Virus record (IMG/VR): IMGVR_UViG_3300028025_000092
DNA: 64,000 nucleotides
Direction: 5' to 3' (one strand)
Source of the DNA: a virus
Position numbers and translations under genes: made by a program. Shown here piece after piece: positions 1 through 64,000 of this stretch; the stretch's first letter is position 1; every line of letters begins with the position of its first letter. The notes under the pieces were generated by a model, which worked only from the letters and a program-made list of their open reading frames with translations, made no database searches and was not told the origin of the DNA.

Positions 1-2
1 TT

Positions 3-1289
3 TTCTCATATTTTACCTCATTCGATGTTATGGGCATCGGGGAGGAAATAGAAAACAAAATACAAGATAGGTATAAGGAGATTTATAATCTTTTCGGATT
101 TAATGAGGGGATTTCTGGTTGGCATTTCTTTAGAAGTTTTCTTATCGATGGTATTTTAGCATTTGAGATAGTATTTGATACAAGGGGTAAAAACATTATT
201 GGGTTTAAGGAATTGGATCCTTCTTCCCTATTGCCATCAGTAGAAAAACAACAAGACGGTAGTTTTATTGAGTGTTGGATTCAATATCCTGATAATCCGG
301 CTCTTTCAAGAAAGTTGTACGATTCACAAATTATCTATATTTCATATGCAAAAGGAAATACCACAACTAGGGTAAGCTACGTTGAAAGATTAATTAGATC
401 TTTTAACCTGTTAAGAATTATGGAGCACACCAGAGTAATCTGGAACGTAATGAATTCATCATACAGATTAACCATGACAGTACCTGTTGGTACAAAATCT
501 CCTCAGAAAGCAAAACAAAGTCTTGCTGAATTGATGAGCATCTATAAAGAAGATATAAGATTAGACTCTGACAGTGGAGAATTATTTGTGAATGGAAGAC
601 CTAATATACAATTCTTTAAGAATTACCTAATGCCTTCCACTCCTAATGGAACTCCCGATATAACACCTTTAACCGGTAGTGGCGATGCTACCCCGTTTAG
701 TGATTTAAAAGCATTAGCATACTTTGCAGATAAACTAAAATTAGATTCTAAAATTCCTTATTCTAGATTCGACAGAGAAGATAGGGGAACACAGGGAACA
801 TTTAGTGGAAACGCAGAAGGACTAGATCAGGAAGAAATCAGATTTTTTAAATTTATTACTAGATTAAGATCTATCTTCCAAGACATATTACTTAAGCCAC
901 TTTGGGTTCAATTCTGTTTAGATTATCCAGAACACAGAAAAGACTTTATGATTAAAAGTCAATTTGGATTAGATTATGTAAAAGACAATTCATTTGCAGA
1001 AACAAGATATATGGAAATCTTAAACGCAAGAAAGGACCAGGTAACAAAGATTGCTGGACTTTTAGATGCGGAGGGTAAACCGTATTTTTCCATTAAATAT
1101 GTGCTGGACAAATACCTTGGAATGACGGATGATGATAGATTAGCTAATCAGAATGCAAAAGATGCTGCCTTAAAAAAGAAGAAAGAGGAAGAAGAAAAAG
1201 CATCTAAAGAAGCGGGAACAGAAACACCTCCAGCAGAAGGCGAGGAAACTCCACCAGCAGAGGGTGAAGAAACAGAATTTAAATTATAA
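3..1289 (+). CDS. Portal protein paralogue 1 (T4 gp20-like), 5'-truncated by the window edge
   Basis: Aligns along its whole length with the next ORF (FLIDGxLxFEIV, SYVERLIRS, IMEHTR, EEIRFxKFIxRLR), and these are gp20-like motifs. The frame is open back to position 3 (FSYFTSFDV-MG), so the true start lies upstream of the window. Confidence 0.85.
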   Translation, partial: FSYFTSFDVMGIGEEIENKIQDRYKEIYNLFGFNEGISGWHFFRSFLIDGILAFEIVFDTRGKNIIGFKELDPSSLLPSVEKQQDGSFIECWIQYPDNPALSRKLYDSQIIYISYAKGNTTTRVSYVERLIRSFNLLRIMEHTRVIWNVMNSSYRLTMTVPVGTKSPQKAKQSLAELMSIYKEDIRLDSDSGELFVNGRPNIQFFKNYLMPSTPNGTPDITPLTGSGDATPFSDLKALAYFADKLKLDSKIPYSRFDREDRGTQGTFSGNAEGLDQEEIRFFKFITRLRSIFQDILLKPLWVQFCLDYPEHRKDFMIKSQFGLDYVKDNSFAETRYMEILNARKDQVTKIAGLLDAEGKPYFSIKYVLDKYLGMTDDDRLANQNAKDAALKKKKEEEEKASKEAGTETPPAEGEETPPAEGEETEFKL

Positions 1290-1295
1290 TAATAA

Positions 1296-2987
1296 ATGGC
1301 AGGATTCATAGATAATTTTTCCCAGAGAAACCCCAACATGGGACGTATACTAAGGACTGTGAGTAAAATCGGATCTTTCGGGATGGAGTATAAGGATCTT
1401 GTTGTGAAAAATTCTCAAGCTATAGGGGTTTCAGAAGCTGCTATGAGACAAAAATTATCTCTGACAGATTCAGATGAGGATTTTATTTTCAATCTGGCTG
1501 CCCAAGACACATCAAATAGAAAATACATTGCTTATTTTGATAAAGATTACCCATTCAAAAGAGATTTTTTAAGAAGCTTTGCGTTAAATGCTGAGATCGA
1601 ATGGATTTTAGATATTCTAGCAGACGAAGCTATTGTTTATGATGATAGAAATTTTTGTTGTAATCTTTCCCTAGTTAATCTTGATTTAAAGGATGAAGTA
1701 GCGGATTCTTTAAGAGAAAATTTTAGAAAGATATATGTTTCTCATGGATTCAATAATGGTATTTCTGCATGGCAATATTTTAGACAATTTCTAATAGATG
1801 GATTTTTATCATTTGAAATTGTTTATTCTGATACTGGAAAACAGATAGTAGGATTTAAAGAATTAGACCCGACGTCTCTAACCCCTTCTATAGAAAGAGG
1901 ACCCGGCGGGGAAGCAGTCCAAATTTGGTATCAATATTTCAATGATAGTGTTAGGGAAAGAAAACTTTATGATGCACAGGTAATATACATTTCTTTTGCG
2001 AAAGGAAACACAACATCAAGAACAAGTTATGTTGAGAGATTAATCAGATCTCACAATCTTTTAAAAATTATGGAGCATACCAGAATTATCTGGAATGTTA
2101 TGAACGCATCATTTCGTCTTAAAATGACAATTCCTGTGGGATCAAGATCGCCGCAGAAAGCCAAAGAAACCCTTGGTGAATTAATGACCATGTATAAGGA
2201 AGATATAAAACTTAATACAGACTCAGGAGAATTAAGTGTTAACGGAAGACCAAATTTACAATTTTATAAAAACTATCTTTTTCCTGTACAAGGTGGGGAA
2301 TCACCTAAGATAGAGACAATTAATAGTGGAGGACCTAATTTAAACGTGATAGATGCTGTTGTTTATTTCTTTAATAAGTTAAAGGCAGATTCTAAAATTC
2401 CATTTAATAGATTCGCTGCTAGATCGGGTGGAACTGTTGGTACTTATAAAATAGGCGCAGAATCTGCAGAGAGAGACGAAATTAGATACAACAAGTTCAT
2501 TAATAGAATTAGATCAATCTACCAGGAGATATTACTAAAGCCCCTTTGGATTCAAATGACTTTGGATCATCCAGAATTGGACAACGATCCTGTTTTTAGA
2601 TCACAATTAGGTGTTAAATTTAACTCCGATAATCAATTCGGTGAATCTAAAGAAATCGAACAACTTATCAAAAAGATTGATTTTATATCAGGATTATCCG
2701 AAATTAAAGAAAAGAAGGGGGATGAAGAAATTCCATATTTCAGCCAAGACTTCCTAATAAATAAATTCTTAGATCTAACGAACGAGGATAAGAGGGTCAA
2801 TAGCATTTATAAAAAGAAAGAGGAAGAAGAAGGTAAAGAAGCAGCTGCAGCAGAACCTGCAGCGGGTAGTACTACACCTTCTGCTACCCCAGAGGCTACC
2901 CCAGCAGCTGAACCGGCAGCTGAACCAGCAGCTGAACCAGCAGCAGAGCCAGCGGCAGCTGAACCGGCACCAGAAGCCGCACCATAA
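1296..2987 (+). CDS. Portal protein paralogue 2 (T4 gp20-like) with an Ala/Glu/Pro-rich C-terminal tail
   Basis: EIEWILDILADEAIVYD, RDEIRYNKFINRIRS and other gp20-like motifs; 563 aa; ends in a PAAE repeat tail. Confidence 0.88.
   Translation: MAGFIDNFSQRNPNMGRILRTVSKIGSFGMEYKDLVVKNSQAIGVSEAAMRQKLSLTDSDEDFIFNLAAQDTSNRKYIAYFDKDYPFKRDFLRSFALNAEIEWILDILADEAIVYDDRNFCCNLSLVNLDLKDEVADSLRENFRKIYVSHGFNNGISAWQYFRQFLIDGFLSFEIVYSDTGKQIVGFKELDPTSLTPSIERGPGGEAVQIWYQYFNDSVRERKLYDAQVIYISFAKGNTTSRTSYVERLIRSHNLLKIMEHTRIIWNVMNASFRLKMTIPVGSRSPQKAKETLGELMTMYKEDIKLNTDSGELSVNGRPNLQFYKNYLFPVQGGESPKIETINSGGPNLNVIDAVVYFFNKLKADSKIPFNRFAARSGGTVGTYKIGAESAERDEIRYNKFINRIRSIYQEILLKPLWIQMTLDHPELDNDPVFRSQLGVKFNSDNQFGESKEIEQLIKKIDFISGLSEIKEKKGDEEIPYFSQDFLINKFLDLTNEDKRVNSIYKKKEEEEGKEAAAAEPAAGSTTPSATPEATPAAEPAAEPAAEPAAEPAAAEPAPEAAP
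2841..2984 (+). repeat. Coding low-complexity repeat, (PAAE)n with 12-bp units
   Basis: ccagcagctgaa-like units encode PAAEPAAEPAAEPAA. Confidence 0.9.
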
Positions 2988-3022
2988 TACCTGAAACATT
3001 TTTTATAAACGGGGTTTTGACA

Positions 3023-3030
3023 TACATTTG
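3023..3030 (+). promoter_or_regulatory. Bacteroidota-type -7 promoter element (TAnnTTTG)
   Basis: TACATTTG lies 19 nt before the ligase ATG; the same motif occurs at 12918 and 26101. Confidence 0.6.
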
Positions 3031-3049
3031 AGTTGTAAAATTTAAATGA

Positions 3050-4372
3050 ATGAAAAAAGAACTAGAATTACTCCTCGAAATAGAAAGATCCACAGGGGAA
3101 GGATCACAGAAGAAAAAGCAACAGCTAATATCGGAAAATCTATCAGTTGAGCTAGAATATATTCTAGCTATCTGCTTCGATCCCTTTATCACAACTAAAC
3201 TCCATAAAATAGATTTTGAGGATAAGGATTGTAATGAAAATTCAAACCTTTACTCTGAATTTGTTAGTCTATGTGAGGAACTAAAGAAAGCACCTGCAAT
3301 AAACGACAATTTAAGGGCCAAAGCCGCACGTTTGATCGAATCCACTGGTTATCATGCAGAATTAAAAAAAGTGTTTGCTAAGGTGCTTACAAAGCGAATG
3401 AACATAGGCATAGGTGCTAAGCTCATCAATAAAGCAGTAGGTAAAGAATTAATTCCAGATCCCAGCTTAATGTTAGCTGAAGATGATCATAAAGCTATTG
3501 ATAAATGGGATTCCATTGTATGTGAGGAAAAATATGATGGGGTCCGCGTTATTTGCGCCATCGAAGAACGCAAAGCAAAATTCTACACAAGAGCCTTTAA
3601 TGAACTTGACACTAAATATTTAACCAAGATTGCAGAACAACTTTTGCATCTAAGTAGGGATCTTGGAGACATATTCTTCGATGGTGAATTAACAGATAAA
3701 GACAGAAAAAGTGTAAGCGGAAAAGTCAATCAGATTCTAAAAGGATCTCCTAAAGAATCTATCGGTAACGATTTACTTTTTAATACGTTTGATATTGACG
3801 GAATGGCTTCTATTAGGACAGGCAAGGGCGAAGCCCCATATACGATCAGAAGACAGACACTCGAAAGGGTTTTTGAATGTGGTGGGGAAACCCCTAATGT
3901 TGTTCTGGCAAGAAAATGGGAGGCTAAGACAAAGGAAGAACTAATGCCAATCTACGAACAAATAGTTGCTGGCGGTGGGGAAGGAGTTATTATGAAAGAT
4001 CCCTCACACGTATACGAATGCAAAAGATCTAAGTCATGGATTAAATTTAAAGAAGTTGAGGACTGCGATCTGGTAGTTACTGGATGGTATCCAGGAGAGG
4101 GCAAAAGAGAGGGTTTTATCGGAGGATTTACTTGTATGGATTCTTCGGGTGAATATCAGGTTAAAGTTGGATCTGGATTTACTGAAAAAGATTTAATCGA
4201 ACTTTCTAAGGACCCTAATGATATAATAGGTAGAATTGTAACAATTCAGTATAATGTTCCTATAGAGGATAAGACCGGAAATAAATCTCTTTTCCTTCCC
4301 AGATTTATCGAGGTAAGAGCGGATAAAACGGAACCAGAAAATTTAGTAATAAGATTTAACAAGAAAAAATGA
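3050..4372 (+). CDS. ATP-dependent DNA ligase
   Basis: Motif I EEKYDGVR, FDGEL, EGVIMK, WIKFK, KVGSGF and SLFLPRF. Confidence 0.95.
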   Translation: MKKELELLLEIERSTGEGSQKKKQQLISENLSVELEYILAICFDPFITTKLHKIDFEDKDCNENSNLYSEFVSLCEELKKAPAINDNLRAKAARLIESTGYHAELKKVFAKVLTKRMNIGIGAKLINKAVGKELIPDPSLMLAEDDHKAIDKWDSIVCEEKYDGVRVICAIEERKAKFYTRAFNELDTKYLTKIAEQLLHLSRDLGDIFFDGELTDKDRKSVSGKVNQILKGSPKESIGNDLLFNTFDIDGMASIRTGKGEAPYTIRRQTLERVFECGGETPNVVLARKWEAKTKEELMPIYEQIVAGGGEGVIMKDPSHVYECKRSKSWIKFKEVEDCDLVVTGWYPGEGKREGFIGGFTCMDSSGEYQVKVGSGFTEKDLIELSKDPNDIIGRIVTIQYNVPIEDKTGNKSLFLPRFIEVRADKTEPENLVIRFNKKK

Positions 4373-5313
4373 TCAATAACTTATTAACAGAGAAGCTAAG
4401 GCCTAAAGAATTAAAGCATATGATCCTTCCAAAAAGGATCAAAGATGCTTTTCAGAACGGATTGCAGCAAAATGTTTTATTGACGGGATCGCCAGGGTCG
4501 GGAAAAACTTCACTTGCTAAAATTCTATCAAACGATTCTCCAAGACTTTTTATTAACGTTTCTGATGAAAGTTCAGTTGATACTGTTAGAGAAAAGATCA
4601 CTGGATTTTGTTCTACCATTTCAATTATGAATGAGGAGAATGCAATGAAAGTTGTAGTTCTGGATGAGTTTGACGGAGCTTCTGATCAATTCTATAAAGC
4701 TCTAAGAGGAACAATGGAAAAGTTTGCTAAGAACACCAGGTTCGTAGCTACCTGTAATTGGATCAATAAGGTTCCTGATCCCATGAAAAGTAGATTTGAG
4801 GTTTTTGTATTTGATCCAATTAATAAAGAGGAGGAACAGGAGTTAAAAGAGGAGTGGCAAAAAAGAATAATTTTAATTCTATCCAAGCTTGGGATTACTA
4901 TAGAGGATAAAGCTTTAAATTCTTTTGTAAAAAGATACTATCCAGATCTAAGATCCGCTTTAAATTGCATACAGAGATGGCAGATACAAGAGATAACAGA
5001 GATAAACGAACAAAAGGTATCGGAGACTGCATGGGACTACGAAGAATTGTATGAAATGCTTTTCCAAAAACTAGACCCAATTAAGAGCTATCAAACTATA
5101 GCTGGACAATATTCAAATTCAGTTGGAGAAGTGATGGAATCTATGGGCAGAGAATTGATTGAATGGATCAAGGAAAAAAAGTCTGATAAGACCCAGATAA
5201 TTCCAGCAGTTCTAATACTTGTAGCACAACATCAAGCGCAGAGAACACAGGTAATAGATCCTGTTGTTAGTTTATTGTCTTTGTTTTATTCAATACAAAA
5301 ATTGACACAATAA
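4369..5313 (+). CDS. Clamp loader ATPase subunit (RFC / T4 gp44-like)
   Basis: EKLRPK, Walker A GSPGSGKTS, Walker B VVVLDEFD, SRF (SRC-like) and YPDLR. Confidence 0.92.
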   Translation: MINNLLTEKLRPKELKHMILPKRIKDAFQNGLQQNVLLTGSPGSGKTSLAKILSNDSPRLFINVSDESSVDTVREKITGFCSTISIMNEENAMKVVVLDEFDGASDQFYKALRGTMEKFAKNTRFVATCNWINKVPDPMKSRFEVFVFDPINKEEEQELKEEWQKRIILILSKLGITIEDKALNSFVKRYYPDLRSALNCIQRWQIQEITEINEQKVSETAWDYEELYEMLFQKLDPIKSYQTIAGQYSNSVGEVMESMGRELIEWIKEKKSDKTQIIPAVLILVAQHQAQRTQVIDPVVSLLSLFYSIQKLTQ

Positions 5314-5318
5314 ATATT

Positions 5319-5807
5319 ATGGGAGAACAAACACATAATACCGGAAAGATAGTTATAGTTGGAAGAGGAGGATCCGGTAAAGATTTTTTAAGGAAAAAAT
5401 TTGAGGATAGGGGATTTAAATACTGTGTATCCTATACAAGCAGACCTATCAGAGAAGGAGAAGAAGACGGGAAGGATTATAGATTCACCTCGATAGAATA
5501 TTTTGATAATAACTTCTCGGATTTCTACGAAATAGATAAATTCAATGGATGGAAATATGGCACATTAATTAAAGATTTCAACGATTCAAATCTTTTCATA
5601 ATGACACCAAGAGGTGTTAATAATATCAAAGGGGAAGATCGTAAAAAATGCTTTGTCATATTTATAGATCCACCTAGAGAAATTATAAAAGAAAGATTAA
5701 CACAAAGAAAAGATGCTGATTCTGCAGACAGAAGAATAGACGCAGATGATAAGGATTTTTTCGAATTTTCAAACTATGATATGAGAATATCAAATTCAGA
5801 CTTTTAA
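5319..5807 (+). CDS. Guanylate kinase-like protein
   Basis: GRGGSGKD, VSYTSRPIREGEEDGKDYRF and WKYGT. Confidence 0.85.
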   Translation: MGEQTHNTGKIVIVGRGGSGKDFLRKKFEDRGFKYCVSYTSRPIREGEEDGKDYRFTSIEYFDNNFSDFYEIDKFNGWKYGTLIKDFNDSNLFIMTPRGVNNIKGEDRKKCFVIFIDPPREIIKERLTQRKDADSADRRIDADDKDFFEFSNYDMRISNSDF

Positions 5808-5808
5808 T

Positions 5809-6939
5809 ATGGTTTCAGTTATTGTTGATGGGAACTACTTATTTCATAAGACGTTCGCAATATTTTCAGACTTTGGATCTAAACAACCAGCAGAGGTTCT
5901 TTCCCAAAGTGCAGACCAAGGAATGTTTATGAGAAAGATCATAACAGATCTTTGTTATTCTCTAAATCAATTGCCAATAAACGGCCACGTTATTTTTTGC
6001 AAAGATTCAAGATCCTGGAGAAAAAACCTGGAGATAAAAAGAGCAGAATACAAAGGATCAAGAATTAAAAATGAGAAAGTAGATTGGGGTGCTTTTTTTG
6101 ATTTAATGGATGAGTTTGGAAAATTTTTAGAAATTAATGGTTATATCTATTCTACCGCTCAGGGAGCTGAGGGAGATGATTTATTATGGTTCTGGAACGA
6201 AAAACTTAGAAATCTTGGACATAACGTAGTTATCTATTCAGGAGATAAAGATAGTCACCAATTGGTTGGGTGCGATTCTACCTGGACAGTTTGCTGGAAT
6301 GCTAATTCAAAAAACAACAAGATATTTTGTTCTCCTAACTGGAAGCAGGATTATCTTGATACAGAAAGAGAAACATCCATATTTAATCTAGATTTTGTCG
6401 GGGATAGTGAAAAGGAGAAGATGATTAATATATCAACATCAGCAACATTGGAATTTACGGATCCTCTAAGACTAACATTCGAAAAGATTTTAACTGGAGA
6501 TAAAGGAGATGATGTTCCTAGTGTATTTTCTTATGAAAAAACCCCAGGTAAAGTATTTAAACTAACACCAACAAAGGCAAAATCTATTTACGAAAGTTTT
6601 ATACAGTCTGGATGGGGAAATTCTAAATTAGAAGAAATTTGGAAAGAAGATGAATTTAAGGATTGGATCTCTGGATATGTATTAAGATCAATGTCTTACA
6701 CTGATAACTCCACTAATAGAAAAGAAGTTGCAGAAAACTATCACGAAAATGCTCAACTAGTTTGGCTTTCCGATCAGGTTATACCAGAACAGGTTTTAGC
6801 AGATATGGAATTTTCTTTTAAAAGCACAGATTTAACTGTTAAACCAGTTTTAATAGACAAGAAGAATCTAATAGGAAGATCCCGCTGGGACACATATGAA
6901 GCACCTTCAGCATTCAACCCCTTTAAGAGTTTTAAATAA
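5809..6939 (+). CDS. 5'-3' exonuclease / RNase H (FEN, T4 rnh-like)
   Basis: VDGNYL, SWRK..EYK, EGDDL, SGDKD and GDKGDDVP. Confidence 0.88.
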   Translation: MVSVIVDGNYLFHKTFAIFSDFGSKQPAEVLSQSADQGMFMRKIITDLCYSLNQLPINGHVIFCKDSRSWRKNLEIKRAEYKGSRIKNEKVDWGAFFDLMDEFGKFLEINGYIYSTAQGAEGDDLLWFWNEKLRNLGHNVVIYSGDKDSHQLVGCDSTWTVCWNANSKNNKIFCSPNWKQDYLDTERETSIFNLDFVGDSEKEKMINISTSATLEFTDPLRLTFEKILTGDKGDDVPSVFSYEKTPGKVFKLTPTKAKSIYESFIQSGWGNSKLEEIWKEDEFKDWISGYVLRSMSYTDNSTNRKEVAENYHENAQLVWLSDQVIPEQVLADMEFSFKSTDLTVKPVLIDKKNLIGRSRWDTYEAPSAFNPFKSFK

Positions 6940-7337
6940 TGGAATTATTCGACATTTTAAAAGCATTTTTTTCTGAAAAGCAGTGGGAAGAGGTCTCTAA
7001 GATTGATAAATCTAGAAATTTCTTCATGATAAATAGAATGATGAGCATTTTCTTCCCTCTACAAGCAAATGCATTTAATAATACAAAGATAGATCCTGTT
7101 CCTGTTATAGATTTTTGGAAGATAACTCTTAACAGGTCATATAAAACCCCTCCTGGTTGGTTCTTTACCGCAACTAAAAAGAAAGAGAAAATTAAGAATT
7201 TTGCACCTTCCGAAGAAGCTGCGAATTTTATAAAGAGCAGGTATGAGATTTCGAATCGGGAAATAGCAGAACTTGGTAAATACTTCCCTAAAGAATTCAA
7301 AGAATTTTCCAAAGGTATAGAAGAATTAGTAGGTTAA
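6939..7337 (+). CDS. Hypothetical protein in the replication operon
   Basis: Translationally coupled to the exonuclease (TAATG overlap); no recognised motif. Confidence 0.6.
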   Translation: MELFDILKAFFSEKQWEEVSKIDKSRNFFMINRMMSIFFPLQANAFNNTKIDPVPVIDFWKITLNRSYKTPPGWFFTATKKKEKIKNFAPSEEAANFIKSRYEISNREIAELGKYFPKEFKEFSKGIEELVG

Positions 7338-7357
7338 TCTAGGTTCTTTTTTTTGTG

Positions 7358-7365
7358 GATATATA
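7358..7365 (+). promoter_or_regulatory. Putative late promoter GATATATA
   Basis: Lies 19 nt before the fibre ATG; the motif recurs before many structural genes. Confidence 0.7.
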
Positions 7366-7384
7366 AGTAAAGTATCCATTTGAA

Positions 7385-9934
7385 ATGAAAGAAATAACAG
7401 ATTTAACTATAAACTCCGTATCATCAGCAGGTGCAAATTTCGGGTTAATAGCTGACCAAAATTTTAGCCAAATAAAAGATGCGATAAATCTTCTCCAGTC
7501 TACTTTTGGTATAACTATTGAAATACCTGGATTTGATTCACAAAATTCAAATTTTTTATTAAATAGGGTAAATGCAAATGCCATAAAACTTCCAACCACG
7601 GGAGCAGTTAAAATAGGTCTAGATGGTGCTAATGGGGGTATTACAGGTTCTTCTTTCAATGTTACTAATAATGCATATGTTGGTGGGGATTTACTTCTTT
7701 ACAACAAAAACGGTACAGGCGGTAGAGTAAAATTTAGGGTAGACAGAAACACAGAGGTAACCAAACCAGCAGAACCAGGAGATGTTAGATTTACTGGTAA
7801 TGCGTTTCAGGGATATGTTTATCAAGGAGATGTTTCTTCTAAATTTGTTTTTTCTATAAACTCTGGTGTATCTGGAGGAACTATAAGCGTAGTATTTAAT
7901 GGTACTACAATCACAACAACAACATGGCAGGGTTCAGTTTATCAAACCGGACTAAAAATCGTTGCTGATATACTTGCAATAGACACTACTTTATATCCGA
8001 TTAAAGCATCATCTGATACAACTTCGGTAACTGTAGAGTCTTTACCCGGATATTCAGCTGCTCTTAATGGCGCAACAGTAGGATTAACATCCTCTAATAT
8101 TTCAGTTACCCCATCTTCGGGGGAAATGCTGGGAGGAATAGAAGGTGCTAAATCCTGGGTAAATTTCAGTGGATATATTGGATCCACTGGTGCAACAGGA
8201 CCTGCAGGACCTACGGGAACAACCGGACCTACCGGTCCTCCTAACGGACCAACTGGACCTTCCGGAACCTCAGGATCATCAGGACGCTCTGGGACATCGG
8301 GATCTAGCGGATTAAGTGGATCCAGCGGGATATCGGGATCTTCAGGTACTTCAGGAACTATGGGTCCAACTGGACCAACGGGGGACGGAGGATCACAGGG
8401 ACCGAGGGGTGTGACTGGAGCAGCGGGAACCTCTGGAATAAACGGAACATCGGGATCTAGCGGAAGTACAGGAACATCAGGATCATCCGGAACATCGGGA
8501 ACATCGGGATCTTCAGGGACTAGCGGATCTAGCGGTACCTCTGGTGCGAACGGAACCTTCGGAACATCAGGTACAACGGGTACATCCGGATCAAGCGGAA
8601 GTACGGGAACGTCGGGATCGTCCGGAACAAACGGAACATCGGGATCAAGCGGAAGTACAGGAACGTCGGGATCTTCTGGATTAGCAGGTGACCGATATTC
8701 ATCTGAAGCATTTTTTGTAGATAGCGGACATACAACTCAATTATCATTAAATCTTAGCACGGTAACTTTAGGATCTACAATTTATTTTAATACCAACGAA
8801 TTAAATCTTGCATATACCATAGCACAAAGTGTTATTGTAGCAGTAGATGAATCTAATTTTATAGCGGGAAACGTACTCTCATATAATGAGACAAATGGGG
8901 AGATGTCAGTTTTAGTTACTGACGTAGAGGGAACATCAACTTACCCAGCAGGTGAATTTTTAGCAATGAATCTAGATGGTGCAGTTGGTCCTTCTGGATC
9001 ATCGGGAACTTCTGGATCATCAGGAACTTCAGGGTCTAGTGGAAGAACAGGATCTTCAGGATCTTCAGGATCAACCGGCACCTCCGGAACATCAGGTGCT
9101 GATGGATCTTCAGGATCTTCTGGATCTTCAGGATCTTCTGGATCAACTGGCACCTCAGGAACATCAGGTGCTGATGGATCTTCAGGATCTTCTGGATCTT
9201 CTGGATCTTCAGGAGTGAACGGATCCTCAGGATCTTCAGGATCTTCGGGGGTATCAGGATCTTCCGGATCTTCCGGAGCAAGCGGTACGTCTGGAACCTC
9301 AGGAGCTAATGGTGCTGCTGGATCTTCTGGAACCTCAGGAGCTAATGGTGCTGCTGGATCTTCTGGAACCTCAGGAGCTAATGGTGCTGCAGGATCTTCC
9401 GGGACATCGGGCGCTAATGGTGCTGTCGGATCCTCTGGAACATCGGGTGTTGGTGGTGCAAGTGGAACTTCAACACAGGTTGCATTTTTTACCGGAACAA
9501 CAACTCTAGGATCTGACTCTGGATTATATTGGGACAACACCAACAAGAGATTAAGTATAGGAGCAGGTACAAACCCAGCCTATCCTCTAGAAGTTGAGGG
9601 TAACGTTTCCAATATTTCAATCTATGCAGATTTTGATATTGCTGCTTTCTCCGATATTTCAGTTAAGGAAAATATAGAAGAAATATCAAACGCTATAGAA
9701 AAAATAAAGGAAATAAGAGGAGTAACCTTTACGAGAAAAGACTCAGAGGATAAAGCTAGAAGAGCTGGGGTTATTGCACAGGAGGTTCAAAAAGTTCTTC
9801 CAGAAGTTATAACAGAAAAAGAGGACGGAACCTTAATGGTTTCTTACGGGAACTTAGCTTCCCTGTTGATACAAGCAATTAAAGAACAACAGGTTAAAAT
9901 AGAGGAATTAGAATCAATAATAAAGAAGAGATAG
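7385..9934 (+). CDS. Collagen-like Gly-Ser/Thr-rich fibre with a C-terminal peptidase S74 intramolecular chaperone
   Basis: Two long G-X-Y tracts (GSSGTS, GPTG); C-terminus reads FSDISVKENI..IRGVTF..GVIAQEVQKVLPEV..LIQAIKE. Confidence 0.88.
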   Translation: MKEITDLTINSVSSAGANFGLIADQNFSQIKDAINLLQSTFGITIEIPGFDSQNSNFLLNRVNANAIKLPTTGAVKIGLDGANGGITGSSFNVTNNAYVGGDLLLYNKNGTGGRVKFRVDRNTEVTKPAEPGDVRFTGNAFQGYVYQGDVSSKFVFSINSGVSGGTISVVFNGTTITTTTWQGSVYQTGLKIVADILAIDTTLYPIKASSDTTSVTVESLPGYSAALNGATVGLTSSNISVTPSSGEMLGGIEGAKSWVNFSGYIGSTGATGPAGPTGTTGPTGPPNGPTGPSGTSGSSGRSGTSGSSGLSGSSGISGSSGTSGTMGPTGPTGDGGSQGPRGVTGAAGTSGINGTSGSSGSTGTSGSSGTSGTSGSSGTSGSSGTSGANGTFGTSGTTGTSGSSGSTGTSGSSGTNGTSGSSGSTGTSGSSGLAGDRYSSEAFFVDSGHTTQLSLNLSTVTLGSTIYFNTNELNLAYTIAQSVIVAVDESNFIAGNVLSYNETNGEMSVLVTDVEGTSTYPAGEFLAMNLDGAVGPSGSSGTSGSSGTSGSSGRTGSSGSSGSTGTSGTSGADGSSGSSGSSGSSGSTGTSGTSGADGSSGSSGSSGSSGVNGSSGSSGSSGVSGSSGSSGASGTSGTSGANGAAGSSGTSGANGAAGSSGTSGANGAAGSSGTSGANGAVGSSGTSGVGGASGTSTQVAFFTGTTTLGSDSGLYWDNTNKRLSIGAGTNPAYPLEVEGNVSNISIYADFDIAAFSDISVKENIEEISNAIEKIKEIRGVTFTRKDSEDKARRAGVIAQEVQKVLPEVITEKEDGTLMVSYGNLASLLIQAIKEQQVKIEELESIIKKR
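8168..8690 (+). repeat. Coding G-X-Y triplet repeat, tract 1
   Basis: 9-bp periodic ggatcttc/ggaacatc units. Confidence 0.9.
8978..9472 (+). repeat. Coding G-X-Y triplet repeat, tract 2, including 36-bp GANGAAGSSGTS units
   Basis: ggagctaatggtgctgctggatcttctggaacctca is repeated tandemly. Confidence 0.9.
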
Positions 9935-9938
9935 AATC

Positions 9939-10469
9939 ATGTCAAAATTATCCGAGGTAGACAAAAGGCTAATCAATGGTGTAATATCATCTATTGATTG
10001 GGATCAAATAGCTAAGTTTTACAAGATACTCAACAAAAAAATAGGGTATGAACAGGTAAAAATCAAGGGCATAACTAGAAACGATAAAATCACAACAGAT
10101 TCTCTACAAGAGGAATTATTAAGGGTTTTAGAATACGTTATAGACAACGACCTTCCTGAGATGTCATATGGTCCCTGGTTAATTATTTGGACAAATGGAG
10201 AATGGGAGATAATGGAAAGCATCCAAGCAGGTTTAGAAGAAAGCCAAGAAGAAATACAAATTCCTATTATGGAATCTAAGCTTCAGGTTCATTTTATACC
10301 CCAGACTGTTACCATGAAGGAAGACGTTGATCTCCCACAGGATTTTTTCGAGATGGACGATACCGTTATTTTAGAGGGGAGGCTCAAGACGTGCATTGAA
10401 CAAGAAGATTATGTTTTGGCTGGCAAGATAAGAGACGTAATTGAAGAACTTAACAAAAGAAAGAAATGA
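9939..10469 (+). CDS. Hypothetical protein with a C-terminal UVR (UvrB/C) coiled-coil motif
   Basis: IEQEDYVLAGKIRDVI. Confidence 0.65.
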   Translation: MSKLSEVDKRLINGVISSIDWDQIAKFYKILNKKIGYEQVKIKGITRNDKITTDSLQEELLRVLEYVIDNDLPEMSYGPWLIIWTNGEWEIMESIQAGLEESQEEIQIPIMESKLQVHFIPQTVTMKEDVDLPQDFFEMDDTVILEGRLKTCIEQEDYVLAGKIRDVIEELNKRKK

Positions 10470-11389
10470 AGATTAAAAAGCTAAACGAACAATTTTCCCA
10501 ATCATTCTCCGGGGATGGATTTAATAGTTCTAATGGGGTTTTTAAGGTTAGATATAAAGCCTATGACGACCTATCCCAGTCTAAAGGGAGGGAAATTCAC
10601 CCCTATGATCACGTTAATGGCGAGGAATTTCAGGTAGGGGATTTAGTGTTGGTTAATTTAGGTTCTAAAACCAAAAAGAAAATGAAAGCCGAGGTGGTAT
10701 CTTCTTTTAGAACTGAAGACGGAAAAACAACTAAGTTTAAGGTTAAAAGTACTGCTACTAATAAAATCTATGCAGTTCCTGTTTATGCTATTGAATTTTT
10801 ACAAGATAATGGTAACGCGATAACAAAAAAGGGTGCAAATGGAAGCACCATAGCGAATAAAGAAAAATGGTTAAACTCGCTAAAGTATAATAATGGTAAT
10901 TTTATTTGGGGATCATTAGAATCTAAAAAACTTAATATGAAATCAGATATGCTTCTTAAAGAGGGTGACTCGGTAATGGAAAGACCAAGCATAATAGACC
11001 CTGCTATGAGTGTGGTTTTAATAGATGATACACATCCAGATTATGCAACACACATAGAAAATTTTAAAAAACTAGGATCAATCTATACCATCCCAGAAAA
11101 TAAATCAATCTATATCCACAAAAAAGATCCATCTTTTGCAAAATTTAATGATAATCACCTAGTGGTAATAGAGGCTGTAGAAATAGCAAAAATTCTTTCT
11201 AATAAAAAAGACGTTATGGATGAAAAGTATAATGACGTTTTAGCTGCTCAGATTTTAAGAAACAAAGGTCTTAAAGAAGCGTATAAGATAATAGCTTCTA
11301 ATTTTCTTAAGAAATATGGGACATCATACGGAGAATGCGCCGATGAATTTATTCCTTCAATGAAGCAGTATTTACCAGAAAGAAAATAA
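10466..11389 (+). CDS. Hypothetical protein, possibly a virion-internal protein
   Basis: N-terminal MKIKKLNE leader; an SH3/KOW-like segment FQVGDLVLV. Confidence 0.55.
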   Translation: MKIKKLNEQFSQSFSGDGFNSSNGVFKVRYKAYDDLSQSKGREIHPYDHVNGEEFQVGDLVLVNLGSKTKKKMKAEVVSSFRTEDGKTTKFKVKSTATNKIYAVPVYAIEFLQDNGNAITKKGANGSTIANKEKWLNSLKYNNGNFIWGSLESKKLNMKSDMLLKEGDSVMERPSIIDPAMSVVLIDDTHPDYATHIENFKKLGSIYTIPENKSIYIHKKDPSFAKFNDNHLVVIEAVEIAKILSNKKDVMDEKYNDVLAAQILRNKGLKEAYKIIASNFLKKYGTSYGECADEFIPSMKQYLPERK

Positions 11390-11391
11390 TA

Positions 11392-12099
11392 ATGTCGATA
11401 GAGAGAATAAGGAGAAGAATACCGATGCCTGAGGATTTCCCAAAAAAATCACAGGATTTAGTCCCCCCGCAAAAATATACAAACAGACCCATAGAATCCT
11501 ATAAACAATTTATAGGACTTCACAAAGAACAATCATTTGTGATATGTGCGTGTGGATCTTCGTTAAACGATTATACAGATTTTAACAATCATATAACTAT
11601 AGGTGTTAATGATTCAGGCACTAAGGTGTGGTGCAAATATCTCGTTGTAGTTAATGAGCCTAAAACATTTAAATGGAACAGATGGCCATCAGTTAGAATG
11701 AATAACTCTGATTTTGTTTTTACCCATCTCGCTGATTTACCGATTGACAATCCAGATGGAAGAAGAATAGTTGTAAATCTTGGAAAATACGAAGGACTGG
11801 ATCTTGATAATTATGGATCTATAGATTACACAACAAATTCTCCTTACATGGCTATTATTATAGCTTATCAAATGGGTGCTAGAAAAATAGCTTTAGTTGG
11901 TGTTGATTTTACCCCCAACCATTTTTTTGCAGAGACTGGAGATCATATTATTATGAGGGAAATAGAAAGGGTAAAAGAGCAATATTCAAAATTAGGAAGG
12001 GCCTTGATCGAAAAAGGAATTAGAATTGCTAACCTCTCACAGACAAGCTTAATTGAATCCTGGCCCAAAATGACCCTGGATCAATTTGAAACTCTCTAA
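11392..12099 (+). CDS. Maf/DUF115 (CstII-fold) glycosyltransferase-like protein
   Basis: VICACGSSL, TIGVND, YLVVVN and NSPYMAIIIAYQMGARKIALVGVDF. Confidence 0.7.
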   Translation: MSIERIRRRIPMPEDFPKKSQDLVPPQKYTNRPIESYKQFIGLHKEQSFVICACGSSLNDYTDFNNHITIGVNDSGTKVWCKYLVVVNEPKTFKWNRWPSVRMNNSDFVFTHLADLPIDNPDGRRIVVNLGKYEGLDLDNYGSIDYTTNSPYMAIIIAYQMGARKIALVGVDFTPNHFFAETGDHIIMREIERVKEQYSKLGRALIEKGIRIANLSQTSLIESWPKMTLDQFETL

Positions 12100-12114
12100 G
12101 ATTTATTAGTTATA

Positions 12115-12891
12115 ATGGAGATGAGTAACCAAAAAACGGGGATTTTAGTAAGATTCCCATTAGTACAGAAAAAAGGTAAAAAACCAGGATATCAGGTCTC
12201 CTTTGGAGATTTCATGTTAAGGAAAATTAGCGAGGGATTAAATATTGGATATAAATGTTTTGTTTTTGAAATAACAGACGACGATTTTGATTCATTAGAA
12301 TTTAACGTGACCGAGAGCGCAGGGGAATCCCTTAATAATTATATTAATAATCTAGGAGTTAGAGTAGCTTTATACATCAAGGGGAAAAAATACCTAACCT
12401 CAGATTCAGAGGCTGAAATTTTATCTGCACACTCCCAGATCGTATCATGCTTAGATTTTATAAAAAAACTTGACATAAAGGATTTTCAAGAAGTTCCTAT
12501 TATTCTGCACATAGGGGGTGCAAAGGGCGATAGAAGAGGAACCATGGAGGATTTTTGTAAAAAGGTAGAATGTTGGTTTCATGAGGACGATATTAAAAGA
12601 CTTGCAGTGGTAAATGATGAAAAACCAAGTTTATTCTCTGTAAAAGACTTACTTCCTGGTGTTTTTTATAGGATTAAAATACCCATAGTTTTTAGATCGA
12701 CATCATACCCAACAAATCAAGGTAACCTAACACTTAACGAATCTTTATTTTTAGCAGCATCCACCTGGAAAAGAACTGTAAATCCTATATTTTTATATCT
12801 TCCAGGTAATACCAATATCGGAAGCGAAGAGACTAGACCATTTGGTCTTGAGCTTGATTTTGTCTTCGATAATAGACTCCCAGAGCCTTAG
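12115..12891 (+). CDS. UV-damage endonuclease (UvsE)-like protein, apparently degenerate
   Basis: IILHIGGAKGDR, RLAVVNDEKPSLFSVKDLL, IPIVF and AASTW; the metal ligands appear to be replaced. Confidence 0.65.
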   Translation: MEMSNQKTGILVRFPLVQKKGKKPGYQVSFGDFMLRKISEGLNIGYKCFVFEITDDDFDSLEFNVTESAGESLNNYINNLGVRVALYIKGKKYLTSDSEAEILSAHSQIVSCLDFIKKLDIKDFQEVPIILHIGGAKGDRRGTMEDFCKKVECWFHEDDIKRLAVVNDEKPSLFSVKDLLPGVFYRIKIPIVFRSTSYPTNQGNLTLNESLFLAASTWKRTVNPIFLYLPGNTNIGSEETRPFGLELDFVFDNRLPEP

Positions 12892-12917
12892 CATTTTATT
12901 CTTCCGAGGATTTCTTC

Positions 12918-12925
12918 TATATTTG
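12918..12925 (+). promoter_or_regulatory. Bacteroidota-type -7 promoter element
   Basis: TATATTTG lies 17 nt before the glycosylase ATG. Confidence 0.6.
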
Positions 12926-12942
12926 TAAAAACAAATACAAAT

Positions 12943-13761
12943 ATGCCAGAAATCAGCGAAGTAAGAATTATGTCAGAGTTTATCAACAGGGTTTCTTCTG
13001 ACGTTGATTATTTTGTTGGGATATCTAAAAATCCTGAACACAAAAGCAAAACAAGTCTAGTTATCCCATTTAAGCATTTTCAGATTAAAGCCTTTTCAAG
13101 AGGTAAAGAATTAATGCTTAGGTTTGTAGTGCTGGATTTTTCATACGAATATTCGGATTTTCAATCCTTAGTTTTTACCATGGGAATGAGCGGCAATTGG
13201 AATTACTCAAAAACAATATTCGAAGTACCTAAACACACGCATCTTATGATTATGGATTGCCACGGAGGTGTATTAGGAATGAATGATGTCAGAAGATTTG
13301 CTCGTTGGGATTGGAGAGGATGGAACGAAGAAAGGGGACACGATCCGGTTCAAGAGACAGAACCTTTTAAGAGAGAGATATTAAATAACCTAACAAAAGA
13401 TCGGATCTTTCAAAAGCCTATTTACGAGGTGATGATGAATCAAAAATATTTTAATGGTGTTGGAAATTATTTAAGAGCTGAGATTCTTGGTAGAATAGAT
13501 TTAGATCCAAGATTATCCGCCAGAGATTATATCACGGAAGCAGGAGATAAATTTTTTAATATAACAGAAAAAATAATTGTTGAATCATACGAACTGGGGG
13601 GAGGACAATTTAAAGATTGGTACAATCAGGCGGACCTAGAAAAGAAGAAGAGCAAAGAATTCCAAGCATGGATGCAATTCTATTTTAACAGAGAAAGATG
13701 TGAACCGATTAAAGATAAACAGGATCGTAATTTTTGGATCGATAAAAAATGGCTAATATGA
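12943..13761 (+). CDS. Fpg/Nei DNA glycosylase-AP lyase, NEIL1-like (no zinc finger)
   Basis: N-terminal MPE, RGKEL, MGMSG, DVRRF, H2TH motif FNGVGNYLRAEIL; no CxxC pairs at the C-terminus. Confidence 0.9.
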   Translation: MPEISEVRIMSEFINRVSSDVDYFVGISKNPEHKSKTSLVIPFKHFQIKAFSRGKELMLRFVVLDFSYEYSDFQSLVFTMGMSGNWNYSKTIFEVPKHTHLMIMDCHGGVLGMNDVRRFARWDWRGWNEERGHDPVQETEPFKREILNNLTKDRIFQKPIYEVMMNQKYFNGVGNYLRAEILGRIDLDPRLSARDYITEAGDKFFNITEKIIVESYELGGGQFKDWYNQADLEKKKSKEFQAWMQFYFNRERCEPIKDKQDRNFWIDKKWLI

Positions 13762-14453
13762 TAAGTAAAGACACGCTCAAGAAAATTCTATATTTTGATA
13801 TAGAAACAGCAGGAATACACGAAACGTTTTCAGATCTACTCTTAGCTGATTCTCGGCTAGCAAAGATCTGGGAAAAAAGATGTGTCTGGCTTAGAAAAAA
13901 CTCAGGGGAAGAATACAAGGATGCTACTCTGGATCAATTATGGTTAGATAAGTCTTCTTTGCATCCTGAATTTGCTAAGATTGTTTGTATCAGTTTTGGT
14001 GCATATAGTGGTGATGAGGTTAAAATACAATCTCTGATTGGGGAAGAGCATGAGATTCTATCTAATGCAAATAAAATATTTAACAATGCGGTTTCTAAAG
14101 GATGGAAACTAGGGGGGCATACAATTAAAAATTTCGACATTCCCTTTGTTGGAAAAAGAATGATAATCAATAAGATTGATCCCTCCCCTCTTATTGGTCA
14201 GTTAAACAGAAAACCGTGGGATTCTCCGGTAATAGATATTTCAGAGGTCTTTGCATTTGGAGGGTATGGACAGACCCATTCTTCATTAGATCTTATGTGC
14301 TCTGTACTGGGGCATGAGTCACCCAAGGACGAAATGGACGGATCTTTAGTCCATCCGTATTTTTATTCAGGAAGAATAGAAGAAATCAAGAAATATTGCG
14401 AAATGGACGTTAAGTACCTTATGAAGTGCTACGAGTCCTTCTCTTTCGAATAG
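13749..14453 (+). CDS. DnaQ-like (PolB-related) 3'-5' exonuclease
   Basis: ExoI FDIET, ExoII FDIPF and ExoIII YCEMDV. Confidence 0.88.
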   Translation: MANMISKDTLKKILYFDIETAGIHETFSDLLLADSRLAKIWEKRCVWLRKNSGEEYKDATLDQLWLDKSSLHPEFAKIVCISFGAYSGDEVKIQSLIGEEHEILSNANKIFNNAVSKGWKLGGHTIKNFDIPFVGKRMIINKIDPSPLIGQLNRKPWDSPVIDISEVFAFGGYGQTHSSLDLMCSVLGHESPKDEMDGSLVHPYFYSGRIEEIKKYCEMDVKYLMKCYESFSFE

Positions 14454-14468
14454 CACAATATGTTAATG

Positions 14469-14476
14469 GATATATA
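14469..14476 (+). promoter_or_regulatory. Putative late promoter GATATATA
   Basis: Lies 15 nt before the GTG at 14492. Confidence 0.7.
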
Positions 14477-14491
14477 CAATAAAATATCCGG

Positions 14492-15238
14492 GTGGCTAGT
14501 CGCATCAAAAATTTTAATGATTGGATTTTAAATGAGGATCAATTCTACCAAAAAGAATTGAATACTGCATTTTGGCAGGATCAACAGTTTGATCCTTCTA
14601 TCAGAGAAAAACTTCTTCAGATAGCAGAGGAATTTTATGCCACCTTTAAATTGGAAGTTCCTATTAGTGATATCCAATTAACTGGATCCCTTGCAAATTA
14701 TAACTGGACCCCAAAATCAGATCTCGATGTCCACGTTTTAACAGACTTTTCTAAGATCAATCCGGATATAGCTTTAGTTAAAAAAGGCCTAGACGGGCAA
14801 AGATTCGTTTGGAATCTACGTCATAACATAGTTATCAGAGGGTATGACGTTGAGCTTTATCTGCAGGATATTAACGAGCCTCACGTTGCTTCTGGTCTTT
14901 TCTCATTATTAAATAACGAATGGATCAGGGTTCCTAAGTACAATCCGCCACAAATAGACGAAAGAGATGTTCAGCTAAAATTTGAGGGTATTGTTAATGA
15001 TATCAATCAATTAAACGTACAACTTCAAAACCCCGCCCCAGAAATGGATCCGAGAGATCTTTATAATCATGCAGAAAAAGTCAAATCCAAGATCATGAAG
15101 ATGAGAAAGGACGGGCTTGCAGAGAGAGGGGAATTTTCGGTAGAGAATCTAGTCTTTAAAAAGTTAAGAAACGAAGGATATATACAGAATCTGATAGATC
15201 TAATATCAAGATCCTACGAAAAAATATATAACGAATAA
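14492..15238 (+). CDS. Pol-beta-superfamily nucleotidyltransferase
   Basis: LTGSLANYNW..SDLDVHV (GS..DxD) and DVELY. Confidence 0.85.
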   Translation: MASRIKNFNDWILNEDQFYQKELNTAFWQDQQFDPSIREKLLQIAEEFYATFKLEVPISDIQLTGSLANYNWTPKSDLDVHVLTDFSKINPDIALVKKGLDGQRFVWNLRHNIVIRGYDVELYLQDINEPHVASGLFSLLNNEWIRVPKYNPPQIDERDVQLKFEGIVNDINQLNVQLQNPAPEMDPRDLYNHAEKVKSKIMKMRKDGLAERGEFSVENLVFKKLRNEGYIQNLIDLISRSYEKIYNE

Positions 15239-15249
15239 AAAAAAATACA

Positions 15250-17829
15250 ATGTCGGGAATTTACAAAGGATATAATCCAATCTACGAATCTCTTAGAAAA
15301 GATCTATTTGAAGCGGAAAACAAAATTGACACTGATGCTCTTTTAAGAGCTATTTACGATACGTTTGTTAATACCCTAATGAATGGATCAGATGAAGCGG
15401 TAAGAACCCCAGACGGGTTTAAACTATTCATGGATAAGACCCTTCAGTCTAGTTCAATAGACGTTCTTAAGAGCGAATTGAATAATAAGATAGATGAACT
15501 TGCTAAACTTGATAAAAATCAAGCTGAGCCATTAAATCAAACTAAATCATATCTTAACACATTATTCGACACATTAAAAAATGCTATAGGTGAAGATGCC
15601 AAAGCAATAAAGAGTGCTATAGATAAAATGTCAGAATTTACAGGAACTACTATTGGTGGTTTACAAGCTGTTAAAACACAAATGCAACAGAATGAAAGCT
15701 TAACATCTAGATACGTTTCAGAGCAATCCGAGACAAGAACAGGGGAAGAAGCAAATTCAGAAGAAGGTGAAAATGATAAATGGTATTTCCAATTATCTAA
15801 AAACGTGTTAGATACCGCTACTTCTTTTGCAGGAGAAACAACAGCTGCTCTTTCTAATAAATCTTTATCCGGTGACTCTGGTATTCAAAAATTTGCACAG
15901 GACGGACAGGATTATCTATCAAAAGCTAAGGCTTTGTCTGTTACTGGCGGAAGAAAGGGATTTATCGTTATGGGCAAGGTTAAAACTGCTAGCGGTGATA
16001 TAAAAGGAAAGGATTATAGAATTCAAGTTAAAAATCTTATTAATGATATAATTAGACAGAGAGAAGAATTTCAAAAATTAAAGTATAGACTTTCAAATAT
16101 TCCAGCACCACCACAAGTGGTTACTGTTTGTCCTACTGGTATGACCTTTGATGCAGCTAAAAATGCTTGCGTGTATGTTAATATTCCAGCACCAGTCGTA
16201 AATCAGGGAGGTGAAGGTCCTCAACCACCAAAACCACCAAAACCAACTCCACCAGTTCCAACAACAGGATGTCAATTTCCTATTCAGATTACAACAAAGA
16301 AATGTTCTGAGGTTGCACAACTACAGGGCAAGTTGATGAGTATGGGAGGATGTATTGCTGATATACTTAATACAGCAGGAGGAGCAGATGGTAAATACGG
16401 CAATAAAACTGCTAAATTAGCAAATATAGCATATGCATATCTTACTAAATCATCAGCTTTTAATCCTACTGGAGACTTAACACAGGACATCTATAATACA
16501 ATAATGGCAGGAGGTCAAATGACATATCAAGCTCCTGCAAAAGAATCTTTAGAAATTAAAGCAGATTCTAAAATAGTAGAGAATAAAATATTTGAAAGAG
16601 AATATAAAACCGGTATGCCTGTGCTATCATTCTCGGATTTTTCTGAGGTACTATCAGAAGCAGGATACGTCATCGAGGAAGATGTTGCAACTAGCGGTAA
16701 ATCCATCGCAGATTGTATTTGTTCAACTTATGCTTCTGGCCAAATGGATACAGCATGTTTTAGTAACATAGTTCCTGTTCCAAATCCAACAGGAGGAACA
16801 GGCGGAACCGGCGGAACCGGAGCAACAGGAGCAACAGGAGCAACTGGTGGTGGGGAAGAAATACCAACAAGAGATGATTGGAAAGGTCTTAAGTATGTAA
16901 ATACTGGGTCTTATCCTATTTCCTTTGATGAGAGTCTTTTAAGCTTCTGGTCTAAAGAGGTAGCAATCACAGCATTAAGCTTTGCTATCCCAGGGTCTGG
17001 TTATCTGTTAAAAGCAGGATCAACAGGTCTTAGATCATTAGGGGTTAAAGCAGCAACTAAAGTAGGAGCTCAAAAACTTGCAACAAGAATTGCAGGTAAA
17101 GCGGTGACAACAGCAATTGCTAAGGGGATCACAAAGAAAACAGCAGCTCAAGCTTTAAGTGGTCTTACTAGACAATACTTTATGAAATACGGAGCTATTC
17201 CTATTGCAAAAAGAACAGCAGCTGGCTTAATCGGCGGTGCAGTTGGTGGTGCAGCATTAGACTTCTTATCAGGAAGAGACACTTTTGTTATTACAACAGT
17301 AGAAGGATTTATAGAAAGAAATCTATTGCTTGGAATAGCAAAAGGATTGGTGAATACCCTGGATGGATATGTTAGTGATGATGATTGGGCATCAATCTCT
17401 CAAACCCTTGCAGTAATTAAAGGAGGTTGGACGGTAGATGACAGCGATAAACAAGTATCTGCGTGGGGAGAACTTAAAAGGCTTTATGTTGAATCCGAGG
17501 GAGAAGATCTTGTAGCAGATATACAAAGTGTTAAAGCTAAAATGGGAGACGTTGAAGGATTCCCTAATATGAAATCAGTTTCCCCGCTATCAAGTTTAAA
17601 CGATGTTGATTGGGATCTTGCTAAAGCAGAAACGCTAAGATTTGTTGATGTACTAGAAAGAAACGAGAGTACTCTATCACAGAATTTAGATAAACTTCCA
17701 GGATCATATGTTACTGCTCACGTAGAAGGTAATTATCAAGAAATTGATGAGAATGGAGAAGAAGTTGGAGGAGAAGGTGGAGAAGAAGGAGGAGAGAAAG
17801 ACGATTCTCCAAAAAAATCAACCTACTAA
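15250..17829 (+). CDS. Large putative virion-internal protein with a PG-binding-like domain and glycine-zipper segments
   Basis: EVAQLQGKL..ADGKYGNKT; GGTGGTGATG linker; AAGLIGGAVGGAAL; AATATATA at 15223-15230 upstream. Confidence 0.55.
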   Translation: MSGIYKGYNPIYESLRKDLFEAENKIDTDALLRAIYDTFVNTLMNGSDEAVRTPDGFKLFMDKTLQSSSIDVLKSELNNKIDELAKLDKNQAEPLNQTKSYLNTLFDTLKNAIGEDAKAIKSAIDKMSEFTGTTIGGLQAVKTQMQQNESLTSRYVSEQSETRTGEEANSEEGENDKWYFQLSKNVLDTATSFAGETTAALSNKSLSGDSGIQKFAQDGQDYLSKAKALSVTGGRKGFIVMGKVKTASGDIKGKDYRIQVKNLINDIIRQREEFQKLKYRLSNIPAPPQVVTVCPTGMTFDAAKNACVYVNIPAPVVNQGGEGPQPPKPPKPTPPVPTTGCQFPIQITTKKCSEVAQLQGKLMSMGGCIADILNTAGGADGKYGNKTAKLANIAYAYLTKSSAFNPTGDLTQDIYNTIMAGGQMTYQAPAKESLEIKADSKIVENKIFEREYKTGMPVLSFSDFSEVLSEAGYVIEEDVATSGKSIADCICSTYASGQMDTACFSNIVPVPNPTGGTGGTGGTGATGATGATGGGEEIPTRDDWKGLKYVNTGSYPISFDESLLSFWSKEVAITALSFAIPGSGYLLKAGSTGLRSLGVKAATKVGAQKLATRIAGKAVTTAIAKGITKKTAAQALSGLTRQYFMKYGAIPIAKRTAAGLIGGAVGGAALDFLSGRDTFVITTVEGFIERNLLLGIAKGLVNTLDGYVSDDDWASISQTLAVIKGGWTVDDSDKQVSAWGELKRLYVESEGEDLVADIQSVKAKMGDVEGFPNMKSVSPLSSLNDVDWDLAKAETLRFVDVLERNESTLSQNLDKLPGSYVTAHVEGNYQEIDENGEEVGGEGGEEGGEKDDSPKKSTY

Positions 17830-17842
17830 GGGTGATTTTATA

Positions 17843-17850
17843 GATATATA
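17843..17850 (+). promoter_or_regulatory. Putative late promoter GATATATA
   Basis: Lies 18 nt before the protease ATG. Confidence 0.75.
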
Positions 17851-17868
17851 CAAAAATAAATAATAATA

Positions 17869-19950
17869 ATGAGTCTTAACCCCGAATTCGTTTTAGTCTT
17901 GGAAAAATCTTCACACAATCTGAAGACCGAGAAAAGTGGTAACGAATACTATCTGGAAGGTATTGCAGCAGTTTTTGGTAAAGAAAACTCTAATCAAAGA
18001 ATATATGAGGAAAGAGAATATCTTCCTCATCTTCAATATTTAAAAGAAAAGATCGAACAAAAAAGATTGGTAGGTGAGTTAGACCATCCTAAGGAATTTG
18101 ACGTTTCCCTTAAAAACATTTCTCACCTAGTTGAGGAATTAGCATACAATCAAGGGGACAGAACCTTAAGAATTAAAGTAAAGCTTTTAGACACACCAGC
18201 AGGTAAAATTGCTAAATCTTTAGTTGATGCAGGTATTCCTGTTTCTATTTCTTCAAGAGCAGCAGGTAACGTAATGGAAAACAAAAAAGTACAGATTAAA
18301 AAGATCTTTACTTATGATCTAGTAGCTGATCCTGGATTCGAAAATGCACAATTAGAAAGAGTTTATGAAAGTCTTGGTTACAATTTAGAAGAAAAAAGTA
18401 TGGCTGAATCCATCCTAAAGGGTCTTCCTCTTATGAACGAAAGTTTAGGATTAGAAAATGATTCTAATTTTAAGATATATAGAATTAACGATCAAGAAAA
18501 AATACAAAAGCTTCTAGATAAGGAGCCAAATAAGAGTTTAATCATGGAAAATAATTTCGTTACAGCGGAAGAAATGAACGGATATTCTAGACTAATCAAA
18601 AAAGAAATGGATACTATTAAAGGATCCATTGAGTCTTTGAAGGGTGTTAAAGAATCTTCCAAAATAACAGAATCTTCCTCTCTTGAAGAGAGAGTATTAA
18701 AATTAGAAAAGTATGCTGATTATTTAGCAGAGAATTTAGAGGCTTCTATTAAGTATGGTGAATACCTAGCAGAAAACCTAGAAGACTCTGTTTCTTACTC
18801 AAAGTATTTAGCAGAAAATCTAGACAAGTCTATATCTTATGGAAAATATCTAGCAGAGCATCTAGACAATAACATTTCTTATTCCGAATATATTGCAGAA
18901 AATGTAGACACGAACATGACAGCAGTTAAAGGTTTAACAGAAAAAGTTGATCAATCTATTGCTTATGCAGAATATGTAGGAGAGAACGTAGATAAAAACA
19001 TTAGATACAGTGAGTATCTAGCAGAAAACCTAGATAAGAACATTTCTTACTCTGAGTACTTAGCAGAAAATGTTGACAAGAACATTTCTTACTCTGAGTA
19101 TTTAGCAGAAAACTTAGATAAAGGTTTAGCTTATTCTGAATACCTAGCAGAAAACCTAGACAAGAACATTTCTTACTCTGAGTACTTAGCAGAAAACTTA
19201 GATAAAGGTTTAGCTTATTCTGACTACCTAGGAGAAAATTTAGATAAGACTGTACATTACAGCGAATATATTGCAGAAAAACTATCTAACAATATTAGTT
19301 ATGCAGAATACATTGCAGAATCTGTAAATGCATCTTCAGGAACTAAAGAAGTTAAAGAAGCAGTAGTTAAAGCAGTTTCCGAGAGCGCAAACACTTCAGG
19401 ATTTGCAGGTAACTACACCGGAATTTCCAACAAAATCGACGATTTATTAAATACTGTCAGTAAACAAAAGACAGATGAAATAGCAGAAAATAAGAACTAT
19501 CCTTTCTTAAAGCTTATGGGCGAACAAGGACAAAGAGAATTCCTATCACTGCACGAAGGCCAAAAACAAAAGGTCGCAAAATCCTTAAACGAAAACAATT
19601 ATTCATCCGAAAAAGAAGTAATTGAACTTATGGGTAAAGCCTTGGTTGAACAAAATCAATCCGGCGAAAAATTCCTAGATCTAATGCCAGAAAAATATAG
19701 AACTTCATGGGAAATGATGACAGAGTCACAAAAGGCTTCAGTTATCGCTCAAAGCAAGTTTCATAAATTGGACACCCCTTATCAAATCCAGAATTTCTGG
19801 GCTACCAGAGGTATTTCAGTTACAAAGGCAAATATCGAAAGAATAGACGAATCCCAAAATCAAACAATCTCAGCCCCTCAGCCAAAAGGAGTTTCTAGAG
19901 AATATCTAGATAATCTTTCAGAAGCTTTAGGAGCTAGATTTAAAAAATAA
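17869..19950 (+). CDS. Prohead protease (T4 gp21-like) fused to a scaffold/core domain
   Basis: NQRIY, GELDHP, LLDTPAG, ISSRAAG and TYDLVADPGF, followed by a 14-aa repeat coiled coil; lies directly upstream of the major capsid gene. Confidence 0.92.
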   Translation: MSLNPEFVLVLEKSSHNLKTEKSGNEYYLEGIAAVFGKENSNQRIYEEREYLPHLQYLKEKIEQKRLVGELDHPKEFDVSLKNISHLVEELAYNQGDRTLRIKVKLLDTPAGKIAKSLVDAGIPVSISSRAAGNVMENKKVQIKKIFTYDLVADPGFENAQLERVYESLGYNLEEKSMAESILKGLPLMNESLGLENDSNFKIYRINDQEKIQKLLDKEPNKSLIMENNFVTAEEMNGYSRLIKKEMDTIKGSIESLKGVKESSKITESSSLEERVLKLEKYADYLAENLEASIKYGEYLAENLEDSVSYSKYLAENLDKSISYGKYLAEHLDNNISYSEYIAENVDTNMTAVKGLTEKVDQSIAYAEYVGENVDKNIRYSEYLAENLDKNISYSEYLAENVDKNISYSEYLAENLDKGLAYSEYLAENLDKNISYSEYLAENLDKGLAYSDYLGENLDKTVHYSEYIAEKLSNNISYAEYIAESVNASSGTKEVKEAVVKAVSESANTSGFAGNYTGISNKIDDLLNTVSKQKTDEIAENKNYPFLKLMGEQGQREFLSLHEGQKQKVAKSLNENNYSSEKEVIELMGKALVEQNQSGEKFLDLMPEKYRTSWEMMTESQKASVIAQSKFHKLDTPYQIQNFWATRGISVTKANIERIDESQNQTISAPQPKGVSREYLDNLSEALGARFKK
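18712..19326 (+). repeat. About 15 x 42-bp coding repeat (YSEYLAENLDKNIS)
   Basis: The 14-aa period is directly visible in the translation. Confidence 0.95.
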
Positions 19951-19964
19951 CATTTTTATAGAAA

Positions 19965-21722
19965 ATGCAACTTATCAATCAACATGAAATCTATGATACC
20001 TGGGCACCAATCTTGGAAAGCAAAACAGGTATTCAAGAGAGAGGTAAATTAGACTGGTTAACTAAATACTGTCATTACCACTCATTAAACGAATCTGCCG
20101 GAGCGTATAACTCTTTAGGCGTATTAAACGGTATGGGCCAAGTATCTCCTGCTTCTAACGTAGGTTTAAACGGCGGTCCTGCTGGATTCTATGCAGGCGG
20201 ATCTTATTCTGGAACTGGTCTTGGTTCTGGCGATAAATTCCCTTCTCTTTTACCTTTAGCTATTCAAGTAGCTGCTAAAACAGTAGGTTTTGATATCGTT
20301 CCAGTTATCCCAATGAGCGGTCCTACAGGCGTATTATCATACTTAGACTATGTTTACGCAGGTGGTAAATTATCTGGTACTGACTCTGTATCTCCATACA
20401 CAGCAAACACTCCAGATCTAATCAAAGTTCCAACAACAACAGCTTCTCCTGTTACTGGTTTAACAGTAGGATCTACTTACCTTTTAGGTGCTTCTGGTCT
20501 TTCTTCAACAAAAGATTTAGACTCTGCAGGTGTAGGTGCTTTAGTAGCTGGTAAATTCGTTGGTAACTCAAGAATTGATGGCTTCCCAATTTTCCAAGTA
20601 GTAGCAATCACAACTGGTTTCTCAATTGCTGCAGCTATCGACGCAGACGCAGTTATCTACTCTGGTTCATTCGTAACCTCAACAAACGTTTACACAATCT
20701 CTGCTACAGTAGGTTATGCAAATGGTGCTGCTCAATTAGTTAAAACTTTAGAAGATCACGTACAAGGATTTACTGGTCTTGGAACTGCTAACGACGGTAC
20801 ATGGTCTGGTCCTTATGTAGACGGTACTAAAGCTTACGATCCAATGTCAAGAGGAACTGCTGAAAGCACTTACTTCAAATCATTAGGTCTTTCTACATTT
20901 ACTAAATTTGTAGAAGCTGGTACTTTCCAAGTTGCTGCTTCTGTTACAACTGAGCAAATCCAAGATTTAAACAAGCAATTCGGTATCGACGTAGTTTCTA
21001 TGATCGAGAACGCACTTGTTAATGAGGTTTCTCAGTCTATCAACAAGCACATCTTATCTAGAGCATTTGCTTTAGGATGGTCTAACCACTATGAATTTGC
21101 AAACACCGAATTAGGTGGAGCATCTTCTGCTTCTCTAAACATCAACTTAAAAATTGGTGCTGGTGGAGCTTCAACCGCATCTTTCATCGGTAAGGACAAT
21201 GGATCTTTAACAATCTATACTCCTGGCGATATCGCTACAGGCGGATACGAGAACCAATCAACTGTACAAAGAAGATTATTCTCAAGAATCTTGGCTGCTG
21301 CTAACGTAGTAGCAAACAGAGGAAGAAGAGGACCTGCTAACTTTATTGTTACTAACGCTCAAGTAGCTTCTGCTTTACAAGATATCTCTCAATTCACATT
21401 TGCTCCTTTCACAAACACGTTAACTCAAAATAACGGTACTTTATATCCAGTTGGTTCAATCGCTGGTATGACCGTTTATGTTGATCAAAACATGTCTTTC
21501 GGCGATACGAGAGTATTGGTTGGAAGAAAAGGTGCTGATGACGAACCAGGTATGAAATTTATGCCTTACATGATGGCTGAGTCAATTCAGACTATCTCTG
21601 AAGGTACAATGTCACCTAAAATTGCAGTTAAGTCTAGATACTCTTTAGTAGAGGCTGGACATCATCCTCAAACGATGTACTTATGCTTTAAAGCTATAGT
21701 GCCTGCAACTGGTATCGCTTAA
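19965..21722 (+). CDS. Major capsid protein (T4 gp23-like)
   Basis: VIPMSGPTGVL, EQIQDL..GID, NEVSQSINK, RRGPANF, PYMM and PKIAVKSRY; strongly biased codon usage. Confidence 0.95.
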   Translation: MQLINQHEIYDTWAPILESKTGIQERGKLDWLTKYCHYHSLNESAGAYNSLGVLNGMGQVSPASNVGLNGGPAGFYAGGSYSGTGLGSGDKFPSLLPLAIQVAAKTVGFDIVPVIPMSGPTGVLSYLDYVYAGGKLSGTDSVSPYTANTPDLIKVPTTTASPVTGLTVGSTYLLGASGLSSTKDLDSAGVGALVAGKFVGNSRIDGFPIFQVVAITTGFSIAAAIDADAVIYSGSFVTSTNVYTISATVGYANGAAQLVKTLEDHVQGFTGLGTANDGTWSGPYVDGTKAYDPMSRGTAESTYFKSLGLSTFTKFVEAGTFQVAASVTTEQIQDLNKQFGIDVVSMIENALVNEVSQSINKHILSRAFALGWSNHYEFANTELGGASSASLNINLKIGAGGASTASFIGKDNGSLTIYTPGDIATGGYENQSTVQRRLFSRILAAANVVANRGRRGPANFIVTNAQVASALQDISQFTFAPFTNTLTQNNGTLYPVGSIAGMTVYVDQNMSFGDTRVLVGRKGADDEPGMKFMPYMMAESIQTISEGTMSPKIAVKSRYSLVEAGHHPQTMYLCFKAIVPATGIA

Positions 21723-21745
21723 TCTTAATTAAGTTAACCTTTAAT

Positions 21746-21777
21746 AAAAAGCCTCTGAGAAATCAGGGGCTTTTTTT
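21746..21777 (+). terminator. Rho-independent terminator after the major capsid gene
   Basis: GCCTCTGA-GAAA-TCAGGGGC hairpin followed by T7, with an A-tract upstream. Confidence 0.9.
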
Positions 21778-21800
21778 ATTGTCTTTTATTATGGATGTGG

Positions 21801-21808
21801 GATATATA
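21801..21808 (+). promoter_or_regulatory. Putative late promoter GATATATA
   Basis: Lies immediately after the terminator and 16 nt before the ATG at 21825. Confidence 0.75.
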
Positions 21809-21824
21809 AAGAAAAAGTTGTATC

Positions 21825-22943
21825 ATGAGCATTATTAACGATTTTAGATTCTATAATGATTGTAAGAATTCCCTTTTAGAATCTTTCGGTGATGTTGAAA
21901 TAGCAAAAAACAAATTATCACATAAGGGCTACGAAAATAACGAAGATTTAGAGGAAACCCTAATTGCAATTAAAGAATCATTAGGGGATAAAATTATTAA
22001 CTTCTTTTCAAAGAATCTAGGAGGAGATATTTCTAAGGTATCAAAAATCTTACAGGATATGAAATCCGAAGAAATTAAATTCATTACCGATGAGCACGAA
22101 TCAGAATCTAAGTTTTATAAGCTAAGTGCAGCTTTATCCCAGCTTAAAAAGGACAAAGCAGATTCTAGTGAAGTCACACAATATGCTGATAAGTTAAATA
22201 AGCTAAAGAAGTTTATTAAAGATTTAATGTCATCACATAATTCAATCATGGATGATCTAGAAAAACAAGTTAACATTATTACTAAAAAGAATAATAGAAA
22301 AGCTGACTATTACAATCTTAAAAGAGCGGAGGATTCAGTGGAGACTAAAAAATTAAGAGCTGATTATAAAAAGAAGCTTATTACACAGGCAGAGGATTCT
22401 GAATACCTGGATGATATCCAAAAGATTCTAGGTAATCCTAAAGATGCACAAAAAGATCTAGATGCTGCAAAAGAAGTATTAGCAAAAGAGAAGGATAAAA
22501 TAGGAGCTGCAGGAGAGACATCTTCTTTGGTTAAACCAGATCTTGACGAAAAAAATGAAGATTTTTATAAGGAAATAAGAGCAACAGTTAAGGATATAGA
22601 AGACTATACAAAAAAATCTTTAAGCAAGTTCGAAAATAAGGAAGAAGCTAAAAAGATAAACAGAGGAACCTTTAATATGATGCAAAAAGCATTTGATACA
22701 AAGGTAAGAAGAGCATCCAATGTAATAGAGACATTTAAAAGTAAGATCTCGCAAGTTAACTCAACTTCTGATAATGAAACATCATCTGAGACAAATAAAG
22801 CTATAACCAATCTTTTAAATTTAGAGAGACAGGTAAGTAACCTTAAATATTTCACCTGGCCAGCGTCTGATTTAGAAGTTCAGAAAGAAACGATTCTTGC
22901 TATCATAGGTAAGGTTAATAAACAAATAGAAGTAGCTGCATAG
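21825..22943 (+). CDS. Helical, Lys/Glu-rich putative internal head protein
   Basis: LLES and IKES sites; shares a segment layout with the next ORF (ES/EG..I..F..GD). Confidence 0.55.
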   Translation: MSIINDFRFYNDCKNSLLESFGDVEIAKNKLSHKGYENNEDLEETLIAIKESLGDKIINFFSKNLGGDISKVSKILQDMKSEEIKFITDEHESESKFYKLSAALSQLKKDKADSSEVTQYADKLNKLKKFIKDLMSSHNSIMDDLEKQVNIITKKNNRKADYYNLKRAEDSVETKKLRADYKKKLITQAEDSEYLDDIQKILGNPKDAQKDLDAAKEVLAKEKDKIGAAGETSSLVKPDLDEKNEDFYKEIRATVKDIEDYTKKSLSKFENKEEAKKINRGTFNMMQKAFDTKVRRASNVIETFKSKISQVNSTSDNETSSETNKAITNLLNLERQVSNLKYFTWPASDLEVQKETILAIIGKVNKQIEVAA

Positions 22944-22947
22944 TAGG

Positions 22948-23787
22948 ATGAAAAAGTATTCAGAATTCATAGCAGAAAACGTTAATGAAGGATTTATAAA
23001 AAATCTTATAGGAGGAATTACATCATTTCTAAGAGGTGATAAAAACTCGATTTTGGCCAACATAGAAAAAATGAAGGAGGTTGAAAAAGATTTTATAAAT
23101 AAATCTGATGAACTTAGTTATGATATATTCTATGCAGAAACCAAAAGAGGTCAAACATCAGATATTACCGCTTCTGCTAAACAAAAATCACTAATGAGTA
23201 AAAGAGCATTGGATGCTCTAAGAATATCGAAAGATGGTGAAATGAATCTTCTAGTAAAAACTATTTCTAGAATATGCAAAGATAACCCAAAACTTATAGA
23301 TTTTTATAATCAGGAAAAAGCATCAGCTGATGTTGAAATAGCACAATATGCTTATGAGAAGGCCAAAAAATTCAAAGACTCCCAATATGAGAATGAGTTT
23401 TATGACCAGTGGAAAAATCTAGAGACTTCTGCCAAAAAAATGAAATATGATTCACCAAATCTGGATGATGATACAATAGGGGAGAATAATGGTATGTGGG
23501 ATCTTTCCCTAAGAGAGTTTACGAATCAAATAATGGGTTTACCCAAAGCTGATTTATTAGATCTTGTAGAGGATGGTTCGGATCTAAGATGGAAATTAGC
23601 AGATGATCTAAGAATCAAAGACAGTAGTCTAAAGGAATTCAAAACAAGATCCTACAGGAGCGGAGATATGGCAAGCTATAATTTCACAAAAGAAAAAATT
23701 GCGGAAATAAAAAATAAATACAGGGTAGCCATACAATCTATTGATAATAAAGTGTCAATAATAAAGAGTCGACTTCGGAATATATAA
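22948..23787 (+). CDS. Putative internal head protein with a T4 CTS-like leader
   Basis: Starts MKKYSEFIAE, compared with the T4 capsid targeting sequence MKTYQEFIAE. Confidence 0.65.
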   Translation: MKKYSEFIAENVNEGFIKNLIGGITSFLRGDKNSILANIEKMKEVEKDFINKSDELSYDIFYAETKRGQTSDITASAKQKSLMSKRALDALRISKDGEMNLLVKTISRICKDNPKLIDFYNQEKASADVEIAQYAYEKAKKFKDSQYENEFYDQWKNLETSAKKMKYDSPNLDDDTIGENNGMWDLSLREFTNQIMGLPKADLLDLVEDGSDLRWKLADDLRIKDSSLKEFKTRSYRSGDMASYNFTKEKIAEIKNKYRVAIQSIDNKVSIIKSRLRNI

Positions 23788-23809
23788 AGACATAAAATAA
23801 AAAATAAAG

Positions 23810-26065
23810 ATGCAGAATCCATTATTTGAAAGTTTGATAAGAAAAGTTCAAACCTACGAAAATCCACAGATGTCAGAGCAAACAACACCTCCAAAAGGAA
23901 CAGTATTTTCTGATTTCGTTAAATCCCTTGCACAGATTGGTACAAAATTAGTTGACCAGTATATAGCAGCAATTAAGTCGTACCCTGATACAAAAATTAA
24001 AAAGGAATACGAAAAAGGACTTCCCGATAAATTGGCAGCTATTCTTGCTTCTGTAGATAAAACTAAAACTGTTGGTATTCAGGTAGATTCACTTTTTAAA
24101 GCAGTTAAAGCAGAAGCAACCGCTTTCTTTAAACTAGGAGAGGGTGACACTGAAGTTGTTAAATTTTTAAAGCCTTGGAGAGAATCATTTAGAGCTGGAT
24201 TTAATGCTTATCAACAAGCAGTAAATTCTGCAATGGAATATGTTAAAAAACAGGAAGATGCAAATACCGCAAAAATGTCAGATGCTGAATATGAAATGAT
24301 ATCAAAAGCAGTGAGTGCTTCTATTGACGGGTATAATAAATCAACAAAGGTAGAATCAACACTAAAGGATGATTGGGGAAGTAATGAAAGTTATTCATAT
24401 AAAAGTGCTTCTATGGAGATGAACGAGTCTAGTCCAGTATTAGATCAATTAATTTCAAATAAGATTTGTGTTGATTTTAACACATACAACAAGATAATTA
24501 ATGAAGCCAAAGAAGATAGAGTAGCAAGAAGAGCAGCAAAAGCATCCAGAATAAACGGAGAAAATTTAGGTGCTCAGATTGATGCTGTACTTTCTGTAAT
24601 TGGTTCAAGATTATCTGATCCAGCTAAAGCTAAGTTTAAATCATTAGCTATGAAAGATCAGTTTATGTCAATAGCTACCAACCTATCTCAAATTCAAACT
24701 GAATTGGCAATTGATGATAAAGAATTAAAGAATGTTAATTTTGGTGAGATTGATAAACAAATATCAAACTTAGAAACACTGTTTGCTGATAAGAAGAAAG
24801 CTTTCGATGAGGCGTATGCTGGCGAAGAGAAAAATTCAAGAAGCTTTAAGACTCTAGAGGTAGCAACACCAGAGGTAACTAAATTTCTTTCAGATGGGGA
24901 CGTTCAGTTTGGTCAACTTTCTATTCTTGCACAAAAAGCAGCTAATCTGGCAGCAGAAGAAGCTAAGAAGCCAAAACCTGCTACAGGCGGAACGGGCGGA
25001 ACAGGAGCAACTGGGGGAACGGGAGCTACAGGAGCAGCACCAGGAGTAATTAAACTTACCTCCTCACTTAAAAGAGGTGCTAAGGGGGATCAAGTTAAGG
25101 CAGTTCAGGAATTGATCATAAAAAAAATGGGTACTAAATTAAAAGATGTACCTCAGTATAAGAAGTTTGCTGGATATGGAGCAGATGGTAAATTTGGCGG
25201 ATCTACAGAGTCGTTAATACCAGCATTAAAATCAGGTCTTGGTCTAACCGACACATCATCAGAGATCACACAGGAGTTAGTTGATAAATTAGCAGCAGTT
25301 AAAGAATCTTTTGTTTTTGAGCAGGAGTTTAATATGGATGCTTTTAATAAAACAATCAGCGGTGGAGGTGGATCATCTTCAGCATCATCAGGATCTGGGG
25401 AAGGAAAAAAACCGGGTGCTTTTAATTGTATTAGAACTGCAGATAACACAACTAAAATCTCAGGGGGTAAAGCAATAATAGAAAGATCAAACAAAAACAA
25501 GCACACTTTTAATGCTGATGGAACTTATTCTTATTTCTCCGCAGGAAAAAACGAAACAATGAAAGGAACATGGAAATGTACCCCGGAGGGATTTGAGGCT
25601 TATACGGATTCCGATAAGGACACGTTCTACGGAAGACCTGGGGTAATGGATTGGAAAAGTAACATGGACAATGCCGAGAAAGCAAAAATGGATGCAGCAA
25701 CTAAGGCAGCTGCAGATCTTCAGGTTAAGGCAGGTGAGATATGTAAAAAGATTATAGTTAAGATGTCAGGAACAAAGGAAAGGGAAGAAGAAGCTGCTGC
25801 GATATTTAGAGATGAAGTGACAACGGTGGAAATGTTTAAAGCTGTTGAGACCTTTTGGAATAATAAATGGTGGCCTTCCCAAGTACAGTTACAAAGTAGT
25901 CCACTCTATTTTGAGAAAAAATCAGTGGACGAAATAACAAAGATTATGGACTATAAAGCTGGAAAGAAGGGATTTAGTTTGAGATATTTAATTGAATTTT
26001 TCTTCGATACTGACCAAATAGCCTTGCTAAATGGGTATCTTCCAGCAGGTGTGAAGAAGTTCTAA
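23810..26065 (+). CDS. Large putative virion protein with a peptidoglycan-binding (PG_binding_1-like) domain
   Basis: LKRGAKGDQVKAVQ..GADGKFGGSTE; GGTGGTGATG linker; NPLFESL leader; GAATATATA at 23778-23786. Confidence 0.6.
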   Translation: MQNPLFESLIRKVQTYENPQMSEQTTPPKGTVFSDFVKSLAQIGTKLVDQYIAAIKSYPDTKIKKEYEKGLPDKLAAILASVDKTKTVGIQVDSLFKAVKAEATAFFKLGEGDTEVVKFLKPWRESFRAGFNAYQQAVNSAMEYVKKQEDANTAKMSDAEYEMISKAVSASIDGYNKSTKVESTLKDDWGSNESYSYKSASMEMNESSPVLDQLISNKICVDFNTYNKIINEAKEDRVARRAAKASRINGENLGAQIDAVLSVIGSRLSDPAKAKFKSLAMKDQFMSIATNLSQIQTELAIDDKELKNVNFGEIDKQISNLETLFADKKKAFDEAYAGEEKNSRSFKTLEVATPEVTKFLSDGDVQFGQLSILAQKAANLAAEEAKKPKPATGGTGGTGATGGTGATGAAPGVIKLTSSLKRGAKGDQVKAVQELIIKKMGTKLKDVPQYKKFAGYGADGKFGGSTESLIPALKSGLGLTDTSSEITQELVDKLAAVKESFVFEQEFNMDAFNKTISGGGGSSSASSGSGEGKKPGAFNCIRTADNTTKISGGKAIIERSNKNKHTFNADGTYSYFSAGKNETMKGTWKCTPEGFEAYTDSDKDTFYGRPGVMDWKSNMDNAEKAKMDAATKAAADLQVKAGEICKKIIVKMSGTKEREEEAAAIFRDEVTTVEMFKAVETFWNNKWWPSQVQLQSSPLYFEKKSVDEITKIMDYKAGKKGFSLRYLIEFFFDTDQIALLNGYLPAGVKKF

Positions 26066-26100
26066 TTCTGTACACATTTTAATAAATCCGAAATTTTTAG

Positions 26101-26108
26101 TACATTTG
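26101..26108 (+). promoter_or_regulatory. Bacteroidota-type -7 promoter element
   Basis: TACATTTG lies 21 nt before the ATG at 26130. Confidence 0.6.
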
Positions 26109-26129
26109 GGGATATAAAATATAAATTTT

Positions 26130-26669
26130 ATGTCCCTTTTTGTTATAGAAGGAGCTAGAAAATCTGGTAAAACACATTTCGTTAGTTCCCAAAACTGGAT
26201 TCCAGTATTTAAATTTGATTTCAATGGTGTTTATACATCATTAAATCTACCCCCCACTGGTGATAAAACACATCACATAGGTTTAGGTAAGGAACTAATG
26301 GTTCAACAGCTAAATAGGGATGGGTTTCTACCAGACCTAATGATGGATCGGGGGGTATTAACAAATTCGGTTTGGGGCATTCTAAATAAAAGGGTAACTA
26401 AAAAATCGGTTTACAAAGAACTTGATTATATGTTAGGCAACGGTCTTTTTAAAAATACATTTTTTTTCCTCGTAACTGGTACGCATCCAGAGAAAAGAGA
26501 AAAAGATGTGTGGGATGATATGGATGAAAGGATACCAGAAGAAAGTGCTCTCTTTATTGAATTTACCCAGCATCTTATAGATGGTGGTGTAAATATACAA
26601 ATCATAGAAAATAAGTTTGACGCAGAATCCCTATCAAATTTTCAAACCATAATTAAGAATTTAAAATAA
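26130..26669 (+). CDS. P-loop dNMP/thymidylate-kinase-like protein
   Basis: IEGARKSGKT and MMDRG. Confidence 0.65.
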   Translation: MSLFVIEGARKSGKTHFVSSQNWIPVFKFDFNGVYTSLNLPPTGDKTHHIGLGKELMVQQLNRDGFLPDLMMDRGVLTNSVWGILNKRVTKKSVYKELDYMLGNGLFKNTFFFLVTGTHPEKREKDVWDDMDERIPEESALFIEFTQHLIDGGVNIQIIENKFDAESLSNFQTIIKNLK

Positions 26670-28093
26670 TGTGCGGAATACTAATTGCCAATAATCCCTC
26701 CGAGGAAAGAATAAACTCCATTGCACACAGGGGTATAGAATACTCAACACATTCTGATGAATCTGGTTTAACCCTTGTACACCACAGATTGCCTATCCAG
26801 ACAGCAATTGGTGATAAGTGGATACAGCCTATAGAGGTATCAAAAGATCGATATCTTTTATTTAATGGGGAGATTTTTAATTATCCCCTTGGATTTAGCT
26901 CAGATACTGAGTATTTAGTGAGTCTTTTTTCAACCTTTGACTTTTCATCACTTGAGATGTTTAGCGCTATCTACGAGCCTTATATTAAGTCTTGGGATGG
27001 ATTCTGGGCTATCTGTCTGGTTGACATGTCAAAAAAAGATGTATTCTGCTTTACCGATCCTCTAGGAAAGAAATGCCTATATTATAATGAAATGGGAGAG
27101 ATATGCTCTGAGATGAAAGGATTGATTACGGGGAACTCTTTTATAGATAACGGTTTTATGGGAGGGGTAAGAAAATGGGGATACATTCCTAACGAATCTA
27201 CCCCGTTTACTGATATCAAAAAAATAAAACCAAACACCTTTTATAAGTGGAATTTCTCCTCCCCGTCTTTCAAACAGGAGTACGGTCCTTATTTCGCATT
27301 TAAACCATCCAAATTTGCATTTGAATCCGAAGACATATTATTGGATTGGGTATGGGAAAAAACTGAAGCAGCGACAAGAAATAGACTGTTAAGCTTAGAT
27401 TATCCTATATCTATTCTACTGTCCGGAGGATTAGACTCTTCTATCATAGGTGGACTCCTATTAAAACTGGGGGCTGATGTTAGCTGGTATACCATAAATA
27501 ATGGGCCAGATAATGATTATGTTAAAGAATGTGAGTCTTATTGGGGAATCAAGGTAAATCGATTGGATTATACCATGAATGAGGATTCAATGAATTTACC
27601 AGATCTTTATTTTAAGTGGAACGAAAGCCCGGTAGATCTGGGAAGTGTTATTCCACAGTACCTCCTATTTGATGCAATTAAAAAAGGGACTGATACACGT
27701 ATAGTATTATCGGGTGACGGGGCAGACGAAATGTTTGGAGGATATAGAAGAATTAACGAGTATGATTCACAGGCATCTGATGTTTTTCATGAATTAACTT
27801 ATTACCACCTTCCTAGACTCGATAAAATGAGTATGGCTCATACTTTAGAACTTAGAAATCCATTTTTAAATCTAGAACTTATGCAATTAGCTTTGGCTCT
27901 TCCGTTTGAAATGAGAAAGAATAAAACCATACTTAAGAAAGCATTTAAGGGTTTAGTTCCGGATTCGGTCATAGAAAGAAAAAAGCATCCTCTTAAGAAC
28001 GAAAAAATAGCAAAAGACCCTATGGAATATAGGATAGAATCTTTAAAATATTTCGAAGAAGGATTTAATCAATACAAGGAAGGTCTAAAATAG
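26669..28093 (+). CDS. asnB: Asparagine synthetase (glutamine-hydrolysing)-like amidotransferase
   Basis: N-terminal MCGI (Ntn Cys), HRG, FNGEIFN, LLSGGLDSS, SGDGADEMFGGY and LELRNPFL. Confidence 0.9.
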   Translation: MCGILIANNPSEERINSIAHRGIEYSTHSDESGLTLVHHRLPIQTAIGDKWIQPIEVSKDRYLLFNGEIFNYPLGFSSDTEYLVSLFSTFDFSSLEMFSAIYEPYIKSWDGFWAICLVDMSKKDVFCFTDPLGKKCLYYNEMGEICSEMKGLITGNSFIDNGFMGGVRKWGYIPNESTPFTDIKKIKPNTFYKWNFSSPSFKQEYGPYFAFKPSKFAFESEDILLDWVWEKTEAATRNRLLSLDYPISILLSGGLDSSIIGGLLLKLGADVSWYTINNGPDNDYVKECESYWGIKVNRLDYTMNEDSMNLPDLYFKWNESPVDLGSVIPQYLLFDAIKKGTDTRIVLSGDGADEMFGGYRRINEYDSQASDVFHELTYYHLPRLDKMSMAHTLELRNPFLNLELMQLALALPFEMRKNKTILKKAFKGLVPDSVIERKKHPLKNEKIAKDPMEYRIESLKYFEEGFNQYKEGLK

Positions 28094-29569
28094 ATAGATT
28101 CCACCTAGAGCATTTCCTTTTGATTTAAGCGGGGAGTAATCAGATGGCTCTTTCGTTAAGATAAACGTCTTGCTTGAGTCTACTACAAGACCTGCCATTT
28201 CCATTAAAGCTCTATTAATTAAAATCGGAGTACTTTTGTTTATTCTATCAACAAGAGAGAATTTAACTTTTTTATACACCATTTCTCCAAATTCTATATC
28301 TAGAAGAATAACTGGTCTTTTGTCGGTTTGATCCCCTACCTCTGCATAGGAGTATTCTATAATTCTGTTACTATAGCTTTTACCCCCTATTGTCCAGTTT
28401 AAAAATCCATCAGCTTCTTCTGAAAAATCAGCATGCAGAGAGCATGCTAAAGCTCCGTTTCCAGTGTCAAGTTTACCTACGAAATTTCCTATTCCTTTAA
28501 CCTCGAACATTTCTCTAAATCCTACCATTTTTCTCGGGTAGTTCCAGTTTTTCTTGTTTAAAATAAAATCTAGTATAATTCCCGTTACATCTAATCCAGT
28601 TGCCGTTTCTATACCATCAGTACCCGGTGAAGCATTAACTTCTAATACGTATGGTTGACCTGTATTTTTTTCTAATATAACATCAACCCCACACCATGAA
28701 CATTCTGTAGCTTTTGCAGCTTCTATCGCTATGTTTTCAATTTCTTCTGGTATTTCGACGGATTCTGCTTGACCGCCGAGAGAAACGTTTGTTCTAAAAT
28801 CATTCTCTATTCTATTTCTTCTCATAGAGGCTATGATTGTATAATTATCGCCGTTATATGAGTTTTTAGTTCCAACCACATGAATTCTTAAGTCGTAGTC
28901 TGCTTCTATTTTTTCTTGTAAAATTAGCTCAGTCTGTGGGGAAAGCTTCCATATTGTTTGTAGTGTGGAAAGCAAAGATGCTATGGAATCTACCTGGAAA
29001 ACACCTATTCCCTTTGTACCACTTAGTAATTTTACTACAATAGGAAATATTCCTCCGACTTTCTTTACTGCATTTTCTATATCCTCCTCAGATGATACTA
29101 AAGCTGTTTTTGGTGTTGATATCCCCTTCTCTTGTAGTTTTTGTACTGTATCAAGTTTATCCTCACAAAGAAGAACGGATTTTAAAGAATTAACGGAAAC
29201 GAACCCAAGGGATTCTAGTTTTTCAAAGAATTTAACTGCACCCGTAGAATTAATAGAAGATCTTCTAGCCAATACGACAGTATTTCTAACGTCTATTTCA
29301 TATTTATTTTGGCTTCCCTTGTTTCTGATAAAAAAACTACCAGTCTCTGTTCTTTCTATTTCACCATGCGAGGTATTAATTATAATACACTTAAATCCTA
29401 ATGAAGAGGATTTTTGCATCATTTTTTTAACCGTTGGAGCCAAAGAATTTTTTTTTGATTCTAACTCAGTTGTTAGAATAACCAGAGAGACCGGTTTCTT
29501 GCTTGGAGCAGGAACCTTGTTAGCCCCATGGAAAATAAAATCGTCCTCGTTTTCTGTTAAATAGTGCAT
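28085..29569 (-). CDS. rimK: RimK-family ATP-grasp ligase fused to a C-terminal RimB-like retropepsin-fold protease
   Basis: DKL, PIVVKLLSGTKGIGV, LQEKI, DLRIHV, FRTNVSLGG, GVDVI and LEVNASPG; C-terminal KLDTGN..SLHA..RPVI..FSLVDR..ILINR. Confidence 0.88.
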   Translation of the reverse strand: MHYLTENEDDFIFHGANKVPAPSKKPVSLVILTTELESKKNSLAPTVKKMMQKSSSLGFKCIIINTSHGEIERTETGSFFIRNKGSQNKYEIDVRNTVVLARRSSINSTGAVKFFEKLESLGFVSVNSLKSVLLCEDKLDTVQKLQEKGISTPKTALVSSEEDIENAVKKVGGIFPIVVKLLSGTKGIGVFQVDSIASLLSTLQTIWKLSPQTELILQEKIEADYDLRIHVVGTKNSYNGDNYTIIASMRRNRIENDFRTNVSLGGQAESVEIPEEIENIAIEAAKATECSWCGVDVILEKNTGQPYVLEVNASPGTDGIETATGLDVTGIILDFILNKKNWNYPRKMVGFREMFEVKGIGNFVGKLDTGNGALACSLHADFSEEADGFLNWTIGGKSYSNRIIEYSYAEVGDQTDKRPVILLDIEFGEMVYKKVKFSLVDRINKSTPILINRALMEMAGLVVDSSKTFILTKEPSDYSPLKSKGNALGGIYLF

Positions 29570-29586
29570 CTAAATCTTAATTGATC

Positions 29587-29594
29587 TATATATC
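29587..29594 (-). promoter_or_regulatory. Putative late promoter GATATATA (minus strand) for the RimK fusion
   Basis: TATATATC on the + strand, 17 nt from the start codon. Confidence 0.7.
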
Positions 29595-29604
29595 CTTGGG
29601 AAAC

Positions 29605-29629
29605 AAAAAAGGGATCCTAAGATCCCTTT
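29605..29629 (-). terminator. Rho-independent terminator after the acidic-protein gene
   Basis: Minus strand reads AAAGGGATC-TTAG-GATCCC followed by T6. Confidence 0.8.
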
Positions 29630-29649
29630 GTATTGCTATTATTTATTTA

Positions 29650-30192
29650 TTAGTTAAAAAATTGATTAAAAGAGGGATTTGCAATAGATTCTTGCTCTTC
29701 TTCTTCCATGTCTTCTTCCATGTTCTCTTCCATGTCCTCTTCCATGTTCTCTTCCATGTCTTCGTCTTCCTCTTCTGTTAATTCTTCACCATCAAACTCG
29801 TCTTCGTCTTCTTCATCTATGTTATACTCATCGGCGATTGATTGAAATTCATCTTCATCCATTTCGTAGATATTAGATTCTTCTTGTTCTTCTTCCTCGT
29901 TATCGGAGTCTTCGTCAAATTCCATATCATCAGATTCGGTGTCGTCGTCATCAGATTCTATGTCACCATCCTCAGATTCCATATCGAAAGATCCCTCTGA
30001 TCCTTCGGTTTCCTCATTTTCATCTTCAGTTTCATCATCAGATTCTATAGAGTCCGCACCACCATCAGAGTCCATTTCTGTGTCCATATCCATCTCATCA
30101 TCGGATTCAATTTCAGTGTTATTGTCTTGGTCAAGTGTTCCTTCAGTGTATTGTTTAGAAAACTCCTCAAAACTTAAGATCTTTTTTTCCAT
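29650..30192 (-). CDS. Hyper-acidic (Asp/Glu/Met-rich) protein
   Basis: Long D/E tracts and EEDMEENM repeats; SFEEF leader and SFNQFFN tail; flanked by its own promoter and terminator. Confidence 0.8.
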   Translation of the reverse strand: MEKKILSFEEFSKQYTEGTLDQDNNTEIESDDEMDMDTEMDSDGGADSIESDDETEDENEETEGSEGSFDMESEDGDIESDDDDTESDDMEFDEDSDNEEEEQEESNIYEMDEDEFQSIADEYNIDEEDEDEFDGEELTEEEDEDMEENMEEDMEENMEEDMEEEEQESIANPSFNQFFN

Positions 30193-30210
30193 TTTTGAAT
30201 TATTTATATC

Positions 30211-30218
30211 TATATATC
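30211..30218 (-). promoter_or_regulatory. Putative late promoter GATATATA (minus strand), with TATAAATA at 30201-30208
   Basis: Lies 18 nt before the start at 30192. Confidence 0.7.
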
Positions 30219-30239
30219 TTTTTTCCGTGTATATCCTTA

Positions 30240-30494
30240 CTATTCGCCGGGTTCTCCCATAGAAGCAGCACTTCCTGATTCAACAGCACCATGCCCTGGA
30301 TAATCTATCTTAGATTGATGTTTAAATATTGCATCACCATATCCTACATACTCATAAGGCTTTTCCAGCTTTATTTCGTGGAAAGGAGATCTATCCTCTT
30401 TGCTCATATTTTTAGGATTCCACGGATCGCTTATAACTTTTAGAAATTCTTTGAATTCTAAAATCTCCCTCTTTTTAACGTCTTTCTGATGCAT
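30240..30494 (-). CDS. Small hypothetical protein
   Basis: Co-directional with its neighbours; carries an ILEFKEF motif. Confidence 0.6.
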   Translation of the reverse strand: MHQKDVKKREILEFKEFLKVISDPWNPKNMSKEDRSPFHEIKLEKPYEYVGYGDAIFKHQSKIDYPGHGAVESGSAASMGEPGE

Positions 30495-30508
30495 ATCTTT
30501 TTTAATTT

Positions 30509-31201
30509 TTAGTTTAAGCCTAATAGACTCATTATTCCTCCGCCCATTCCAGTATCCCCAGTTTGAGCTTCCGGTTTAGCAGCTTTAGCTATATCTTTTT
30601 CAGAAAATTTACCACCTCCAAATATATCTTTGAATGATGTACCTTCCCCACATACTACTCCTTCTATCTTTTTATTTATCATCACTGAGAATTCAGTAGT
30701 ATTTAAATAGTTAGTCGCGGTTTCTCTAACCGTTGCTGCTGCCGTTCCTAGAATGCCGCTATTCATGTTAATATCCAGTCCTAATCCTCTAGCCAGTATA
30801 TCTATTGCTTTTTCTTCAAGGGTCTCTTTGAGTCCATCCGCTATTGCCTGAACCCAATATTTGCATGATCCTTCTCCAAAGTAATCTCCTATTTTTGTAA
30901 ATTGAATTTGTTCAACCACGTTCTTTGCAAATTCAGTAAAGAATTCATTATTATCTGGTAGACCCATTTTTTGAAGTAACCATCCTGCAGCATAGTTTTT
31001 CATTCTGTCGGTAAAACCGTCAGAAAGGGTTGAACCTAAGCTTTTTATAAGATCCCAAATTCCTTCATTAATTTCTTCTACAGTGTTTCCCTTAGACACC
31101 ATATCATTATAATGGGCTTCTAATCCCTCAACAAGTCTCACGTATTGTTCGTTGTTAATTGATTCGTCTAATTTGAACTGAGAATATTTGATAACTTTCA
31201 T
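30509..31201 (-). CDS. Putative internal head protein
   Basis: MKVIKYSQFKLDES leader; INEGIWD. Confidence 0.6.
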   Translation of the reverse strand: MKVIKYSQFKLDESINNEQYVRLVEGLEAHYNDMVSKGNTVEEINEGIWDLIKSLGSTLSDGFTDRMKNYAAGWLLQKMGLPDNNEFFTEFAKNVVEQIQFTKIGDYFGEGSCKYWVQAIADGLKETLEEKAIDILARGLGLDINMNSGILGTAAATVRETATNYLNTTEFSVMINKKIEGVVCGEGTSFKDIFGGGKFSEKDIAKAAKPEAQTGDTGMGGGIMSLLGLN

Positions 31202-31218
31202 TCCTACATTCTTTTTAT

Positions 31219-31257
31219 TATATATCTCTCCCTAATAATAAAACCCCTAGATATATA
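31219..31257. promoter_or_regulatory. Back-to-back divergent GATATATA promoters
   Basis: TATATATC at 31219-31226 (minus) and GATATATA at 31250-31257 (plus). Confidence 0.75.
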
Positions 31258-31278
31258 GACATAATTAAAACCCAAGCA

Positions 31279-31884
31279 TTGAAACACCTATTCTCTTATA
31301 AAGATCTATTCGAAAGTACCTCTGCAGGATCACAGGATAGGGGTACGGTGGATTTATCCACTTTTAAATTTGCGATCAATTATGATCCTAGGCTTGGTTA
31401 CACCAAAAAAGATTTCTCAATGGATCTTATTGAGATCTATAAGGGTATGTCAAAAAGGGAAAGATCTGAATTAATGGATGTGATTTTTAAATCAGGTGGG
31501 GTGTTTAGGATTTCAGAGATATCTGAACTTTCCCAAGAAATCGTAGATGAAATCATAAAAAATGTAGAAACCCTTCTGGACAGTAAATCTGTTTATAAAA
31601 TGCAGGTACTCCCTGATGGGTATATTCTTTGTTATGAGGGGTTAAAACATAAAGGAAGGATTTGTGATGTCTATTATTCCCCTTCGGATGAAAAAGTTAA
31701 AATATCATACACTGACACATATCCAGAAATGGAGACTGTTACGATTTCAGCGGAATCTTTTAATCCTTCCTCGGTAAACATCGAAACTGATGATTTCTTA
31801 TCAACAAAAAATAAATGCGATAATTTTATAGGAACAAACCAAATTATAGCATCGAAAGATAGTCCCGATAATTATTCACTATAA
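31279..31884 (+). CDS. Hypothetical protein with a CTS-like leader (TTG start)
   Basis: MKHLFSYKDLFES. Confidence 0.6.
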   Translation: MKHLFSYKDLFESTSAGSQDRGTVDLSTFKFAINYDPRLGYTKKDFSMDLIEIYKGMSKRERSELMDVIFKSGGVFRISEISELSQEIVDEIIKNVETLLDSKSVYKMQVLPDGYILCYEGLKHKGRICDVYYSPSDEKVKISYTDTYPEMETVTISAESFNPSSVNIETDDFLSTKNKCDNFIGTNQIIASKDSPDNYSL

Positions 31885-32572
31885 ATTCTATAGATTTATC
31901 CTTAATTATATCAAAAGATATTTCTTCCTCCCCTTTATTTTTTTCTAGATCTACCATAATAAAACAATGGGAGTTTTTAGGGGATATGCTAATTTCTTTA
32001 TTGAAGAAATCATATATTTTTTTATCGGATTTAGTATACCCCGGAATTGGATCTAAAAGTTCACTAAGGAGTAACCCAACTTGATCTATCTCATCTATTC
32101 TTATTATGGAAAAGGCCCAGGAGTAGATTTTCATCTTTTTATCCTTGTTATTTCTCATAACAACAAAACCCTTATCTTTGGTGAAAATGTCATCGTTGTG
32201 TATTTTAAACCTTATTGATCTTTCTATTTCTTCCAGATAGGGATTTATTTTATCAAGAAATCCATCCAGAACCTCTAGACTACCGTCTAAGATATAATCG
32301 ATCTCCTCATCATTTTGGTTTAATATGGTAAGCTCGTTAATTTTGTCTATTTCATTCTGGGTCATAGATCTAAGCGTTTTATCACTTAATCTGTTAGTCT
32401 TCTGAAAGTTTTTAATATCATTATAAACTCTATTTATTTTTTGAATCTGTTCTGAGTATTTCTTTTGGCCCAGATCGATTTCAACGGATTGCAGAAAATC
32501 CATTAGAACATAATACTTATGCTCAGCATCTATGGGGTTTTGTAAAAACCAATATGGTTGTAAACTCTTCAT
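31844..32572 (-). CDS. Hypothetical protein
   Basis: 242-aa ORF; N-terminus WFLQNPIDAEHKYYVLMDFLQ. Confidence 0.65.
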   Translation of the reverse strand: MKSLQPYWFLQNPIDAEHKYYVLMDFLQSVEIDLGQKKYSEQIQKINRVYNDIKNFQKTNRLSDKTLRSMTQNEIDKINELTILNQNDEEIDYILDGSLEVLDGFLDKINPYLEEIERSIRFKIHNDDIFTKDKGFVVMRNNKDKKMKIYSWAFSIIRIDEIDQVGLLLSELLDPIPGYTKSDKKIYDFFNKEISISPKNSHCFIMVDLEKNKGEEEISFDIIKDKSIEFIVNNYRDYLSML

Positions 32573-32719
32573 TGTTAATAACTATAATATATAACCTAAA
32601 TCCGGTCGGTTTCCTCTATTAAAAAAAATATTTCTGATTTTTGGAAACTTTCCCTAAAAAGGCTGCTAAAATTGTTATCTATTAACATCCTGGGTTATGA
32701 ATATTATCTATAGTCTCTT

Positions 32720-33298
32720 ATGAGCCCCTTTCTTGTAATAGCTTATTATACCCCAGGAAACCATTACGAAGCTCTCTCGGAAAATCTTAAAGAATCTTGT
32801 AAAGAATTTAACCTCCCCCTGGTTTTAAAGCCAATTCAGAATCTAGGATCCTGGGAAAAGAACACACACTATAAGGCAGAATTTATTTACGAATGTCTCC
32901 ATGCATATAACCAAAATCTAGTTTATGTAGACGTTGACGCAGTCTTTAGAAAATATCCAATACTTTTTGAAGAATTAGATTGTGATATAGCATATCGGAC
33001 CGAGAATTTTAGATGGAGAAAAAACGAAGCATTAAGTGGCACCATATTTCTAAATAACAGCGGCAGGGTAAAATCCCTGGTTAAAAGTTGGATCTCAATA
33101 AATGAAGCTAAACCTGCTATTAGAAAATTACCTTCGACTTGGGAGCAAGCTAATATGCAAAGAATAGTTGAAAGGGATCCTTCTATAAATTATTACAATC
33201 TACCTCCCGAGTATACCTATATCTTTGATCATACCAAAAGAATGTACCCGGATATAGAACCGGTAATTGAGCACTTTCAGGCTTCTAGAAAGGTTTGA
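32720..33298 (+). CDS. Nucleotide-diphospho-sugar transferase (GT-A fold)
   Basis: WEKNTHYKAEFI, VYVDVDA (DxD), SGTIF, WEQ and VIEHFQASR. Confidence 0.8.
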   Translation: MSPFLVIAYYTPGNHYEALSENLKESCKEFNLPLVLKPIQNLGSWEKNTHYKAEFIYECLHAYNQNLVYVDVDAVFRKYPILFEELDCDIAYRTENFRWRKNEALSGTIFLNNSGRVKSLVKSWISINEAKPAIRKLPSTWEQANMQRIVERDPSINYYNLPPEYTYIFDHTKRMYPDIEPVIEHFQASRKV

Positions 33299-33304
33299 TA
33301 TATA
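33297..33304 (+). promoter_or_regulatory. Putative late promoter GATATATA heading the glycan operon
   Basis: Lies 19 nt before the ATG at 33324. Confidence 0.7.
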
Positions 33305-33323
33305 AAAAAACAATAAAATAGAG

Positions 33324-34454
33324 ATGTCGTTCGAAAAAGTGAGAAGACTCAGGGTTTCCCTCAGTAATATCTTAAATCCTACACCTAAAGAAAATACAGG
33401 AGAAAAACCCATGAAAGATATTGAGAGTGTAGTCCCTGTAGAGGTTCAAATGACCCCTAGGATAGTTAGCTACTATTCAGATTTTAATGACACAAAATAT
33501 TATGAGAATTTTGCTAAGATCCTGTCAGACCGATGCAAATTATTTAATTTAACTTATGATATAAACGAGCTTCCCTCTAGGGGAAATTACGGCGTGAATT
33601 GCTTAATGAAGCCAGAATTCATCTTAGATAAAATAAAGGAGTATAAGAAGCCCTTGATCTGGATGGACTGTGACACCGATTTCAAAGAGCCCTTTCCCCA
33701 TTTTAATTCAGTTGAAGAAGATATAGGAATGGCGACGCACAGCGGAGAACTTGATGGAATTAAAGCATCCCCCCTGTATTTCAACTACACCAAGGGCGCT
33801 TTTAGAATAATAAGGGAATGGGTAGTTCACTGTAGAGCTTGCTATGATTTAGGAATAACTGAGTTAGACCACGATGCTTTAAAGCATTACGTTTTAGATT
33901 TTCTAAAGGGTTCATACACATCTTATTTATTAACCGAAAACTGGAACGATTTTGTACATGGGCGATACATCTGGAACGGGAACTCAAGGGTTGAAGGAAA
34001 GGTTCAGATTCACAGAAAAGTTGGGGTGAGCGACGATACAAGGAGGTCATATTCACAAAATGTTAAACACATTAAATTATTTTTTGAATCCGATGACGAA
34101 AAGGTATTTAAGTGTGCTCTAAACTTTTTAAATAGATTTTCAAACAGATCAAGATTATCTTTTAATTTTTCACCAAAGCTTCTAGATTTATCCCCAAAAA
34201 ATCCCTATTTTAATTCCCTTGAAATAGAATCAGGAGGATCTGTCCATTTTGGTGATAACAATTTTATTACCACGGATGTAGGTAAAACCGATATTTTAAT
34301 CTCTGTAAATAATGTTAAAGATATTGAAAATGATTGGGACCTTAAAATATTATCAGCGGAAGACAGATTAATTAATCCTCTATATGAATTAAATTTTGAA
34401 GACGAGGGTAGGGGAAGTATTAAAATAAAAACATCTAAAAAAATATGGATATGA
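33324..34454 (+). CDS. Nucleotide-diphospho-sugar transferase paralogue with an extra C-terminal domain
   Basis: NCLMKPEFI and IWMDCDT (DxD); similar to the 32720 ORF. Confidence 0.75.
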   Translation: MSFEKVRRLRVSLSNILNPTPKENTGEKPMKDIESVVPVEVQMTPRIVSYYSDFNDTKYYENFAKILSDRCKLFNLTYDINELPSRGNYGVNCLMKPEFILDKIKEYKKPLIWMDCDTDFKEPFPHFNSVEEDIGMATHSGELDGIKASPLYFNYTKGAFRIIREWVVHCRACYDLGITELDHDALKHYVLDFLKGSYTSYLLTENWNDFVHGRYIWNGNSRVEGKVQIHRKVGVSDDTRRSYSQNVKHIKLFFESDDEKVFKCALNFLNRFSNRSRLSFNFSPKLLDLSPKNPYFNSLEIESGGSVHFGDNNFITTDVGKTDILISVNNVKDIENDWDLKILSAEDRLINPLYELNFEDEGRGSIKIKTSKKIWI

Positions 34455-35296
34455 TAAAAGGAATAGGAATGCCCTTTCCTGCCGAATACTCTTCGTGCTC
34501 AAATATTAAACCTGATACATTCTCATGGACTAATGGCGAATCTGATATACATGTCTACATAGATGATAAGATAATAGAGGGCCTATCGACCCCTAGGCAT
34601 GATTTAAAATTTGGATGGCTTTGCGAATCACCTGCAATAATGCAAGAGATACACTTTGTAATCAAAGAAAATCCCCAAAGATTTAAAAACAAATACGCAG
34701 GCATATTTACTTGCGATTTAGAATTATTAGAGGATCCCTTTTTTATCTACTCTCCTCCCGGATCTAATCTTCCATGGACGAGGACTGAAGAAATGGCTCT
34801 TTATGAAAAAACTAAACACTGTTCTATGATATCCTCTCCAAAGGCAAGAACTGCAGGACATCAATATAGATTAGAGGTTGCTGGATTACTAAAAAATAAA
34901 TTAGATCTTTTTGGGGGTGCACACGGATCTCAGAGAATTGGTGATGGATCAGGTCCTAATCAGGATTGGTGGAGATCAAAGCTACCCGCAATAAAGGACT
35001 ATATGTTTTCAATTGTTTTTGAAAACACGGTACATGATAAGTACTATACCGAAAAAATAACGGACTGCTTTGCCACTGGGACAATTCCAGTTTATTGGGG
35101 TACTAAAAAAGTGACAGAGGATTTTAATCAAGAGGGTATTATATTTTTTGATGATATTAAAGGAGATTTAGAAATATTATCAAAAGATCTGTACGAATCT
35201 AAAATGCCTGCGATAATAGAAAATCTTGGAAGAGTAAAAACCCTAGAATCTGCCGATAATATTATTTATAAAAAAATTAAGTCATGGATTCCATAA
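34445..35296 (+). CDS. GT10-like (alpha-1,3/4-fucosyltransferase-like) glycosyltransferase
   Basis: YMFSIVFEN..YYTEKITDCFATGTIPVYWG. Confidence 0.85.
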   Translation: MDMIKGIGMPFPAEYSSCSNIKPDTFSWTNGESDIHVYIDDKIIEGLSTPRHDLKFGWLCESPAIMQEIHFVIKENPQRFKNKYAGIFTCDLELLEDPFFIYSPPGSNLPWTRTEEMALYEKTKHCSMISSPKARTAGHQYRLEVAGLLKNKLDLFGGAHGSQRIGDGSGPNQDWWRSKLPAIKDYMFSIVFENTVHDKYYTEKITDCFATGTIPVYWGTKKVTEDFNQEGIIFFDDIKGDLEILSKDLYESKMPAIIENLGRVKTLESADNIIYKKIKSWIP

Positions 35297-36123
35297 AAAT
35301 AAATTGGCATTCTAGTATTAATTTTGGAGATGAGTTAAATCCATATCTTATTAAGAAGCTGTGGAATATGGAATCTGTAAAAGTAAACGAGGGGGATGAA
35401 TCACCCCATTTAATGATGTTAGGATCTATATTAAATGAAGCCAATAAAGGAACAATTATAATGGGTGCGGGTTTAGTTGCAAGTGATAGAACATTTACAG
35501 GAAATCCCAAATTCATAGGTCTTAGAGGAAAATTAACCAAAGCTATATTAAAAGAAAGGGGCTTTAAAGTAGATAATGTTTTTCTTGGAGATCCCTCGGT
35601 ATTACTGCCAGAATTTTACAATCCCCATATTGAAAAAAAGTATGATCTGGGAATTATTCCGCATTTAGTTGATTATGAAAATGCTTTAAATATTTTTAAT
35701 GATACTGAAAGATTTTTAGTGATTGATTTAAGAATTGATGAAAATAATACAATAGAGAAAATAATAGATAAAATAAAATCGTGCAAATGTACTATATCAA
35801 GTAGTCTTCATGGATTTATTGTATCTCATGCTTATGGAATACCTGGAACCTGGTGTAAATTTTCTGATAATGTTATAGGAGATGGCTTTAAATTTATTGA
35901 TTATCTTTCTGCTTATACTGATTTATATAACGAGGTACCATTTTTCGATTTAAGGAATTTAGAAAAAGAAGAAATTAATATCGATAAAATTATAGAGTTA
36001 TCATCTATCACTATAATAAACAATCAAATAGAATTAGAAAGAATAAAAGCGGGATTAGAATTAGGAAAATTGAGAATTAACCAGATGAAAAAAAGAAAAA
36101 ATTATCATCGAGTAGTAAATTAG
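35284..36123 (+). CDS. Polysaccharide pyruvyl transferase family protein
   Basis: NFGDELNP, LRGKLT, GDPSVLLP, GIIPH and SSSLHGFIVSHAYGIP. Confidence 0.85.
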   Translation: MDSIKINWHSSINFGDELNPYLIKKLWNMESVKVNEGDESPHLMMLGSILNEANKGTIIMGAGLVASDRTFTGNPKFIGLRGKLTKAILKERGFKVDNVFLGDPSVLLPEFYNPHIEKKYDLGIIPHLVDYENALNIFNDTERFLVIDLRIDENNTIEKIIDKIKSCKCTISSSLHGFIVSHAYGIPGTWCKFSDNVIGDGFKFIDYLSAYTDLYNEVPFFDLRNLEKEEINIDKIIELSSITIINNQIELERIKAGLELGKLRINQMKKRKNYHRVVN

Positions 36124-36125
36124 AT

Positions 36126-36770
36126 ATGAAATTAAATTTAAATAGAGTAACTGCGATTTGTATAGACGGAAGACCCTATGACAAAGAAAGGTACGAGAGA
36201 TACTCTCTTATTCTTAATTTCTTTATTTCAAATGTGGAATTTTCATCGCTACGCATGATATCCACTCATAATCCGGAAATAGAGGGTGTTTCACATACAT
36301 TAATAAAAGAATTTGTAATATCAGATTACTCAAGATTCTGTTTATATAATTTAACAGATTGGGTTAATTCTGAATTTTGTCTTATTTTTCAAGATGACGG
36401 ATTTATACTTAATCCCAACCTATGGAACGATTCTTTTTATGAATATGATTATATCGGATCTCCCTGGCCTCTTTATATGGGTTGGCCAGAAGAAGGAAAA
36501 CAGGTAGGTAACGGAGGATTTTCTTTAAGAAGTAAAAAACTTCTCGAATTTACCAAAACCTTTATAGATCACACAACAGAAAACGAGGATACCTATATAA
36601 TTTCCACGAAAAGAAAAGAGATAGAGAATGAAGGATTAAAAATAGCACCTTTAGAAATTGCTAGACTTTTTTCAATTGAGAATGGTTTAGATAGCGAGCA
36701 TCGATTGGATACTTGTTTTGGATTTCATGCCAAGCATTTATTAAATGATGCAATAAAAATGATACAATAA
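36126..36770 (+). CDS. DUF5672-like putative glycosyltransferase
   Basis: FQDDGFI, YDYIGSPW, VGNGGFSLRS, ED and FGFH. Confidence 0.8.
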   Translation: MKLNLNRVTAICIDGRPYDKERYERYSLILNFFISNVEFSSLRMISTHNPEIEGVSHTLIKEFVISDYSRFCLYNLTDWVNSEFCLIFQDDGFILNPNLWNDSFYEYDYIGSPWPLYMGWPEEGKQVGNGGFSLRSKKLLEFTKTFIDHTTENEDTYIISTKRKEIENEGLKIAPLEIARLFSIENGLDSEHRLDTCFGFHAKHLLNDAIKMIQ

Positions 36771-37495
36771 TGAAAGTAATGGCATACTATCCAGTTCACT
36801 ATGGAGCTGAATATTTTGAGGCATCTATTAAATCAATAGATGATCAGGTTGATAAAATTCTAGTTCTTTATACACCCAAACCTAGCTATGGTCATGTAAC
36901 AGAAAAGCAATGTCCCGAAACAGAAGATGAATTAAAGGAGATAGCATTCGTATCTTCTAATAAAATAGAATGGGTTACTGTAGATGCTGGTAATGAAGGA
37001 AATCACAGAGCATTAGCATACACCAATGCATCTGAATATGATATCATGCTAACACTAGATACCGATGAAGTTTGGGATCCTACCTCCTTAGAAACATGTA
37101 TCAAAGAAACTTATGATGGAGAAGCATGGAGAAGAAATATTTCTGGGTTTATTCATTTTTGGAAATCCTTTAATTGGGTATGTCAAGACGGATTTCAACC
37201 TGCTAGGATTTTTAATCTAAAAAGAAACAACCACCAAGAGGTGTCAATCAATGGAACAATCTATCACTTCGGTTATGCACAGTCTAAAAAAATAATGGAT
37301 TATAAATTTGACATACATGGCCATAAAAATGAGATTAAAGAGGGATGGCTAGAGAATACATATTATGCATGGGAGCCAGGAAAACTTGATTTACATCCTA
37401 CGTGTGGTGTTTGGCCAGAAGCTAAACCCTTTGATAAAAACACACTCCCTGATATTTTAAAATCACATCCTAATTTCAATAAAGAAATAATATAA
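36770..37495 (+). CDS. GT2-like glycosyltransferase
   Basis: SIDDQVDKILV, LDTDEVW and IYHFGY. Confidence 0.7.
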   Translation: MKVMAYYPVHYGAEYFEASIKSIDDQVDKILVLYTPKPSYGHVTEKQCPETEDELKEIAFVSSNKIEWVTVDAGNEGNHRALAYTNASEYDIMLTLDTDEVWDPTSLETCIKETYDGEAWRRNISGFIHFWKSFNWVCQDGFQPARIFNLKRNNHQEVSINGTIYHFGYAQSKKIMDYKFDIHGHKNEIKEGWLENTYYAWEPGKLDLHPTCGVWPEAKPFDKNTLPDILKSHPNFNKEII

Positions 37496-37506
37496 TAAAT
37501 ACAAGA

Positions 37507-38079
37507 ATGAAAAATATAATATCAAAAATACTTGAAATAACTAACGATCAACTAGATTCGATAGATTTAAGTGCATATAAAAAACTAACTAATAGTATAG
37601 ATACACCAAAAGAATGGTTTTATTTAGAATCTGGAAGAGAACATTATAGGTTAATTGCCTATATTAGTACACTATTTCAAGAGAGTCAATTATTAGACAT
37701 TGGAACGTACCAAGGAAGTTCATCTATTGCTATGTCTTATAATAGCAATAATTCTGTAATATCTTTTGATGTAAATCCACAACCAGAAATATCAAGAATT
37801 GATATAAAAAATATAAAATATAATATTGGTAACGTTTTAGATTTTACTGAAATTATATTAAAATCCCCTCTAATTCTATTAGATACCTTTCACGACGGAA
37901 CCTTTGAAAAAGAATTCATTGATAAGCTTACTGAAATTAATTACAAAGGAATAGTATTATTCGATGATATTCATCTTGATGGACCAATGCAGATTTTTTG
38001 GGATTCTATTAGTATTGAAAAATACGATTTAACAGAAAAGGGGCATTATACAGGTACAGGATTGGTTTATTTTAAATAA
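37507..38079 (+). CDS. Class I SAM-dependent methyltransferase
   Basis: LLDIGTYQGSS, LLDTFHDG and VLFDDIH. Confidence 0.8.
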   Translation: MKNIISKILEITNDQLDSIDLSAYKKLTNSIDTPKEWFYLESGREHYRLIAYISTLFQESQLLDIGTYQGSSSIAMSYNSNNSVISFDVNPQPEISRIDIKNIKYNIGNVLDFTEIILKSPLILLDTFHDGTFEKEFIDKLTEINYKGIVLFDDIHLDGPMQIFWDSISIEKYDLTEKGHYTGTGLVYFK

Positions 38080-38091
38080 AAATATAACAAA

Positions 38092-38604
38092 ATGGGAGAA
38101 TTAACAATGGGATCTAGATCCTATGGTAATATTATTAGAAGAGGAGTACATAATTCAATAACTGTCGGAAAATATTGTTCCTTAGCTGCTGGTTTAGTAA
38201 TAGACGGGGGTTTTAGTCATAATACCAAATTCATATCAACATATCCTTTTAATGTCAATTTTAATCAATGTTCCTATCTAACTGGGCATCCGACATGGAA
38301 AGGCGACGTTATTATAGGAAACGATGTTTGGATAGGGGAGGATTGCTTAATAATGAGCGGTGTAACAATAGGAGACGGTTCTGTTATAGGAGCACGTTCG
38401 ATAGTAACAAAAGATATTGATCCATATTCTATAAATGTTGGATCACCTTCCCGTAAGGTTAAGCAACGCTTTAGCGATAATCAAATCTCAGACCTATTAA
38501 AAATCAAATGGTGGGATTGGGAGGAAGATAAAATTATCGAAAATGCACATTTATTAATGAGTGAAGATATAGATCTTTTTATAGAAAAACATAAAATATT
38601 TTAA
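38092..38604 (+). CDS. CatB/Vat-like hexapeptide O-acetyltransferase
   Basis: IIGNDVWIG..GVTIGDGSVIGARSIVTKD and KWWDW. Confidence 0.9.
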   Translation: MGELTMGSRSYGNIIRRGVHNSITVGKYCSLAAGLVIDGGFSHNTKFISTYPFNVNFNQCSYLTGHPTWKGDVIIGNDVWIGEDCLIMSGVTIGDGSVIGARSIVTKDIDPYSINVGSPSRKVKQRFSDNQISDLLKIKWWDWEEDKIIENAHLLMSEDIDLFIEKHKIF

Positions 38605-38609
38605 TATAA

Positions 38610-39347
38610 ATGTCAGTATCAATTAACTACACTGGAAGATTTGGTAATAATATTACCCAATATATTTTTTCAAGAATTTTTGCAGAAAATAATGGGCTTC
38701 AATTAATTAGTGAATTTAATCACAAAAAAGGTCCGATAGAATTTACAACACCCAAGCCAGGAAAAATTGTAAAAGGTGATTTAATAGAGATAACGGATCA
38801 TAACAAAAATATTTTAAATAAAAAATGGGATCAATGTAATTATTCAATTAATGGTTATTTTCAAAAATCAGATTTTTATATCGAAAGACGGGATCAAATC
38901 CTGTCTTTTATTAAAAGTGAAAAAGCTAACTTAAACTATGAAGATATAGTAATGCACGTTAGATTAGGTGATTATTTATTTAAAATTCATCCTAATTGGT
39001 ATTTAGATATATTAAAATCCCAAAAATTTAATAAGCTTTATATTGTAATGGAGGAAAGGGACGAAAAATATCTTTCATATTTTAGCAAATATGATCCAAT
39101 ATGCATATCAACAAATAAGTATGACGATTGGAATTTTATTAAATCATTCGATCGTATAATCTGTTCGAATTCAACTTTTAGCTGGTGGGCATCTTTTTTG
39201 AGTGATGCTAGTAAAATATGGACATTTAATAGGTGGACCGATACTCCCGATTTATATCATTTAAATAAAATACATAACGGGATACCCGTCGATGGTCCTT
39301 TAATAAAAAGCGACATATCAAATACTATTTTAGATCTAGAATATTAA
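38610..39347 (+). CDS. GT11 alpha-1,2-fucosyltransferase-like protein
   Basis: GRFGN..QY, GYFQ, HVRLGDY and NSTFSWWA. Confidence 0.88.
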   Translation: MSVSINYTGRFGNNITQYIFSRIFAENNGLQLISEFNHKKGPIEFTTPKPGKIVKGDLIEITDHNKNILNKKWDQCNYSINGYFQKSDFYIERRDQILSFIKSEKANLNYEDIVMHVRLGDYLFKIHPNWYLDILKSQKFNKLYIVMEERDEKYLSYFSKYDPICISTNKYDDWNFIKSFDRIICSNSTFSWWASFLSDASKIWTFNRWTDTPDLYHLNKIHNGIPVDGPLIKSDISNTILDLEY

Positions 39348-39356
39348 TATAATTAC

Positions 39357-40292
39357 ATGGGAAAAAAAATTGCAGTCTTTGGATCAACCGGTTTAGTTGG
39401 ATCTAATATCATTAAAAAAATAGATCAAGAGAAATATCAGATCTATGCCCCTTCTAGAAAAGACCTAGATCTTTTTGATCAGAAAAAGGTCCTAGATTGG
39501 TTCTTTGAAAATAAAGTGGAATATGTAATTCTTGCAGCTGCTAGGGTTGGAGGAATAGTTGCTAATTCAACATACCCTACAGAATTCTTACATGAGAATC
39601 TCACAATCCAGAATAATATTATAATGTCTGCTTTAAAGAGCGATGTCAAAAATCTTATATTTCTAGGATCTTCTTGCATTTATCCGAGAGAATGTCCACA
39701 ACCAATTAAGGAAGAATATCTACTAACCGGTCCTTTAGAAAAAACAAATAAGTCGTATGCCCTTGCAAAAATTGCGGGAATACAACTCTGTGATTCTATT
39801 AGGGAACAGTATGGGAAAAATTATTATTCTCTAATGCCGTGTAATCTTTATGGACCTGGGGATAATTTTGATTTAGAAGCTTCCCATGTTATTCCTGGAA
39901 TGATTAGAAAAATAGAGAATGCTAGGGATAATAATGAACCAACTCTTAAATTACTTGGAACTGGAAGACCCCTTAGAGAATTTCTCTATGTGGAGGATCT
40001 AGCAGATGGCGTGATATTCATGCTGGAAAATTATAAAGGATCCCAAGGATTAATTAATATAGGAAGCGGGTCTGAGGTATCAATAAAAGATCTAGCAAAT
40101 ATAGTTGCACATGCTATAGGATATAAAGGAGAAATTTTATTCGACACTGAGGGATTAGACGGAACACCTAGAAAAATAATGGATAATTCCAAGATAGAAT
40201 CTTTGGGTTGGAAACCTAGAATCACCTTAAAAACAGGGATAGAGGAAACTGTTAAATGGTACTGGGACAATAGAGATAAAATTAGAAAATGA
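39357..40292 (+). CDS. fcl: GDP-L-fucose synthase
   Basis: [40 protein letters not shown] and [10 protein letters not shown]. Confidence 0.95.
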
Positions 40293-41296
40293 AAATAGCA
40301 TTAATCACCGGGGTAAACGGACAGGACGGATCATATTTAGCAGAGTTGCTTCTCGAGAAGGGGTATATGGTTCATGGCACAATCAGAAGATCGTCATCAT
40401 TCAATTCTGGAAGAATAGAACATTTTAGGGAACATCCTAATTTTAAAAGACACTATATGGATCTGACAGATTCAGGAAATGTCTCCCATATAATTTCACA
40501 ACTAAAACCCGACGAAATCTATAATTTAGCTGCGCAGAGTCACGTTAAAATATCTTTCGATATTCCAAATTATACTGGACAGGTCGATGCTATGGGAACA
40601 TTAAATGTTTTAGAAGCAATTAGAACTCATTCACCAAATTCTAAATTATATCAGGCTTCTACGTCTGAATTATACGGCAAGGTACAGGAAACCCCACAGA
40701 AAGAAACAACTCCATTCTATCCAAGATCACCCTACGGAGTTGCAAAACTATATGGATATTGGATTGTTAAAAACTACAGGGAGTCTTATAATTTATTTGC
40801 ATGTAATGGAATTCTTTTTAATCACACATCTCCTCGCAGAGGTGAAAACTTTGTTGAGAAGAAAATTATAGATTCCCTTTGTCAAATTAAAAAGGGAAAA
40901 ATAGATATACTAACACTAGGCAATCTTTCCGCCCGTAGAGACATAGGTCATGCTAAAGAATACGTTGAAGGAATGTGGAGAATGCTACAATTGGAATCCC
41001 CTGAAGATTTTGTTCTTGCAACAGGTAAAACCTATTCTATTAAAGAGATGGTCAATATGGTTTGTCAAAAATTAGATATAGATCTAGATTGGAAAGGTGG
41101 AGGAGAACAAGAAATAGCAATAGATAAATCGTCTGGTAGAATTATTATAGGGATAGATCCCAAGTATTATAGACCAGCTGAAGTTGAGCTTTTACAGGGG
41201 GATGCTTCTAAAGCTAAATCAGTATTAGGATGGGAACCAACCCTATCTCTGTCAGAAATATTTGATGAGATGATAGCAGAATCACTAAAGGATTAG
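40289..41296 (+). CDS. gmd: GDP-mannose 4,6-dehydratase
   Basis: [34 protein letters not shown] and [11 protein letters not shown]. Confidence 0.97.
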
Positions 41297-41526
41297 TGAT
41301 TAGTGTTTGATACAATTTCATTTGCTTTTAAAAGGGTTTCTACTGTTTTAACATCGTACTTGGTTTGTCCAGGAACCCCCCAATCTTTTTGTTCACCCCA
41401 ATTAATAAATCCCTGATGTGTTATATGATTTCCTGAATTATAAGAAAAATCGTGATGACCTTCTTTAGCAGATGATTTTTCAAACTCGTTTCTCGAGCTG
41501 ATGTTTTTATATCCGTATTTTTCCAT
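41293..41526 (-). CDS. Small hypothetical protein
   Basis: Translationally coupled to the upstream minus-strand gene. Confidence 0.55.
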
Positions 41527-42104
41527 TATTTCTTTTTCTTTCTTAGGTTAGCCTTTGCTTGTTTATAAAGTGCCTTATCTCCCATTTTAGAGGTCTTACC
41601 TCCTGTAACAAATGAGTTAACCCTTGCCATTGCCCATTGTTGGGGATTAGTTCCTGGAATATGGCCTATTTTCCATGCTGCGTATCCTCTTTTCCACACT
41701 TTCTTTAAAATGCCTAACGGAAATCTGGTTTTTTCAGATTTCTTTTTAAGAGCTTTATTTACCGGACTAGAAACAGAATCCACACCCTCATTAAGATTAT
41801 CCAAGTTATATTCTTCGTTTAATTCGTTAAAAACCTCCCATGCTGCAATTTCTGCTGCTTCTAAAAAGGAATCAAATCCTAATAGTTCGTTGTTTTCGTT
41901 TTCCCCAAACATTTTCTTGTATTTTTTTGTGTATTGACTAGTTTTTGTATCTACTGGTTTACCCTTTCCTGCTTTTCCTGACTTATAATCAGCATCCCAT
42001 TCAGTATATGCCGACGGATCATTATCAGCCTTATCCTTATTCTTTTTAATCTCCCTTTTCATTATTCTGGGATTTTTGGACAAATATTTCTTAGGAACTT
42101 TCAT
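41526..42104 (-). CDS. Basic protein with a DUF5824-like C-terminal domain
   Basis: VWKRGYAAWKIGHIPGTNPQQWAMARVNSFV; internal FDSFLE..LNEG; GAATATATA at 42110-42118 (minus). Confidence 0.6.
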   Translation of the reverse strand: MKVPKKYLSKNPRIMKREIKKNKDKADNDPSAYTEWDADYKSGKAGKGKPVDTKTSQYTKKYKKMFGENENNELLGFDSFLEAAEIAAWEVFNELNEEYNLDNLNEGVDSVSSPVNKALKKKSEKTRFPLGILKKVWKRGYAAWKIGHIPGTNPQQWAMARVNSFVTGGKTSKMGDKALYKQAKANLRKKKK

Positions 42105-42190
42105 AAATCTATATATTCGAGTTTAATTTGAAATAATTCCTAATTACTTTCTATAATAGGGTAACAACAAGTAAATCGCCTTAGCGGACT

Positions 42191-42823
42191 ATGTTTAAAA
42201 AGCTAAAGAAAATAATAAGCATTATGACAGAAAAAGATCTTTCCGAGCTGAAAGAAGAATATGAGAAGTATTCCTATCAGTGGATAAAGGGTGACAATCT
42301 ATCTATAACACAGCACTACCAGGATATTTTAGAAGAGGGAGGTAAAAAGTATATTATCTTCACTGATAAAAGCCGTATATCTTTAGACCTTTTGGACGAG
42401 TATATGATCAGGGTAGAAAGAGGATTCGAGGAGCAGGTAAAAGTTATTAACCCAACAAAGGAACTAATTCAAATGGACGAAGAAATTACCAAGCAGAGCG
42501 TGGTAAAATCCAGGGAATTATCACAGGATAAACAAAAAGTTGAAATTGAAAATAGCCCCATATTTTCTTTGCTTGCAAAACAGAAAGAAAACTGGGTGGA
42601 CGTGGATCTTAGATTGAGCATTAATTTACCACCCAAAAGCCTCTGGGACGTTTTAATGGGATCTTTTGATGATGCTGAAAAAGATATTCTGGAGTACGTG
42701 ACAAAGGACCTTGATATAGAGGTTGTGAGGCAATCTTTGAGGGAATCTATAAAAGAGATATATAAAAAAAATAAAAATATTCCACTAAAAAATGTCAGAT
42801 CCCAAGATTCTGTTCCAGAATAA
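42191..42823 (+). CDS. Hypothetical protein
   Basis: 210-aa ORF; YQWIKGD motif. Confidence 0.65.
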   Translation: MFKKLKKIISIMTEKDLSELKEEYEKYSYQWIKGDNLSITQHYQDILEEGGKKYIIFTDKSRISLDLLDEYMIRVERGFEEQVKVINPTKELIQMDEEITKQSVVKSRELSQDKQKVEIENSPIFSLLAKQKENWVDVDLRLSINLPPKSLWDVLMGSFDDAEKDILEYVTKDLDIEVVRQSLRESIKEIYKKNKNIPLKNVRSQDSVPE

Positions 42824-43310
42824 CTACATAGAGGTTATAGAAAATAAAGGCATTGTTGGAATTAAACAAAAAAGCCCATCAGTAATTATACTTCCATATA
42901 CCACAGATGAATCGGGTAATCCTAGATCTCTGGGATTAATAGCCGAACCTTCGTCCATTAAGGAAGAAAAAATAACACACACTATTATAACAGGTAGTCC
43001 AGAGGATTCTGATGTTGATATTCTAGCAACAGCCAAAAGGGAATTAAAAGAAGAATCTGGATATGAGGTCGAAGACACAGAGAAGTGGGATTTTTTAGGA
43101 AATATACAAACCTCTAAGTTAATTGTTAACGGAAATCCAGCTTTCGGCGTGGACGTTACTGACCTACAGAATAAAGAAAAATCCGGCGACGGATCAGACA
43201 AGGAAGAAAATACAAAATTTTCTCTTATTCCAGTAAATGACGCTATAAATTTAGATGATGCTTTAATCTCTTGTTTATTTCTAAAAATATTTCAAAATAA
43301 ATTAATTTAA
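42792..43310 (+). CDS. NUDIX hydrolase
   Basis: Nudix box GSPED..TAKRELKEESGY; GATATATA at 42757-42764. Confidence 0.85.
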   Translation: MSDPKILFQNNYIEVIENKGIVGIKQKSPSVIILPYTTDESGNPRSLGLIAEPSSIKEEKITHTIITGSPEDSDVDILATAKRELKEESGYEVEDTEKWDFLGNIQTSKLIVNGNPAFGVDVTDLQNKEKSGDGSDKEENTKFSLIPVNDAINLDDALISCLFLKIFQNKLI

Positions 43311-43315
43311 AAGAT

Positions 43316-43609
43316 ATGTTTAATCAAATTCCTTCGAGGAGAGAAAGAAGAGCGCTTGCTAAAAAACTAGGATTAACAGGTAAAAAAGAATCATTAAAAC
43401 AATTCACAGAAAGAACTAGAAGATCTGCTGAATTTGGAAAACAACTACATTTACAGCATTTACAAAATCAGGAAAATCATAGAATCAATTTAGAATCAAA
43501 TTTAGAAGAAGGTAAAGAACAGGAGCAGCAAACCCCAACTGATTCTCCAAATTGGGGATTAGAAGATTTTAAACAACAAATTATAAGTGGAGAAAATCCA
43601 GAAGCCTAA
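43316..43609 (+). CDS. Hypothetical protein
   Basis: SRRERRALAK motif. Confidence 0.55.
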   Translation: MFNQIPSRRERRALAKKLGLTGKKESLKQFTERTRRSAEFGKQLHLQHLQNQENHRINLESNLEEGKEQEQQTPTDSPNWGLEDFKQQIISGENPEA

Positions 43610-43928
43610 AAGAACTACCCTTAAAATACATCTAACTGCGCTTTCTTATCGGGAAATCAAGAAAACCTTGATCGATAATGAGAAAGTCTCTTATATTGAT
43701 GTTACTAAGATTATTACCGATAGTTTTGGTGATAAAGATCTTAGTGATATTCAATACTGGATTTTAAACCAAATGATAGTCAAAAAGATAGAATCGTTTA
43801 AAACCACCAATACCAACCGCATTTTTATTACCATAAAGGATCCTAACAAGGGTTCGGTTAAGTCATTCAAAGAGCTTCTCTCCGAAGCTAAGCTATCTCC
43901 CGCACAGGTAGAAATTTACAGCATTTAA
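43587..43928 (+). CDS. Hypothetical protein
   Basis: ORF with a GTG start that fills the gap between neighbours. Confidence 0.5.
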   Translation: MEKIQKPKRTTLKIHLTALSYREIKKTLIDNEKVSYIDVTKIITDSFGDKDLSDIQYWILNQMIVKKIESFKTTNTNRIFITIKDPNKGSVKSFKELLSEAKLSPAQVEIYSI

Positions 43929-43982
43929 TTTTTTTAGACCCTTCTTGTAATACAGGAATATATAATTGAAATAAAGTAGTAA

Positions 43983-45848
43983 ATGTCAACAGAAGGAGTA
44001 GTAGATTCAAGGGGTGCCGCACTACAAAGCGCAACAAACGTTCAATCTATAACAAATAACACATCAAAGGCGTTTGATAAAACCATTGACAAGAGCTCTG
44101 AGCTTGAGGGGTTAATCTATAAATTTAATAGCGACAAGGAATATGGTGTTTTTGAAAACTTTAGTGATGCTGTTACCACGCTTCCCTCTTCTTTATTTTA
44201 TGAAGCCCAATCCTCCGAGGATGGGAGATTAGGACTTTTTAATTATTATATTATAGGGGATATTAGAAGTGCAACTGATGGTAAAGGAAAGGTAACATAT
44301 GCACAATCTGAAAGATTTGAACAGAATCAGGTGGTAACACCTGAGATAAGTAGAAATCCAACAGCTAATGCAATTATACAGGAGACAACAGCTAGTGGTG
44401 CATATTTAAATCCTAGAAGTAAGTATGTATCACAGCCATATAATGTCAAAGACTTCATTTTTTGTAAGCACTACGGGGTTATTCCTAATAACAGGATGAT
44501 AACATTAAGAAGATTTCCTAATTCAGTTATGGACAACCTAAGGGTGCCTACACCAGGACAAAGACCAGAAGCCGTTGATAAGGCAGGAAAACTACAGGGA
44601 CAATTAGTAGAAGGTGCGTCTATTTCTACCGAACAGATGATTAAAGAGGGTGCATGTTTACCCATAGCACAAGCAGTCACTTTCTTTGGGACAGAAACAG
44701 GAAATAGTCTAGATTCTATATTAGGAATAAGCACCGGATTAAACTTTAGATCTGCAGATCAGGAAAGGCTTAAAAAAGCTTACGGAAACGATAAAGGCTT
44801 TATGCAAAGTACCCTCGGTAAGTATATTGAGGCCTTAGCTGGAAATGAACTTACGGGTAATCTTAAAGGTCTTAGTAATGCCATAGGAACTATCACAGAT
44901 CCTGATAATCAGGAATTAAAAATTAGAAGACAGCTATTTGACAATCTAACTACAGGTGACGGTCCTTTATCCAAAAGAATTTTTGTTGATGTTAATACTG
45001 TTAACCAAATGATGTTAAGGGATGTTGGTTTTACTGGAGGGGATCAGACATTTAGCCTTACCTTTAATTATAGCCTCACTAGTGTTGGAGAAATTAATAG
45101 CAGAATGATGTTTATAGATTTAATGGCAAATCTATTAGCAATCGGCAGTGACTATGGTAAATTTTTAGTACCCCAATTATTAGTGCAATCAAATAGACAG
45201 GGTATCGGATTTCCTAATGGATCTAAAGGTTTCGTTAAACATCTAACCCATCCATTGGAATTCCTGAATGATATGATTAAACTTAACTTCGAGGCTGAAG
45301 TAAAATCCAAGATCGAAAATTTGAAGGGAACTTTAGAAAAGTCTAAAAACGAAATACAGGGATTAAGTAAGGGACAACCACTATCTAAGGATGGACACGT
45401 ATACAAGACATTAACTGCAATGCTAACCAATGATTTGATAAACCAGTTGGTATATGAACCTATAATGCTTTCTGGATATCCAACGGGGGAATGGCACGTT
45501 GTTGTTGGAAACCCTCTAAACCCTATCGCTATGATAGGAAATTTAATCTGTACTAATGTTAGTATTAAGCTTAATAACGTTTTAGGTCCTGATGATTTTC
45601 CAACTGAATTAACTGCTACTTTTAACATGAAAGCAGCAAGGCAGAAACATAGAGGAGATTTTGAAAGTATGTTTAATAGGGGTAACGGAAGATTATATCT
45701 CGGTAAAGGTCCAATTAGCGATGCTACCCTCAATGCTCAGGTTGGTGCCATCAGTGGTAATGATATACAAGGACCATTATCAGGTGACGCTAGAATTGAT
45801 GCATCTAACTTTACTGGATCGGATATAGACCCTTTGTTAGGTAATTAA
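43983..45848 (+). CDS. Putative baseplate/tail structural protein
   Basis: First gene of the tail module; GAATATATA at 43956-43964; GEWHVVVGNPLNPIAMIGNLIC..GPDDFP. Confidence 0.5.
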   Translation: MSTEGVVDSRGAALQSATNVQSITNNTSKAFDKTIDKSSELEGLIYKFNSDKEYGVFENFSDAVTTLPSSLFYEAQSSEDGRLGLFNYYIIGDIRSATDGKGKVTYAQSERFEQNQVVTPEISRNPTANAIIQETTASGAYLNPRSKYVSQPYNVKDFIFCKHYGVIPNNRMITLRRFPNSVMDNLRVPTPGQRPEAVDKAGKLQGQLVEGASISTEQMIKEGACLPIAQAVTFFGTETGNSLDSILGISTGLNFRSADQERLKKAYGNDKGFMQSTLGKYIEALAGNELTGNLKGLSNAIGTITDPDNQELKIRRQLFDNLTTGDGPLSKRIFVDVNTVNQMMLRDVGFTGGDQTFSLTFNYSLTSVGEINSRMMFIDLMANLLAIGSDYGKFLVPQLLVQSNRQGIGFPNGSKGFVKHLTHPLEFLNDMIKLNFEAEVKSKIENLKGTLEKSKNEIQGLSKGQPLSKDGHVYKTLTAMLTNDLINQLVYEPIMLSGYPTGEWHVVVGNPLNPIAMIGNLICTNVSIKLNNVLGPDDFPTELTATFNMKAARQKHRGDFESMFNRGNGRLYLGKGPISDATLNAQVGAISGNDIQGPLSGDARIDASNFTGSDIDPLLGN

Positions 45849-45867
45849 TTATAAATAACAGAAAGAT

Positions 45868-46461
45868 ATGATTAGTATAGATATTTTAGATAATAAACAA
45901 GAAAAAATCATTAATGGGATTAATATGATTGATCTAACAACGCAGTCAATTAATCAGGATATTAACCCAGGATATTCTAGGTTTATAGTTACCACAGAGG
46001 AAATGACAATGAGAGCAGATCTTGTTTCCCATATGTATTGTGGGAGCCAAGATAAAATGGGAACTCTTTTAAAATTAAACTCAATAGGTAATCCATTTTC
46101 TCTTGATAGTAACGAGGTCTTATTTATACCAGATTCCGCGACATTAAGTAATCTTCCTAGGAAGCCAGTTGGAGAAGAGCAAGGAGAGGTTAGAAAATCA
46201 TTCAGAAAACAATTACAGGAAAGAATATCAAAAGTATCCGAAAATAGAAAAGAATATCTTAATTCAGTAAGTATCAGCGAGGCGACACAGGTTCCTCTGC
46301 CTCCTAACGTTGCACAAGAAGGATCTGAACAATTTAAAGTTGAAAACGGAAAACTTATTTTTGGGTCTGATATAGGGGTATGTAGAACAAAGATACAACA
46401 GAACAAATCTGTTGCAACAATAAAATCAAGATTCGCACAGAGACAAATTTTTGAATCATGA
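45868..46461 (+). CDS. Baseplate wedge protein, gp53/LysM-like
   Basis: MRADLVSHMYCG..LLKLNSIGNPFSL..LFIP; TATAAATA at 45850-45857. Confidence 0.65.
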   Translation: MISIDILDNKQEKIINGINMIDLTTQSINQDINPGYSRFIVTTEEMTMRADLVSHMYCGSQDKMGTLLKLNSIGNPFSLDSNEVLFIPDSATLSNLPRKPVGEEQGEVRKSFRKQLQERISKVSENRKEYLNSVSISEATQVPLPPNVAQEGSEQFKVENGKLIFGSDIGVCRTKIQQNKSVATIKSRFAQRQIFES

Positions 46462-47969
46462 TAGACAGCAAAAAAACTATAATTCAGTTAGACAAAGAAA
46501 CTATAATTCTTGATGAGCTTTCTATCATAGATGAAATAGGATCTTTCGATAAAAATCAAATAGAAAAAACCGGTGCTAGAGAAGAAACATCTATAGGTTT
46601 TGGAGCACCCCTAATCATCATAAATTCCTATATGGTTAGGAATATTGAATTTTTCAGATTAGATCTAACAGAAAGAATTCCCCAATTAATATTTAGGTTT
46701 ACCCCAGAGAATGAAAGTTTTCTTTATACATCATATCCTAAGGATGGGGATGTTGTTGGTCTTTATATAAGAGCAACATCGGAATTATACAAACCGATAA
46801 GAATGGATATGTTAGTAACTGAGGTATTTAGTCATTTTTCTAACTCTCCAATACCGGAGGATAAAGCTAATTCGGTGGGAACATCATTTACAATTAAATC
46901 ACAAATGAGAATTCCTACTTTATTCCAACATATTTCTAAATCCTATATCAATAAAACATCATTTGAAACACTAAGAGAAATAGCAAAGGATCTTGGTTTA
47001 GGTTTTGCCTCAAACGAGAAAGGAACTAACGATAGGATGAATTGGATATGTCCAAGTAAAACCTATTATAAATTCATGCAGGACTTATGCAATTCATCCT
47101 GGTTGGGAGAAGAGGATTTCTTTGATTGGTGGATAGATCAATACTATGTTTTAAATTTTGTTAATCTCAGAAAACAGTTATTAGAAAAAAGTAAAGATGA
47201 AACAAATATACTAGCAGCTATAGGAACAGAAAATGGAATTAGCGGAGGATTGGACGGAAACATTAAGCCTAGCGAAATCTCAATGCCATTACTAATAACT
47301 AATGATCCCTATTATAACAAGTATCCTTTTTTTATAACAACATATTCAGTTAAAAACTCGTCTGGACATATTACAAACAATTTTGGATATTCTAGAGATT
47401 TAGAATTTTACGATACAAGATTAGTTAGCGATATGCCTGTTAATAAATTTGTAAGTTATAACGTTGAATATGTAACCCAGAAAAATCTAGATCCTAGTAG
47501 CACACTTTTCAAGGGAAGAGCTAACGAAGATGTTTATAAAAACGAAAGAAAGAAAACATGGGTCGGAACCCAATATGGGGAAAACCAACATAAAAATATA
47601 CAGCAAGCTTTAGTTCAAAACAGACTTAATAGATACGAAAACTTTAAGGTTTATTTAGAAACAAAAATGCACTCATACGTTCCTTGGGTTTATAGAGGAC
47701 AAACAGTACCAACTAGGATAGTTCATATGGATGCAATAACAGCAGGAGCTAACTCTGTTGAAAGTAAACAAAGTCCACCTATTGATCCTCAACAACACGA
47801 GGCAGGTAAAAAAGTAGACAATAAGTTTTTAAGCGGTGTGTATATGATCATGGGTTCTTATATTGAGTATATAGATAGTAAAATTACCCAATCTTTTGTT
47901 CTAGGAAAAAGAGAATGGTTAATCAACGACGGAAGGGGATCAGACCCTGGACCTAAAGTATCTAAATAA
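46458..47969 (+). CDS. Putative baseplate hub (gp27-like)
   Basis: TSFETLREIAKDLGL..MNWICP and LSGVYMI, plus gene context. Confidence 0.5.
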   Translation: MIDSKKTIIQLDKETIILDELSIIDEIGSFDKNQIEKTGAREETSIGFGAPLIIINSYMVRNIEFFRLDLTERIPQLIFRFTPENESFLYTSYPKDGDVVGLYIRATSELYKPIRMDMLVTEVFSHFSNSPIPEDKANSVGTSFTIKSQMRIPTLFQHISKSYINKTSFETLREIAKDLGLGFASNEKGTNDRMNWICPSKTYYKFMQDLCNSSWLGEEDFFDWWIDQYYVLNFVNLRKQLLEKSKDETNILAAIGTENGISGGLDGNIKPSEISMPLLITNDPYYNKYPFFITTYSVKNSSGHITNNFGYSRDLEFYDTRLVSDMPVNKFVSYNVEYVTQKNLDPSSTLFKGRANEDVYKNERKKTWVGTQYGENQHKNIQQALVQNRLNRYENFKVYLETKMHSYVPWVYRGQTVPTRIVHMDAITAGANSVESKQSPPIDPQQHEAGKKVDNKFLSGVYMIMGSYIEYIDSKITQSFVLGKREWLINDGRGSDPGPKVSK

Positions 47970-47972
47970 AAG

Positions 47973-50051
47973 ATGGCAAGTTATTTAAACGAAATTAAGG
48001 ACAATCTCAGTAGCGTAACTGATCCCAATCAGATACTGAACCGTGGTGTAGATAAACAAAGAACCTTATTTCTTAAGGGATTAAAATCAACATCTTCCGG
48101 GCAAAAAGAAGATCCAACTTATACTGGATTTAGAATAATGTTCGACATGGGTCATAATGGATTAGTAGACCCTGAGACTTTTCTACCTATAAGTCCTTTA
48201 TTTTCTAACGGAAGAAGCGGCGAAGGAAATCCCAAGATGATGAAATTAGACGGATCAACCGACTTTTTCCATTTATCCAGACAAAAAATGTATCCATTTC
48301 CTAACTATACGGAAAAGATGCACTATATGACTGCAGAGGGATACCTTAGACAAAGAAGAAGTAAAGCAGAGAATGGATTAGGCGGAAATTTAACTGATAA
48401 TACAGGTAGAGTTATAGCAGGAGATAGGAGTCAAATACAAGATAGCTCGATATCACACAGGGCAGACTCTTTAGTTGGATTTAAAAATATATTAACTAGT
48501 GTTAATGAAAAAAGTCCTTGGTTTATTCAGTCTATAGAAGGTCTTGATAAAGTATTAAGTGTTACCCCACCAAGACAAGTAGGAGGAGGATCTGGATATA
48601 AAGAACAAAGGTCTGGTGTTTTAACCTTCGATTGCATGGATTCTATAGATTTAAGAATTAATGCAATGGCAGAGCTTTATAGAAAAGCAACATATGATTA
48701 TCAAAACCATAGAGAATTACTTCCAGCTAATCTAAGAAAGTTTAGAATGTGGATCATAGTAACGGAGATCAGGCAAATAGATTTGCAGAAAAATTTAGGA
48801 GATGTTTTAAATCCTTTTAATATGCCAGGTGTTTCAAGTGCTGTTGAGTCAATCCGTAATATAGCAAGTTCTGCTGGTGTTTTAAAGAACAAATCTACAG
48901 AATCTGAAAACCCTAAGAAAGATCTAGATTCGTTTGTAAAGTCGTTTGAAAGAATGCAGCCTTATATTATGATCTATCAATTGGATCTTTGTGAATTTAA
49001 TTTCGACGAATCCTATGCATTTGGAACTCTATCTAATTCAAATACATCATCAGGATCTCCCGTAAAAAATAGATTTAAGGTACATGTTGGATCCGCTAAA
49101 GAATACAAATTACAATACAATATACTTTCGGATTTAATTAGAAATGAATCCATATTTGCTCCTATACTAATACAAGATAGCTGGAATTTGATTGGTTCTA
49201 AAATTTTAATGAAGAATGCAACAACCGATAATAACACAAATCTTTTTAGGAACCTAGCAAGCAACTTCATTAACAATTCTATTGCTTCTGTAGTTCAACA
49301 GCAGGTTTCTCCTATTGTTACCAAGGCACTTTTAGGTAACGCTTATGGCTTTAGATTATCGGATGCTGTTAGATCATTAAATTCAGTTCAGGATGCGGTT
49401 AATGGACTAAGTAATATAAGATCTCCTTTTCAGAATTCGACGCCTCAGGCTAATGGTCTTGGTGGACCTAGTGAAAGACAATATCAGGTAGTGAAGGAGG
49501 ATGTTTATCCAAATAATGCCAATCCGCCAGCAGGGGGAAGCCTTGGAAATATTTTACCCGGGGCAGGAGCTCCTGGGACAGTTGGGGCTAATGATGTTTA
49601 TCCTAATAGCCCAGGTAGCGATCTTGGATTACCTTCTAGGATTTATCCAAAGTCTGATGATGATGTATACAGAAACGTGGGAGGAGATTTTAGTAATAAG
49701 GATCTTGGGGTACCTGATAGAATATATTCTAATCTACCAAAGGATGATGTTTATCCAAATAGCCCAGGAAGTGATTTAGGCTTGCCAAAAAGAATATACG
49801 TATCTACAAAAAACGAGGATCTTTATCCAGATTCACCAGGTAATGATCTTGGAGTTCCTGATAGGGTATACAGAGAAAGCGACGGAGGCGACAAAGATCT
49901 TTATCCAGACTCTCCCGGATCTAGTTTAGGTTTACCTGATAGATCCTATCCAACTAACAGTGCCGATGATCAATATCCAAACTCCCCCGGAAGTGATCTT
50001 GGTGTACCGTCTAGGGACTATAAAACAATCAGCGAAAGAGTATATAAATAA
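47973..50051 (+). CDS. Putative tail/baseplate protein with C-terminal ~25-aa repeats
   Basis: Context between the hub and spike genes; DxYPxSPGxDLGxPxRxY repeats. Confidence 0.55.
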   Translation: MASYLNEIKDNLSSVTDPNQILNRGVDKQRTLFLKGLKSTSSGQKEDPTYTGFRIMFDMGHNGLVDPETFLPISPLFSNGRSGEGNPKMMKLDGSTDFFHLSRQKMYPFPNYTEKMHYMTAEGYLRQRRSKAENGLGGNLTDNTGRVIAGDRSQIQDSSISHRADSLVGFKNILTSVNEKSPWFIQSIEGLDKVLSVTPPRQVGGGSGYKEQRSGVLTFDCMDSIDLRINAMAELYRKATYDYQNHRELLPANLRKFRMWIIVTEIRQIDLQKNLGDVLNPFNMPGVSSAVESIRNIASSAGVLKNKSTESENPKKDLDSFVKSFERMQPYIMIYQLDLCEFNFDESYAFGTLSNSNTSSGSPVKNRFKVHVGSAKEYKLQYNILSDLIRNESIFAPILIQDSWNLIGSKILMKNATTDNNTNLFRNLASNFINNSIASVVQQQVSPIVTKALLGNAYGFRLSDAVRSLNSVQDAVNGLSNIRSPFQNSTPQANGLGGPSERQYQVVKEDVYPNNANPPAGGSLGNILPGAGAPGTVGANDVYPNSPGSDLGLPSRIYPKSDDDVYRNVGGDFSNKDLGVPDRIYSNLPKDDVYPNSPGSDLGLPKRIYVSTKNEDLYPDSPGNDLGVPDRVYRESDGGDKDLYPDSPGSSLGLPDRSYPTNSADDQYPNSPGSDLGVPSRDYKTISERVYK
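49593..50021 (+). repeat. Six degenerate coding repeats, DVYPNSPGSDLGLPxRIY
   Basis: Visible in the translation. Confidence 0.9.
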
Positions 50052-50093
50052 GGGTTTTAGAAATAGGGATAAATAAGGTAAAATATTGTTTGT

Positions 50094-50879
50094 ATGCCTT
50101 TAGACAATCTCCAAGAATCCAATATAGAAAGAAGCCAACATTTCCTTGGTGTAATCGTCGATAACAAAGATCCCGAATTTAGAGCAAGATGTAAAGTTAG
50201 GGTTTTTGGCGTTTTTGACGGTATACAAGATTCTGATCTACCGTGGGCTTTTCAAAGATTCGATATTTCTTTTGGTGATAGCGGCGGTTCAGGCAGGGTC
50301 AGTATCCCAAAACTTGGTGCTATAGTTCATATTCAATTCAATAACGGTAACTATTATGCACCAGAATACAAAGCAGTACAGGAGCTTTCAGCAGATCTAA
50401 TAGAAGAACTAAAAAGCTCTTATGAAGGGGCTCATTCATTAATTTATGATAGCATAGAGAATCTTAAAATATTTTACACAGTAGCAAAGGGGTTAACGAT
50501 AGATTTAAAAGAATCAACCGTAGTAATTTCAAACGATAATTCCATAACAATAACCCATGCAGGACAAACCTCAACCCTAGAATTCAGAGGCGGTAAGATC
50601 ACAGAATACGCAAACTCTGAAATTGAAAGTACAGCAGTTACTAGAATTAAGCAAAGCAGCAATGAAGTTTGGGCAGACGGAAAAACAACTAAACTAGGGC
50701 ATTCCCCCGTTTATTCTGCAGTTTTGGCTGAGCCTTTATGGATGTTTTTAAAACAACTCGCAGCAGCAGTAGATGCTAAAGTTCCATCATGCCCCGGATG
50801 TATGGCTACGTTGGCAGAAAGTTACGAACAGCTATCCACTTCTGATGTAGTTAAGATAACAAAGAGCAATGAGCAATAA
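50094..50879 (+). CDS. Baseplate central spike (gp5/gpV N-terminal OB fold)
   Basis: GVIVDNKDPEFRARCKVRVFG..LPWA..IPKLGAIVHIQF; GATAAATA at 50068-50075. Confidence 0.85.
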   Translation: MPLDNLQESNIERSQHFLGVIVDNKDPEFRARCKVRVFGVFDGIQDSDLPWAFQRFDISFGDSGGSGRVSIPKLGAIVHIQFNNGNYYAPEYKAVQELSADLIEELKSSYEGAHSLIYDSIENLKIFYTVAKGLTIDLKESTVVISNDNSITITHAGQTSTLEFRGGKITEYANSEIESTAVTRIKQSSNEVWADGKTTKLGHSPVYSAVLAEPLWMFLKQLAAAVDAKVPSCPGCMATLAESYEQLSTSDVVKITKSNEQ

Positions 50880-53800
50880 TTTAGAAAATCTTGAAAAGTG
50901 GGTTAAAGATTTTGAAAACGGTTCTATAACTGTTGAAGAATTGGCTTCTAGGTTATCTTCTATACCAGATCCTCTTGGAAACGAAGATGATATAATCAAA
51001 GTTGGGGAAGAAATTAATAACTCTCTAGAACCTGAAGATCTTGTTCTTACTGATGATGATATCAATGATATTATTTGTAAATACGAGGGAGAAGAGCTGG
51101 GTAATAGATTGATTTGGAGAATTTTGGAAAAATTAAATTTAACTGGTGATTTAAAAACTGATCCAGAATTTGATACCAATAATTCTTTTGAATCTTATTT
51201 TGAAAAACTTTCTCTCCAGGATAGATTGCAGAGGGCTAAAGAAATGCTTTTTGATAATTTAGATTTAGATATCTTAGGAATAAAAATAAAAAATCCAAAC
51301 TTAAAGAAAAGAAACTTTAAGATACTAGGATTTAATTTCCCTTTAAATATAATAACACTTAAAGGTAAACCCCTGTTTTTTCACATACCCCCTCCTAAAC
51401 TGAAATTGTCTAAAATATTAGAAACATTAAAAAATAGAATTAAATCTAAGAAAGTAAAATCCTGCGAGAAAAAAGGAACATATATTGATGAAGAATCTTT
51501 ATTAAAAAAATTACAGGATCTTCTGGATGACGAAAAAGACGAATACAATAATGTATTTGAGATTGCTGATGAATTATTTTGTGAACCTGCTATACCTATT
51601 AATCCAGAAACTGGCGAATCACTTTTTAATAAAACAGATTTAACCCAATTTTTGAAAGAAATATGTGAACCTGATTTACCAAATCCGGAGATTCCAGTAG
51701 ATCCTGAACCTAATATTGAAGACATATCAGATACCATTAATTCCTGTTTAAAACAAACTAAGGCCATCTTTAATGAAGTCAGAGAAAAAAATGAGGAGAA
51801 ATCCAGATTACAAAAAGCTGAAAAAGAGTTAGAAGAAGTTTTTTTTTATTATAAAATAGTTCAAAACTATTACCAAGAATTATATTCACAATTTGAAAAA
51901 AAATCAAAAGCTGGTAAAAAAGGAGATCCTTTAAACCTGGCTTTAAATTTAATTTTAGGATCCGGTGCAGATGATTACATAAAGAAACTAAATCAATTTT
52001 CTTCTAGGTTTGAATCTACTAAAAAAATAACATCATTAGGTGATAAGTATATTGGTATATCTTTTGGTATAAGTTTTCCTCACGGGTTAGGAAAAAACAT
52101 ACAGTATGAAAGGGTAAAGACTGAAGCTAATAATGATTTAATGAGTCAGGATTACCAAAAAGTTGATATTGCTAAACTACAGATTGGTATGGAATTTGGG
52201 AAGAACGGTGTTTTAGGGGGTAAAGACTTTTCTTTCTTTAAAGAGTTTGAATCATTTATAAAATTTAAAAATGAAAATCCTAAAAATAAATCAGATTACT
52301 ATAGCTTTGTTGGCGATATAGAGAACACAAACAAGAGCAAAGATCAAATTATCAAAGAAATAGAATCAGATCACGGGTTCTTATATTCTAATTTAATAGA
52401 AACATCAGCTAGTCCCTGGCTTTTCTTTACTGCACAGGAAAGAGGAGATAACGATGCAAGAAAGTCTGTTGATATAAAACCCTCCAAAACTGATAAAGAC
52501 GGAAATCCTAACAAAGAGTTTGAAGAATTCTGGCAGGATTTTAAAACTAAATGGGATCAAAAATACAATGCTAGAAAAAAAATAATAGAAGATAAAATAA
52601 CAGACATTAAAAAACTTTCGGATCCTCTTGTTGAAAAATTAGCAGACTATTATCTCACTGTTAACGTTTCTTCCGTCAAAAATAATTTAGATCTATTAAA
52701 AGGTGCATCTGACGAAATTAAAAAAAGAGTAACTTCTATCGAAGATTCTTTAATGTTAATAGCTGAAAAAATAACTAAGCTCGACCAAGAGAATTCCCCG
52801 GAAGGAATTTCCAACAGGGCTAACTCAATAAGTTGTGCTAACAAGGAGGAAGAAAAATGTCCAACAGTATGCTGTGGACCTGCTGGACAAAGCGTGAAGC
52901 TTAGTGATACATGTGCTTCACACAGATCTCCTGATTGCCCAAATCTTTTTACCAAGTGCTATTGGAAAGAATTTTCCAAAAATCTAAATAAAGTTGGGCT
53001 ACTTCCACTTCCTGCTGGATTACCCCCTATAGAAAATCCAGCTCAATTTCTACCTGATTTAGGATTAAAATATTGGCCAGTAGGATACCTCCCGCCCTCT
53101 TTCATTCCTCTTCCTCCGCCAATAGTTAATCCATTGGATGGCCTGCCTTTTATTAGAATCCCTATGCCCATGGTTTGGACTAAAGTTGATCCCATAGTGA
53201 TTCCTATAGGAATTGGGGTGATTGTTATATTCGTTCCGTTCATTGGTGGATTTATGCCAAGTCCTTTGGTTTTCTTTCATGATTTTTTAAGTGGCAATAG
53301 CATGTTTCTGCTAGGTCTTAGGGGATTTAGATTCATTCCCCGTAAATCGGATCCGGTTTCTAGGGATCCTTTGGAAAATTACAAGAAGATGCTTTCTAGG
53401 GGAATACCTAATTATCTTTTCCCATTTTCTAACTTAGGAAAAGATGATGTTGATAATCCGAAGAGGATTTTTGGCGAAGTGATTTCAAATCTTGAAAAAA
53501 GACTTGCTAATTACAGCAATCCTATAAACATGGAAAAAATCCAAAAGATTCAAAATAGAATAACAAAAAAGAAAGAGGAAGCGCAAACTAAAATCTTGGA
53601 AAAGAAAAGAAAAATGGCTTTAGAGGGGGGTGACATTAAGAAGGAAAAAGAGGAGATAGAAAAATTTTTAAAATCTATAGATGGTGAAAAAATTGAAGCC
53701 CTAAAGGATATTATAAAAGAATACTTAACAGGAGCCGTAGACATTCCCGATATACAATTCCCTAAGAAATCTAAAAATTTATTGGTTGATCTACCACAAC

Positions 53801-55173
53801 CCATAAAAGCGTTAAGAGATTTAGATGCCAAAAGAAAGCTTGGGGTTATACCAGACAAGATACCAAAAATTAATCTTTTGTCACGAATTCTTAGAGGTGT
53901 TGATTCTATAAAAATTCCTACTCCAAAGGAACTCGACGAATTAAACAAAAATCTGCCTAACAATTCTAAGATAGTTGCTAGGTTTGATAACAAGTTAAAG
54001 GATCTTGCTAATTCCCCAGAGGACGTAAAAAAGTTAGAGGACTTAATTAAGAAAAGTGCTGTTGATCTTCTAGAGGGGGATAACTCACCTCTTAGTAGTA
54101 AAAAATTACTTTCGTTTAAAGCTAAAATAACTCCTGCCCCAAGAATTGGGGGTGCAGGGGTTCCTTTACCGTCGGGCTTGGAAGAAATACCAAATCCTGT
54201 AATTTCGCAATTAAAAAGTTTTATATCTAGCAATATAAAACTAAATACAGATCAGCTATCATCTTTGGTGGGTAATTTATCAATTGCTGATAATAAAATT
54301 ATAAGACAAAGAGATCTTAAAATGATTACAAAAAACGTGATCAATTCGTCATTGTCAAAATTTCCAGTTGATTTAAAAAACTTTTCTATACCAGACCCTG
54401 CAAGCATGAAAGCCATGCTAAAATCCTTTACTAGTTTGGCATCCTCATTAAACCTCCCTGCCATTCCCCCAAAGAAGAGCGCATCTCCAATATCACCTAT
54501 CGGCCCCGGAGGAATTCCTCCTATTATAATTCCTGGTAAGGTCATTAGTAATTTTTTAGTTGATAATGCAATGTCTACAATAAACGTAGAAATGCTTACC
54601 AAGTTATTACCCGGAGTGCTTGAAAATTTTGAAAATCTGTCGGATACTGATATAAAGATGATGTCTGATAATATCATTAAGAATTTTGCTAAGAAAGCTA
54701 AAATTCCTGTTTTAGATTCTATCCCTAAAATACCTATTCCTGCAAGAAATCAAGATTATATAGAATTTACTATGAATTTCTTGCCAACCCATCCTTTTTC
54801 GGACATAGCATTTACTTTATTATGGGACAAATTTAAAACTCCTCCTAGGATACCAATACCTGGAGAATTCCTTGATGTGTATCTAAGAATACAGGATTCT
54901 ATATTTTCCAAATTGCCTTGGCCTGTTGTAGTTGTTTTAGGTAGAAATTTAATTAATATATTAAATCCCCTATGGAACAATGAGGATATTCCCCGCTGGG
55001 ATAGAATGAATTTAAAAAATCCATTTTATGTTGTTTTCATGGACGAATTTTTAAGATCTGCTGTTGATATCTCGGGAGGATTCAAATTCTTTGCAGGCGC
55101 GGGAAAATTATTTTATCCCCTCCCAGATTCTGAAATCTATTTGGGGTTTGGTACTAAGATTAACATAAACTAA
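50869..55173 (+). CDS. Very large hypothetical protein (1434 aa) in the baseplate module
   Basis: Overlaps the spike gene; coiled coils plus a Cys cluster and Pro-rich hydrophobic segments. Confidence 0.7.
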   Translation: MSNNLENLEKWVKDFENGSITVEELASRLSSIPDPLGNEDDIIKVGEEINNSLEPEDLVLTDDDINDIICKYEGEELGNRLIWRILEKLNLTGDLKTDPEFDTNNSFESYFEKLSLQDRLQRAKEMLFDNLDLDILGIKIKNPNLKKRNFKILGFNFPLNIITLKGKPLFFHIPPPKLKLSKILETLKNRIKSKKVKSCEKKGTYIDEESLLKKLQDLLDDEKDEYNNVFEIADELFCEPAIPINPETGESLFNKTDLTQFLKEICEPDLPNPEIPVDPEPNIEDISDTINSCLKQTKAIFNEVREKNEEKSRLQKAEKELEEVFFYYKIVQNYYQELYSQFEKKSKAGKKGDPLNLALNLILGSGADDYIKKLNQFSSRFESTKKITSLGDKYIGISFGISFPHGLGKNIQYERVKTEANNDLMSQDYQKVDIAKLQIGMEFGKNGVLGGKDFSFFKEFESFIKFKNENPKNKSDYYSFVGDIENTNKSKDQIIKEIESDHGFLYSNLIETSASPWLFFTAQERGDNDARKSVDIKPSKTDKDGNPNKEFEEFWQDFKTKWDQKYNARKKIIEDKITDIKKLSDPLVEKLADYYLTVNVSSVKNNLDLLKGASDEIKKRVTSIEDSLMLIAEKITKLDQENSPEGISNRANSISCANKEEEKCPTVCCGPAGQSVKLSDTCASHRSPDCPNLFTKCYWKEFSKNLNKVGLLPLPAGLPPIENPAQFLPDLGLKYWPVGYLPPSFIPLPPPIVNPLDGLPFIRIPMPMVWTKVDPIVIPIGIGVIVIFVPFIGGFMPSPLVFFHDFLSGNSMFLLGLRGFRFIPRKSDPVSRDPLENYKKMLSRGIPNYLFPFSNLGKDDVDNPKRIFGEVISNLEKRLANYSNPINMEKIQKIQNRITKKKEEAQTKILEKKRKMALEGGDIKKEKEEIEKFLKSIDGEKIEALKDIIKEYLTGAVDIPDIQFPKKSKNLLVDLPQPIKALRDLDAKRKLGVIPDKIPKINLLSRILRGVDSIKIPTPKELDELNKNLPNNSKIVARFDNKLKDLANSPEDVKKLEDLIKKSAVDLLEGDNSPLSSKKLLSFKAKITPAPRIGGAGVPLPSGLEEIPNPVISQLKSFISSNIKLNTDQLSSLVGNLSIADNKIIRQRDLKMITKNVINSSLSKFPVDLKNFSIPDPASMKAMLKSFTSLASSLNLPAIPPKKSASPISPIGPGGIPPIIIPGKVISNFLVDNAMSTINVEMLTKLLPGVLENFENLSDTDIKMMSDNIIKNFAKKAKIPVLDSIPKIPIPARNQDYIEFTMNFLPTHPFSDIAFTLLWDKFKTPPRIPIPGEFLDVYLRIQDSIFSKLPWPVVVVLGRNLINILNPLWNNEDIPRWDRMNLKNPFYVVFMDEFLRSAVDISGGFKFFAGAGKLFYPLPDSEIYLGFGTKININ

Positions 55174-55195
55174 AAATATCTAAAACAAAAAAAAA

Positions 55196-56320
55196 ATGGC
55201 TAAGCAAAGACTTTACACAAGGGATGAGTATTCTCCGGAGGAAAGAGCTGTTATGGATGCCCTTTATGAAGGGCACTTTAAAAGTAATTTTACCGATAAT
55301 AATATCAAATCTTATTCTAAGGAGCTAGAAGAAAATCAAGTATTAAGTGTTAAAATCACACAGATAAGAGGAAGCAGTGCAATAGGGGAAACCCTAACAG
55401 GTCAATCTGTTTCTATCGATTTATCTAAAGAGGAAAAAGCAATTCGTAGATTAGGATTTCCAGCAATTGCTGTTCAAGAAGGAACGCAATTAGATGTGGT
55501 TATTTTTAAAGACAAATCTGGATCATACAATGGTTCATTGGCGGCTGGGTATGAAAATTCGTTGAAAAATGAATTATTAGCATCAATCAAAGACGAAAAT
55601 ACTGCATATACAGTTAGAATAGATTCAACCTGTCCTGGTGGATTTATGGTAAATCTTTCTGGAATCAAGTGTTTCCTTCCAGGATCACTAGCAGCAGCAA
55701 ATAGAATTATAGATTTTCAATCTTTTGTTGGCAGAACAATAAATGTTATGATTGAAACTTATGACGAAAAGAGAGACATTTTTGTTGTATCGTTTAAAAA
55801 GTATCTAAGACATATTATAGATGCTAAGGTTGAGGAATTATCTTTAACCCAAAAATATACTGGAACTGTTACAGGAACATCTAATGCAGGTGTATTTGTT
55901 GAATGGGACGAGTATTATACTGGTTTAATTCCTGCAGAGGAATTCGAGAATAATGGCCTTAAAATGGATTTAAATGCGGGAGGAAGCGTATCATTCTATG
56001 TTTCTGACTTTAGAAATCCTAACAGAATAGTTTTAAGATTAAACCCACCTGATGATAAAGATAGGGAATTACAGGAACTTAGAGACGTTTCTTTATTAGA
56101 AGATAAAGAAAATAAAATATATAGAGGGACAGTAACCAAAGTTAAAGGTTTTGGAGTTTTTGTAAAACTTGAAAACGGAATAGTTGGACTAGTCGAAAAG
56201 GACTATTTAGCAGGAAATCCAAAAGACTATGAGGTTGGTTCAGAAATGGCCTTCACAGTCTTGGACGTAGAGCTACAGAGTTCAAAACTCTATTTAAAAG
56301 AAAAAATTGAAAATACTTGA
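55196..56320 (+). CDS. Multi-S1-domain RNA-binding protein (ribosomal protein bS1-like)
   Basis: GGFMVNLSGIKCFLPGS, YTGTVTGTSNAGVFVE..GLI and YRGTVTKVKGFGVFVKL..GLV. Confidence 0.85.
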   Translation: MAKQRLYTRDEYSPEERAVMDALYEGHFKSNFTDNNIKSYSKELEENQVLSVKITQIRGSSAIGETLTGQSVSIDLSKEEKAIRRLGFPAIAVQEGTQLDVVIFKDKSGSYNGSLAAGYENSLKNELLASIKDENTAYTVRIDSTCPGGFMVNLSGIKCFLPGSLAAANRIIDFQSFVGRTINVMIETYDEKRDIFVVSFKKYLRHIIDAKVEELSLTQKYTGTVTGTSNAGVFVEWDEYYTGLIPAEEFENNGLKMDLNAGGSVSFYVSDFRNPNRIVLRLNPPDDKDRELQELRDVSLLEDKENKIYRGTVTKVKGFGVFVKLENGIVGLVEKDYLAGNPKDYEVGSEMAFTVLDVELQSSKLYLKEKIENT

Positions 56321-57770
56321 TCAAAATTTTTATTACGCAGCTCAAATAGGATTCGAGTTTGAATTCATGTCGTCCTTTACTAGAGACGAAATTGCAGACA
56401 AAATTGGGGAAGATTTAGGGAAAAAAGTTAAGGTATTTAGAAAATACCACTCTAAATTTTCCCCAACTCGTGATATTTTTAAGCTAGAGCCTGATTTTTC
56501 GGGAGGTTTAAAAATGGTAGAGTTAATTACCGGTCCTATGGATTATTTCGAAGCTATTCCGGTTTTAATCAGAATTCTTAAATGGATAGACGAAAATGGA
56601 TACACCACAGAAAAATCCGCACTTCAATTTGGTCTAAGTTTCGATAGATTAAAATATCCTTCTCTGGTTGATTTTAAAGAACTGAATCCCCTAAAATTCG
56701 TTTTGGGATTTGATGAAGAGTTTATTTGGAGCAGATTTCCAGAAAGAAGAGGATCCTTATACGCTAAATCAATTAAAAGAATTTCTCCCTCTAACAAGTT
56801 TATCAGGGGGTATAAAAATGTTTTAGGCGACAGAAATGCTTATAAGGTCTATACTGAAAAAAATATGGGCGTGAATCTAACTAAGTTAGAGCAAGGTTAC
56901 ATGGAGGTTAGATATATGGGGGGTACGGATTATCAGAAAAAGTATTCGGAGATAAAAGAAGTTATAGATTACACTATCAGTCACACATTTAATTCACTTT
57001 TAAGTAATGACACATTAAACCAGAAAGAAACCGCTGCTCTTAGCGAACTAATTTCTAATGTTTATAAGGAAACTGAAAGTTTTATTGATGCTGAATCCTT
57101 TATGAGAAATTATCCTAATTTCCACGTAAGTGTAGATTTAAGAGAGGATTTACAAATAATTAAAACTTATTTTAATGAGGTCAGAAATATTCTTTATAGT
57201 TTAATAGTTGAAAATTCAGTAACAGAGGGATTTTTAAATTATGACACTCAAATAGCTAAGTATCAATTAAAAGATGCAGTTACCAATAGAGCTAATATGA
57301 TAAAAGACCTAGATTTAATTGAATGTGAGATAGAGGGTAATATTGGAAGATGTAGATTATTTGGATGTACTCTAAATAACTGTCAAATAGAGGATTCACA
57401 ATTAGTTATGAATAATGACATAAAAGAGTCTAAAATAATAGATTGTGATTTAAGTTTTAGCAACAAAATAATAAACTCCTATATAGACTCAAAAGACAGA
57501 GAAATCAGCTGCGAGGTAGAAGCAGGAGTAATTAGATCTGGTTACATTACAAATCTAGCTGAGGTATCGAAAGAAACCGAAATCATTAATAATAACGCAG
57601 ATGCAAAAGGGAAAGATAAAGGAAAAGGAAAGGGCGGTAAAATGCTAATTACTTCAGTATTTCCCGATAGAAATGATGACGGACAGATAAGACCGAACGG
57701 ACCCTTCAGCAATCTAAACACAGGCAAACCTAGTTTTTCGATAAATAGATTGTTTAAAAATAACAACTAA
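56307..57770 (+). CDS. Amidoligase (COOH-NH2 ligase)-like protein with a beta-helix-like C-terminus
   Basis: IGFEFEF, LEPDFS, ELITGP and YMEVRY; C-terminal C/I-rich pentapeptide-like repeats. Confidence 0.65.
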   Translation: MKILDQNFYYAAQIGFEFEFMSSFTRDEIADKIGEDLGKKVKVFRKYHSKFSPTRDIFKLEPDFSGGLKMVELITGPMDYFEAIPVLIRILKWIDENGYTTEKSALQFGLSFDRLKYPSLVDFKELNPLKFVLGFDEEFIWSRFPERRGSLYAKSIKRISPSNKFIRGYKNVLGDRNAYKVYTEKNMGVNLTKLEQGYMEVRYMGGTDYQKKYSEIKEVIDYTISHTFNSLLSNDTLNQKETAALSELISNVYKETESFIDAESFMRNYPNFHVSVDLREDLQIIKTYFNEVRNILYSLIVENSVTEGFLNYDTQIAKYQLKDAVTNRANMIKDLDLIECEIEGNIGRCRLFGCTLNNCQIEDSQLVMNNDIKESKIIDCDLSFSNKIINSYIDSKDREISCEVEAGVIRSGYITNLAEVSKETEIINNNADAKGKDKGKGKGGKMLITSVFPDRNDDGQIRPNGPFSNLNTGKPSFSINRLFKNNN

Positions 57771-57773
57771 GTA

Positions 57774-58544
57774 ATGAACACCACAGAAGATCAGTTGATA
57801 CAAGAGGTTAAGGACGATATTTCTCACTCATGTGCCCTACCATATGCCTTAAACGATGGGGAGATAAAAAGAATTATAAAAAGAGCTAAGGCTTATTTTT
57901 ATGATAACTATCAATATGCGGTTGAAGATAAGATAATGGTATTACCCGCTGTAATATTTGCAGGCCCACAATTTAGAGCAACAAGACAGGTCCAACTTCC
58001 TGAGTGTGTGGTAAGTGTATGGGACGTGAGAGAGGTTGGTGGTGCCGGACTAGTAGGTACACCAGACAGAGATTTTGGAGACAGTAAATTGCTAGGCTCA
58101 GAATTAATGCTAAGTCCTTTCGTTGGTGATAATTTAGTTTACAGAACAGTATTATATTCATTTTTTGATTTAGCAAAAGCATATCTATTAGAGACCTTTG
58201 CTTTTAATTACAATAAAAATACCAAGAGATTAACAATAAACGGTAGAGATCCTAATAGAACAACATCTACCGGATTAACTATGGGAGGTAGAGACGTTGG
58301 GGTTAGAGCATTTATTGCAATTCCGGAGGAGAATCTCTATTCCGATGAACTTTTTGTCAGATATGTTTTAGCCGAAGCTAAAATCAATATAGGTAGACTT
58401 TTAGGAACATTTGGGTATCAATTACCTGGTGGAGTAACCATAAATGCTGCTGCTATTCAATCTATAGGACAGGCAGAGAAAGCAGAGGTTATGGAAATGA
58501 TTAAAAGCGAAAACACTCCTAGCTATTTCTTGCAGTGGAATTAA
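57774..58544 (+). CDS. Neck protein (T4 gp13-like)
   Basis: QLPGGVTINA..AEK C-terminal motif; GATAAATA at 57740-57747. Confidence 0.75.
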   Translation: MNTTEDQLIQEVKDDISHSCALPYALNDGEIKRIIKRAKAYFYDNYQYAVEDKIMVLPAVIFAGPQFRATRQVQLPECVVSVWDVREVGGAGLVGTPDRDFGDSKLLGSELMLSPFVGDNLVYRTVLYSFFDLAKAYLLETFAFNYNKNTKRLTINGRDPNRTTSTGLTMGGRDVGVRAFIAIPEENLYSDELFVRYVLAEAKINIGRLLGTFGYQLPGGVTINAAAIQSIGQAEKAEVMEMIKSENTPSYFLQWN

Positions 58545-58592
58545 CCCCTTTAATTATCTTCTCCTAATATTTATAAATATATAAGGGAGATA

Positions 58593-58964
58593 ATGATCAA
58601 AATTTCGGACATATACCCAAGAAATCCTGATGATCCGCTTTACGTACCAAATAAGCTGGAGACCGACGATGTCGTAGAATCCACTATAGGTATGATTAAG
58701 CAGATTATGCTAACCAAGCCAGGCTCTGTTCTTGGAGATCCATTTTTTGGTATAGATCTTGAATCACTTATATTTGATTTTGACGTTTCCCAATCAGAGC
58801 TAGAAGAGGCAATAAGCTTACAACTTTATACCTATTGTACATTTGCTAGGGGAATATTAAAAGTAGATTTTAAGATTGGATTCTACCAGGGAGACACCCG
58901 AGATAGCTGTGTTATTGAATTTGGAATCAAAGGAAACCCGGTATTAGGAATAAAGGTAATTTAA
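58593..58964 (+). CDS. Baseplate gp25-like protein
   Basis: IMLTKPGSVLGDPFFGIDLESLIF. Confidence 0.8.
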   Translation: MIKISDIYPRNPDDPLYVPNKLETDDVVESTIGMIKQIMLTKPGSVLGDPFFGIDLESLIFDFDVSQSELEEAISLQLYTYCTFARGILKVDFKIGFYQGDTRDSCVIEFGIKGNPVLGIKVI

Positions 58965-58968
58965 AAAA

Positions 58969-60693
58969 ATGGATTTATTTAAAAAAAATCGGGCCAGAAT
59001 ACAAGATCTATTACAAGATACCCTGGACCTTATACAAAGAAGATACAATCAGGCAAACCAGTTATTTACTGTGGCTTCTGCCTGGGGTCAGATTTTATTT
59101 GTTTTACAAAACCTTTCCCAGCTTATTCTATTCTTTATAGAGGATTCAATCACTGAACTTGACATCAAGAAGGCAAGTAGAGAAAGCTCTGTTTACGGAT
59201 TAGCTGCTCTAACAGGGCATAATGCAACGAGAAGCAGTTCAGCAAGGGGACAGGTAGAAATAATATGGAACGGAATAGATTCCACAACAGTTGGTGGCGG
59301 GGCAATCCTAATTCCTAGATATGCTTCTATAAAATTCCAAAACGGAGGTACCGGATATCTCCTAAACCTACCACAGGATTTTGCTAGAATTAATCTCAAT
59401 TCTACATCTAAAATAACATGTGAGATTATAGAGGGAAGCATAAGATCTACAGTTTTCACAGGTAACGGAACTGTACTTCAAAGCTATAACGTTTCTGATA
59501 GGGTAACTTCCGCTATAGATAATTTTGAGGTTAAGGTTTTTGTTAACAGCGAGGAATGGAAAGTTTATGATTCCTTGTATGATATACCATTCAATTACAA
59601 AGGATGTCTGGTAAAAACCGGAATAAGCAGTGGTATAGATGTTATATTCGGAAATTTAAACTTTGGAAGAATTCCTACGCTTGGTTCAACCATTACTGTA
59701 CAATATGTCGAAACCCTAGGAACTGGTGGTAATATTAATTCCATTGAGCCTAATAAAATACCGTTTGAATTTGATGATGATGGAACAGACGTTTATGGAA
59801 ATAATGTTTCTTTAAAGGAATATTTAAAGGTTAGCTGTATAACCCCACCACAATTAGGAATTGATAAAGAATCTATACAGTTAACAAAAATACTAGCTCC
59901 CAAAACTTCAAGGTCATATGTTCTTGCAAATCCAGATAACTATATTACATATTTTGAAAAATTTGGAACATTCTCTATAATAGAGGCATTTTCAACCTTT
60001 GATGATCAGTATTTAGACGACGATAATATTATTTATGTTTTATTAGTTCCCGATATTACACAGAAGCTAAAAACAAATGAAACATACTTTGACATCAAAG
60101 AATCCGAATTTACTCTAACCACTTTTCAAAAAGATAGATTATTAAATTCTATAGAGGAGAGTGGACAAAAAATAGTTACCACCGAAGTTAAAATACTAGA
60201 GCCTAAAATTTCTAGATACGTTATTAACGTATTAATTACAATGTTTGAGGGATATGATCCAGCAACAGTTAAGGGGCAAATGATAGATTCAATTAGTACG
60301 TACTTTATCGGAATCAGGAGAAGAGATAAAATACCAAGATCCGATCTTATTGCTATTATCGAATCTATCCCTGGTGTAGACTCAGTAACACTTTTCTTTA
60401 TTTCTCAAAAAAATGAGAACTATGCAATAAGTGTTTCATCTCTATCTGATACAGATCCTAAGAAAAAAATAGTTTTGGGTCTGGATGAATTTGGTGATAT
60501 TTCATTCGATAAGGATGAGATTGCAATAATAGCGGGTGGATGGTCAGATAGAGCTGGACTTTTCTATGATAGAGGAGCGGATTTAAACAAGCTTTCTTCT
60601 ATAAATATAGATGTTAGAAGTATAGTTCCTATTACGCATAATACGGAGATAAACCAAAGGAATAAGACCTTCATAAAAAATAGCACTCAATAA
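58969..60693 (+). CDS. Baseplate wedge protein (T4 gp6-like)
   Basis: SVYGLAALTGHN, VIFGNLNFGRIP..ITVQY..GTGGN and IESIPGVDSV. Confidence 0.82.
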   Translation: MDLFKKNRARIQDLLQDTLDLIQRRYNQANQLFTVASAWGQILFVLQNLSQLILFFIEDSITELDIKKASRESSVYGLAALTGHNATRSSSARGQVEIIWNGIDSTTVGGGAILIPRYASIKFQNGGTGYLLNLPQDFARINLNSTSKITCEIIEGSIRSTVFTGNGTVLQSYNVSDRVTSAIDNFEVKVFVNSEEWKVYDSLYDIPFNYKGCLVKTGISSGIDVIFGNLNFGRIPTLGSTITVQYVETLGTGGNINSIEPNKIPFEFDDDGTDVYGNNVSLKEYLKVSCITPPQLGIDKESIQLTKILAPKTSRSYVLANPDNYITYFEKFGTFSIIEAFSTFDDQYLDDDNIIYVLLVPDITQKLKTNETYFDIKESEFTLTTFQKDRLLNSIEESGQKIVTTEVKILEPKISRYVINVLITMFEGYDPATVKGQMIDSISTYFIGIRRRDKIPRSDLIAIIESIPGVDSVTLFFISQKNENYAISVSSLSDTDPKKKIVLGLDEFGDISFDKDEIAIIAGGWSDRAGLFYDRGADLNKLSSINIDVRSIVPITHNTEINQRNKTFIKNSTQ

Positions 60694-60947
60694 TGTTTAA
60701 TACAGAAAGAAAAAGTTATTACGAATACCTTGGATCAACCGAGGATAGAAGATCTAATACTGGATTTGACTATGAAGGGAAAATTCTTGAAAAAACTATG
60801 TCCTCTATAACACTCAGCGGGGATGCTAGCAGAAAAAACATACTAGGATCGATTGAGAAAGTTGTTTTTAGATTGGTGGAGACCACAAAGAATATTAGAA
60901 ACTTTGTAAATTATAGAGTTCCTAAAAATAATAAGTACGTTAGATAA
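60693..60947 (+). CDS. Small hypothetical protein
   Basis: Coupled by TAATG overlaps on both sides. Confidence 0.6.
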   Translation: MFNTERKSYYEYLGSTEDRRSNTGFDYEGKILEKTMSSITLSGDASRKNILGSIEKVVFRLVETTKNIRNFVNYRVPKNNKYVR

Positions 60948-63900
60948 TGAGTTATAAAAATTTACTCTTTTTTAATAAATCTGGACACCAAACAAATTTA
61001 ATCTGGAATGGTGATTTTTGGGAAGCTAGATTAATGCTACCTACGGTTTCTGTTGATCTTTTTGAAATCGAGCATTTTTTTATAGTAGAAAAATTCAAAA
61101 ATTCTCAAGGGGAGATAGTTTATGGGTATCCCCATATAACACCCGATTTATCATCTACAACATCAGCTTCTAAAATCTTCGGTTCATTCGTAGCTGGATC
61201 AAGAAAAGTTGTAACCGACGTTGAACCACTAGCATCTTATATTGGAGCTAAACTTTTTTCCACACAGTTTCCTAATGGTAACGAAATAGTAGGAGTAGAT
61301 GTTAGTGCAAAAACAATAACTCTTAATGATCCTGCAACTTATGCAGAAAGTCTAGTACCTTTAGTTTTTAATCTTTGGAAAGCATCCTTTGAAACAACAA
61401 GAAACGTTTTAGATTTTGATACATTTCCATCTTTTAAATGTGATATTGTTAAAGGAAGAGATTACATTATTACCAATATAGACCTAACCGATATTAACGA
61501 AAGTTCGGAGCATCTAATGATTCTGGGAAATGGAATCCCTAAAGACGCAAGAATAACTAGCATATCTGGAAAAAATATTTATTTAAATAAAATATGTGAG
61601 GTTTCTATTAGTAGCACCACAGTTTTTGTTTATCCAGTAGAAGAAAGAAACGACGTTTCTGATTATATCTTTCAATACGAATTACTAGAAGATCAAACCC
61701 TTGATGCTCCTGTACTAAACGTGTTACAAGATTCATATATTAAATTAGGATATGATTCTTCTGAATCAATAATTGATAACACAAGAAATACCAATCTAAT
61801 AGATTCATCAAGCGTTTCAATTAACTTAGCACTAAGATCCAACGAGGAAGGTATTTTTGGTAGAACACTTGTTATCGAAGATCTTTCTTTAGGGTATCCA
61901 AAGATTATAGCTCGTATAGAAATACACGGGGAAACTATAGGGGAAGACGAGAGATACAGAACAATGCTTGCCAACTTCGGAAGAAGACTAAACTCAGAGG
62001 ATTCTTTTATTCTGAGGGATACTGATCCCAAAGAGCCTTATACTGATTATGAAATAGTAAACGCTAAAAGAAAAGAATTACTTCTAGAGGGTCACGAGAT
62101 TTTCCCATATCTTGGATCATACAAAGGGCTAATTAATGCAATTAGATTTTTTGGATATCAGGATCTAAGAATCAAAGAATATTGGCTAAATATCAAGAAA
62201 TCAGACACTCCGGAATCTGCCTTAAAACAAAACTCGGATTTTGTTGAGAAGTTAAGGGCAGAGCCACAAAGTCAATCAACTCTAATTGGAAGCTTACTTG
62301 ACGACGAAAACTCAGGTAAATACAAACAGATTGAAATCTATGGTAAAAAAGATGATGGAACCTATGGGTTAAAATCCCCAATAGAAAATCTATTTCCTTC
62401 TTCTAGCTTTAAGAAAACATCTCTATTTGGATTATTTTATGATATCAATAAAATAGTAGAAGACGAGTTTGATCAATTCGGGTATCCTCTAGTAGAAAAT
62501 GCTTTCTTGTTTTCTCCTGACGAGGTCTTAATGAAATTGTTTGGTCTTAAGGAAAAACTAAAAAAAGATTACTTACCCCTTAATGCAAGGATAATTGATA
62601 TTACAGGAGAAGGTGTATATTTTGGTGTATACAAGACCAGAGGATGGGTAGACAACTTAAAAATAGACGAGCTAAATCAGGGTTTAGATGTAGACATAAA
62701 GGCTTTTCCTGAATATGGCTATATTGAAGATCTAAGACCGTTTGGAATAAGACCGAATAATACAATACCGTATGTTCCGTTTATTGGGACTAATCAGTCA
62801 ATTTACAAATTCAGTAACTACGGAAATACAGTACAGCCAATACCATCAAATCCTATTTTAAGACCTCAGGAATCTAAAAAGCTTGCTGATGCCATTATTA
62901 ATTTCCATGACGAAAGAAATTATCTAGGGATAGAAAAATTTAGACTTGGTGACGGTGATAGTAAAAATGGTGGCTACTTTAAACTTTCTGATGGATTAAA
63001 ATATGAAGTACCTGCAGGATTTCCTACAGTTCTTGAAGTTACCTCTTTTATATTAACGTGGGATGAGATAAACAATAAATGGGAAGGGCTAGACAGAAAC
63101 ATTTCTACATACTCAACTCAGATTGCATCATTTGGAGATATTCTAAATTATACAGGGGATACACATATTGATTCTTCCTTGAATTTTACATTTGATCTTA
63201 GTACTCTTTTTGGTACTATATTCAATGTTACACTTCCTACCGGAATAACATTTTTAAATCCAACAGCAGGTAAAGTTCAAGTTAAATTTACATCTACTGT
63301 TGACCCCGCCTGTCATTTTATTGCTGAGGTTCAGTCATATAATACTTCAACCGGTGCTTGTGTTTTAAAACTTTTAAGTGTTAAAAACGAAGGAATTCTT
63401 AGTTCGTGGGATGTTGAATTAACAAACATATCTTCAAGTAATCTGGATGTAGAATATTACGACTACTCTTTTAATCCCGATGGGTTTTATTCCTGGGATA
63501 ATTTAAGATTTGCTGGATTCTATGAAATAGAATGGACAGTAGAGAAGAAAGATGACAACCCCTTTTATTATGAATTTAGAGGCCGTTTAAGCGACTATTA
63601 TAAAATCCCAGTGGTATTACCGTACGACGGAATATACTCTGTTAAATGCAGGGTATGGGACGGATTTAATGACATATGCTCGGTATACAATGAAAATTAT
63701 ATCGAGGTAAAGAAAAGAGATATAGAACTTGCAAATGTTGCCAGATTTAGGGAGACTGAGGTTTATACATGGGAGAATACCAAGAAAGACTGGAACAGTT
63801 ATAGCTCAATGTGGCTATATCCGGTAGAGGGAACAGAGAGAATTAATATCTCTAACCAAATACTTAATTTTAGTGAATATGGAAATCAAAACAATGAAGG

Positions 63901-64000
63901 ACAAAACTGTAAGGTTCTTAAGCAATTTGGTGACACCATAGCAACGGCTCCTGCTAAATTTGGACTTCAAAAGATACCACTTTCTTCGTTTACAAGTACT
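60947..64000 (+). CDS. Large baseplate protein (gp7-like), at least 1018 aa, 3'-truncated and absent from the ORF track
   Basis: ATG at 60947 (MSYKNLLFFNK). Spot-translation in this frame gives FPYLGSYKGLINAIRFFGY (62102), LPYDGIYSVKCRVWD (about 63617) and an open end at 64000. Confidence 0.75.
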   Translation, partial: MSYKNLLFFNKSGHQTNLIWNGDFWEARLMLPTVSVDLFEIEHFFIVEKFKNSQGEIVYGYPHITPDLSSTTSASKIFGSFVAGSRKVVTDVEPLASYIGAKLFSTQFPNGNEIVGVDVSAKTITLNDPATYAESLVPLVFNLWKASFETTRNVLDFDTFPSFKCDIVKGRDYIITNIDLTDINESSEHLMILGNGIPKDARITSISGKNIYLNKICEVSISSTTVFVYPVEERNDVSDYIFQYELLEDQTLDAPVLNVLQDSYIKLGYDSSESIIDNTRNTNLIDSSSVSINLALRSNEEGIFGRTLVIEDLSLGYPKIIARIEIHGETIGEDERYRTMLANFGRRLNSEDSFILRDTDPKEPYTDYEIVNAKRKELLLEGHEIFPYLGSYKGLINAIRFFGYQDLRIKEYWLNIKKSDTPESALKQNSDFVEKLRAEPQSQSTLIGSLLDDENSGKYKQIEIYGKKDDGTYGLKSPIENLFPSSSFKKTSLFGLFYDINKIVEDEFDQFGYPLVENAFLFSPDEVLMKLFGLKEKLKKDYLPLNARIIDITGEGVYFGVYKTRGWVDNLKIDELNQGLDVDIKAFPEYGYIEDLRPFGIRPNNTIPYVPFIGTNQSIYKFSNYGNTVQPIPSNPILRPQESKKLADAIINFHDERNYLGIEKFRLGDGDSKNGGYFKLSDGLKYEVPAGFPTVLEVTSFILTWDEINNKWEGLDRNISTYSTQIASFGDILNYTGDTHIDSSLNFTFDLSTLFGTIFNVTLPTGITFLNPTAGKVQVKFTSTVDPACHFIAEVQSYNTSTGACVLKLLSVKNEGILSSWDVELTNISSSNLDVEYYDYSFNPDGFYSWDNLRFAGFYEIEWTVEKKDDNPFYYEFRGRLSDYYKIPVVLPYDGIYSVKCRVWDGFNDICSVYNENYIEVKKRDIELANVARFRETEVYTWENTKKDWNSYSSMWLYPVEGTERINISNQILNFSEYGNQNNEGQNCKVLKQFGDTIATAPAKFGLQKIPLSSFTST

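Follow-up and report, generated by a model that had tools for sequence, protein, structure and literature searches.

Short T4-like leaders on unrelated late proteins of an uncultured jumbo phage, supported in silico

Does an uncultured jumbo phage, like T4, use short N-terminal leaders to bring a set of late proteins into its head, and which proteins would belong to that set? The question was raised by an earlier note on the window, the whole 64,000-nt stretch of DNA analyzed here, which is part of a T4-superfamily phage of ~245 kb. In T4 the capsid-targeting leader (CTS) is found on IPII/IPIII, IPI and Alt (Mullaney and Black 1996, via the reviews PMC9026906 and PMC9958956). In T4 IPIII, targeting is altered by changes at residues 4 and 7, and processing by changes at residues 8 and 10 (PMC9026906). 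The mechanisms localising proteins in the T4 core "remain mysterious" and the core structure is unresolved (2023 review, PMC9958956). All N-termini quoted in the earlier note were found in the sequence where it had placed them. The analysis supports, in silico, short T4-like leaders on about eight late, mutually unrelated and mostly fast-evolving proteins (Table 1).

Judged by sequence comparison, the phage is only a distant relation of T4, and it encodes T4-type machinery consisting of a gp21-family protease, a gp23-family capsid protein and a scaffold. The protease encoded by ORF 17869 matched the head maturation proteases of PHROG 207 (E 1.7e-35) and Pfam Peptidase_S77 (33.9 bits, cut-off 27), with a further match to S80, and its protease domain had matches in 1465 phage records, T4-like phages among them. 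Identity to the T4 counterparts was 28% for the protease (gp21), 21% for the capsid protein (gp23) and 22% for the portal. The closest phage record by capsid protein was just 43% identical to ORF 19965. The portal genes were located at 30-2987 by a portal family match, which ruled out ORF 15250 as the portal.

The scaffold domain fused to the protease contains a tandem array in which every repeat has the pattern aromatic-x-x-aromatic-[LI]-x-E. The repeat consensus was unchanged across six relatives, and the huge phage LR756502 has 11 such repeats, though its capsid protein is only 32% identical. T4 is without a comparable array, with single weak look-alikes in gp22 only, and a direct comparison of the T4 CTS with T4 gp22 or gp23 gave a similarity that was merely suggestive.

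ORF 22948 starts with M-K-K-Y-S-E-F-I-A-E, which is identical at 8/10 positions to M-K-T-Y-Q-E-F-I-A-E of T4 IPII/IPIII (AF158101), the same count as reported in the earlier note. The exact T4 pattern occurred only three times in about 19,500 residues outside the scaffold ORF, including the copy at position 4 of ORF 22948, and when applied to T4 the same pattern found IPII/IPIII. In 20 homologues Y4 and F7 were invariant. N13-E14-G15, containing the V-N-E14 site, was near-invariant in the homologues, and E10, the counterpart of the T4 cut site, showed no conservation. Cleavage of the leader is predicted after the invariant E14, possibly also after E10. In the distant family of ORF 22948 (43 representatives, E down to 1e-3), the N-terminal aromatic pair and a hydrophobic-[NDS]-E-[GSA] site were kept, and nearly all else had diverged. 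In the AF2 model aa 1-28 formed a low-confidence appendage before the folded body.

A matrix of the scaffold repeat gave 18.6 bits for aa 4-17 of ORF 22948, compared to 10.2 bits for the runner-up in the window and a top score of 14.7 in 200 shuffled proteomes. By this measure the leader of ORF 22948 comes close to being a single 14-residue repeat of the scaffold of this phage, which suggests a way for such tags to locate the scaffold. Some of the 18.6 bits may be due to luck, because in homologues the full repeat match is reduced to a Y-S-[ED]-F-[IL] core, the scaffold meanwhile being constant. No further cohort member was detected with the matrix, so full-repeat mimicry is specific to ORF 22948. 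No match to ORF 22948 was obtained by tblastn in 50,697 phage records, and Foldseek searches of its model in PDB and BFVD resulted in generic helical matches only. ORFs 22948 and 30509 were rejected as paralogues, as hhalign of the two families gave a probability of 1.9% with the cleavage-site segment alone aligned, and an all-against-all BLAST found no paralogy.

The rest of the cohort had been proposed from two loose criteria, neither of which was discriminating. Aromatic-xx-aromatic was observed 13 times in the first 20 residues where 14 were expected, and hydrophobic-x-E was found in 35/62 ORFs (42 sites, 29.6 expected). A stricter two-part motif, [YF]-x-x-[FWY] followed after 0-8 residues by hydrophobic-x-E-[GSAN], was learned from the distant relatives of ORF 22948 alone and matched at the N-terminus in 30/38 of them. 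In the remaining window it matched five N-termini (ORFs 15250, 19965, 21825, 29650 and 30509), a count to be read with motifs that were in part refined after data inspection. The expected number was 0.51 from internal positions (P 1.8e-4); shuffling residues 2-32 5000 times gave an expectation of 0.31, and not one shuffle produced five matches. Internal windows of the same proteins gave 1, 0, 0 and 0 matches. A 7-residue leader matrix was enriched just 2.5-3-fold at N-termini. At the genome level, DNA-pattern scans of three relatives, covering parts of their contigs, found the strict T4 pattern in only two genes per related genome, ORF 30509 being one of the two in a 245-kb relative. N-P-x-[YF]-E-S was likewise found only twice per related genome, in ORFs 15250 and 23810, and in a 245-kb genome it was confined to two N-termini, with zero control matches. 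In the capsid protein the two-part motif lies at aa 10-19 and a second site, L-N-E-S, at aa 41-44; its W-A-P-I-L-E-S aligned opposite W-K-P-L-L-E-G of T4 gp23.

Over-conservation of the first 15 aa relative to the body was strongest in ORF 29650 (97% identity among relatives versus 46% for the rest), ORF 15250 (89% versus 54%), ORF 23810 (61% versus 39%), ORF 31279 (70% versus 45%) and ORF 22948. Relatives differ synonymously within the leader codons, and selection is therefore on the peptide. The predicted leaders, of 7-19 aa from residue 1, fall into at least two classes. The aromatic pair is displaced by 2-4 residues from the T4 positions in ORFs 30509, 29650 and 14492, and the canonical pair is not present in the leaders of ORFs 23810 and 31279. 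In LR756502, whose scaffold is built from this repeat too, similar leaders were found on unrelated ORFs, including a near-identical copy of the ORF 31279 leader.

The claim that most cohort genes have the late promoter agreed with the distribution of the box GATATATA, which in 10/12 cases precedes a start codon in the same orientation by 16-28 nt. The box is located 16 nt upstream of ORF 14492 and 22 nt upstream of ORF 31279, and ORFs 30509, 29650 and 21825 each have their own. Every cohort member has a box or is downstream of one, and this conserved box drives the protease-scaffold and tail-fibre genes as well. Its position was kept in relatives for ORFs 14492, 15250, 17869, 21825, 28085, 29650, 30509 and 31279. 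The strict-motif N-termini all belong to head-module or late-island genes.

Part of the proposed cohort was retained. As predicted from sequence, its clearest members are ORFs 22948, 30509 and 29650; ORFs 15250 and 21825, which like the latter two carry the motif, and ORFs 23810 and 31279, with a related conserved N-terminal site, are probable members. The leader of ORF 30509 was kept by 50 homologues with identity down to 48%, most of which have hydrophobic-x-E-S at the leader end, and a second, nearly invariant I-N-E-G site was found at aa 44-47. In ORF 29650 the C-terminal tail was conserved and the middle hypervariable. The N-terminus of ORF 21825 was no more conserved than its body. Pfam, PHROG and NCBIfam scans assigned no function to ORFs 10466, 15250, 21825, 22948, 23810, 29650, 30509 and 31279, and ESM Atlas scores for ORFs 15250 and 23810 were 0.82, which is chance level. 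The mature proteins thus received neither a function nor a fold from these searches.

Of the two enzymes proposed as cargo, a nucleotidyltransferase and a peptide ligase, only the former kept its leader. ORF 14492 had a borderline match to Pfam NTP_transf_2 (21.2 bits, cut-off 21) and no sequence match in PDB. Its best fold matches were CD-NTases, TENT5 and aminoglycoside NTases, all with E above 1e-3 and TM about 0.25. The leader was kept across 120 homologues, a sister clade having the exact T4 spacing, and homologues in three huge phages have leaders of differing sequence, K-F-Y-E-F or K-L-N-E-F. The AF2 model placed a low-confidence segment, aa 1-17, ahead of the fold; the N-terminus was no more conserved than the body. 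The nucleotidyltransferase is plausible as head cargo. The ligase, RimK (ORF 28085), has the late promoter, but was rejected as leader-bearing cargo: the N-terminus is less conserved than any other part of the protein (41% identity in the first 15 aa versus 79% in the body), and the quoted start, MHYLTE, was not kept in relatives. The other assignments that were dropped are ORF 10466, where the aromatic pair is missing, ORF 30240, which has no cleavage site following the pair, and ORF 41526, where the proposed copy is internal, so that it cannot serve as a leader, and no box was found.

Table 1. Features of the window, with predicted leaders and the basis of each assignment (coordinates in nt; aa counted from residue 1)
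Position	Strand	Feature	Predicted leader or site	Basis
14492..15238	+	Pol-beta-type nucleotidyltransferase	15 aa (nt 14492-14536), F-x-x-W-x-L-N-E	Borderline Pfam NTP_transf_2
15250..17829	+	859-aa fast-evolving head-module protein	aa 1-13 (nt 15250-15288), N-P-I-Y-E then S	Motif, conservation
21825..22943	+	372-aa highly charged head-module protein	aa 1-19 (nt 21825-21881), L-L-E then S	Motif
22948..23787	+	279-aa all-helical head-module protein	aa 1-14 (nt 22948-22989)	T4 CTS match, family conservation
23810..26065	+	751-aa fastest-evolving head-module protein	aa 1-7 (nt 23810-23830), N-P-L-F-E then S	Conserved N-terminal site
29650..30192	-	180-aa protein, 50% Asp+Glu	aa 1-17 (nt 30142-30192), Y-T-E then G	Motif, conservation
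30509..31201	-	230-aa late protein	aa 1-13 (nt 31163-31201), K-Y-S-[EQ]-F	Motif, conservation
31279..31884	+	201-aa late protein, TTG start	aa 1-12 (nt 31279-31314), D-L-F-E then S	Conserved N-terminal site
17869..19950	+	gp21-type prohead protease (about aa 16-209) fused to scaffold domain		PHROG 207, Pfam Peptidase_S77
18712..19341	+	14 tandem 14-residue scaffold repeats, consensus Y-S-E-Y-L-A-E-N-L-D-K-N-I-S		Within ORF 17869
19965..21722	+	Major capsid protein, gp23 family		Pfam Gp23, E 2.9e-39
10466..11389	+	307-aa protein, tail-fibre operon	Conserved [LI]-N-E at aa 6-8	Unsupported
28085..29569	-	RimK-family glutamate ligase with retropepsin-like C-terminal domain		TIGR00768, 156 bits (cut-off 143)
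30240..30494	-	84-aa conserved protein	F-K-E-F at aa 14-17	Weak
41526..42104	-	192-aa basic protein with DUF5824	Internal Y-T-E-W	Unsupported

An explanation that we consider rather probable is a T4-style head in which the leader proteins enter the core by docking on the scaffold and are then clipped. The gp23-type shell would be assembled around a core of gp21-type protease fused to the repeat scaffold, and a small set of late proteins would enter this core via their leaders. In such a leader the aromatic pair, three residues apart, would be the T4 targeting part and the following hydrophobic-x-Glu the protease cut point. Docking could occur by the leader replacing one repeat unit in scaffold self-association. 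The leader would then be cut at the same type of site that dismantles the scaffold, freeing the mature protein within the capsid. The analysis establishes the sequences and how well they are conserved, the statistics, and the families to which protease and capsid protein belong; that leaders dock and are cut, and that the proteins stay in the head and reach the host, is inferred from these.

In T4, gp67 and gp68 are small core components that are cleaved by gp21, and gp67, like ORF 29650, consists of a helical N-terminal part and a strongly acidic tail. By analogy, the leaders could be propeptides removed by the protease from core or scaffold parts needed for assembly only, which are degraded or expelled at maturation. 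This is unlikely for the cohort as a whole, but the acidic ORF 29650, the charged ORF 21825 and ORF 22948 may be such proteins and not injected cargo. ORF 29650 is strongly acidic with conserved ends, like gp67, ORF 21825 is helical as well as highly charged, and ORF 22948 consists of long helices without an enzyme-like fold; the presence of the motif in the capsid protein, too, argues that it marks membership of the prohead and not cargo as such. No sequence homology to gp67 or gp68 was detectable, and the N-termini of these two do not resemble the CTS. Against an assembly-only role for the cohort, ORFs 15250, 21825, 22948 and 23810 were only 29-60% identical among the same relatives in which the protease and capsid protein were 85-98% identical, a pattern of host-facing internal proteins, and the nucleotidyltransferase bears a leader in several phage lineages.

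The aromatic pair might also be an exosite for the gp21-type protease only, common to the scaffold, the capsid propeptide and a few further substrates, with no targeting and no scaffold mimicry. In T4 this pattern is found in the CTS and also in gp23, where it ends at the known maturation site (F59-E65); in the present phage, candidate sites follow it in the capsid protein and in each scaffold repeat. This reading is nevertheless improbable, as the effects in T4 IPIII separate targeting (residues 4 and 7) from processing (PMC9026906), and the protease is met only by proteins already within the prohead. An AT-rich genome commonly encodes N-termini rich in Lys, Glu and aromatic residues, and a cohort beyond ORF 22948 that arose by chance would fit the chance-level counts of the loose criteria and the small enrichment with the leader matrix. 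It is very improbable in view of the composition-preserving shuffles and internal windows, the conservation of leaders on diverging bodies, and the confinement of N-P-x-[YF]-E-S to two N-termini.

Under the preferred reading, docking on the scaffold followed by clipping, the leaders resemble the T4 CTS in being short N-terminal predicted propeptides on unrelated proteins (7-19 residues here, 10-19 in T4) that end in hydrophobic-x-Glu, and ORF 22948 also has the aromatic pair at positions 4 and 7. T4 Alt is a precedent for enzyme cargo such as the leader-bearing nucleotidyltransferase. Unlike in T4, the conserved predicted cut site is shifted to E14, the leaders form two or more classes, and that of ORF 22948 corresponds to one repeat of a tandem array in the protease-fused scaffold. 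In the giant phages phiKZ, 201phi2-1 and SPN3US a gp21-related protease cuts after Glu, and processing affects a large number of inner-head proteins. Head and ejection proteins of these phages have N-terminal propeptides, mostly >100 residues in length and with [SAG]-x-E sites, that are inferred to direct them to the prohead; a scaffold like gp22 was not identified (PMC5694885). In contrast to these phages, the leaders here are T4-like, with 7-19 residues, and an obvious scaffold is present.

The results name candidate head-delivered proteins, one of them an enzyme, for an uncultured jumbo-phage lineage, and indicate that a T4-type short leader persists despite capsid proteins that are merely 21% identical. 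The array of 14 near-identical units together with a unit-like cargo leader makes a concrete docking hypothesis, and leader and repeat form a simple peptide-repeat pair whose binding or structure could be studied. It is possible, but doubtful at present, that capsid-targeting leaders throughout the T4 superfamily copy the scaffold self-association unit; here they would load a nucleotidyltransferase, among other proteins, to be injected together with the DNA and to act on the host ahead of all phage gene expression. If true, any protein could be recruited to the prohead by gaining one scaffold repeat with a built-in protease site.

[quoted passage not shown] In T4 IPIII, targeting is carried by residues 4 and 7 and processing by residues 8 and 10 (PMC9026906). 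Since Y4 and F7 were invariant in 20 homologues of 22948, down to 32% identity, the family retains the T4 targeting determinants. Among the same homologues E10 was variable and N13-E14-G15 nearly invariant, and the conserved cut site most likely lies after E14. Searching 1.8 billion representatives with a profile recovered 43 relatives. Most of these diverge nearly everywhere, and an N-terminal aromatic pair is retained, with hydrophobic-[NDS]-E-[GSA] a few residues later. For the AF2 model of 22948, with low confidence at aa 1-28 and long helices thereafter, no fold relative was found.

The head genes of the phage are distant from those of T4, with identities of 21% for the capsid protein, 28% for the protease and 22% for the portal. 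GC content of the window, which comes from an uncultured jumbo phage, is 35%, and related contigs in IMG/VR are up to 245 kb long, at an estimated completeness of 86%. The nearest capsid proteins among phage records (39-43% identity) were from an uncultured 462-kb phage and Lak phages. The protease domain of ORF 17869 had matches in 1465 phage records. The first of the two portal paralogues probably starts upstream of the window edge; the portal gene is single-copy in the huge phage LR756502.

Location and details of head genes, leader patterns and neighbouring features (window coordinates unless stated)
Feature	Location	Details
Portal paralogues in tandem, 49% identical to each other	30-1289 and 1296-2987	PHROG 213, E 1e-58 and 1e-61
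gp21-family protease at start of ORF	17869-19950	PHROG 207, E 1.7e-35; Pfam S77, 33.9 bits (cut-off 27)
V-Y-E-S at protease-domain end	18361-18372	aa 165-168 of ORF 17869
Internal GATATATA box of ORF 17869, with in-frame Met after it	18474-18546	past protease domain
gp23-family capsid protein	19965-21722	Pfam Gp23, E 2.9e-39
RimK-family ligase fused to retropepsin-like domain	28085-29569	NCBIfam RloA3-like, E 1.3e-8, aa 414-470
C-terminal tail of 29650	29650-29685	N-P-[AS]-F-N-x-F-F-N, uncharged
Block of 29650, 30240 and 30509 orthologues	29650-31201	
84-aa ORF downstream of baseplate wedge gene	60693-60947	Y-Y-E-Y-L-G, aa 9-14
M-K-(1-3 residues)-[YF]-x-[ED]-F, strict pattern	245-kb relative	only 22948 and 30509 orthologues; reversed-pattern control 0
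N-P-x-[YF]-E-S	245-kb relative	only 15250 and 23810 orthologue N-termini
Hydrophobic-aromatic-E-S at N-termini		3 observed, 0.33 expected
30509 family leader		retained in 50 homologues
CTS pattern ending at T4 gp23 maturation site	AF158101 99000-112000	F59-E65
Segment of LR756502 (642 kb)	LR756502 211281-241281	scaffold repeat shared with window phage
67-aa ORF	5526-5729 of LR756502 segment	F-S-E-F-I-T-E

The loose criteria by which a larger cohort had been proposed (aromatic-xx-aromatic, hydrophobic-x-E) failed as a cohort test. A two-part motif, built from distant 22948 relatives only, was present at the N-terminus of 30 of 38 of those relatives and also recovered T4 IPII and IPIII. Among the other 60 window ORFs it was observed at five N-termini, namely 15250, the capsid protein, 21825, 29650 and 30509, compared to 0.51 expected from internal positions (P 1.8e-4). 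Composition-preserving shuffles (n=5000) gave an expectation of 0.31 and none reached five, and the motif matched 1, 0, 0 and 0 times in internal windows of these proteins. Independent support comes from N-terminal over-conservation, which was highest relative to the body in the first 15 residues of 29650 (0.97 vs 0.46), 15250 (0.89 vs 0.54), 23810, 31279 and 22948. No body homology was found between the 22948 and 30509 families. Similar leaders occur on unrelated ORFs in LR756502, and many small ORFs close to its head genes begin with Lys-aromatic leaders. In relatives with 85-98% identity in the protease and capsid protein, the head-module proteins 15250, 21825, 22948 and 23810 were 29-60% identical.

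A late promoter had also been proposed, and 10 of the 12 copies of GATATATA indeed precede a co-oriented start by 16-28 nt, at positions conserved in relatives. Because the genes served include tail fibre and protease-scaffold genes, the box is predicted to be a structural-gene (late) promoter. In one group of relatives (L005-L007 compared) the 29650-30509 block has the opposite orientation. 29650 is a hyper-acidic protein with a hypervariable middle, unlike its C-terminal tail, which is conserved in all relatives and may be a docking element.

Two enzymes had been counted as cargo. The leader of the nucleotidyltransferase 14492 was conserved in 120 homologues, and in a sister clade (65% identity) it ends L-F-E-N and is spaced exactly as in T4. 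Three huge phages have homologues whose leaders differ in sequence but belong to this type, and the AF2 model of 14492 places the leader in a separate helix at low confidence. Cyanophage and Maribacter-phage homologues are without the aromatic pair, and the N-terminus is no more conserved than the body. The enzyme is plausible cargo, with the balance slightly against it. RimK 28085 was rejected as a cohort member despite its late box, because conservation is lowest at its N-terminus (0.41 vs 0.79 for the body) and relatives do not share the quoted start. That box is RimK's own and is conserved; the gene adjoins the acidic protein gene.

Downstream of the protease domain, ORF 17869 has 14 tandem 14-residue repeats of strict period (aa 282-491), with a consensus identical in six relatives. 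LR756502 has 11 such repeats, despite a capsid protein only 32% identical. Beyond the internal late box lies an in-frame Met (codon 226), and a nested start there may yield a separate scaffold-only product. V-Y-E-S, a site type shared with the N-termini of 15250, 23810 and 31279, is a candidate autoprocessing site parting protease from scaffold.

With a scoring matrix derived from the 14 repeats, the 22948 leader (aa 4-17) was the top match of the window at 18.6 bits, compared to 10.2 for the runner-up and a maximum of 14.7 across 200 shuffled proteomes, although among 22948 homologues only a Y-S-[ED]-F-[IL] core of the match is left and the scaffold is unchanged. The scaffold ORF contains 14 matches to the exact T4 pattern, aromatic-x-x-aromatic-hydrophobic-x-E, and the ~19,500 residues outside it only three, one of them at position 4 of 22948. 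Among T4 head proteins this pattern finds IPII, IPIII and the gp23 maturation site, at which it ends exactly. On T4, the repeat matrix gave 10.7 bits for the CTS and 10.5 bits for K-E-W-L-A-E-N of gp22; a link from these near-equal scores is suggestive only. The motif of the 84-aa ORF ranks second or third among matches to the repeat core (10.8 bits), which may be chance.

The T4-type leaders of this distant jumbo phage form a genuine cohort, though a small one, and it excludes RimK. Part of the cohort may consist of core proteins that serve in assembly only. We infer that leader-bearing proteins would be packaged, cleaved and injected, and the resemblance of the leader to the scaffold repeat unit provides a mechanistic lead.

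Follow-up and report, generated by a model that had tools for sequence, protein, structure and literature searches.

What a phage would build with its own fucose pathway, and on which acceptor, is the question raised by positions 32720-41296 of the window, the whole 64,000-nucleotide stretch analyzed here. The window belongs to an uncultured jumbo phage, apparently lytic, whose host is probably a member of the phylum Bacteroidota. As reported by a first-pass annotation, eleven contiguous genes lie here: 11 ORFs, all on the plus strand, span exactly these coordinates, with gaps of -13 to +12 nt between ORFs across 33324-41296. We read them as a soluble cytoplasmic glycan-assembly island, for which virion glycosylation is the best, still tentative, reading. 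The features from the left to the right edge are the following:

32573..32719, no strand: intergenic region between divergent genes, carrying a conserved element ahead of ORF1 and including the near-palindrome TGTTATCTATTAACA
32720..33298, plus: ORF1, 192-residue GT-A-type glycosyltransferase (Nucleotid_trans-like, DVD motif), paralogue of ORF2 and left border of the island
33297..33304, plus: promoter-like motif GATATATA, 27 nt before the ORF2 start (33324), overlapping the ORF1 stop codon
33324..34454, plus: ORF2, 376 residues, predicted disordered N-terminus, GT-A catalytic domain (DCD motif) and C-terminal α/β domain (AlphaFold, Foldseek)
34445..35296, plus: compact GT10 α-1,3/4-fucosyltransferase, 283 residues (PF00852, motif, PDB profile search)
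35284..36123, plus: polysaccharide pyruvyl transferase, variable cassette (PS_pyruv_trans PF04230, 60.2 bits)
36126..36770, plus: DUF5672 protein, conserved island core gene (PF18922, 72.9 bits)
36770..37495, plus: ORF6, 241 residues, probable GT2-like glycosyltransferase (LDTDE motif, language-model lead)
37507..38079, plus: ORF7, 190 residues, probable SAM-dependent O-methyltransferase, variable cassette (motif I-like LLDIGTYQGSS)
38092..38604, plus: hexapeptide-repeat acetyltransferase of the XAT (Vat/CatB-like) class, variable cassette (PF00132, NF000311, phrog_16087)
38610..39347, plus: ORF9, putative divergent GT11-superfamily fucosyltransferase, variable cassette (PF01531, phrog_2644, motifs)
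39357..40292, plus: Fcl, GDP-L-fucose synthase (NF047922, PF01370)
40289..41296, plus: Gmd, GDP-mannose 4,6-dehydratase (PF16363, 465 bits), its start overlapping fcl by 4 nt
41293..42104, minus: two small convergent genes of 77 and 192 residues (the latter DUF5824, 51.5 bits), right edge of the inserted segment

The GDP-fucose synthesis genes proposed earlier are both secure: besides the Gmd hit, Fcl matches NF047922 over its full length (415 bits, under the 500-bit equivalog cut-off) and PF01370 (200 bits). Equally secure are the pyruvyl transferase, the XAT-type acetyltransferase (43 bits with PF00132, 172 bits with phrog_16087, and 150 bits with NF000311, under the cut-off of the latter) and the GT10 enzyme (36.2 bits with PF00852, cut-off 23.9). 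The GT10 protein carries the FENxxxxxYxTEK motif, FENTVHDKYYTEK being invariant throughout alignment A3, and its family profile returns from the PDB only α-1,3-fucosyltransferases (H. pylori FucT at E 4e-13; FucTA; FUT9). The GT11-like and methyltransferase assignments are weaker. ORF9 reaches 23.7 bits with PF01531 (cut-off 23.9), its island relatives scoring 29-103 bits, and hits the phrog_2644 glycosyltransferase (E 3e-7); it also carries HVRLGDY and SNSTFSWWA motifs. The sole PDB matches of ORF7 are O-methyltransferases (weak, E 0.03-0.08), and its hhalign comparison with the Methyltransf_24 family of the island covers the core with a non-significant score.

Out of four further GT-A enzymes proposed, two stand. 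The AlphaFold model of ORF2, computed from alignment A1 (pLDDT 87.7), is that of a GT-A enzyme, and Foldseek reports as PDB neighbours at E about 1e-5 PBCV-1 A64R, GlyE, Mimivirus R699, LARGE1 and LH3, and in BFVD glycosyltransferases of giant viruses and phages. ORF1 is paralogous to the N-domain of ORF2 and scores 20.5 bits with PF03407, slightly below the cut-off of 22. In contrast, ORF6 returns no match in Pfam, PHROG or the PDB, its GT2 lead coming from its motif and from Atlas (language-model) neighbours, which are viral, PF00535 being found on 23% of the members of one neighbouring cluster; hhalign gives no significant match for the DUF5672 protein. The Atlas neighbours of this latter protein are viral without exception, homologues are present in cyanophages S-B05, S-B43 and S-H68, and the family has no match in 14 bacterial and archaeal control genomes. 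The conserved island glycosyltransferases are phage-specific: the ORF2 homologue clusters are all metagenomic (78 out of 78) and the full-length compact GT10 occurs in none of the isolate genomes among 185,579 species.

None of the 11 ORFs has a membrane segment, the top Kyte-Doolittle 19-residue mean being 1.37. The earlier claim that membrane and lipid-carrier machinery is missing extends further: there is no membrane protein among the 216 ORFs (85 families) of 14 island variants, four ORFs having a single marginal window (1.62-1.73), and no Wzx (PF01943), Bac_transf, Glycos_transf_4 or Wzy_C in the contigs of five relatives (51-86% complete). Neither the island nor the relatives' contigs encode a priming transferase, flippase, polymerase or ligase.

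The cluster has been inserted at a single, fixed location that separates head from baseplate genes. It lies between homologues of 31844-32572 and 42191-42823, within a block running from portal, fibre, protease and MCP to baseplate, and island-negative genomes have nothing equivalent to 32720-42190. Phages of the sub-clade whose MCPs share 70% identity or more carry the island; four near-complete genomes of more distant phages do not, and it is therefore dispensable for virion assembly. A second lineage (L010-L012) carries a related cluster about 1.3-2.3 kb off the protease-MCP operon. The conserved core comprises an ORF1-type GT-A enzyme, gmd/fcl-type enzymes and GT10; the ORF1/ORF2 family is found in 14 out of 14 variants, the DUF5672 protein in nine and ORF6 in five, while the pyruvyl transferase is, among the variants compared, limited to the window and L005. 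ORF1-type copies, with 53-82% identity, are more conserved than the adjoining gene 31844-32572 (30-49%), and the last 50 nt ahead of the ORF1 homologue are nearly identical across the closest relatives (L001-L005), the only ones that possess the convergent pair at the right edge. The middle of the island is exchanged: between L001 and the window, the flanks are 85% identical in DNA and 35145-39362 is replaced. Cassettes varying in this way include GT25, WbqC, DegT, FkbM methyltransferases, PS_pyruv_trans, GT6, and a KdsA-like synthase with a SIS isomerase.

Judged by published description, the phage type matches the moraphages, Lak-related freshwater jumbo phages of Bacteroidota, in which four glycosyltransferase orthogroups occur in at least 80% of genomes, their role being left open (PMC12619734). 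The MCP is 39-43% identical to that of Lak-group phages, the GC content is about 34%, promoters are of the Bacteroidota type (TAnnTTTG), and the relatives' contigs measure 245-373 kb and encode phage sigma factors. However, PMC12619734 does not mention fucose, and the island is clade-specific, the lineage-wide glycosyltransferase being a separate GT2 protein of 420-430 residues.

The motif said to precede both this operon and the capsid and tail genes is indeed present, and 33324-41296 would form one transcription unit behind it, with ORF1 outside. Ten out of 12 GATATATA sites in the window precede the start of an ORF in the same orientation by 16-35 nt; their number (6.1 expected) is unremarkable, but their placement is striking. 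The form [GA]ATATATA precedes 13 transcription units in the window at positions -23 to -35, and GATATATA has this same placement ahead of the operons for head, tail fibre and baseplate. Glycan synthesis would therefore coincide with virion assembly, a late timing that we infer from the motif-sharing genes only. GATATATA is kept before the ORF2 homologue in the five closest relatives, where the spacer around it diverges, and is inconsistent at the island of a deeper clade. It also heads non-structural genes, encoding a RimK-like ligase, a hyper-acidic protein and a NUDIX protein, and a motif scan of the window does not find it in 32573..32719. The relatives encode two sigma-like factors.

The same enzymes might instead remodel the host envelope, a less probable alternative. 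Soluble phage enzymes would modify host undecaprenyl-phosphate-linked intermediates (O-antigen, capsule or the Bacteroidota general O-glycan), and a host flippase, ligase or oligosaccharyltransferase would display the altered glycan, blocking superinfection or the re-adsorption of progeny to debris. Glycosyltransferases of lipid-linked O-antigen and capsule pathways normally lack membrane spans, the variable-cassette families are typical of bacterial surface-polysaccharide loci, and serotype-like cassette turnover suits any exposed glycan. Wzx/Wzy- or ABC-transporter-dependent loci likewise combine conserved ends, a variable middle, the same enzyme families, nucleotide-sugar genes at one end and cassettes exchanged among near-identical genomes; however, their priming phosphoglycosyl transferase, flippase, polymerase, transporter and chain-length regulator are all missing from the island. 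Characterized phage seroconversion modules (GtrABC, Oac, Wzy-β/Iap) are membrane proteins of temperate phages, whereas the relatives' contigs contain no tyrosine integrase. Moreover, host export enzymes select their substrates and would need to accept a glycan assembled by at least six foreign transferases. Nothing close to the core transferases is found in cultured bacteria, and the island sits within the structural module, with which it has the promoter motif in common. Since soluble glycosyltransferases can use host undecaprenyl-linked intermediates that the host could export, the earlier assertion that the glycan is not a host surface-conversion product is plausible only.

Homologous clusters do have such an interpretation. 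The large T4-like cyanomyoviruses S-SCSM1, S-SCSM2R, S-SSM7 and P-SSM2 carry "LPS / cell-wall synthesis and modification" islands, read by their authors, without experiments, as modifying the host cell wall (PMC9602691, PMC12801897). The parts are homologous and the function putative in both: compact GT10 is 35-37% identical across about 90% of its length, DUF5672 37% and Gmd 59-63%; GT11, GT25, GT2, methyltransferases and KdsA-type genes occur on both sides, and the cyanophage enzymes are soluble as far as these accounts describe them. In contrast, the host phylum differs, the S-SSM7 cluster lies amid auxiliary genes (hli, 2OG oxygenases), outside the structural genes, and neither a fixed insertion site, a border ORF1-type enzyme nor a structural-gene promoter motif is described there.

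It is improbable that the acceptor is another cytoplasmic molecule (a non-virion phage or host protein, a free oligosaccharide or a glycolipid) serving takeover or defence evasion. The sequence names no acceptor, GATATATA also heads the non-structural genes listed above, and bacteria do glycosylate non-structural targets in the cytoplasm, as in EF-P rhamnosylation and by toxin glycosyltransferases. However, multi-step, decorated and hypervariable glycans are typically borne by exposed surfaces, unlike regulatory single-sugar marks, and in two lineages the island stays at its place between the genes for head and baseplate.

Glycosylation of hydroxylated pyrimidines before packaging, as protection from restriction, is very improbable: phage clusters of nucleotide-sugar synthesis and several glycosyltransferases can decorate DNA late, before packaging, but the known ones use GT-B enzymes and also encode a thymidylate-synthase homologue, nucleotide kinases and a dCTPase (PMC13326640), whereas the transferases here are GT-A, GT10 and GT11. 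A P-loop kinase and AsnB-like pair lies 5 kb upstream (26130-28093), but it also occurs in island-negative genomes, and thymidylate-synthase homologues are equally present in island-negative and island-positive genomes and absent from two island-positive contigs (79-85% complete). Pyruvylation and FkbM-type methylation of DNA-linked sugars are not known to occur.

For virion glycosylation, the tentatively preferred reading, Gmd and Fcl would convert host GDP-mannose to GDP-L-fucose, and the acceptor, most likely a phage structural protein, would probably be primed by ORF1, the candidate priming enzyme and the one small GT-A protein that the compared islands retain at their left border. ORF2, GT10 and the GT11-like fucosyltransferase, probably with ORF6 and the DUF5672 protein, would extend the chain, which the pyruvyl-, methyl- and acetyltransferases would decorate from PEP, SAM and acetyl-CoA. 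The absence of membrane proteins, the site among structural genes, the shared promoter motif, the phage-specific transferases and the cassette exchange speak for this reading. Against it, collagen-like Ser/Thr-rich fibres and the cluster show no co-occurrence, a Ser-Gly excess is not found in virion proteins, the loop insertions in the MCPs of island-positive phages are confounded by phylogeny, GATATATA also precedes non-structural genes, the cyanophage clusters lie away from structural genes, and the island is dispensable for assembly. Glycosylated virions have precedents. In mycobacteriophages (Che8 gp110, Corndog gp38, Myrna; Freeman et al. 2023, as cited in PMC12363180 and PMC12619734), soluble phage glycosyltransferases act in the cytoplasm to glycosylate subunits of the capsid and the tail tube, the sole phage case with chemical proof in those accounts; by that description, the systems are small (few transferases), come without reported GDP-fucose synthesis and serve phages of Actinomycetota. 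The giant-virus manner proposed earlier agrees as to the kinds of enzyme: the capsid N-glycan machinery of PBCV-1 and the Megavirinae fibril clusters comprise virus-encoded GDP-mannose dehydratase and epimerase/reductase, soluble GT-A enzymes and methyltransferases, acting in the cytoplasm (PMC9614988), and mimivirus-like genomes have pyruvyl transferase annotations like the island. However, hosts are eukaryotic, synteny is absent, and the match of ORF2 to A64R, its best PDB neighbour, is weak (E 1e-5, TM 0.32/0.53, 12% identity) and common to many GT-A enzymes, including polysaccharide synthases. The product would be a virion glycan coat whose structure would be diversified by cassette exchange, close relatives swapping parts of the gene set much as at a serotype locus.

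The window (~34% GC) is phage DNA that encodes a portal, a DNA ligase, an exonuclease, a collagen-like tail fibre, a prohead protease and the MCP, with baseplate hub and wedge proteins encoded downstream. The MCP is 39-43% identical to those of Lak megaphages and of a 462-kb uncultured phage, and a search of IMG/VR reports about 230 relatives. Since the contigs of these relatives reach 373 kb and the closest long one measures 245 kb at an estimated completeness of 86%, the source is a jumbo phage. Megablast of the cluster and of positions 1-20000 against 50,697 phage records returned no match. TAnnTTTG elements of the Bacteroidota sigma-A type precede three genes or units of the window, at -25 to -29 of the ligase gene (3050), of 12943 and of the kinase/AsnB unit (26130). 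They are consistent with a Bacteroidota host, and so is the account of the related freshwater 'moraphages' (PMC12619734). The tail fibre (7385-9934) comprises ~400 residues of collagen-like (G-S/T-S)n repeats followed by a C-terminal chaperone-like domain, the repeats accounting for the GC-rich stretch at 8-10 kb. Collagen-like fibre genes are present in many copies per genome across the whole lineage, and some of their products exceed 2000 residues.

The island occupies 32720-41296 and contains the 11 ORFs counted in the first-pass annotation:

32720-33298 (+), ORF1, short paralogue of ORF2
33324-34454 (+), ORF2, GT-A transferase according to its model
34445-35296 (+), GT10 fucosyltransferase
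35284-36123 (+), pyruvyl transferase
36126-36770 (+), ORF5, DUF5672 protein
36770-37495 (+), ORF6
37507-38079 (+), ORF7, methyltransferase-like
38092-38604 (+), XAT-type acetyltransferase
38610-39347 (+), ORF9, GT11-like
39357-40292 (+), Fcl
40289-41296 (+), Gmd

Gmd, Fcl, GT10, the pyruvyl transferase and the XAT-type acetyltransferase are assigned securely. Gmd (465 bits, PF16363) and Fcl (NF047922, 415 bits for an alignment of residues 2-308, below the equivalog cut-off of 500 bits) are full length and encoded by adjacent genes that overlap by 4 nt, which bears out the proposed GDP-fucose synthesis. The GT10-like fucosyltransferase is likewise upheld, with 36.2 bits on PF00852 (cut-off 23.9) and the sequence FSIVFENTVHDKYYTEK, which matches the FEN...YxTEK signature of FxxxFENxxxxxYxTEK, the conserved alpha-1,3-FucT motif of the donor-binding domain. 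Residues E193, N194, Y200, T202, E203 and K204 are invariant among 18 family members, the family profile matches solely alpha-1,3-fucosyltransferases in the PDB, and PF00852 is found in all but 3 of the 120 GT10 homologue clusters listed. The GT11-like fucosyltransferase is assigned less securely. ORF9 itself reaches 23.7 bits on PF01531, under the cut-off of 23.9 and over an aligned stretch of 32 residues only, whereas its closest relative (37% identical) scores 29 bits and three remoter island relatives (21-22% identical) 79-103 bits. It exhibits HVRLGDY and SNSTFSWWA, corresponding to HxRRxD(Y/F), with Leu instead of the second Arg, and to S(T/S)FSWW, the GDP-fucose and C-terminal motifs of GT11; both are common to the wider GT11/23/65/68 superfamily. 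ORF9 is probably a divergent protein of the GT11 superfamily.

The AlphaFold model of ORF2, built with an alignment (pLDDT 87.7), has a GT-A fold, and its structural neighbours include PBCV-1 A64R, GlyE, Mimivirus R699, LH3, LARGE1 and many transferases of giant viruses and phages. Among the four further GT-A transferases proposed earlier, ORF2 and its paralogue ORF1 can thus be retained, but neither the DUF5672 protein nor ORF6, which has an LDTDE motif, gave a significant hhalign match to the ORF1/2 GT-A profile. PDB sequence and profile searches yielded nothing usable for ORF2, ORF5, ORF6 and ORF9, the last with a weak profile match to FUT8. ORF7 weakly resembles a class I O-methyltransferase, and its comparison by hhalign with the Methyltransf_24 family of the island gave no significant match. 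None of the 11 ORFs contains a hydrophobic segment, in agreement with the claims that membrane proteins and, with them, a flippase, a polymerase and an initiating transferase are absent from the island. A NUDIX protein (42792-43310) was considered as a GDP-mannose hydrolase of the system and discarded, as it returned only weak NudF matches and is also present in island-negative genomes.

The island was compared in 14 IMG/VR loci retrieved via ORF2 homologues, and in more via MCP relatives. In a distant clade (MCP 64-67% identical), which includes genomes 92-100% complete, only ~1.7 kb separates the homologue of 31844-32572 from that of 42191-42823, and no GT10, ORF1/2-family or DUF5672 gene was detected anywhere in these genomes. 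In the clade with MCPs at least 70% identical, the same site is filled by an island of 9 to >16 kb. The 14 variants comprise 216 ORFs in 85 families. The ORF1/2 family is present in all of them, gmd/fcl-type SDRs in 13 and GT10 in 11, while the changing gene set includes FkbM and other methyltransferases, GT2, GT25, GT6, GT17 and GT11, as well as a KdsA-like synthase with a SIS isomerase, DegT, WbqC, a FabH-like enzyme, PhyH and PIG-L. No membrane protein was found among the 216 ORFs, which display at most one marginal hydrophobic window each. Between the window and its close relative L001, DNA identity is ~85% on both sides, and 35145-39362 is replaced save for the DUF5672 gene; the segment of DUF5672 and ORF6 is 86% identical to another close relative, L003, whose flanks are only 71-74% identical. 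Therefore, cassettes move between lineages. ORF1 homologues of the deeper clade are 53-64% conserved versus 30-49% for the neighbouring gene, a difference consistent with an enzyme that is bound to a conserved acceptor. In a second lineage (L010-L012), a related cluster adjoins the protease-MCP operon.

In the variants L099, L100, L101 and L103, the island end distal to ORF1 encodes a KdsA-like synthase (DAHP_synth_1), a sugar isomerase with a SIS domain and a protein weakly similar to GT2/cytidylyltransferases. This module points to a pathway for 3-deoxy sugars of the Kdo type, like those described in the giant virus CroV and the cyanophage S-SCSM2R. A GT6 (histo-blood-group-type) transferase is present in one variant, and GT11 and GT10 in several; together, such enzymes could give a glycan fucosylated termini that resemble blood-group or Lewis structures. 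On the right border of the window island, the gene of a lysine-rich 192-residue DUF5824 protein (41526-42104, - strand) and a 77-residue ORF are present only in the closest relatives. Far from the island, a protein of 410-435 residues with an N-terminal GT2 domain (contigs G009, G012-G016 and G019-G024) is kept across island-negative genomes and some island-positive ones, and may be one of the moraphage 'core' glycosyltransferases.

All ORF2 homologues are metagenomic. For the compact GT10, there are at least 867 clusters of homologues, none of them named, and a search of 185,579 species genomes reports matches over most of its length in only 7 MAG contigs and no isolate. Cultured large cyanomyoviruses share homologues of GT10 (35-37% identity), DUF5672 (37%) and Gmd (59-63%) with the window island, in clusters that their authors describe as cell-wall or LPS genes (PMC9602691, PMC12801897). 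Carriers of the compact GT10 include the Synechococcus phages S-SSM7, S-SM2, S-T4 and S-SCSM2R, and carriers of DUF5672 include S-B05 and S-B43. The cluster of S-SSM7 sits among auxiliary genes and has 2OG oxygenases, NAD synthetase and hli as neighbours, whereas the window island is flanked by head-region and baseplate genes. Within the glycan cluster of S-SSM7 (NC_015287.1), a gene with the annotation 'minor coat protein' (16015-16521 of locus L124) lies between glycosyltransferase genes.

The sequence GATATATA occurs at 12 sites in the window versus 6.1 expected, a count that is not striking, but 10 of the 12 precede an ORF start on the same strand by 16-35 nt. The form [GA]ATATATA is found with very tight spacing, at -23 to -35, before 13 units that start at:

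Forward strand: 7385, 14492, 15250, 17869, 21825, 23810, 31279, 33324, 42792, 43983
Reverse strand (-): 28085, 29650, 30509

These include the tail fibre (7385), the protease-MCP unit (17869), the unit leading into the baseplate genes (43983) and the operon from 33324, as had been noted for the capsid and tail genes; a RimK-like ligase, a hyper-acidic protein and the NUDIX gene are non-structural genes behind the same motif. In related loci, 40 of 52 motif sites precede an ORF start, and the motif is retained before the ORF2 homologue in five relatives despite differing spacers; in the deeper clade, its presence at the islands is inconsistent. The late timing of the island is inferred from the other genes behind this motif. 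The tight spacing points to short leader sequences and to a sigma factor specific to the phage. Two proteins that resemble sigma factors (211 and 123 residues) are encoded by the relatives, and a sigma-70 consensus scan was not above shuffles. ORF1 is located upstream of the motif, behind a different conserved element. Within 32650-32719, ~50 nt before ORF1 are almost invariant across the closest related loci (L001-L005), whose DNA is otherwise 66-85% identical, and contain the near-palindrome TGTTATCTATTAACA; this stretch may serve as an operator, or as a promoter of another class from which the putative priming transferase is expressed. One GATATATA site (18474-18481) is inside the gene of the 693-residue protease (17869-19950), with no start codon at the usual distance, and might drive a nested product, e.g. 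a scaffold.

Regarding the acceptor of the glycan, a structural protein of the virion is a serious possibility, if somewhat short of probable. Arguments in its favour are the location of the genes, the common motif, core enzymes specific to phages, and precedents: the transferase genes lie between the head and baseplate blocks and, with the same promoter-like motif, would be co-expressed with the structural genes, and virion glycosylation is proven for mycobacteriophages according to work cited in two reports (PMC12363180, PMC12619734). The Ser-Gly attachment-site signature is not in excess in virion proteins, the collagen-like fibre excepted, and this (G-S/T-S)n fibre was rejected as acceptor because such fibres also occur in island-negative genomes, without co-occurrence. 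The only lead to an acceptor is in the MCP (19965-21722), which in island-positive phages has three extra Ser/Thr/Gly-rich loop segments (residues ~75-79, 182-188 and 232-239) that are missing from island-negative MCPs, in an otherwise hypervariable region and a pattern confounded by phylogeny; they could be surface loops or glycan sites. Tentatively, the island may be a serotype-like virion glycan-coat system. The conserved GT-A enzyme ORF1 would prime synthesis by attaching a first sugar to a structural protein. Enzymes of the exchangeable cassettes would then extend it into chains (fucosylated, Lewis- or blood-group-like, pyruvylated or methylated), and the surface chemistry of the particles would thereby differ between close relatives. 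As the compact GT10, DUF5672 and Gmd are common to cultured cyanomyoviruses, their 'LPS genes' might be virion-coat genes too.

That the glycan is destined for the host envelope seems rather unlikely, although soluble transferases could in principle supply host lipid-linked pathways. PF02397 (Bac_transf), PF00953 (Glycos_transf_4), PF01943 (Wzx) and PF04932 (Wzy_C) are absent from the contigs of five relatives, which are 35-86% complete; as a control, PF02397 and PF00953 matched in 9 and 12 of 14 control genomes. A search for tyrosine-type integrases found none in the five relatives. Known phage seroconversion modules (GtrABC, Oac, Wzy-beta/Iap) are integral-membrane enzymes of temperate phages, unlike the all-soluble island, which also differs from Wzx/Wzy-type loci in having no priming phosphoglycosyl transferase, flippase, polymerase or ligase. 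Another cytoplasmic acceptor is improbable. Phage DNA is a very unlikely target, since known DNA-glycan clusters combine GT-B enzymes with a linked thymidylate-synthase homologue making a hydroxylated pyrimidine (PMC13326640), whereas the window island has no such homologue, its transferases are GT-A (by the model), GT10 and GT11-like rather than GT-B (GT4-like; Glyco_trans_1_2 is a single gene in the L003 variant only), and PF00303 matches do not co-occur with the island, being found in the island-negative contigs G014, G019, G021 and G022 and only some island-positive ones. An ORF of 259-273 residues (G001, G015, G019-G022), which may encode a divergent enzyme of pyrimidine modification, matches only positions ~110-173 of thymidylate synthase (17-19 bits); it is conserved in both clades and in some genomes lies beside a normal ThyA.

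Cyanophage clusters with gmd, fcl and fucosyltransferases, mycobacteriophage virion glycosylation and the moraphage core glycosyltransferases were already known. The present analysis adds a defined insertion site within the structural module, a conserved ORF1-type border transferase, serotype-like cassette exchange at the DNA level and a homology link to cultured cyanophages. To our knowledge, phage particles other than those of mycobacteriophages are generally regarded as unglycosylated. If the host envelope is the target, seroconversion without a membrane component in lytic phages would likewise be new. If the glycan sits on the virion, a self-made, fast-diversifying sugar coat would be widespread among aquatic jumbo phages, in a large group of them, which would touch phage adsorption and aggregation, protist grazing and recognition by lectins or antibodies, and would affect the reading of the abundant 'cell-wall' auxiliary genes in marine cyanophages. 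The comparative anatomy of the island, with its fixed insertion site, ORF1-type border transferase and swappable cassettes, makes it possible to address the question in cultured cyanophages with homologous genes.
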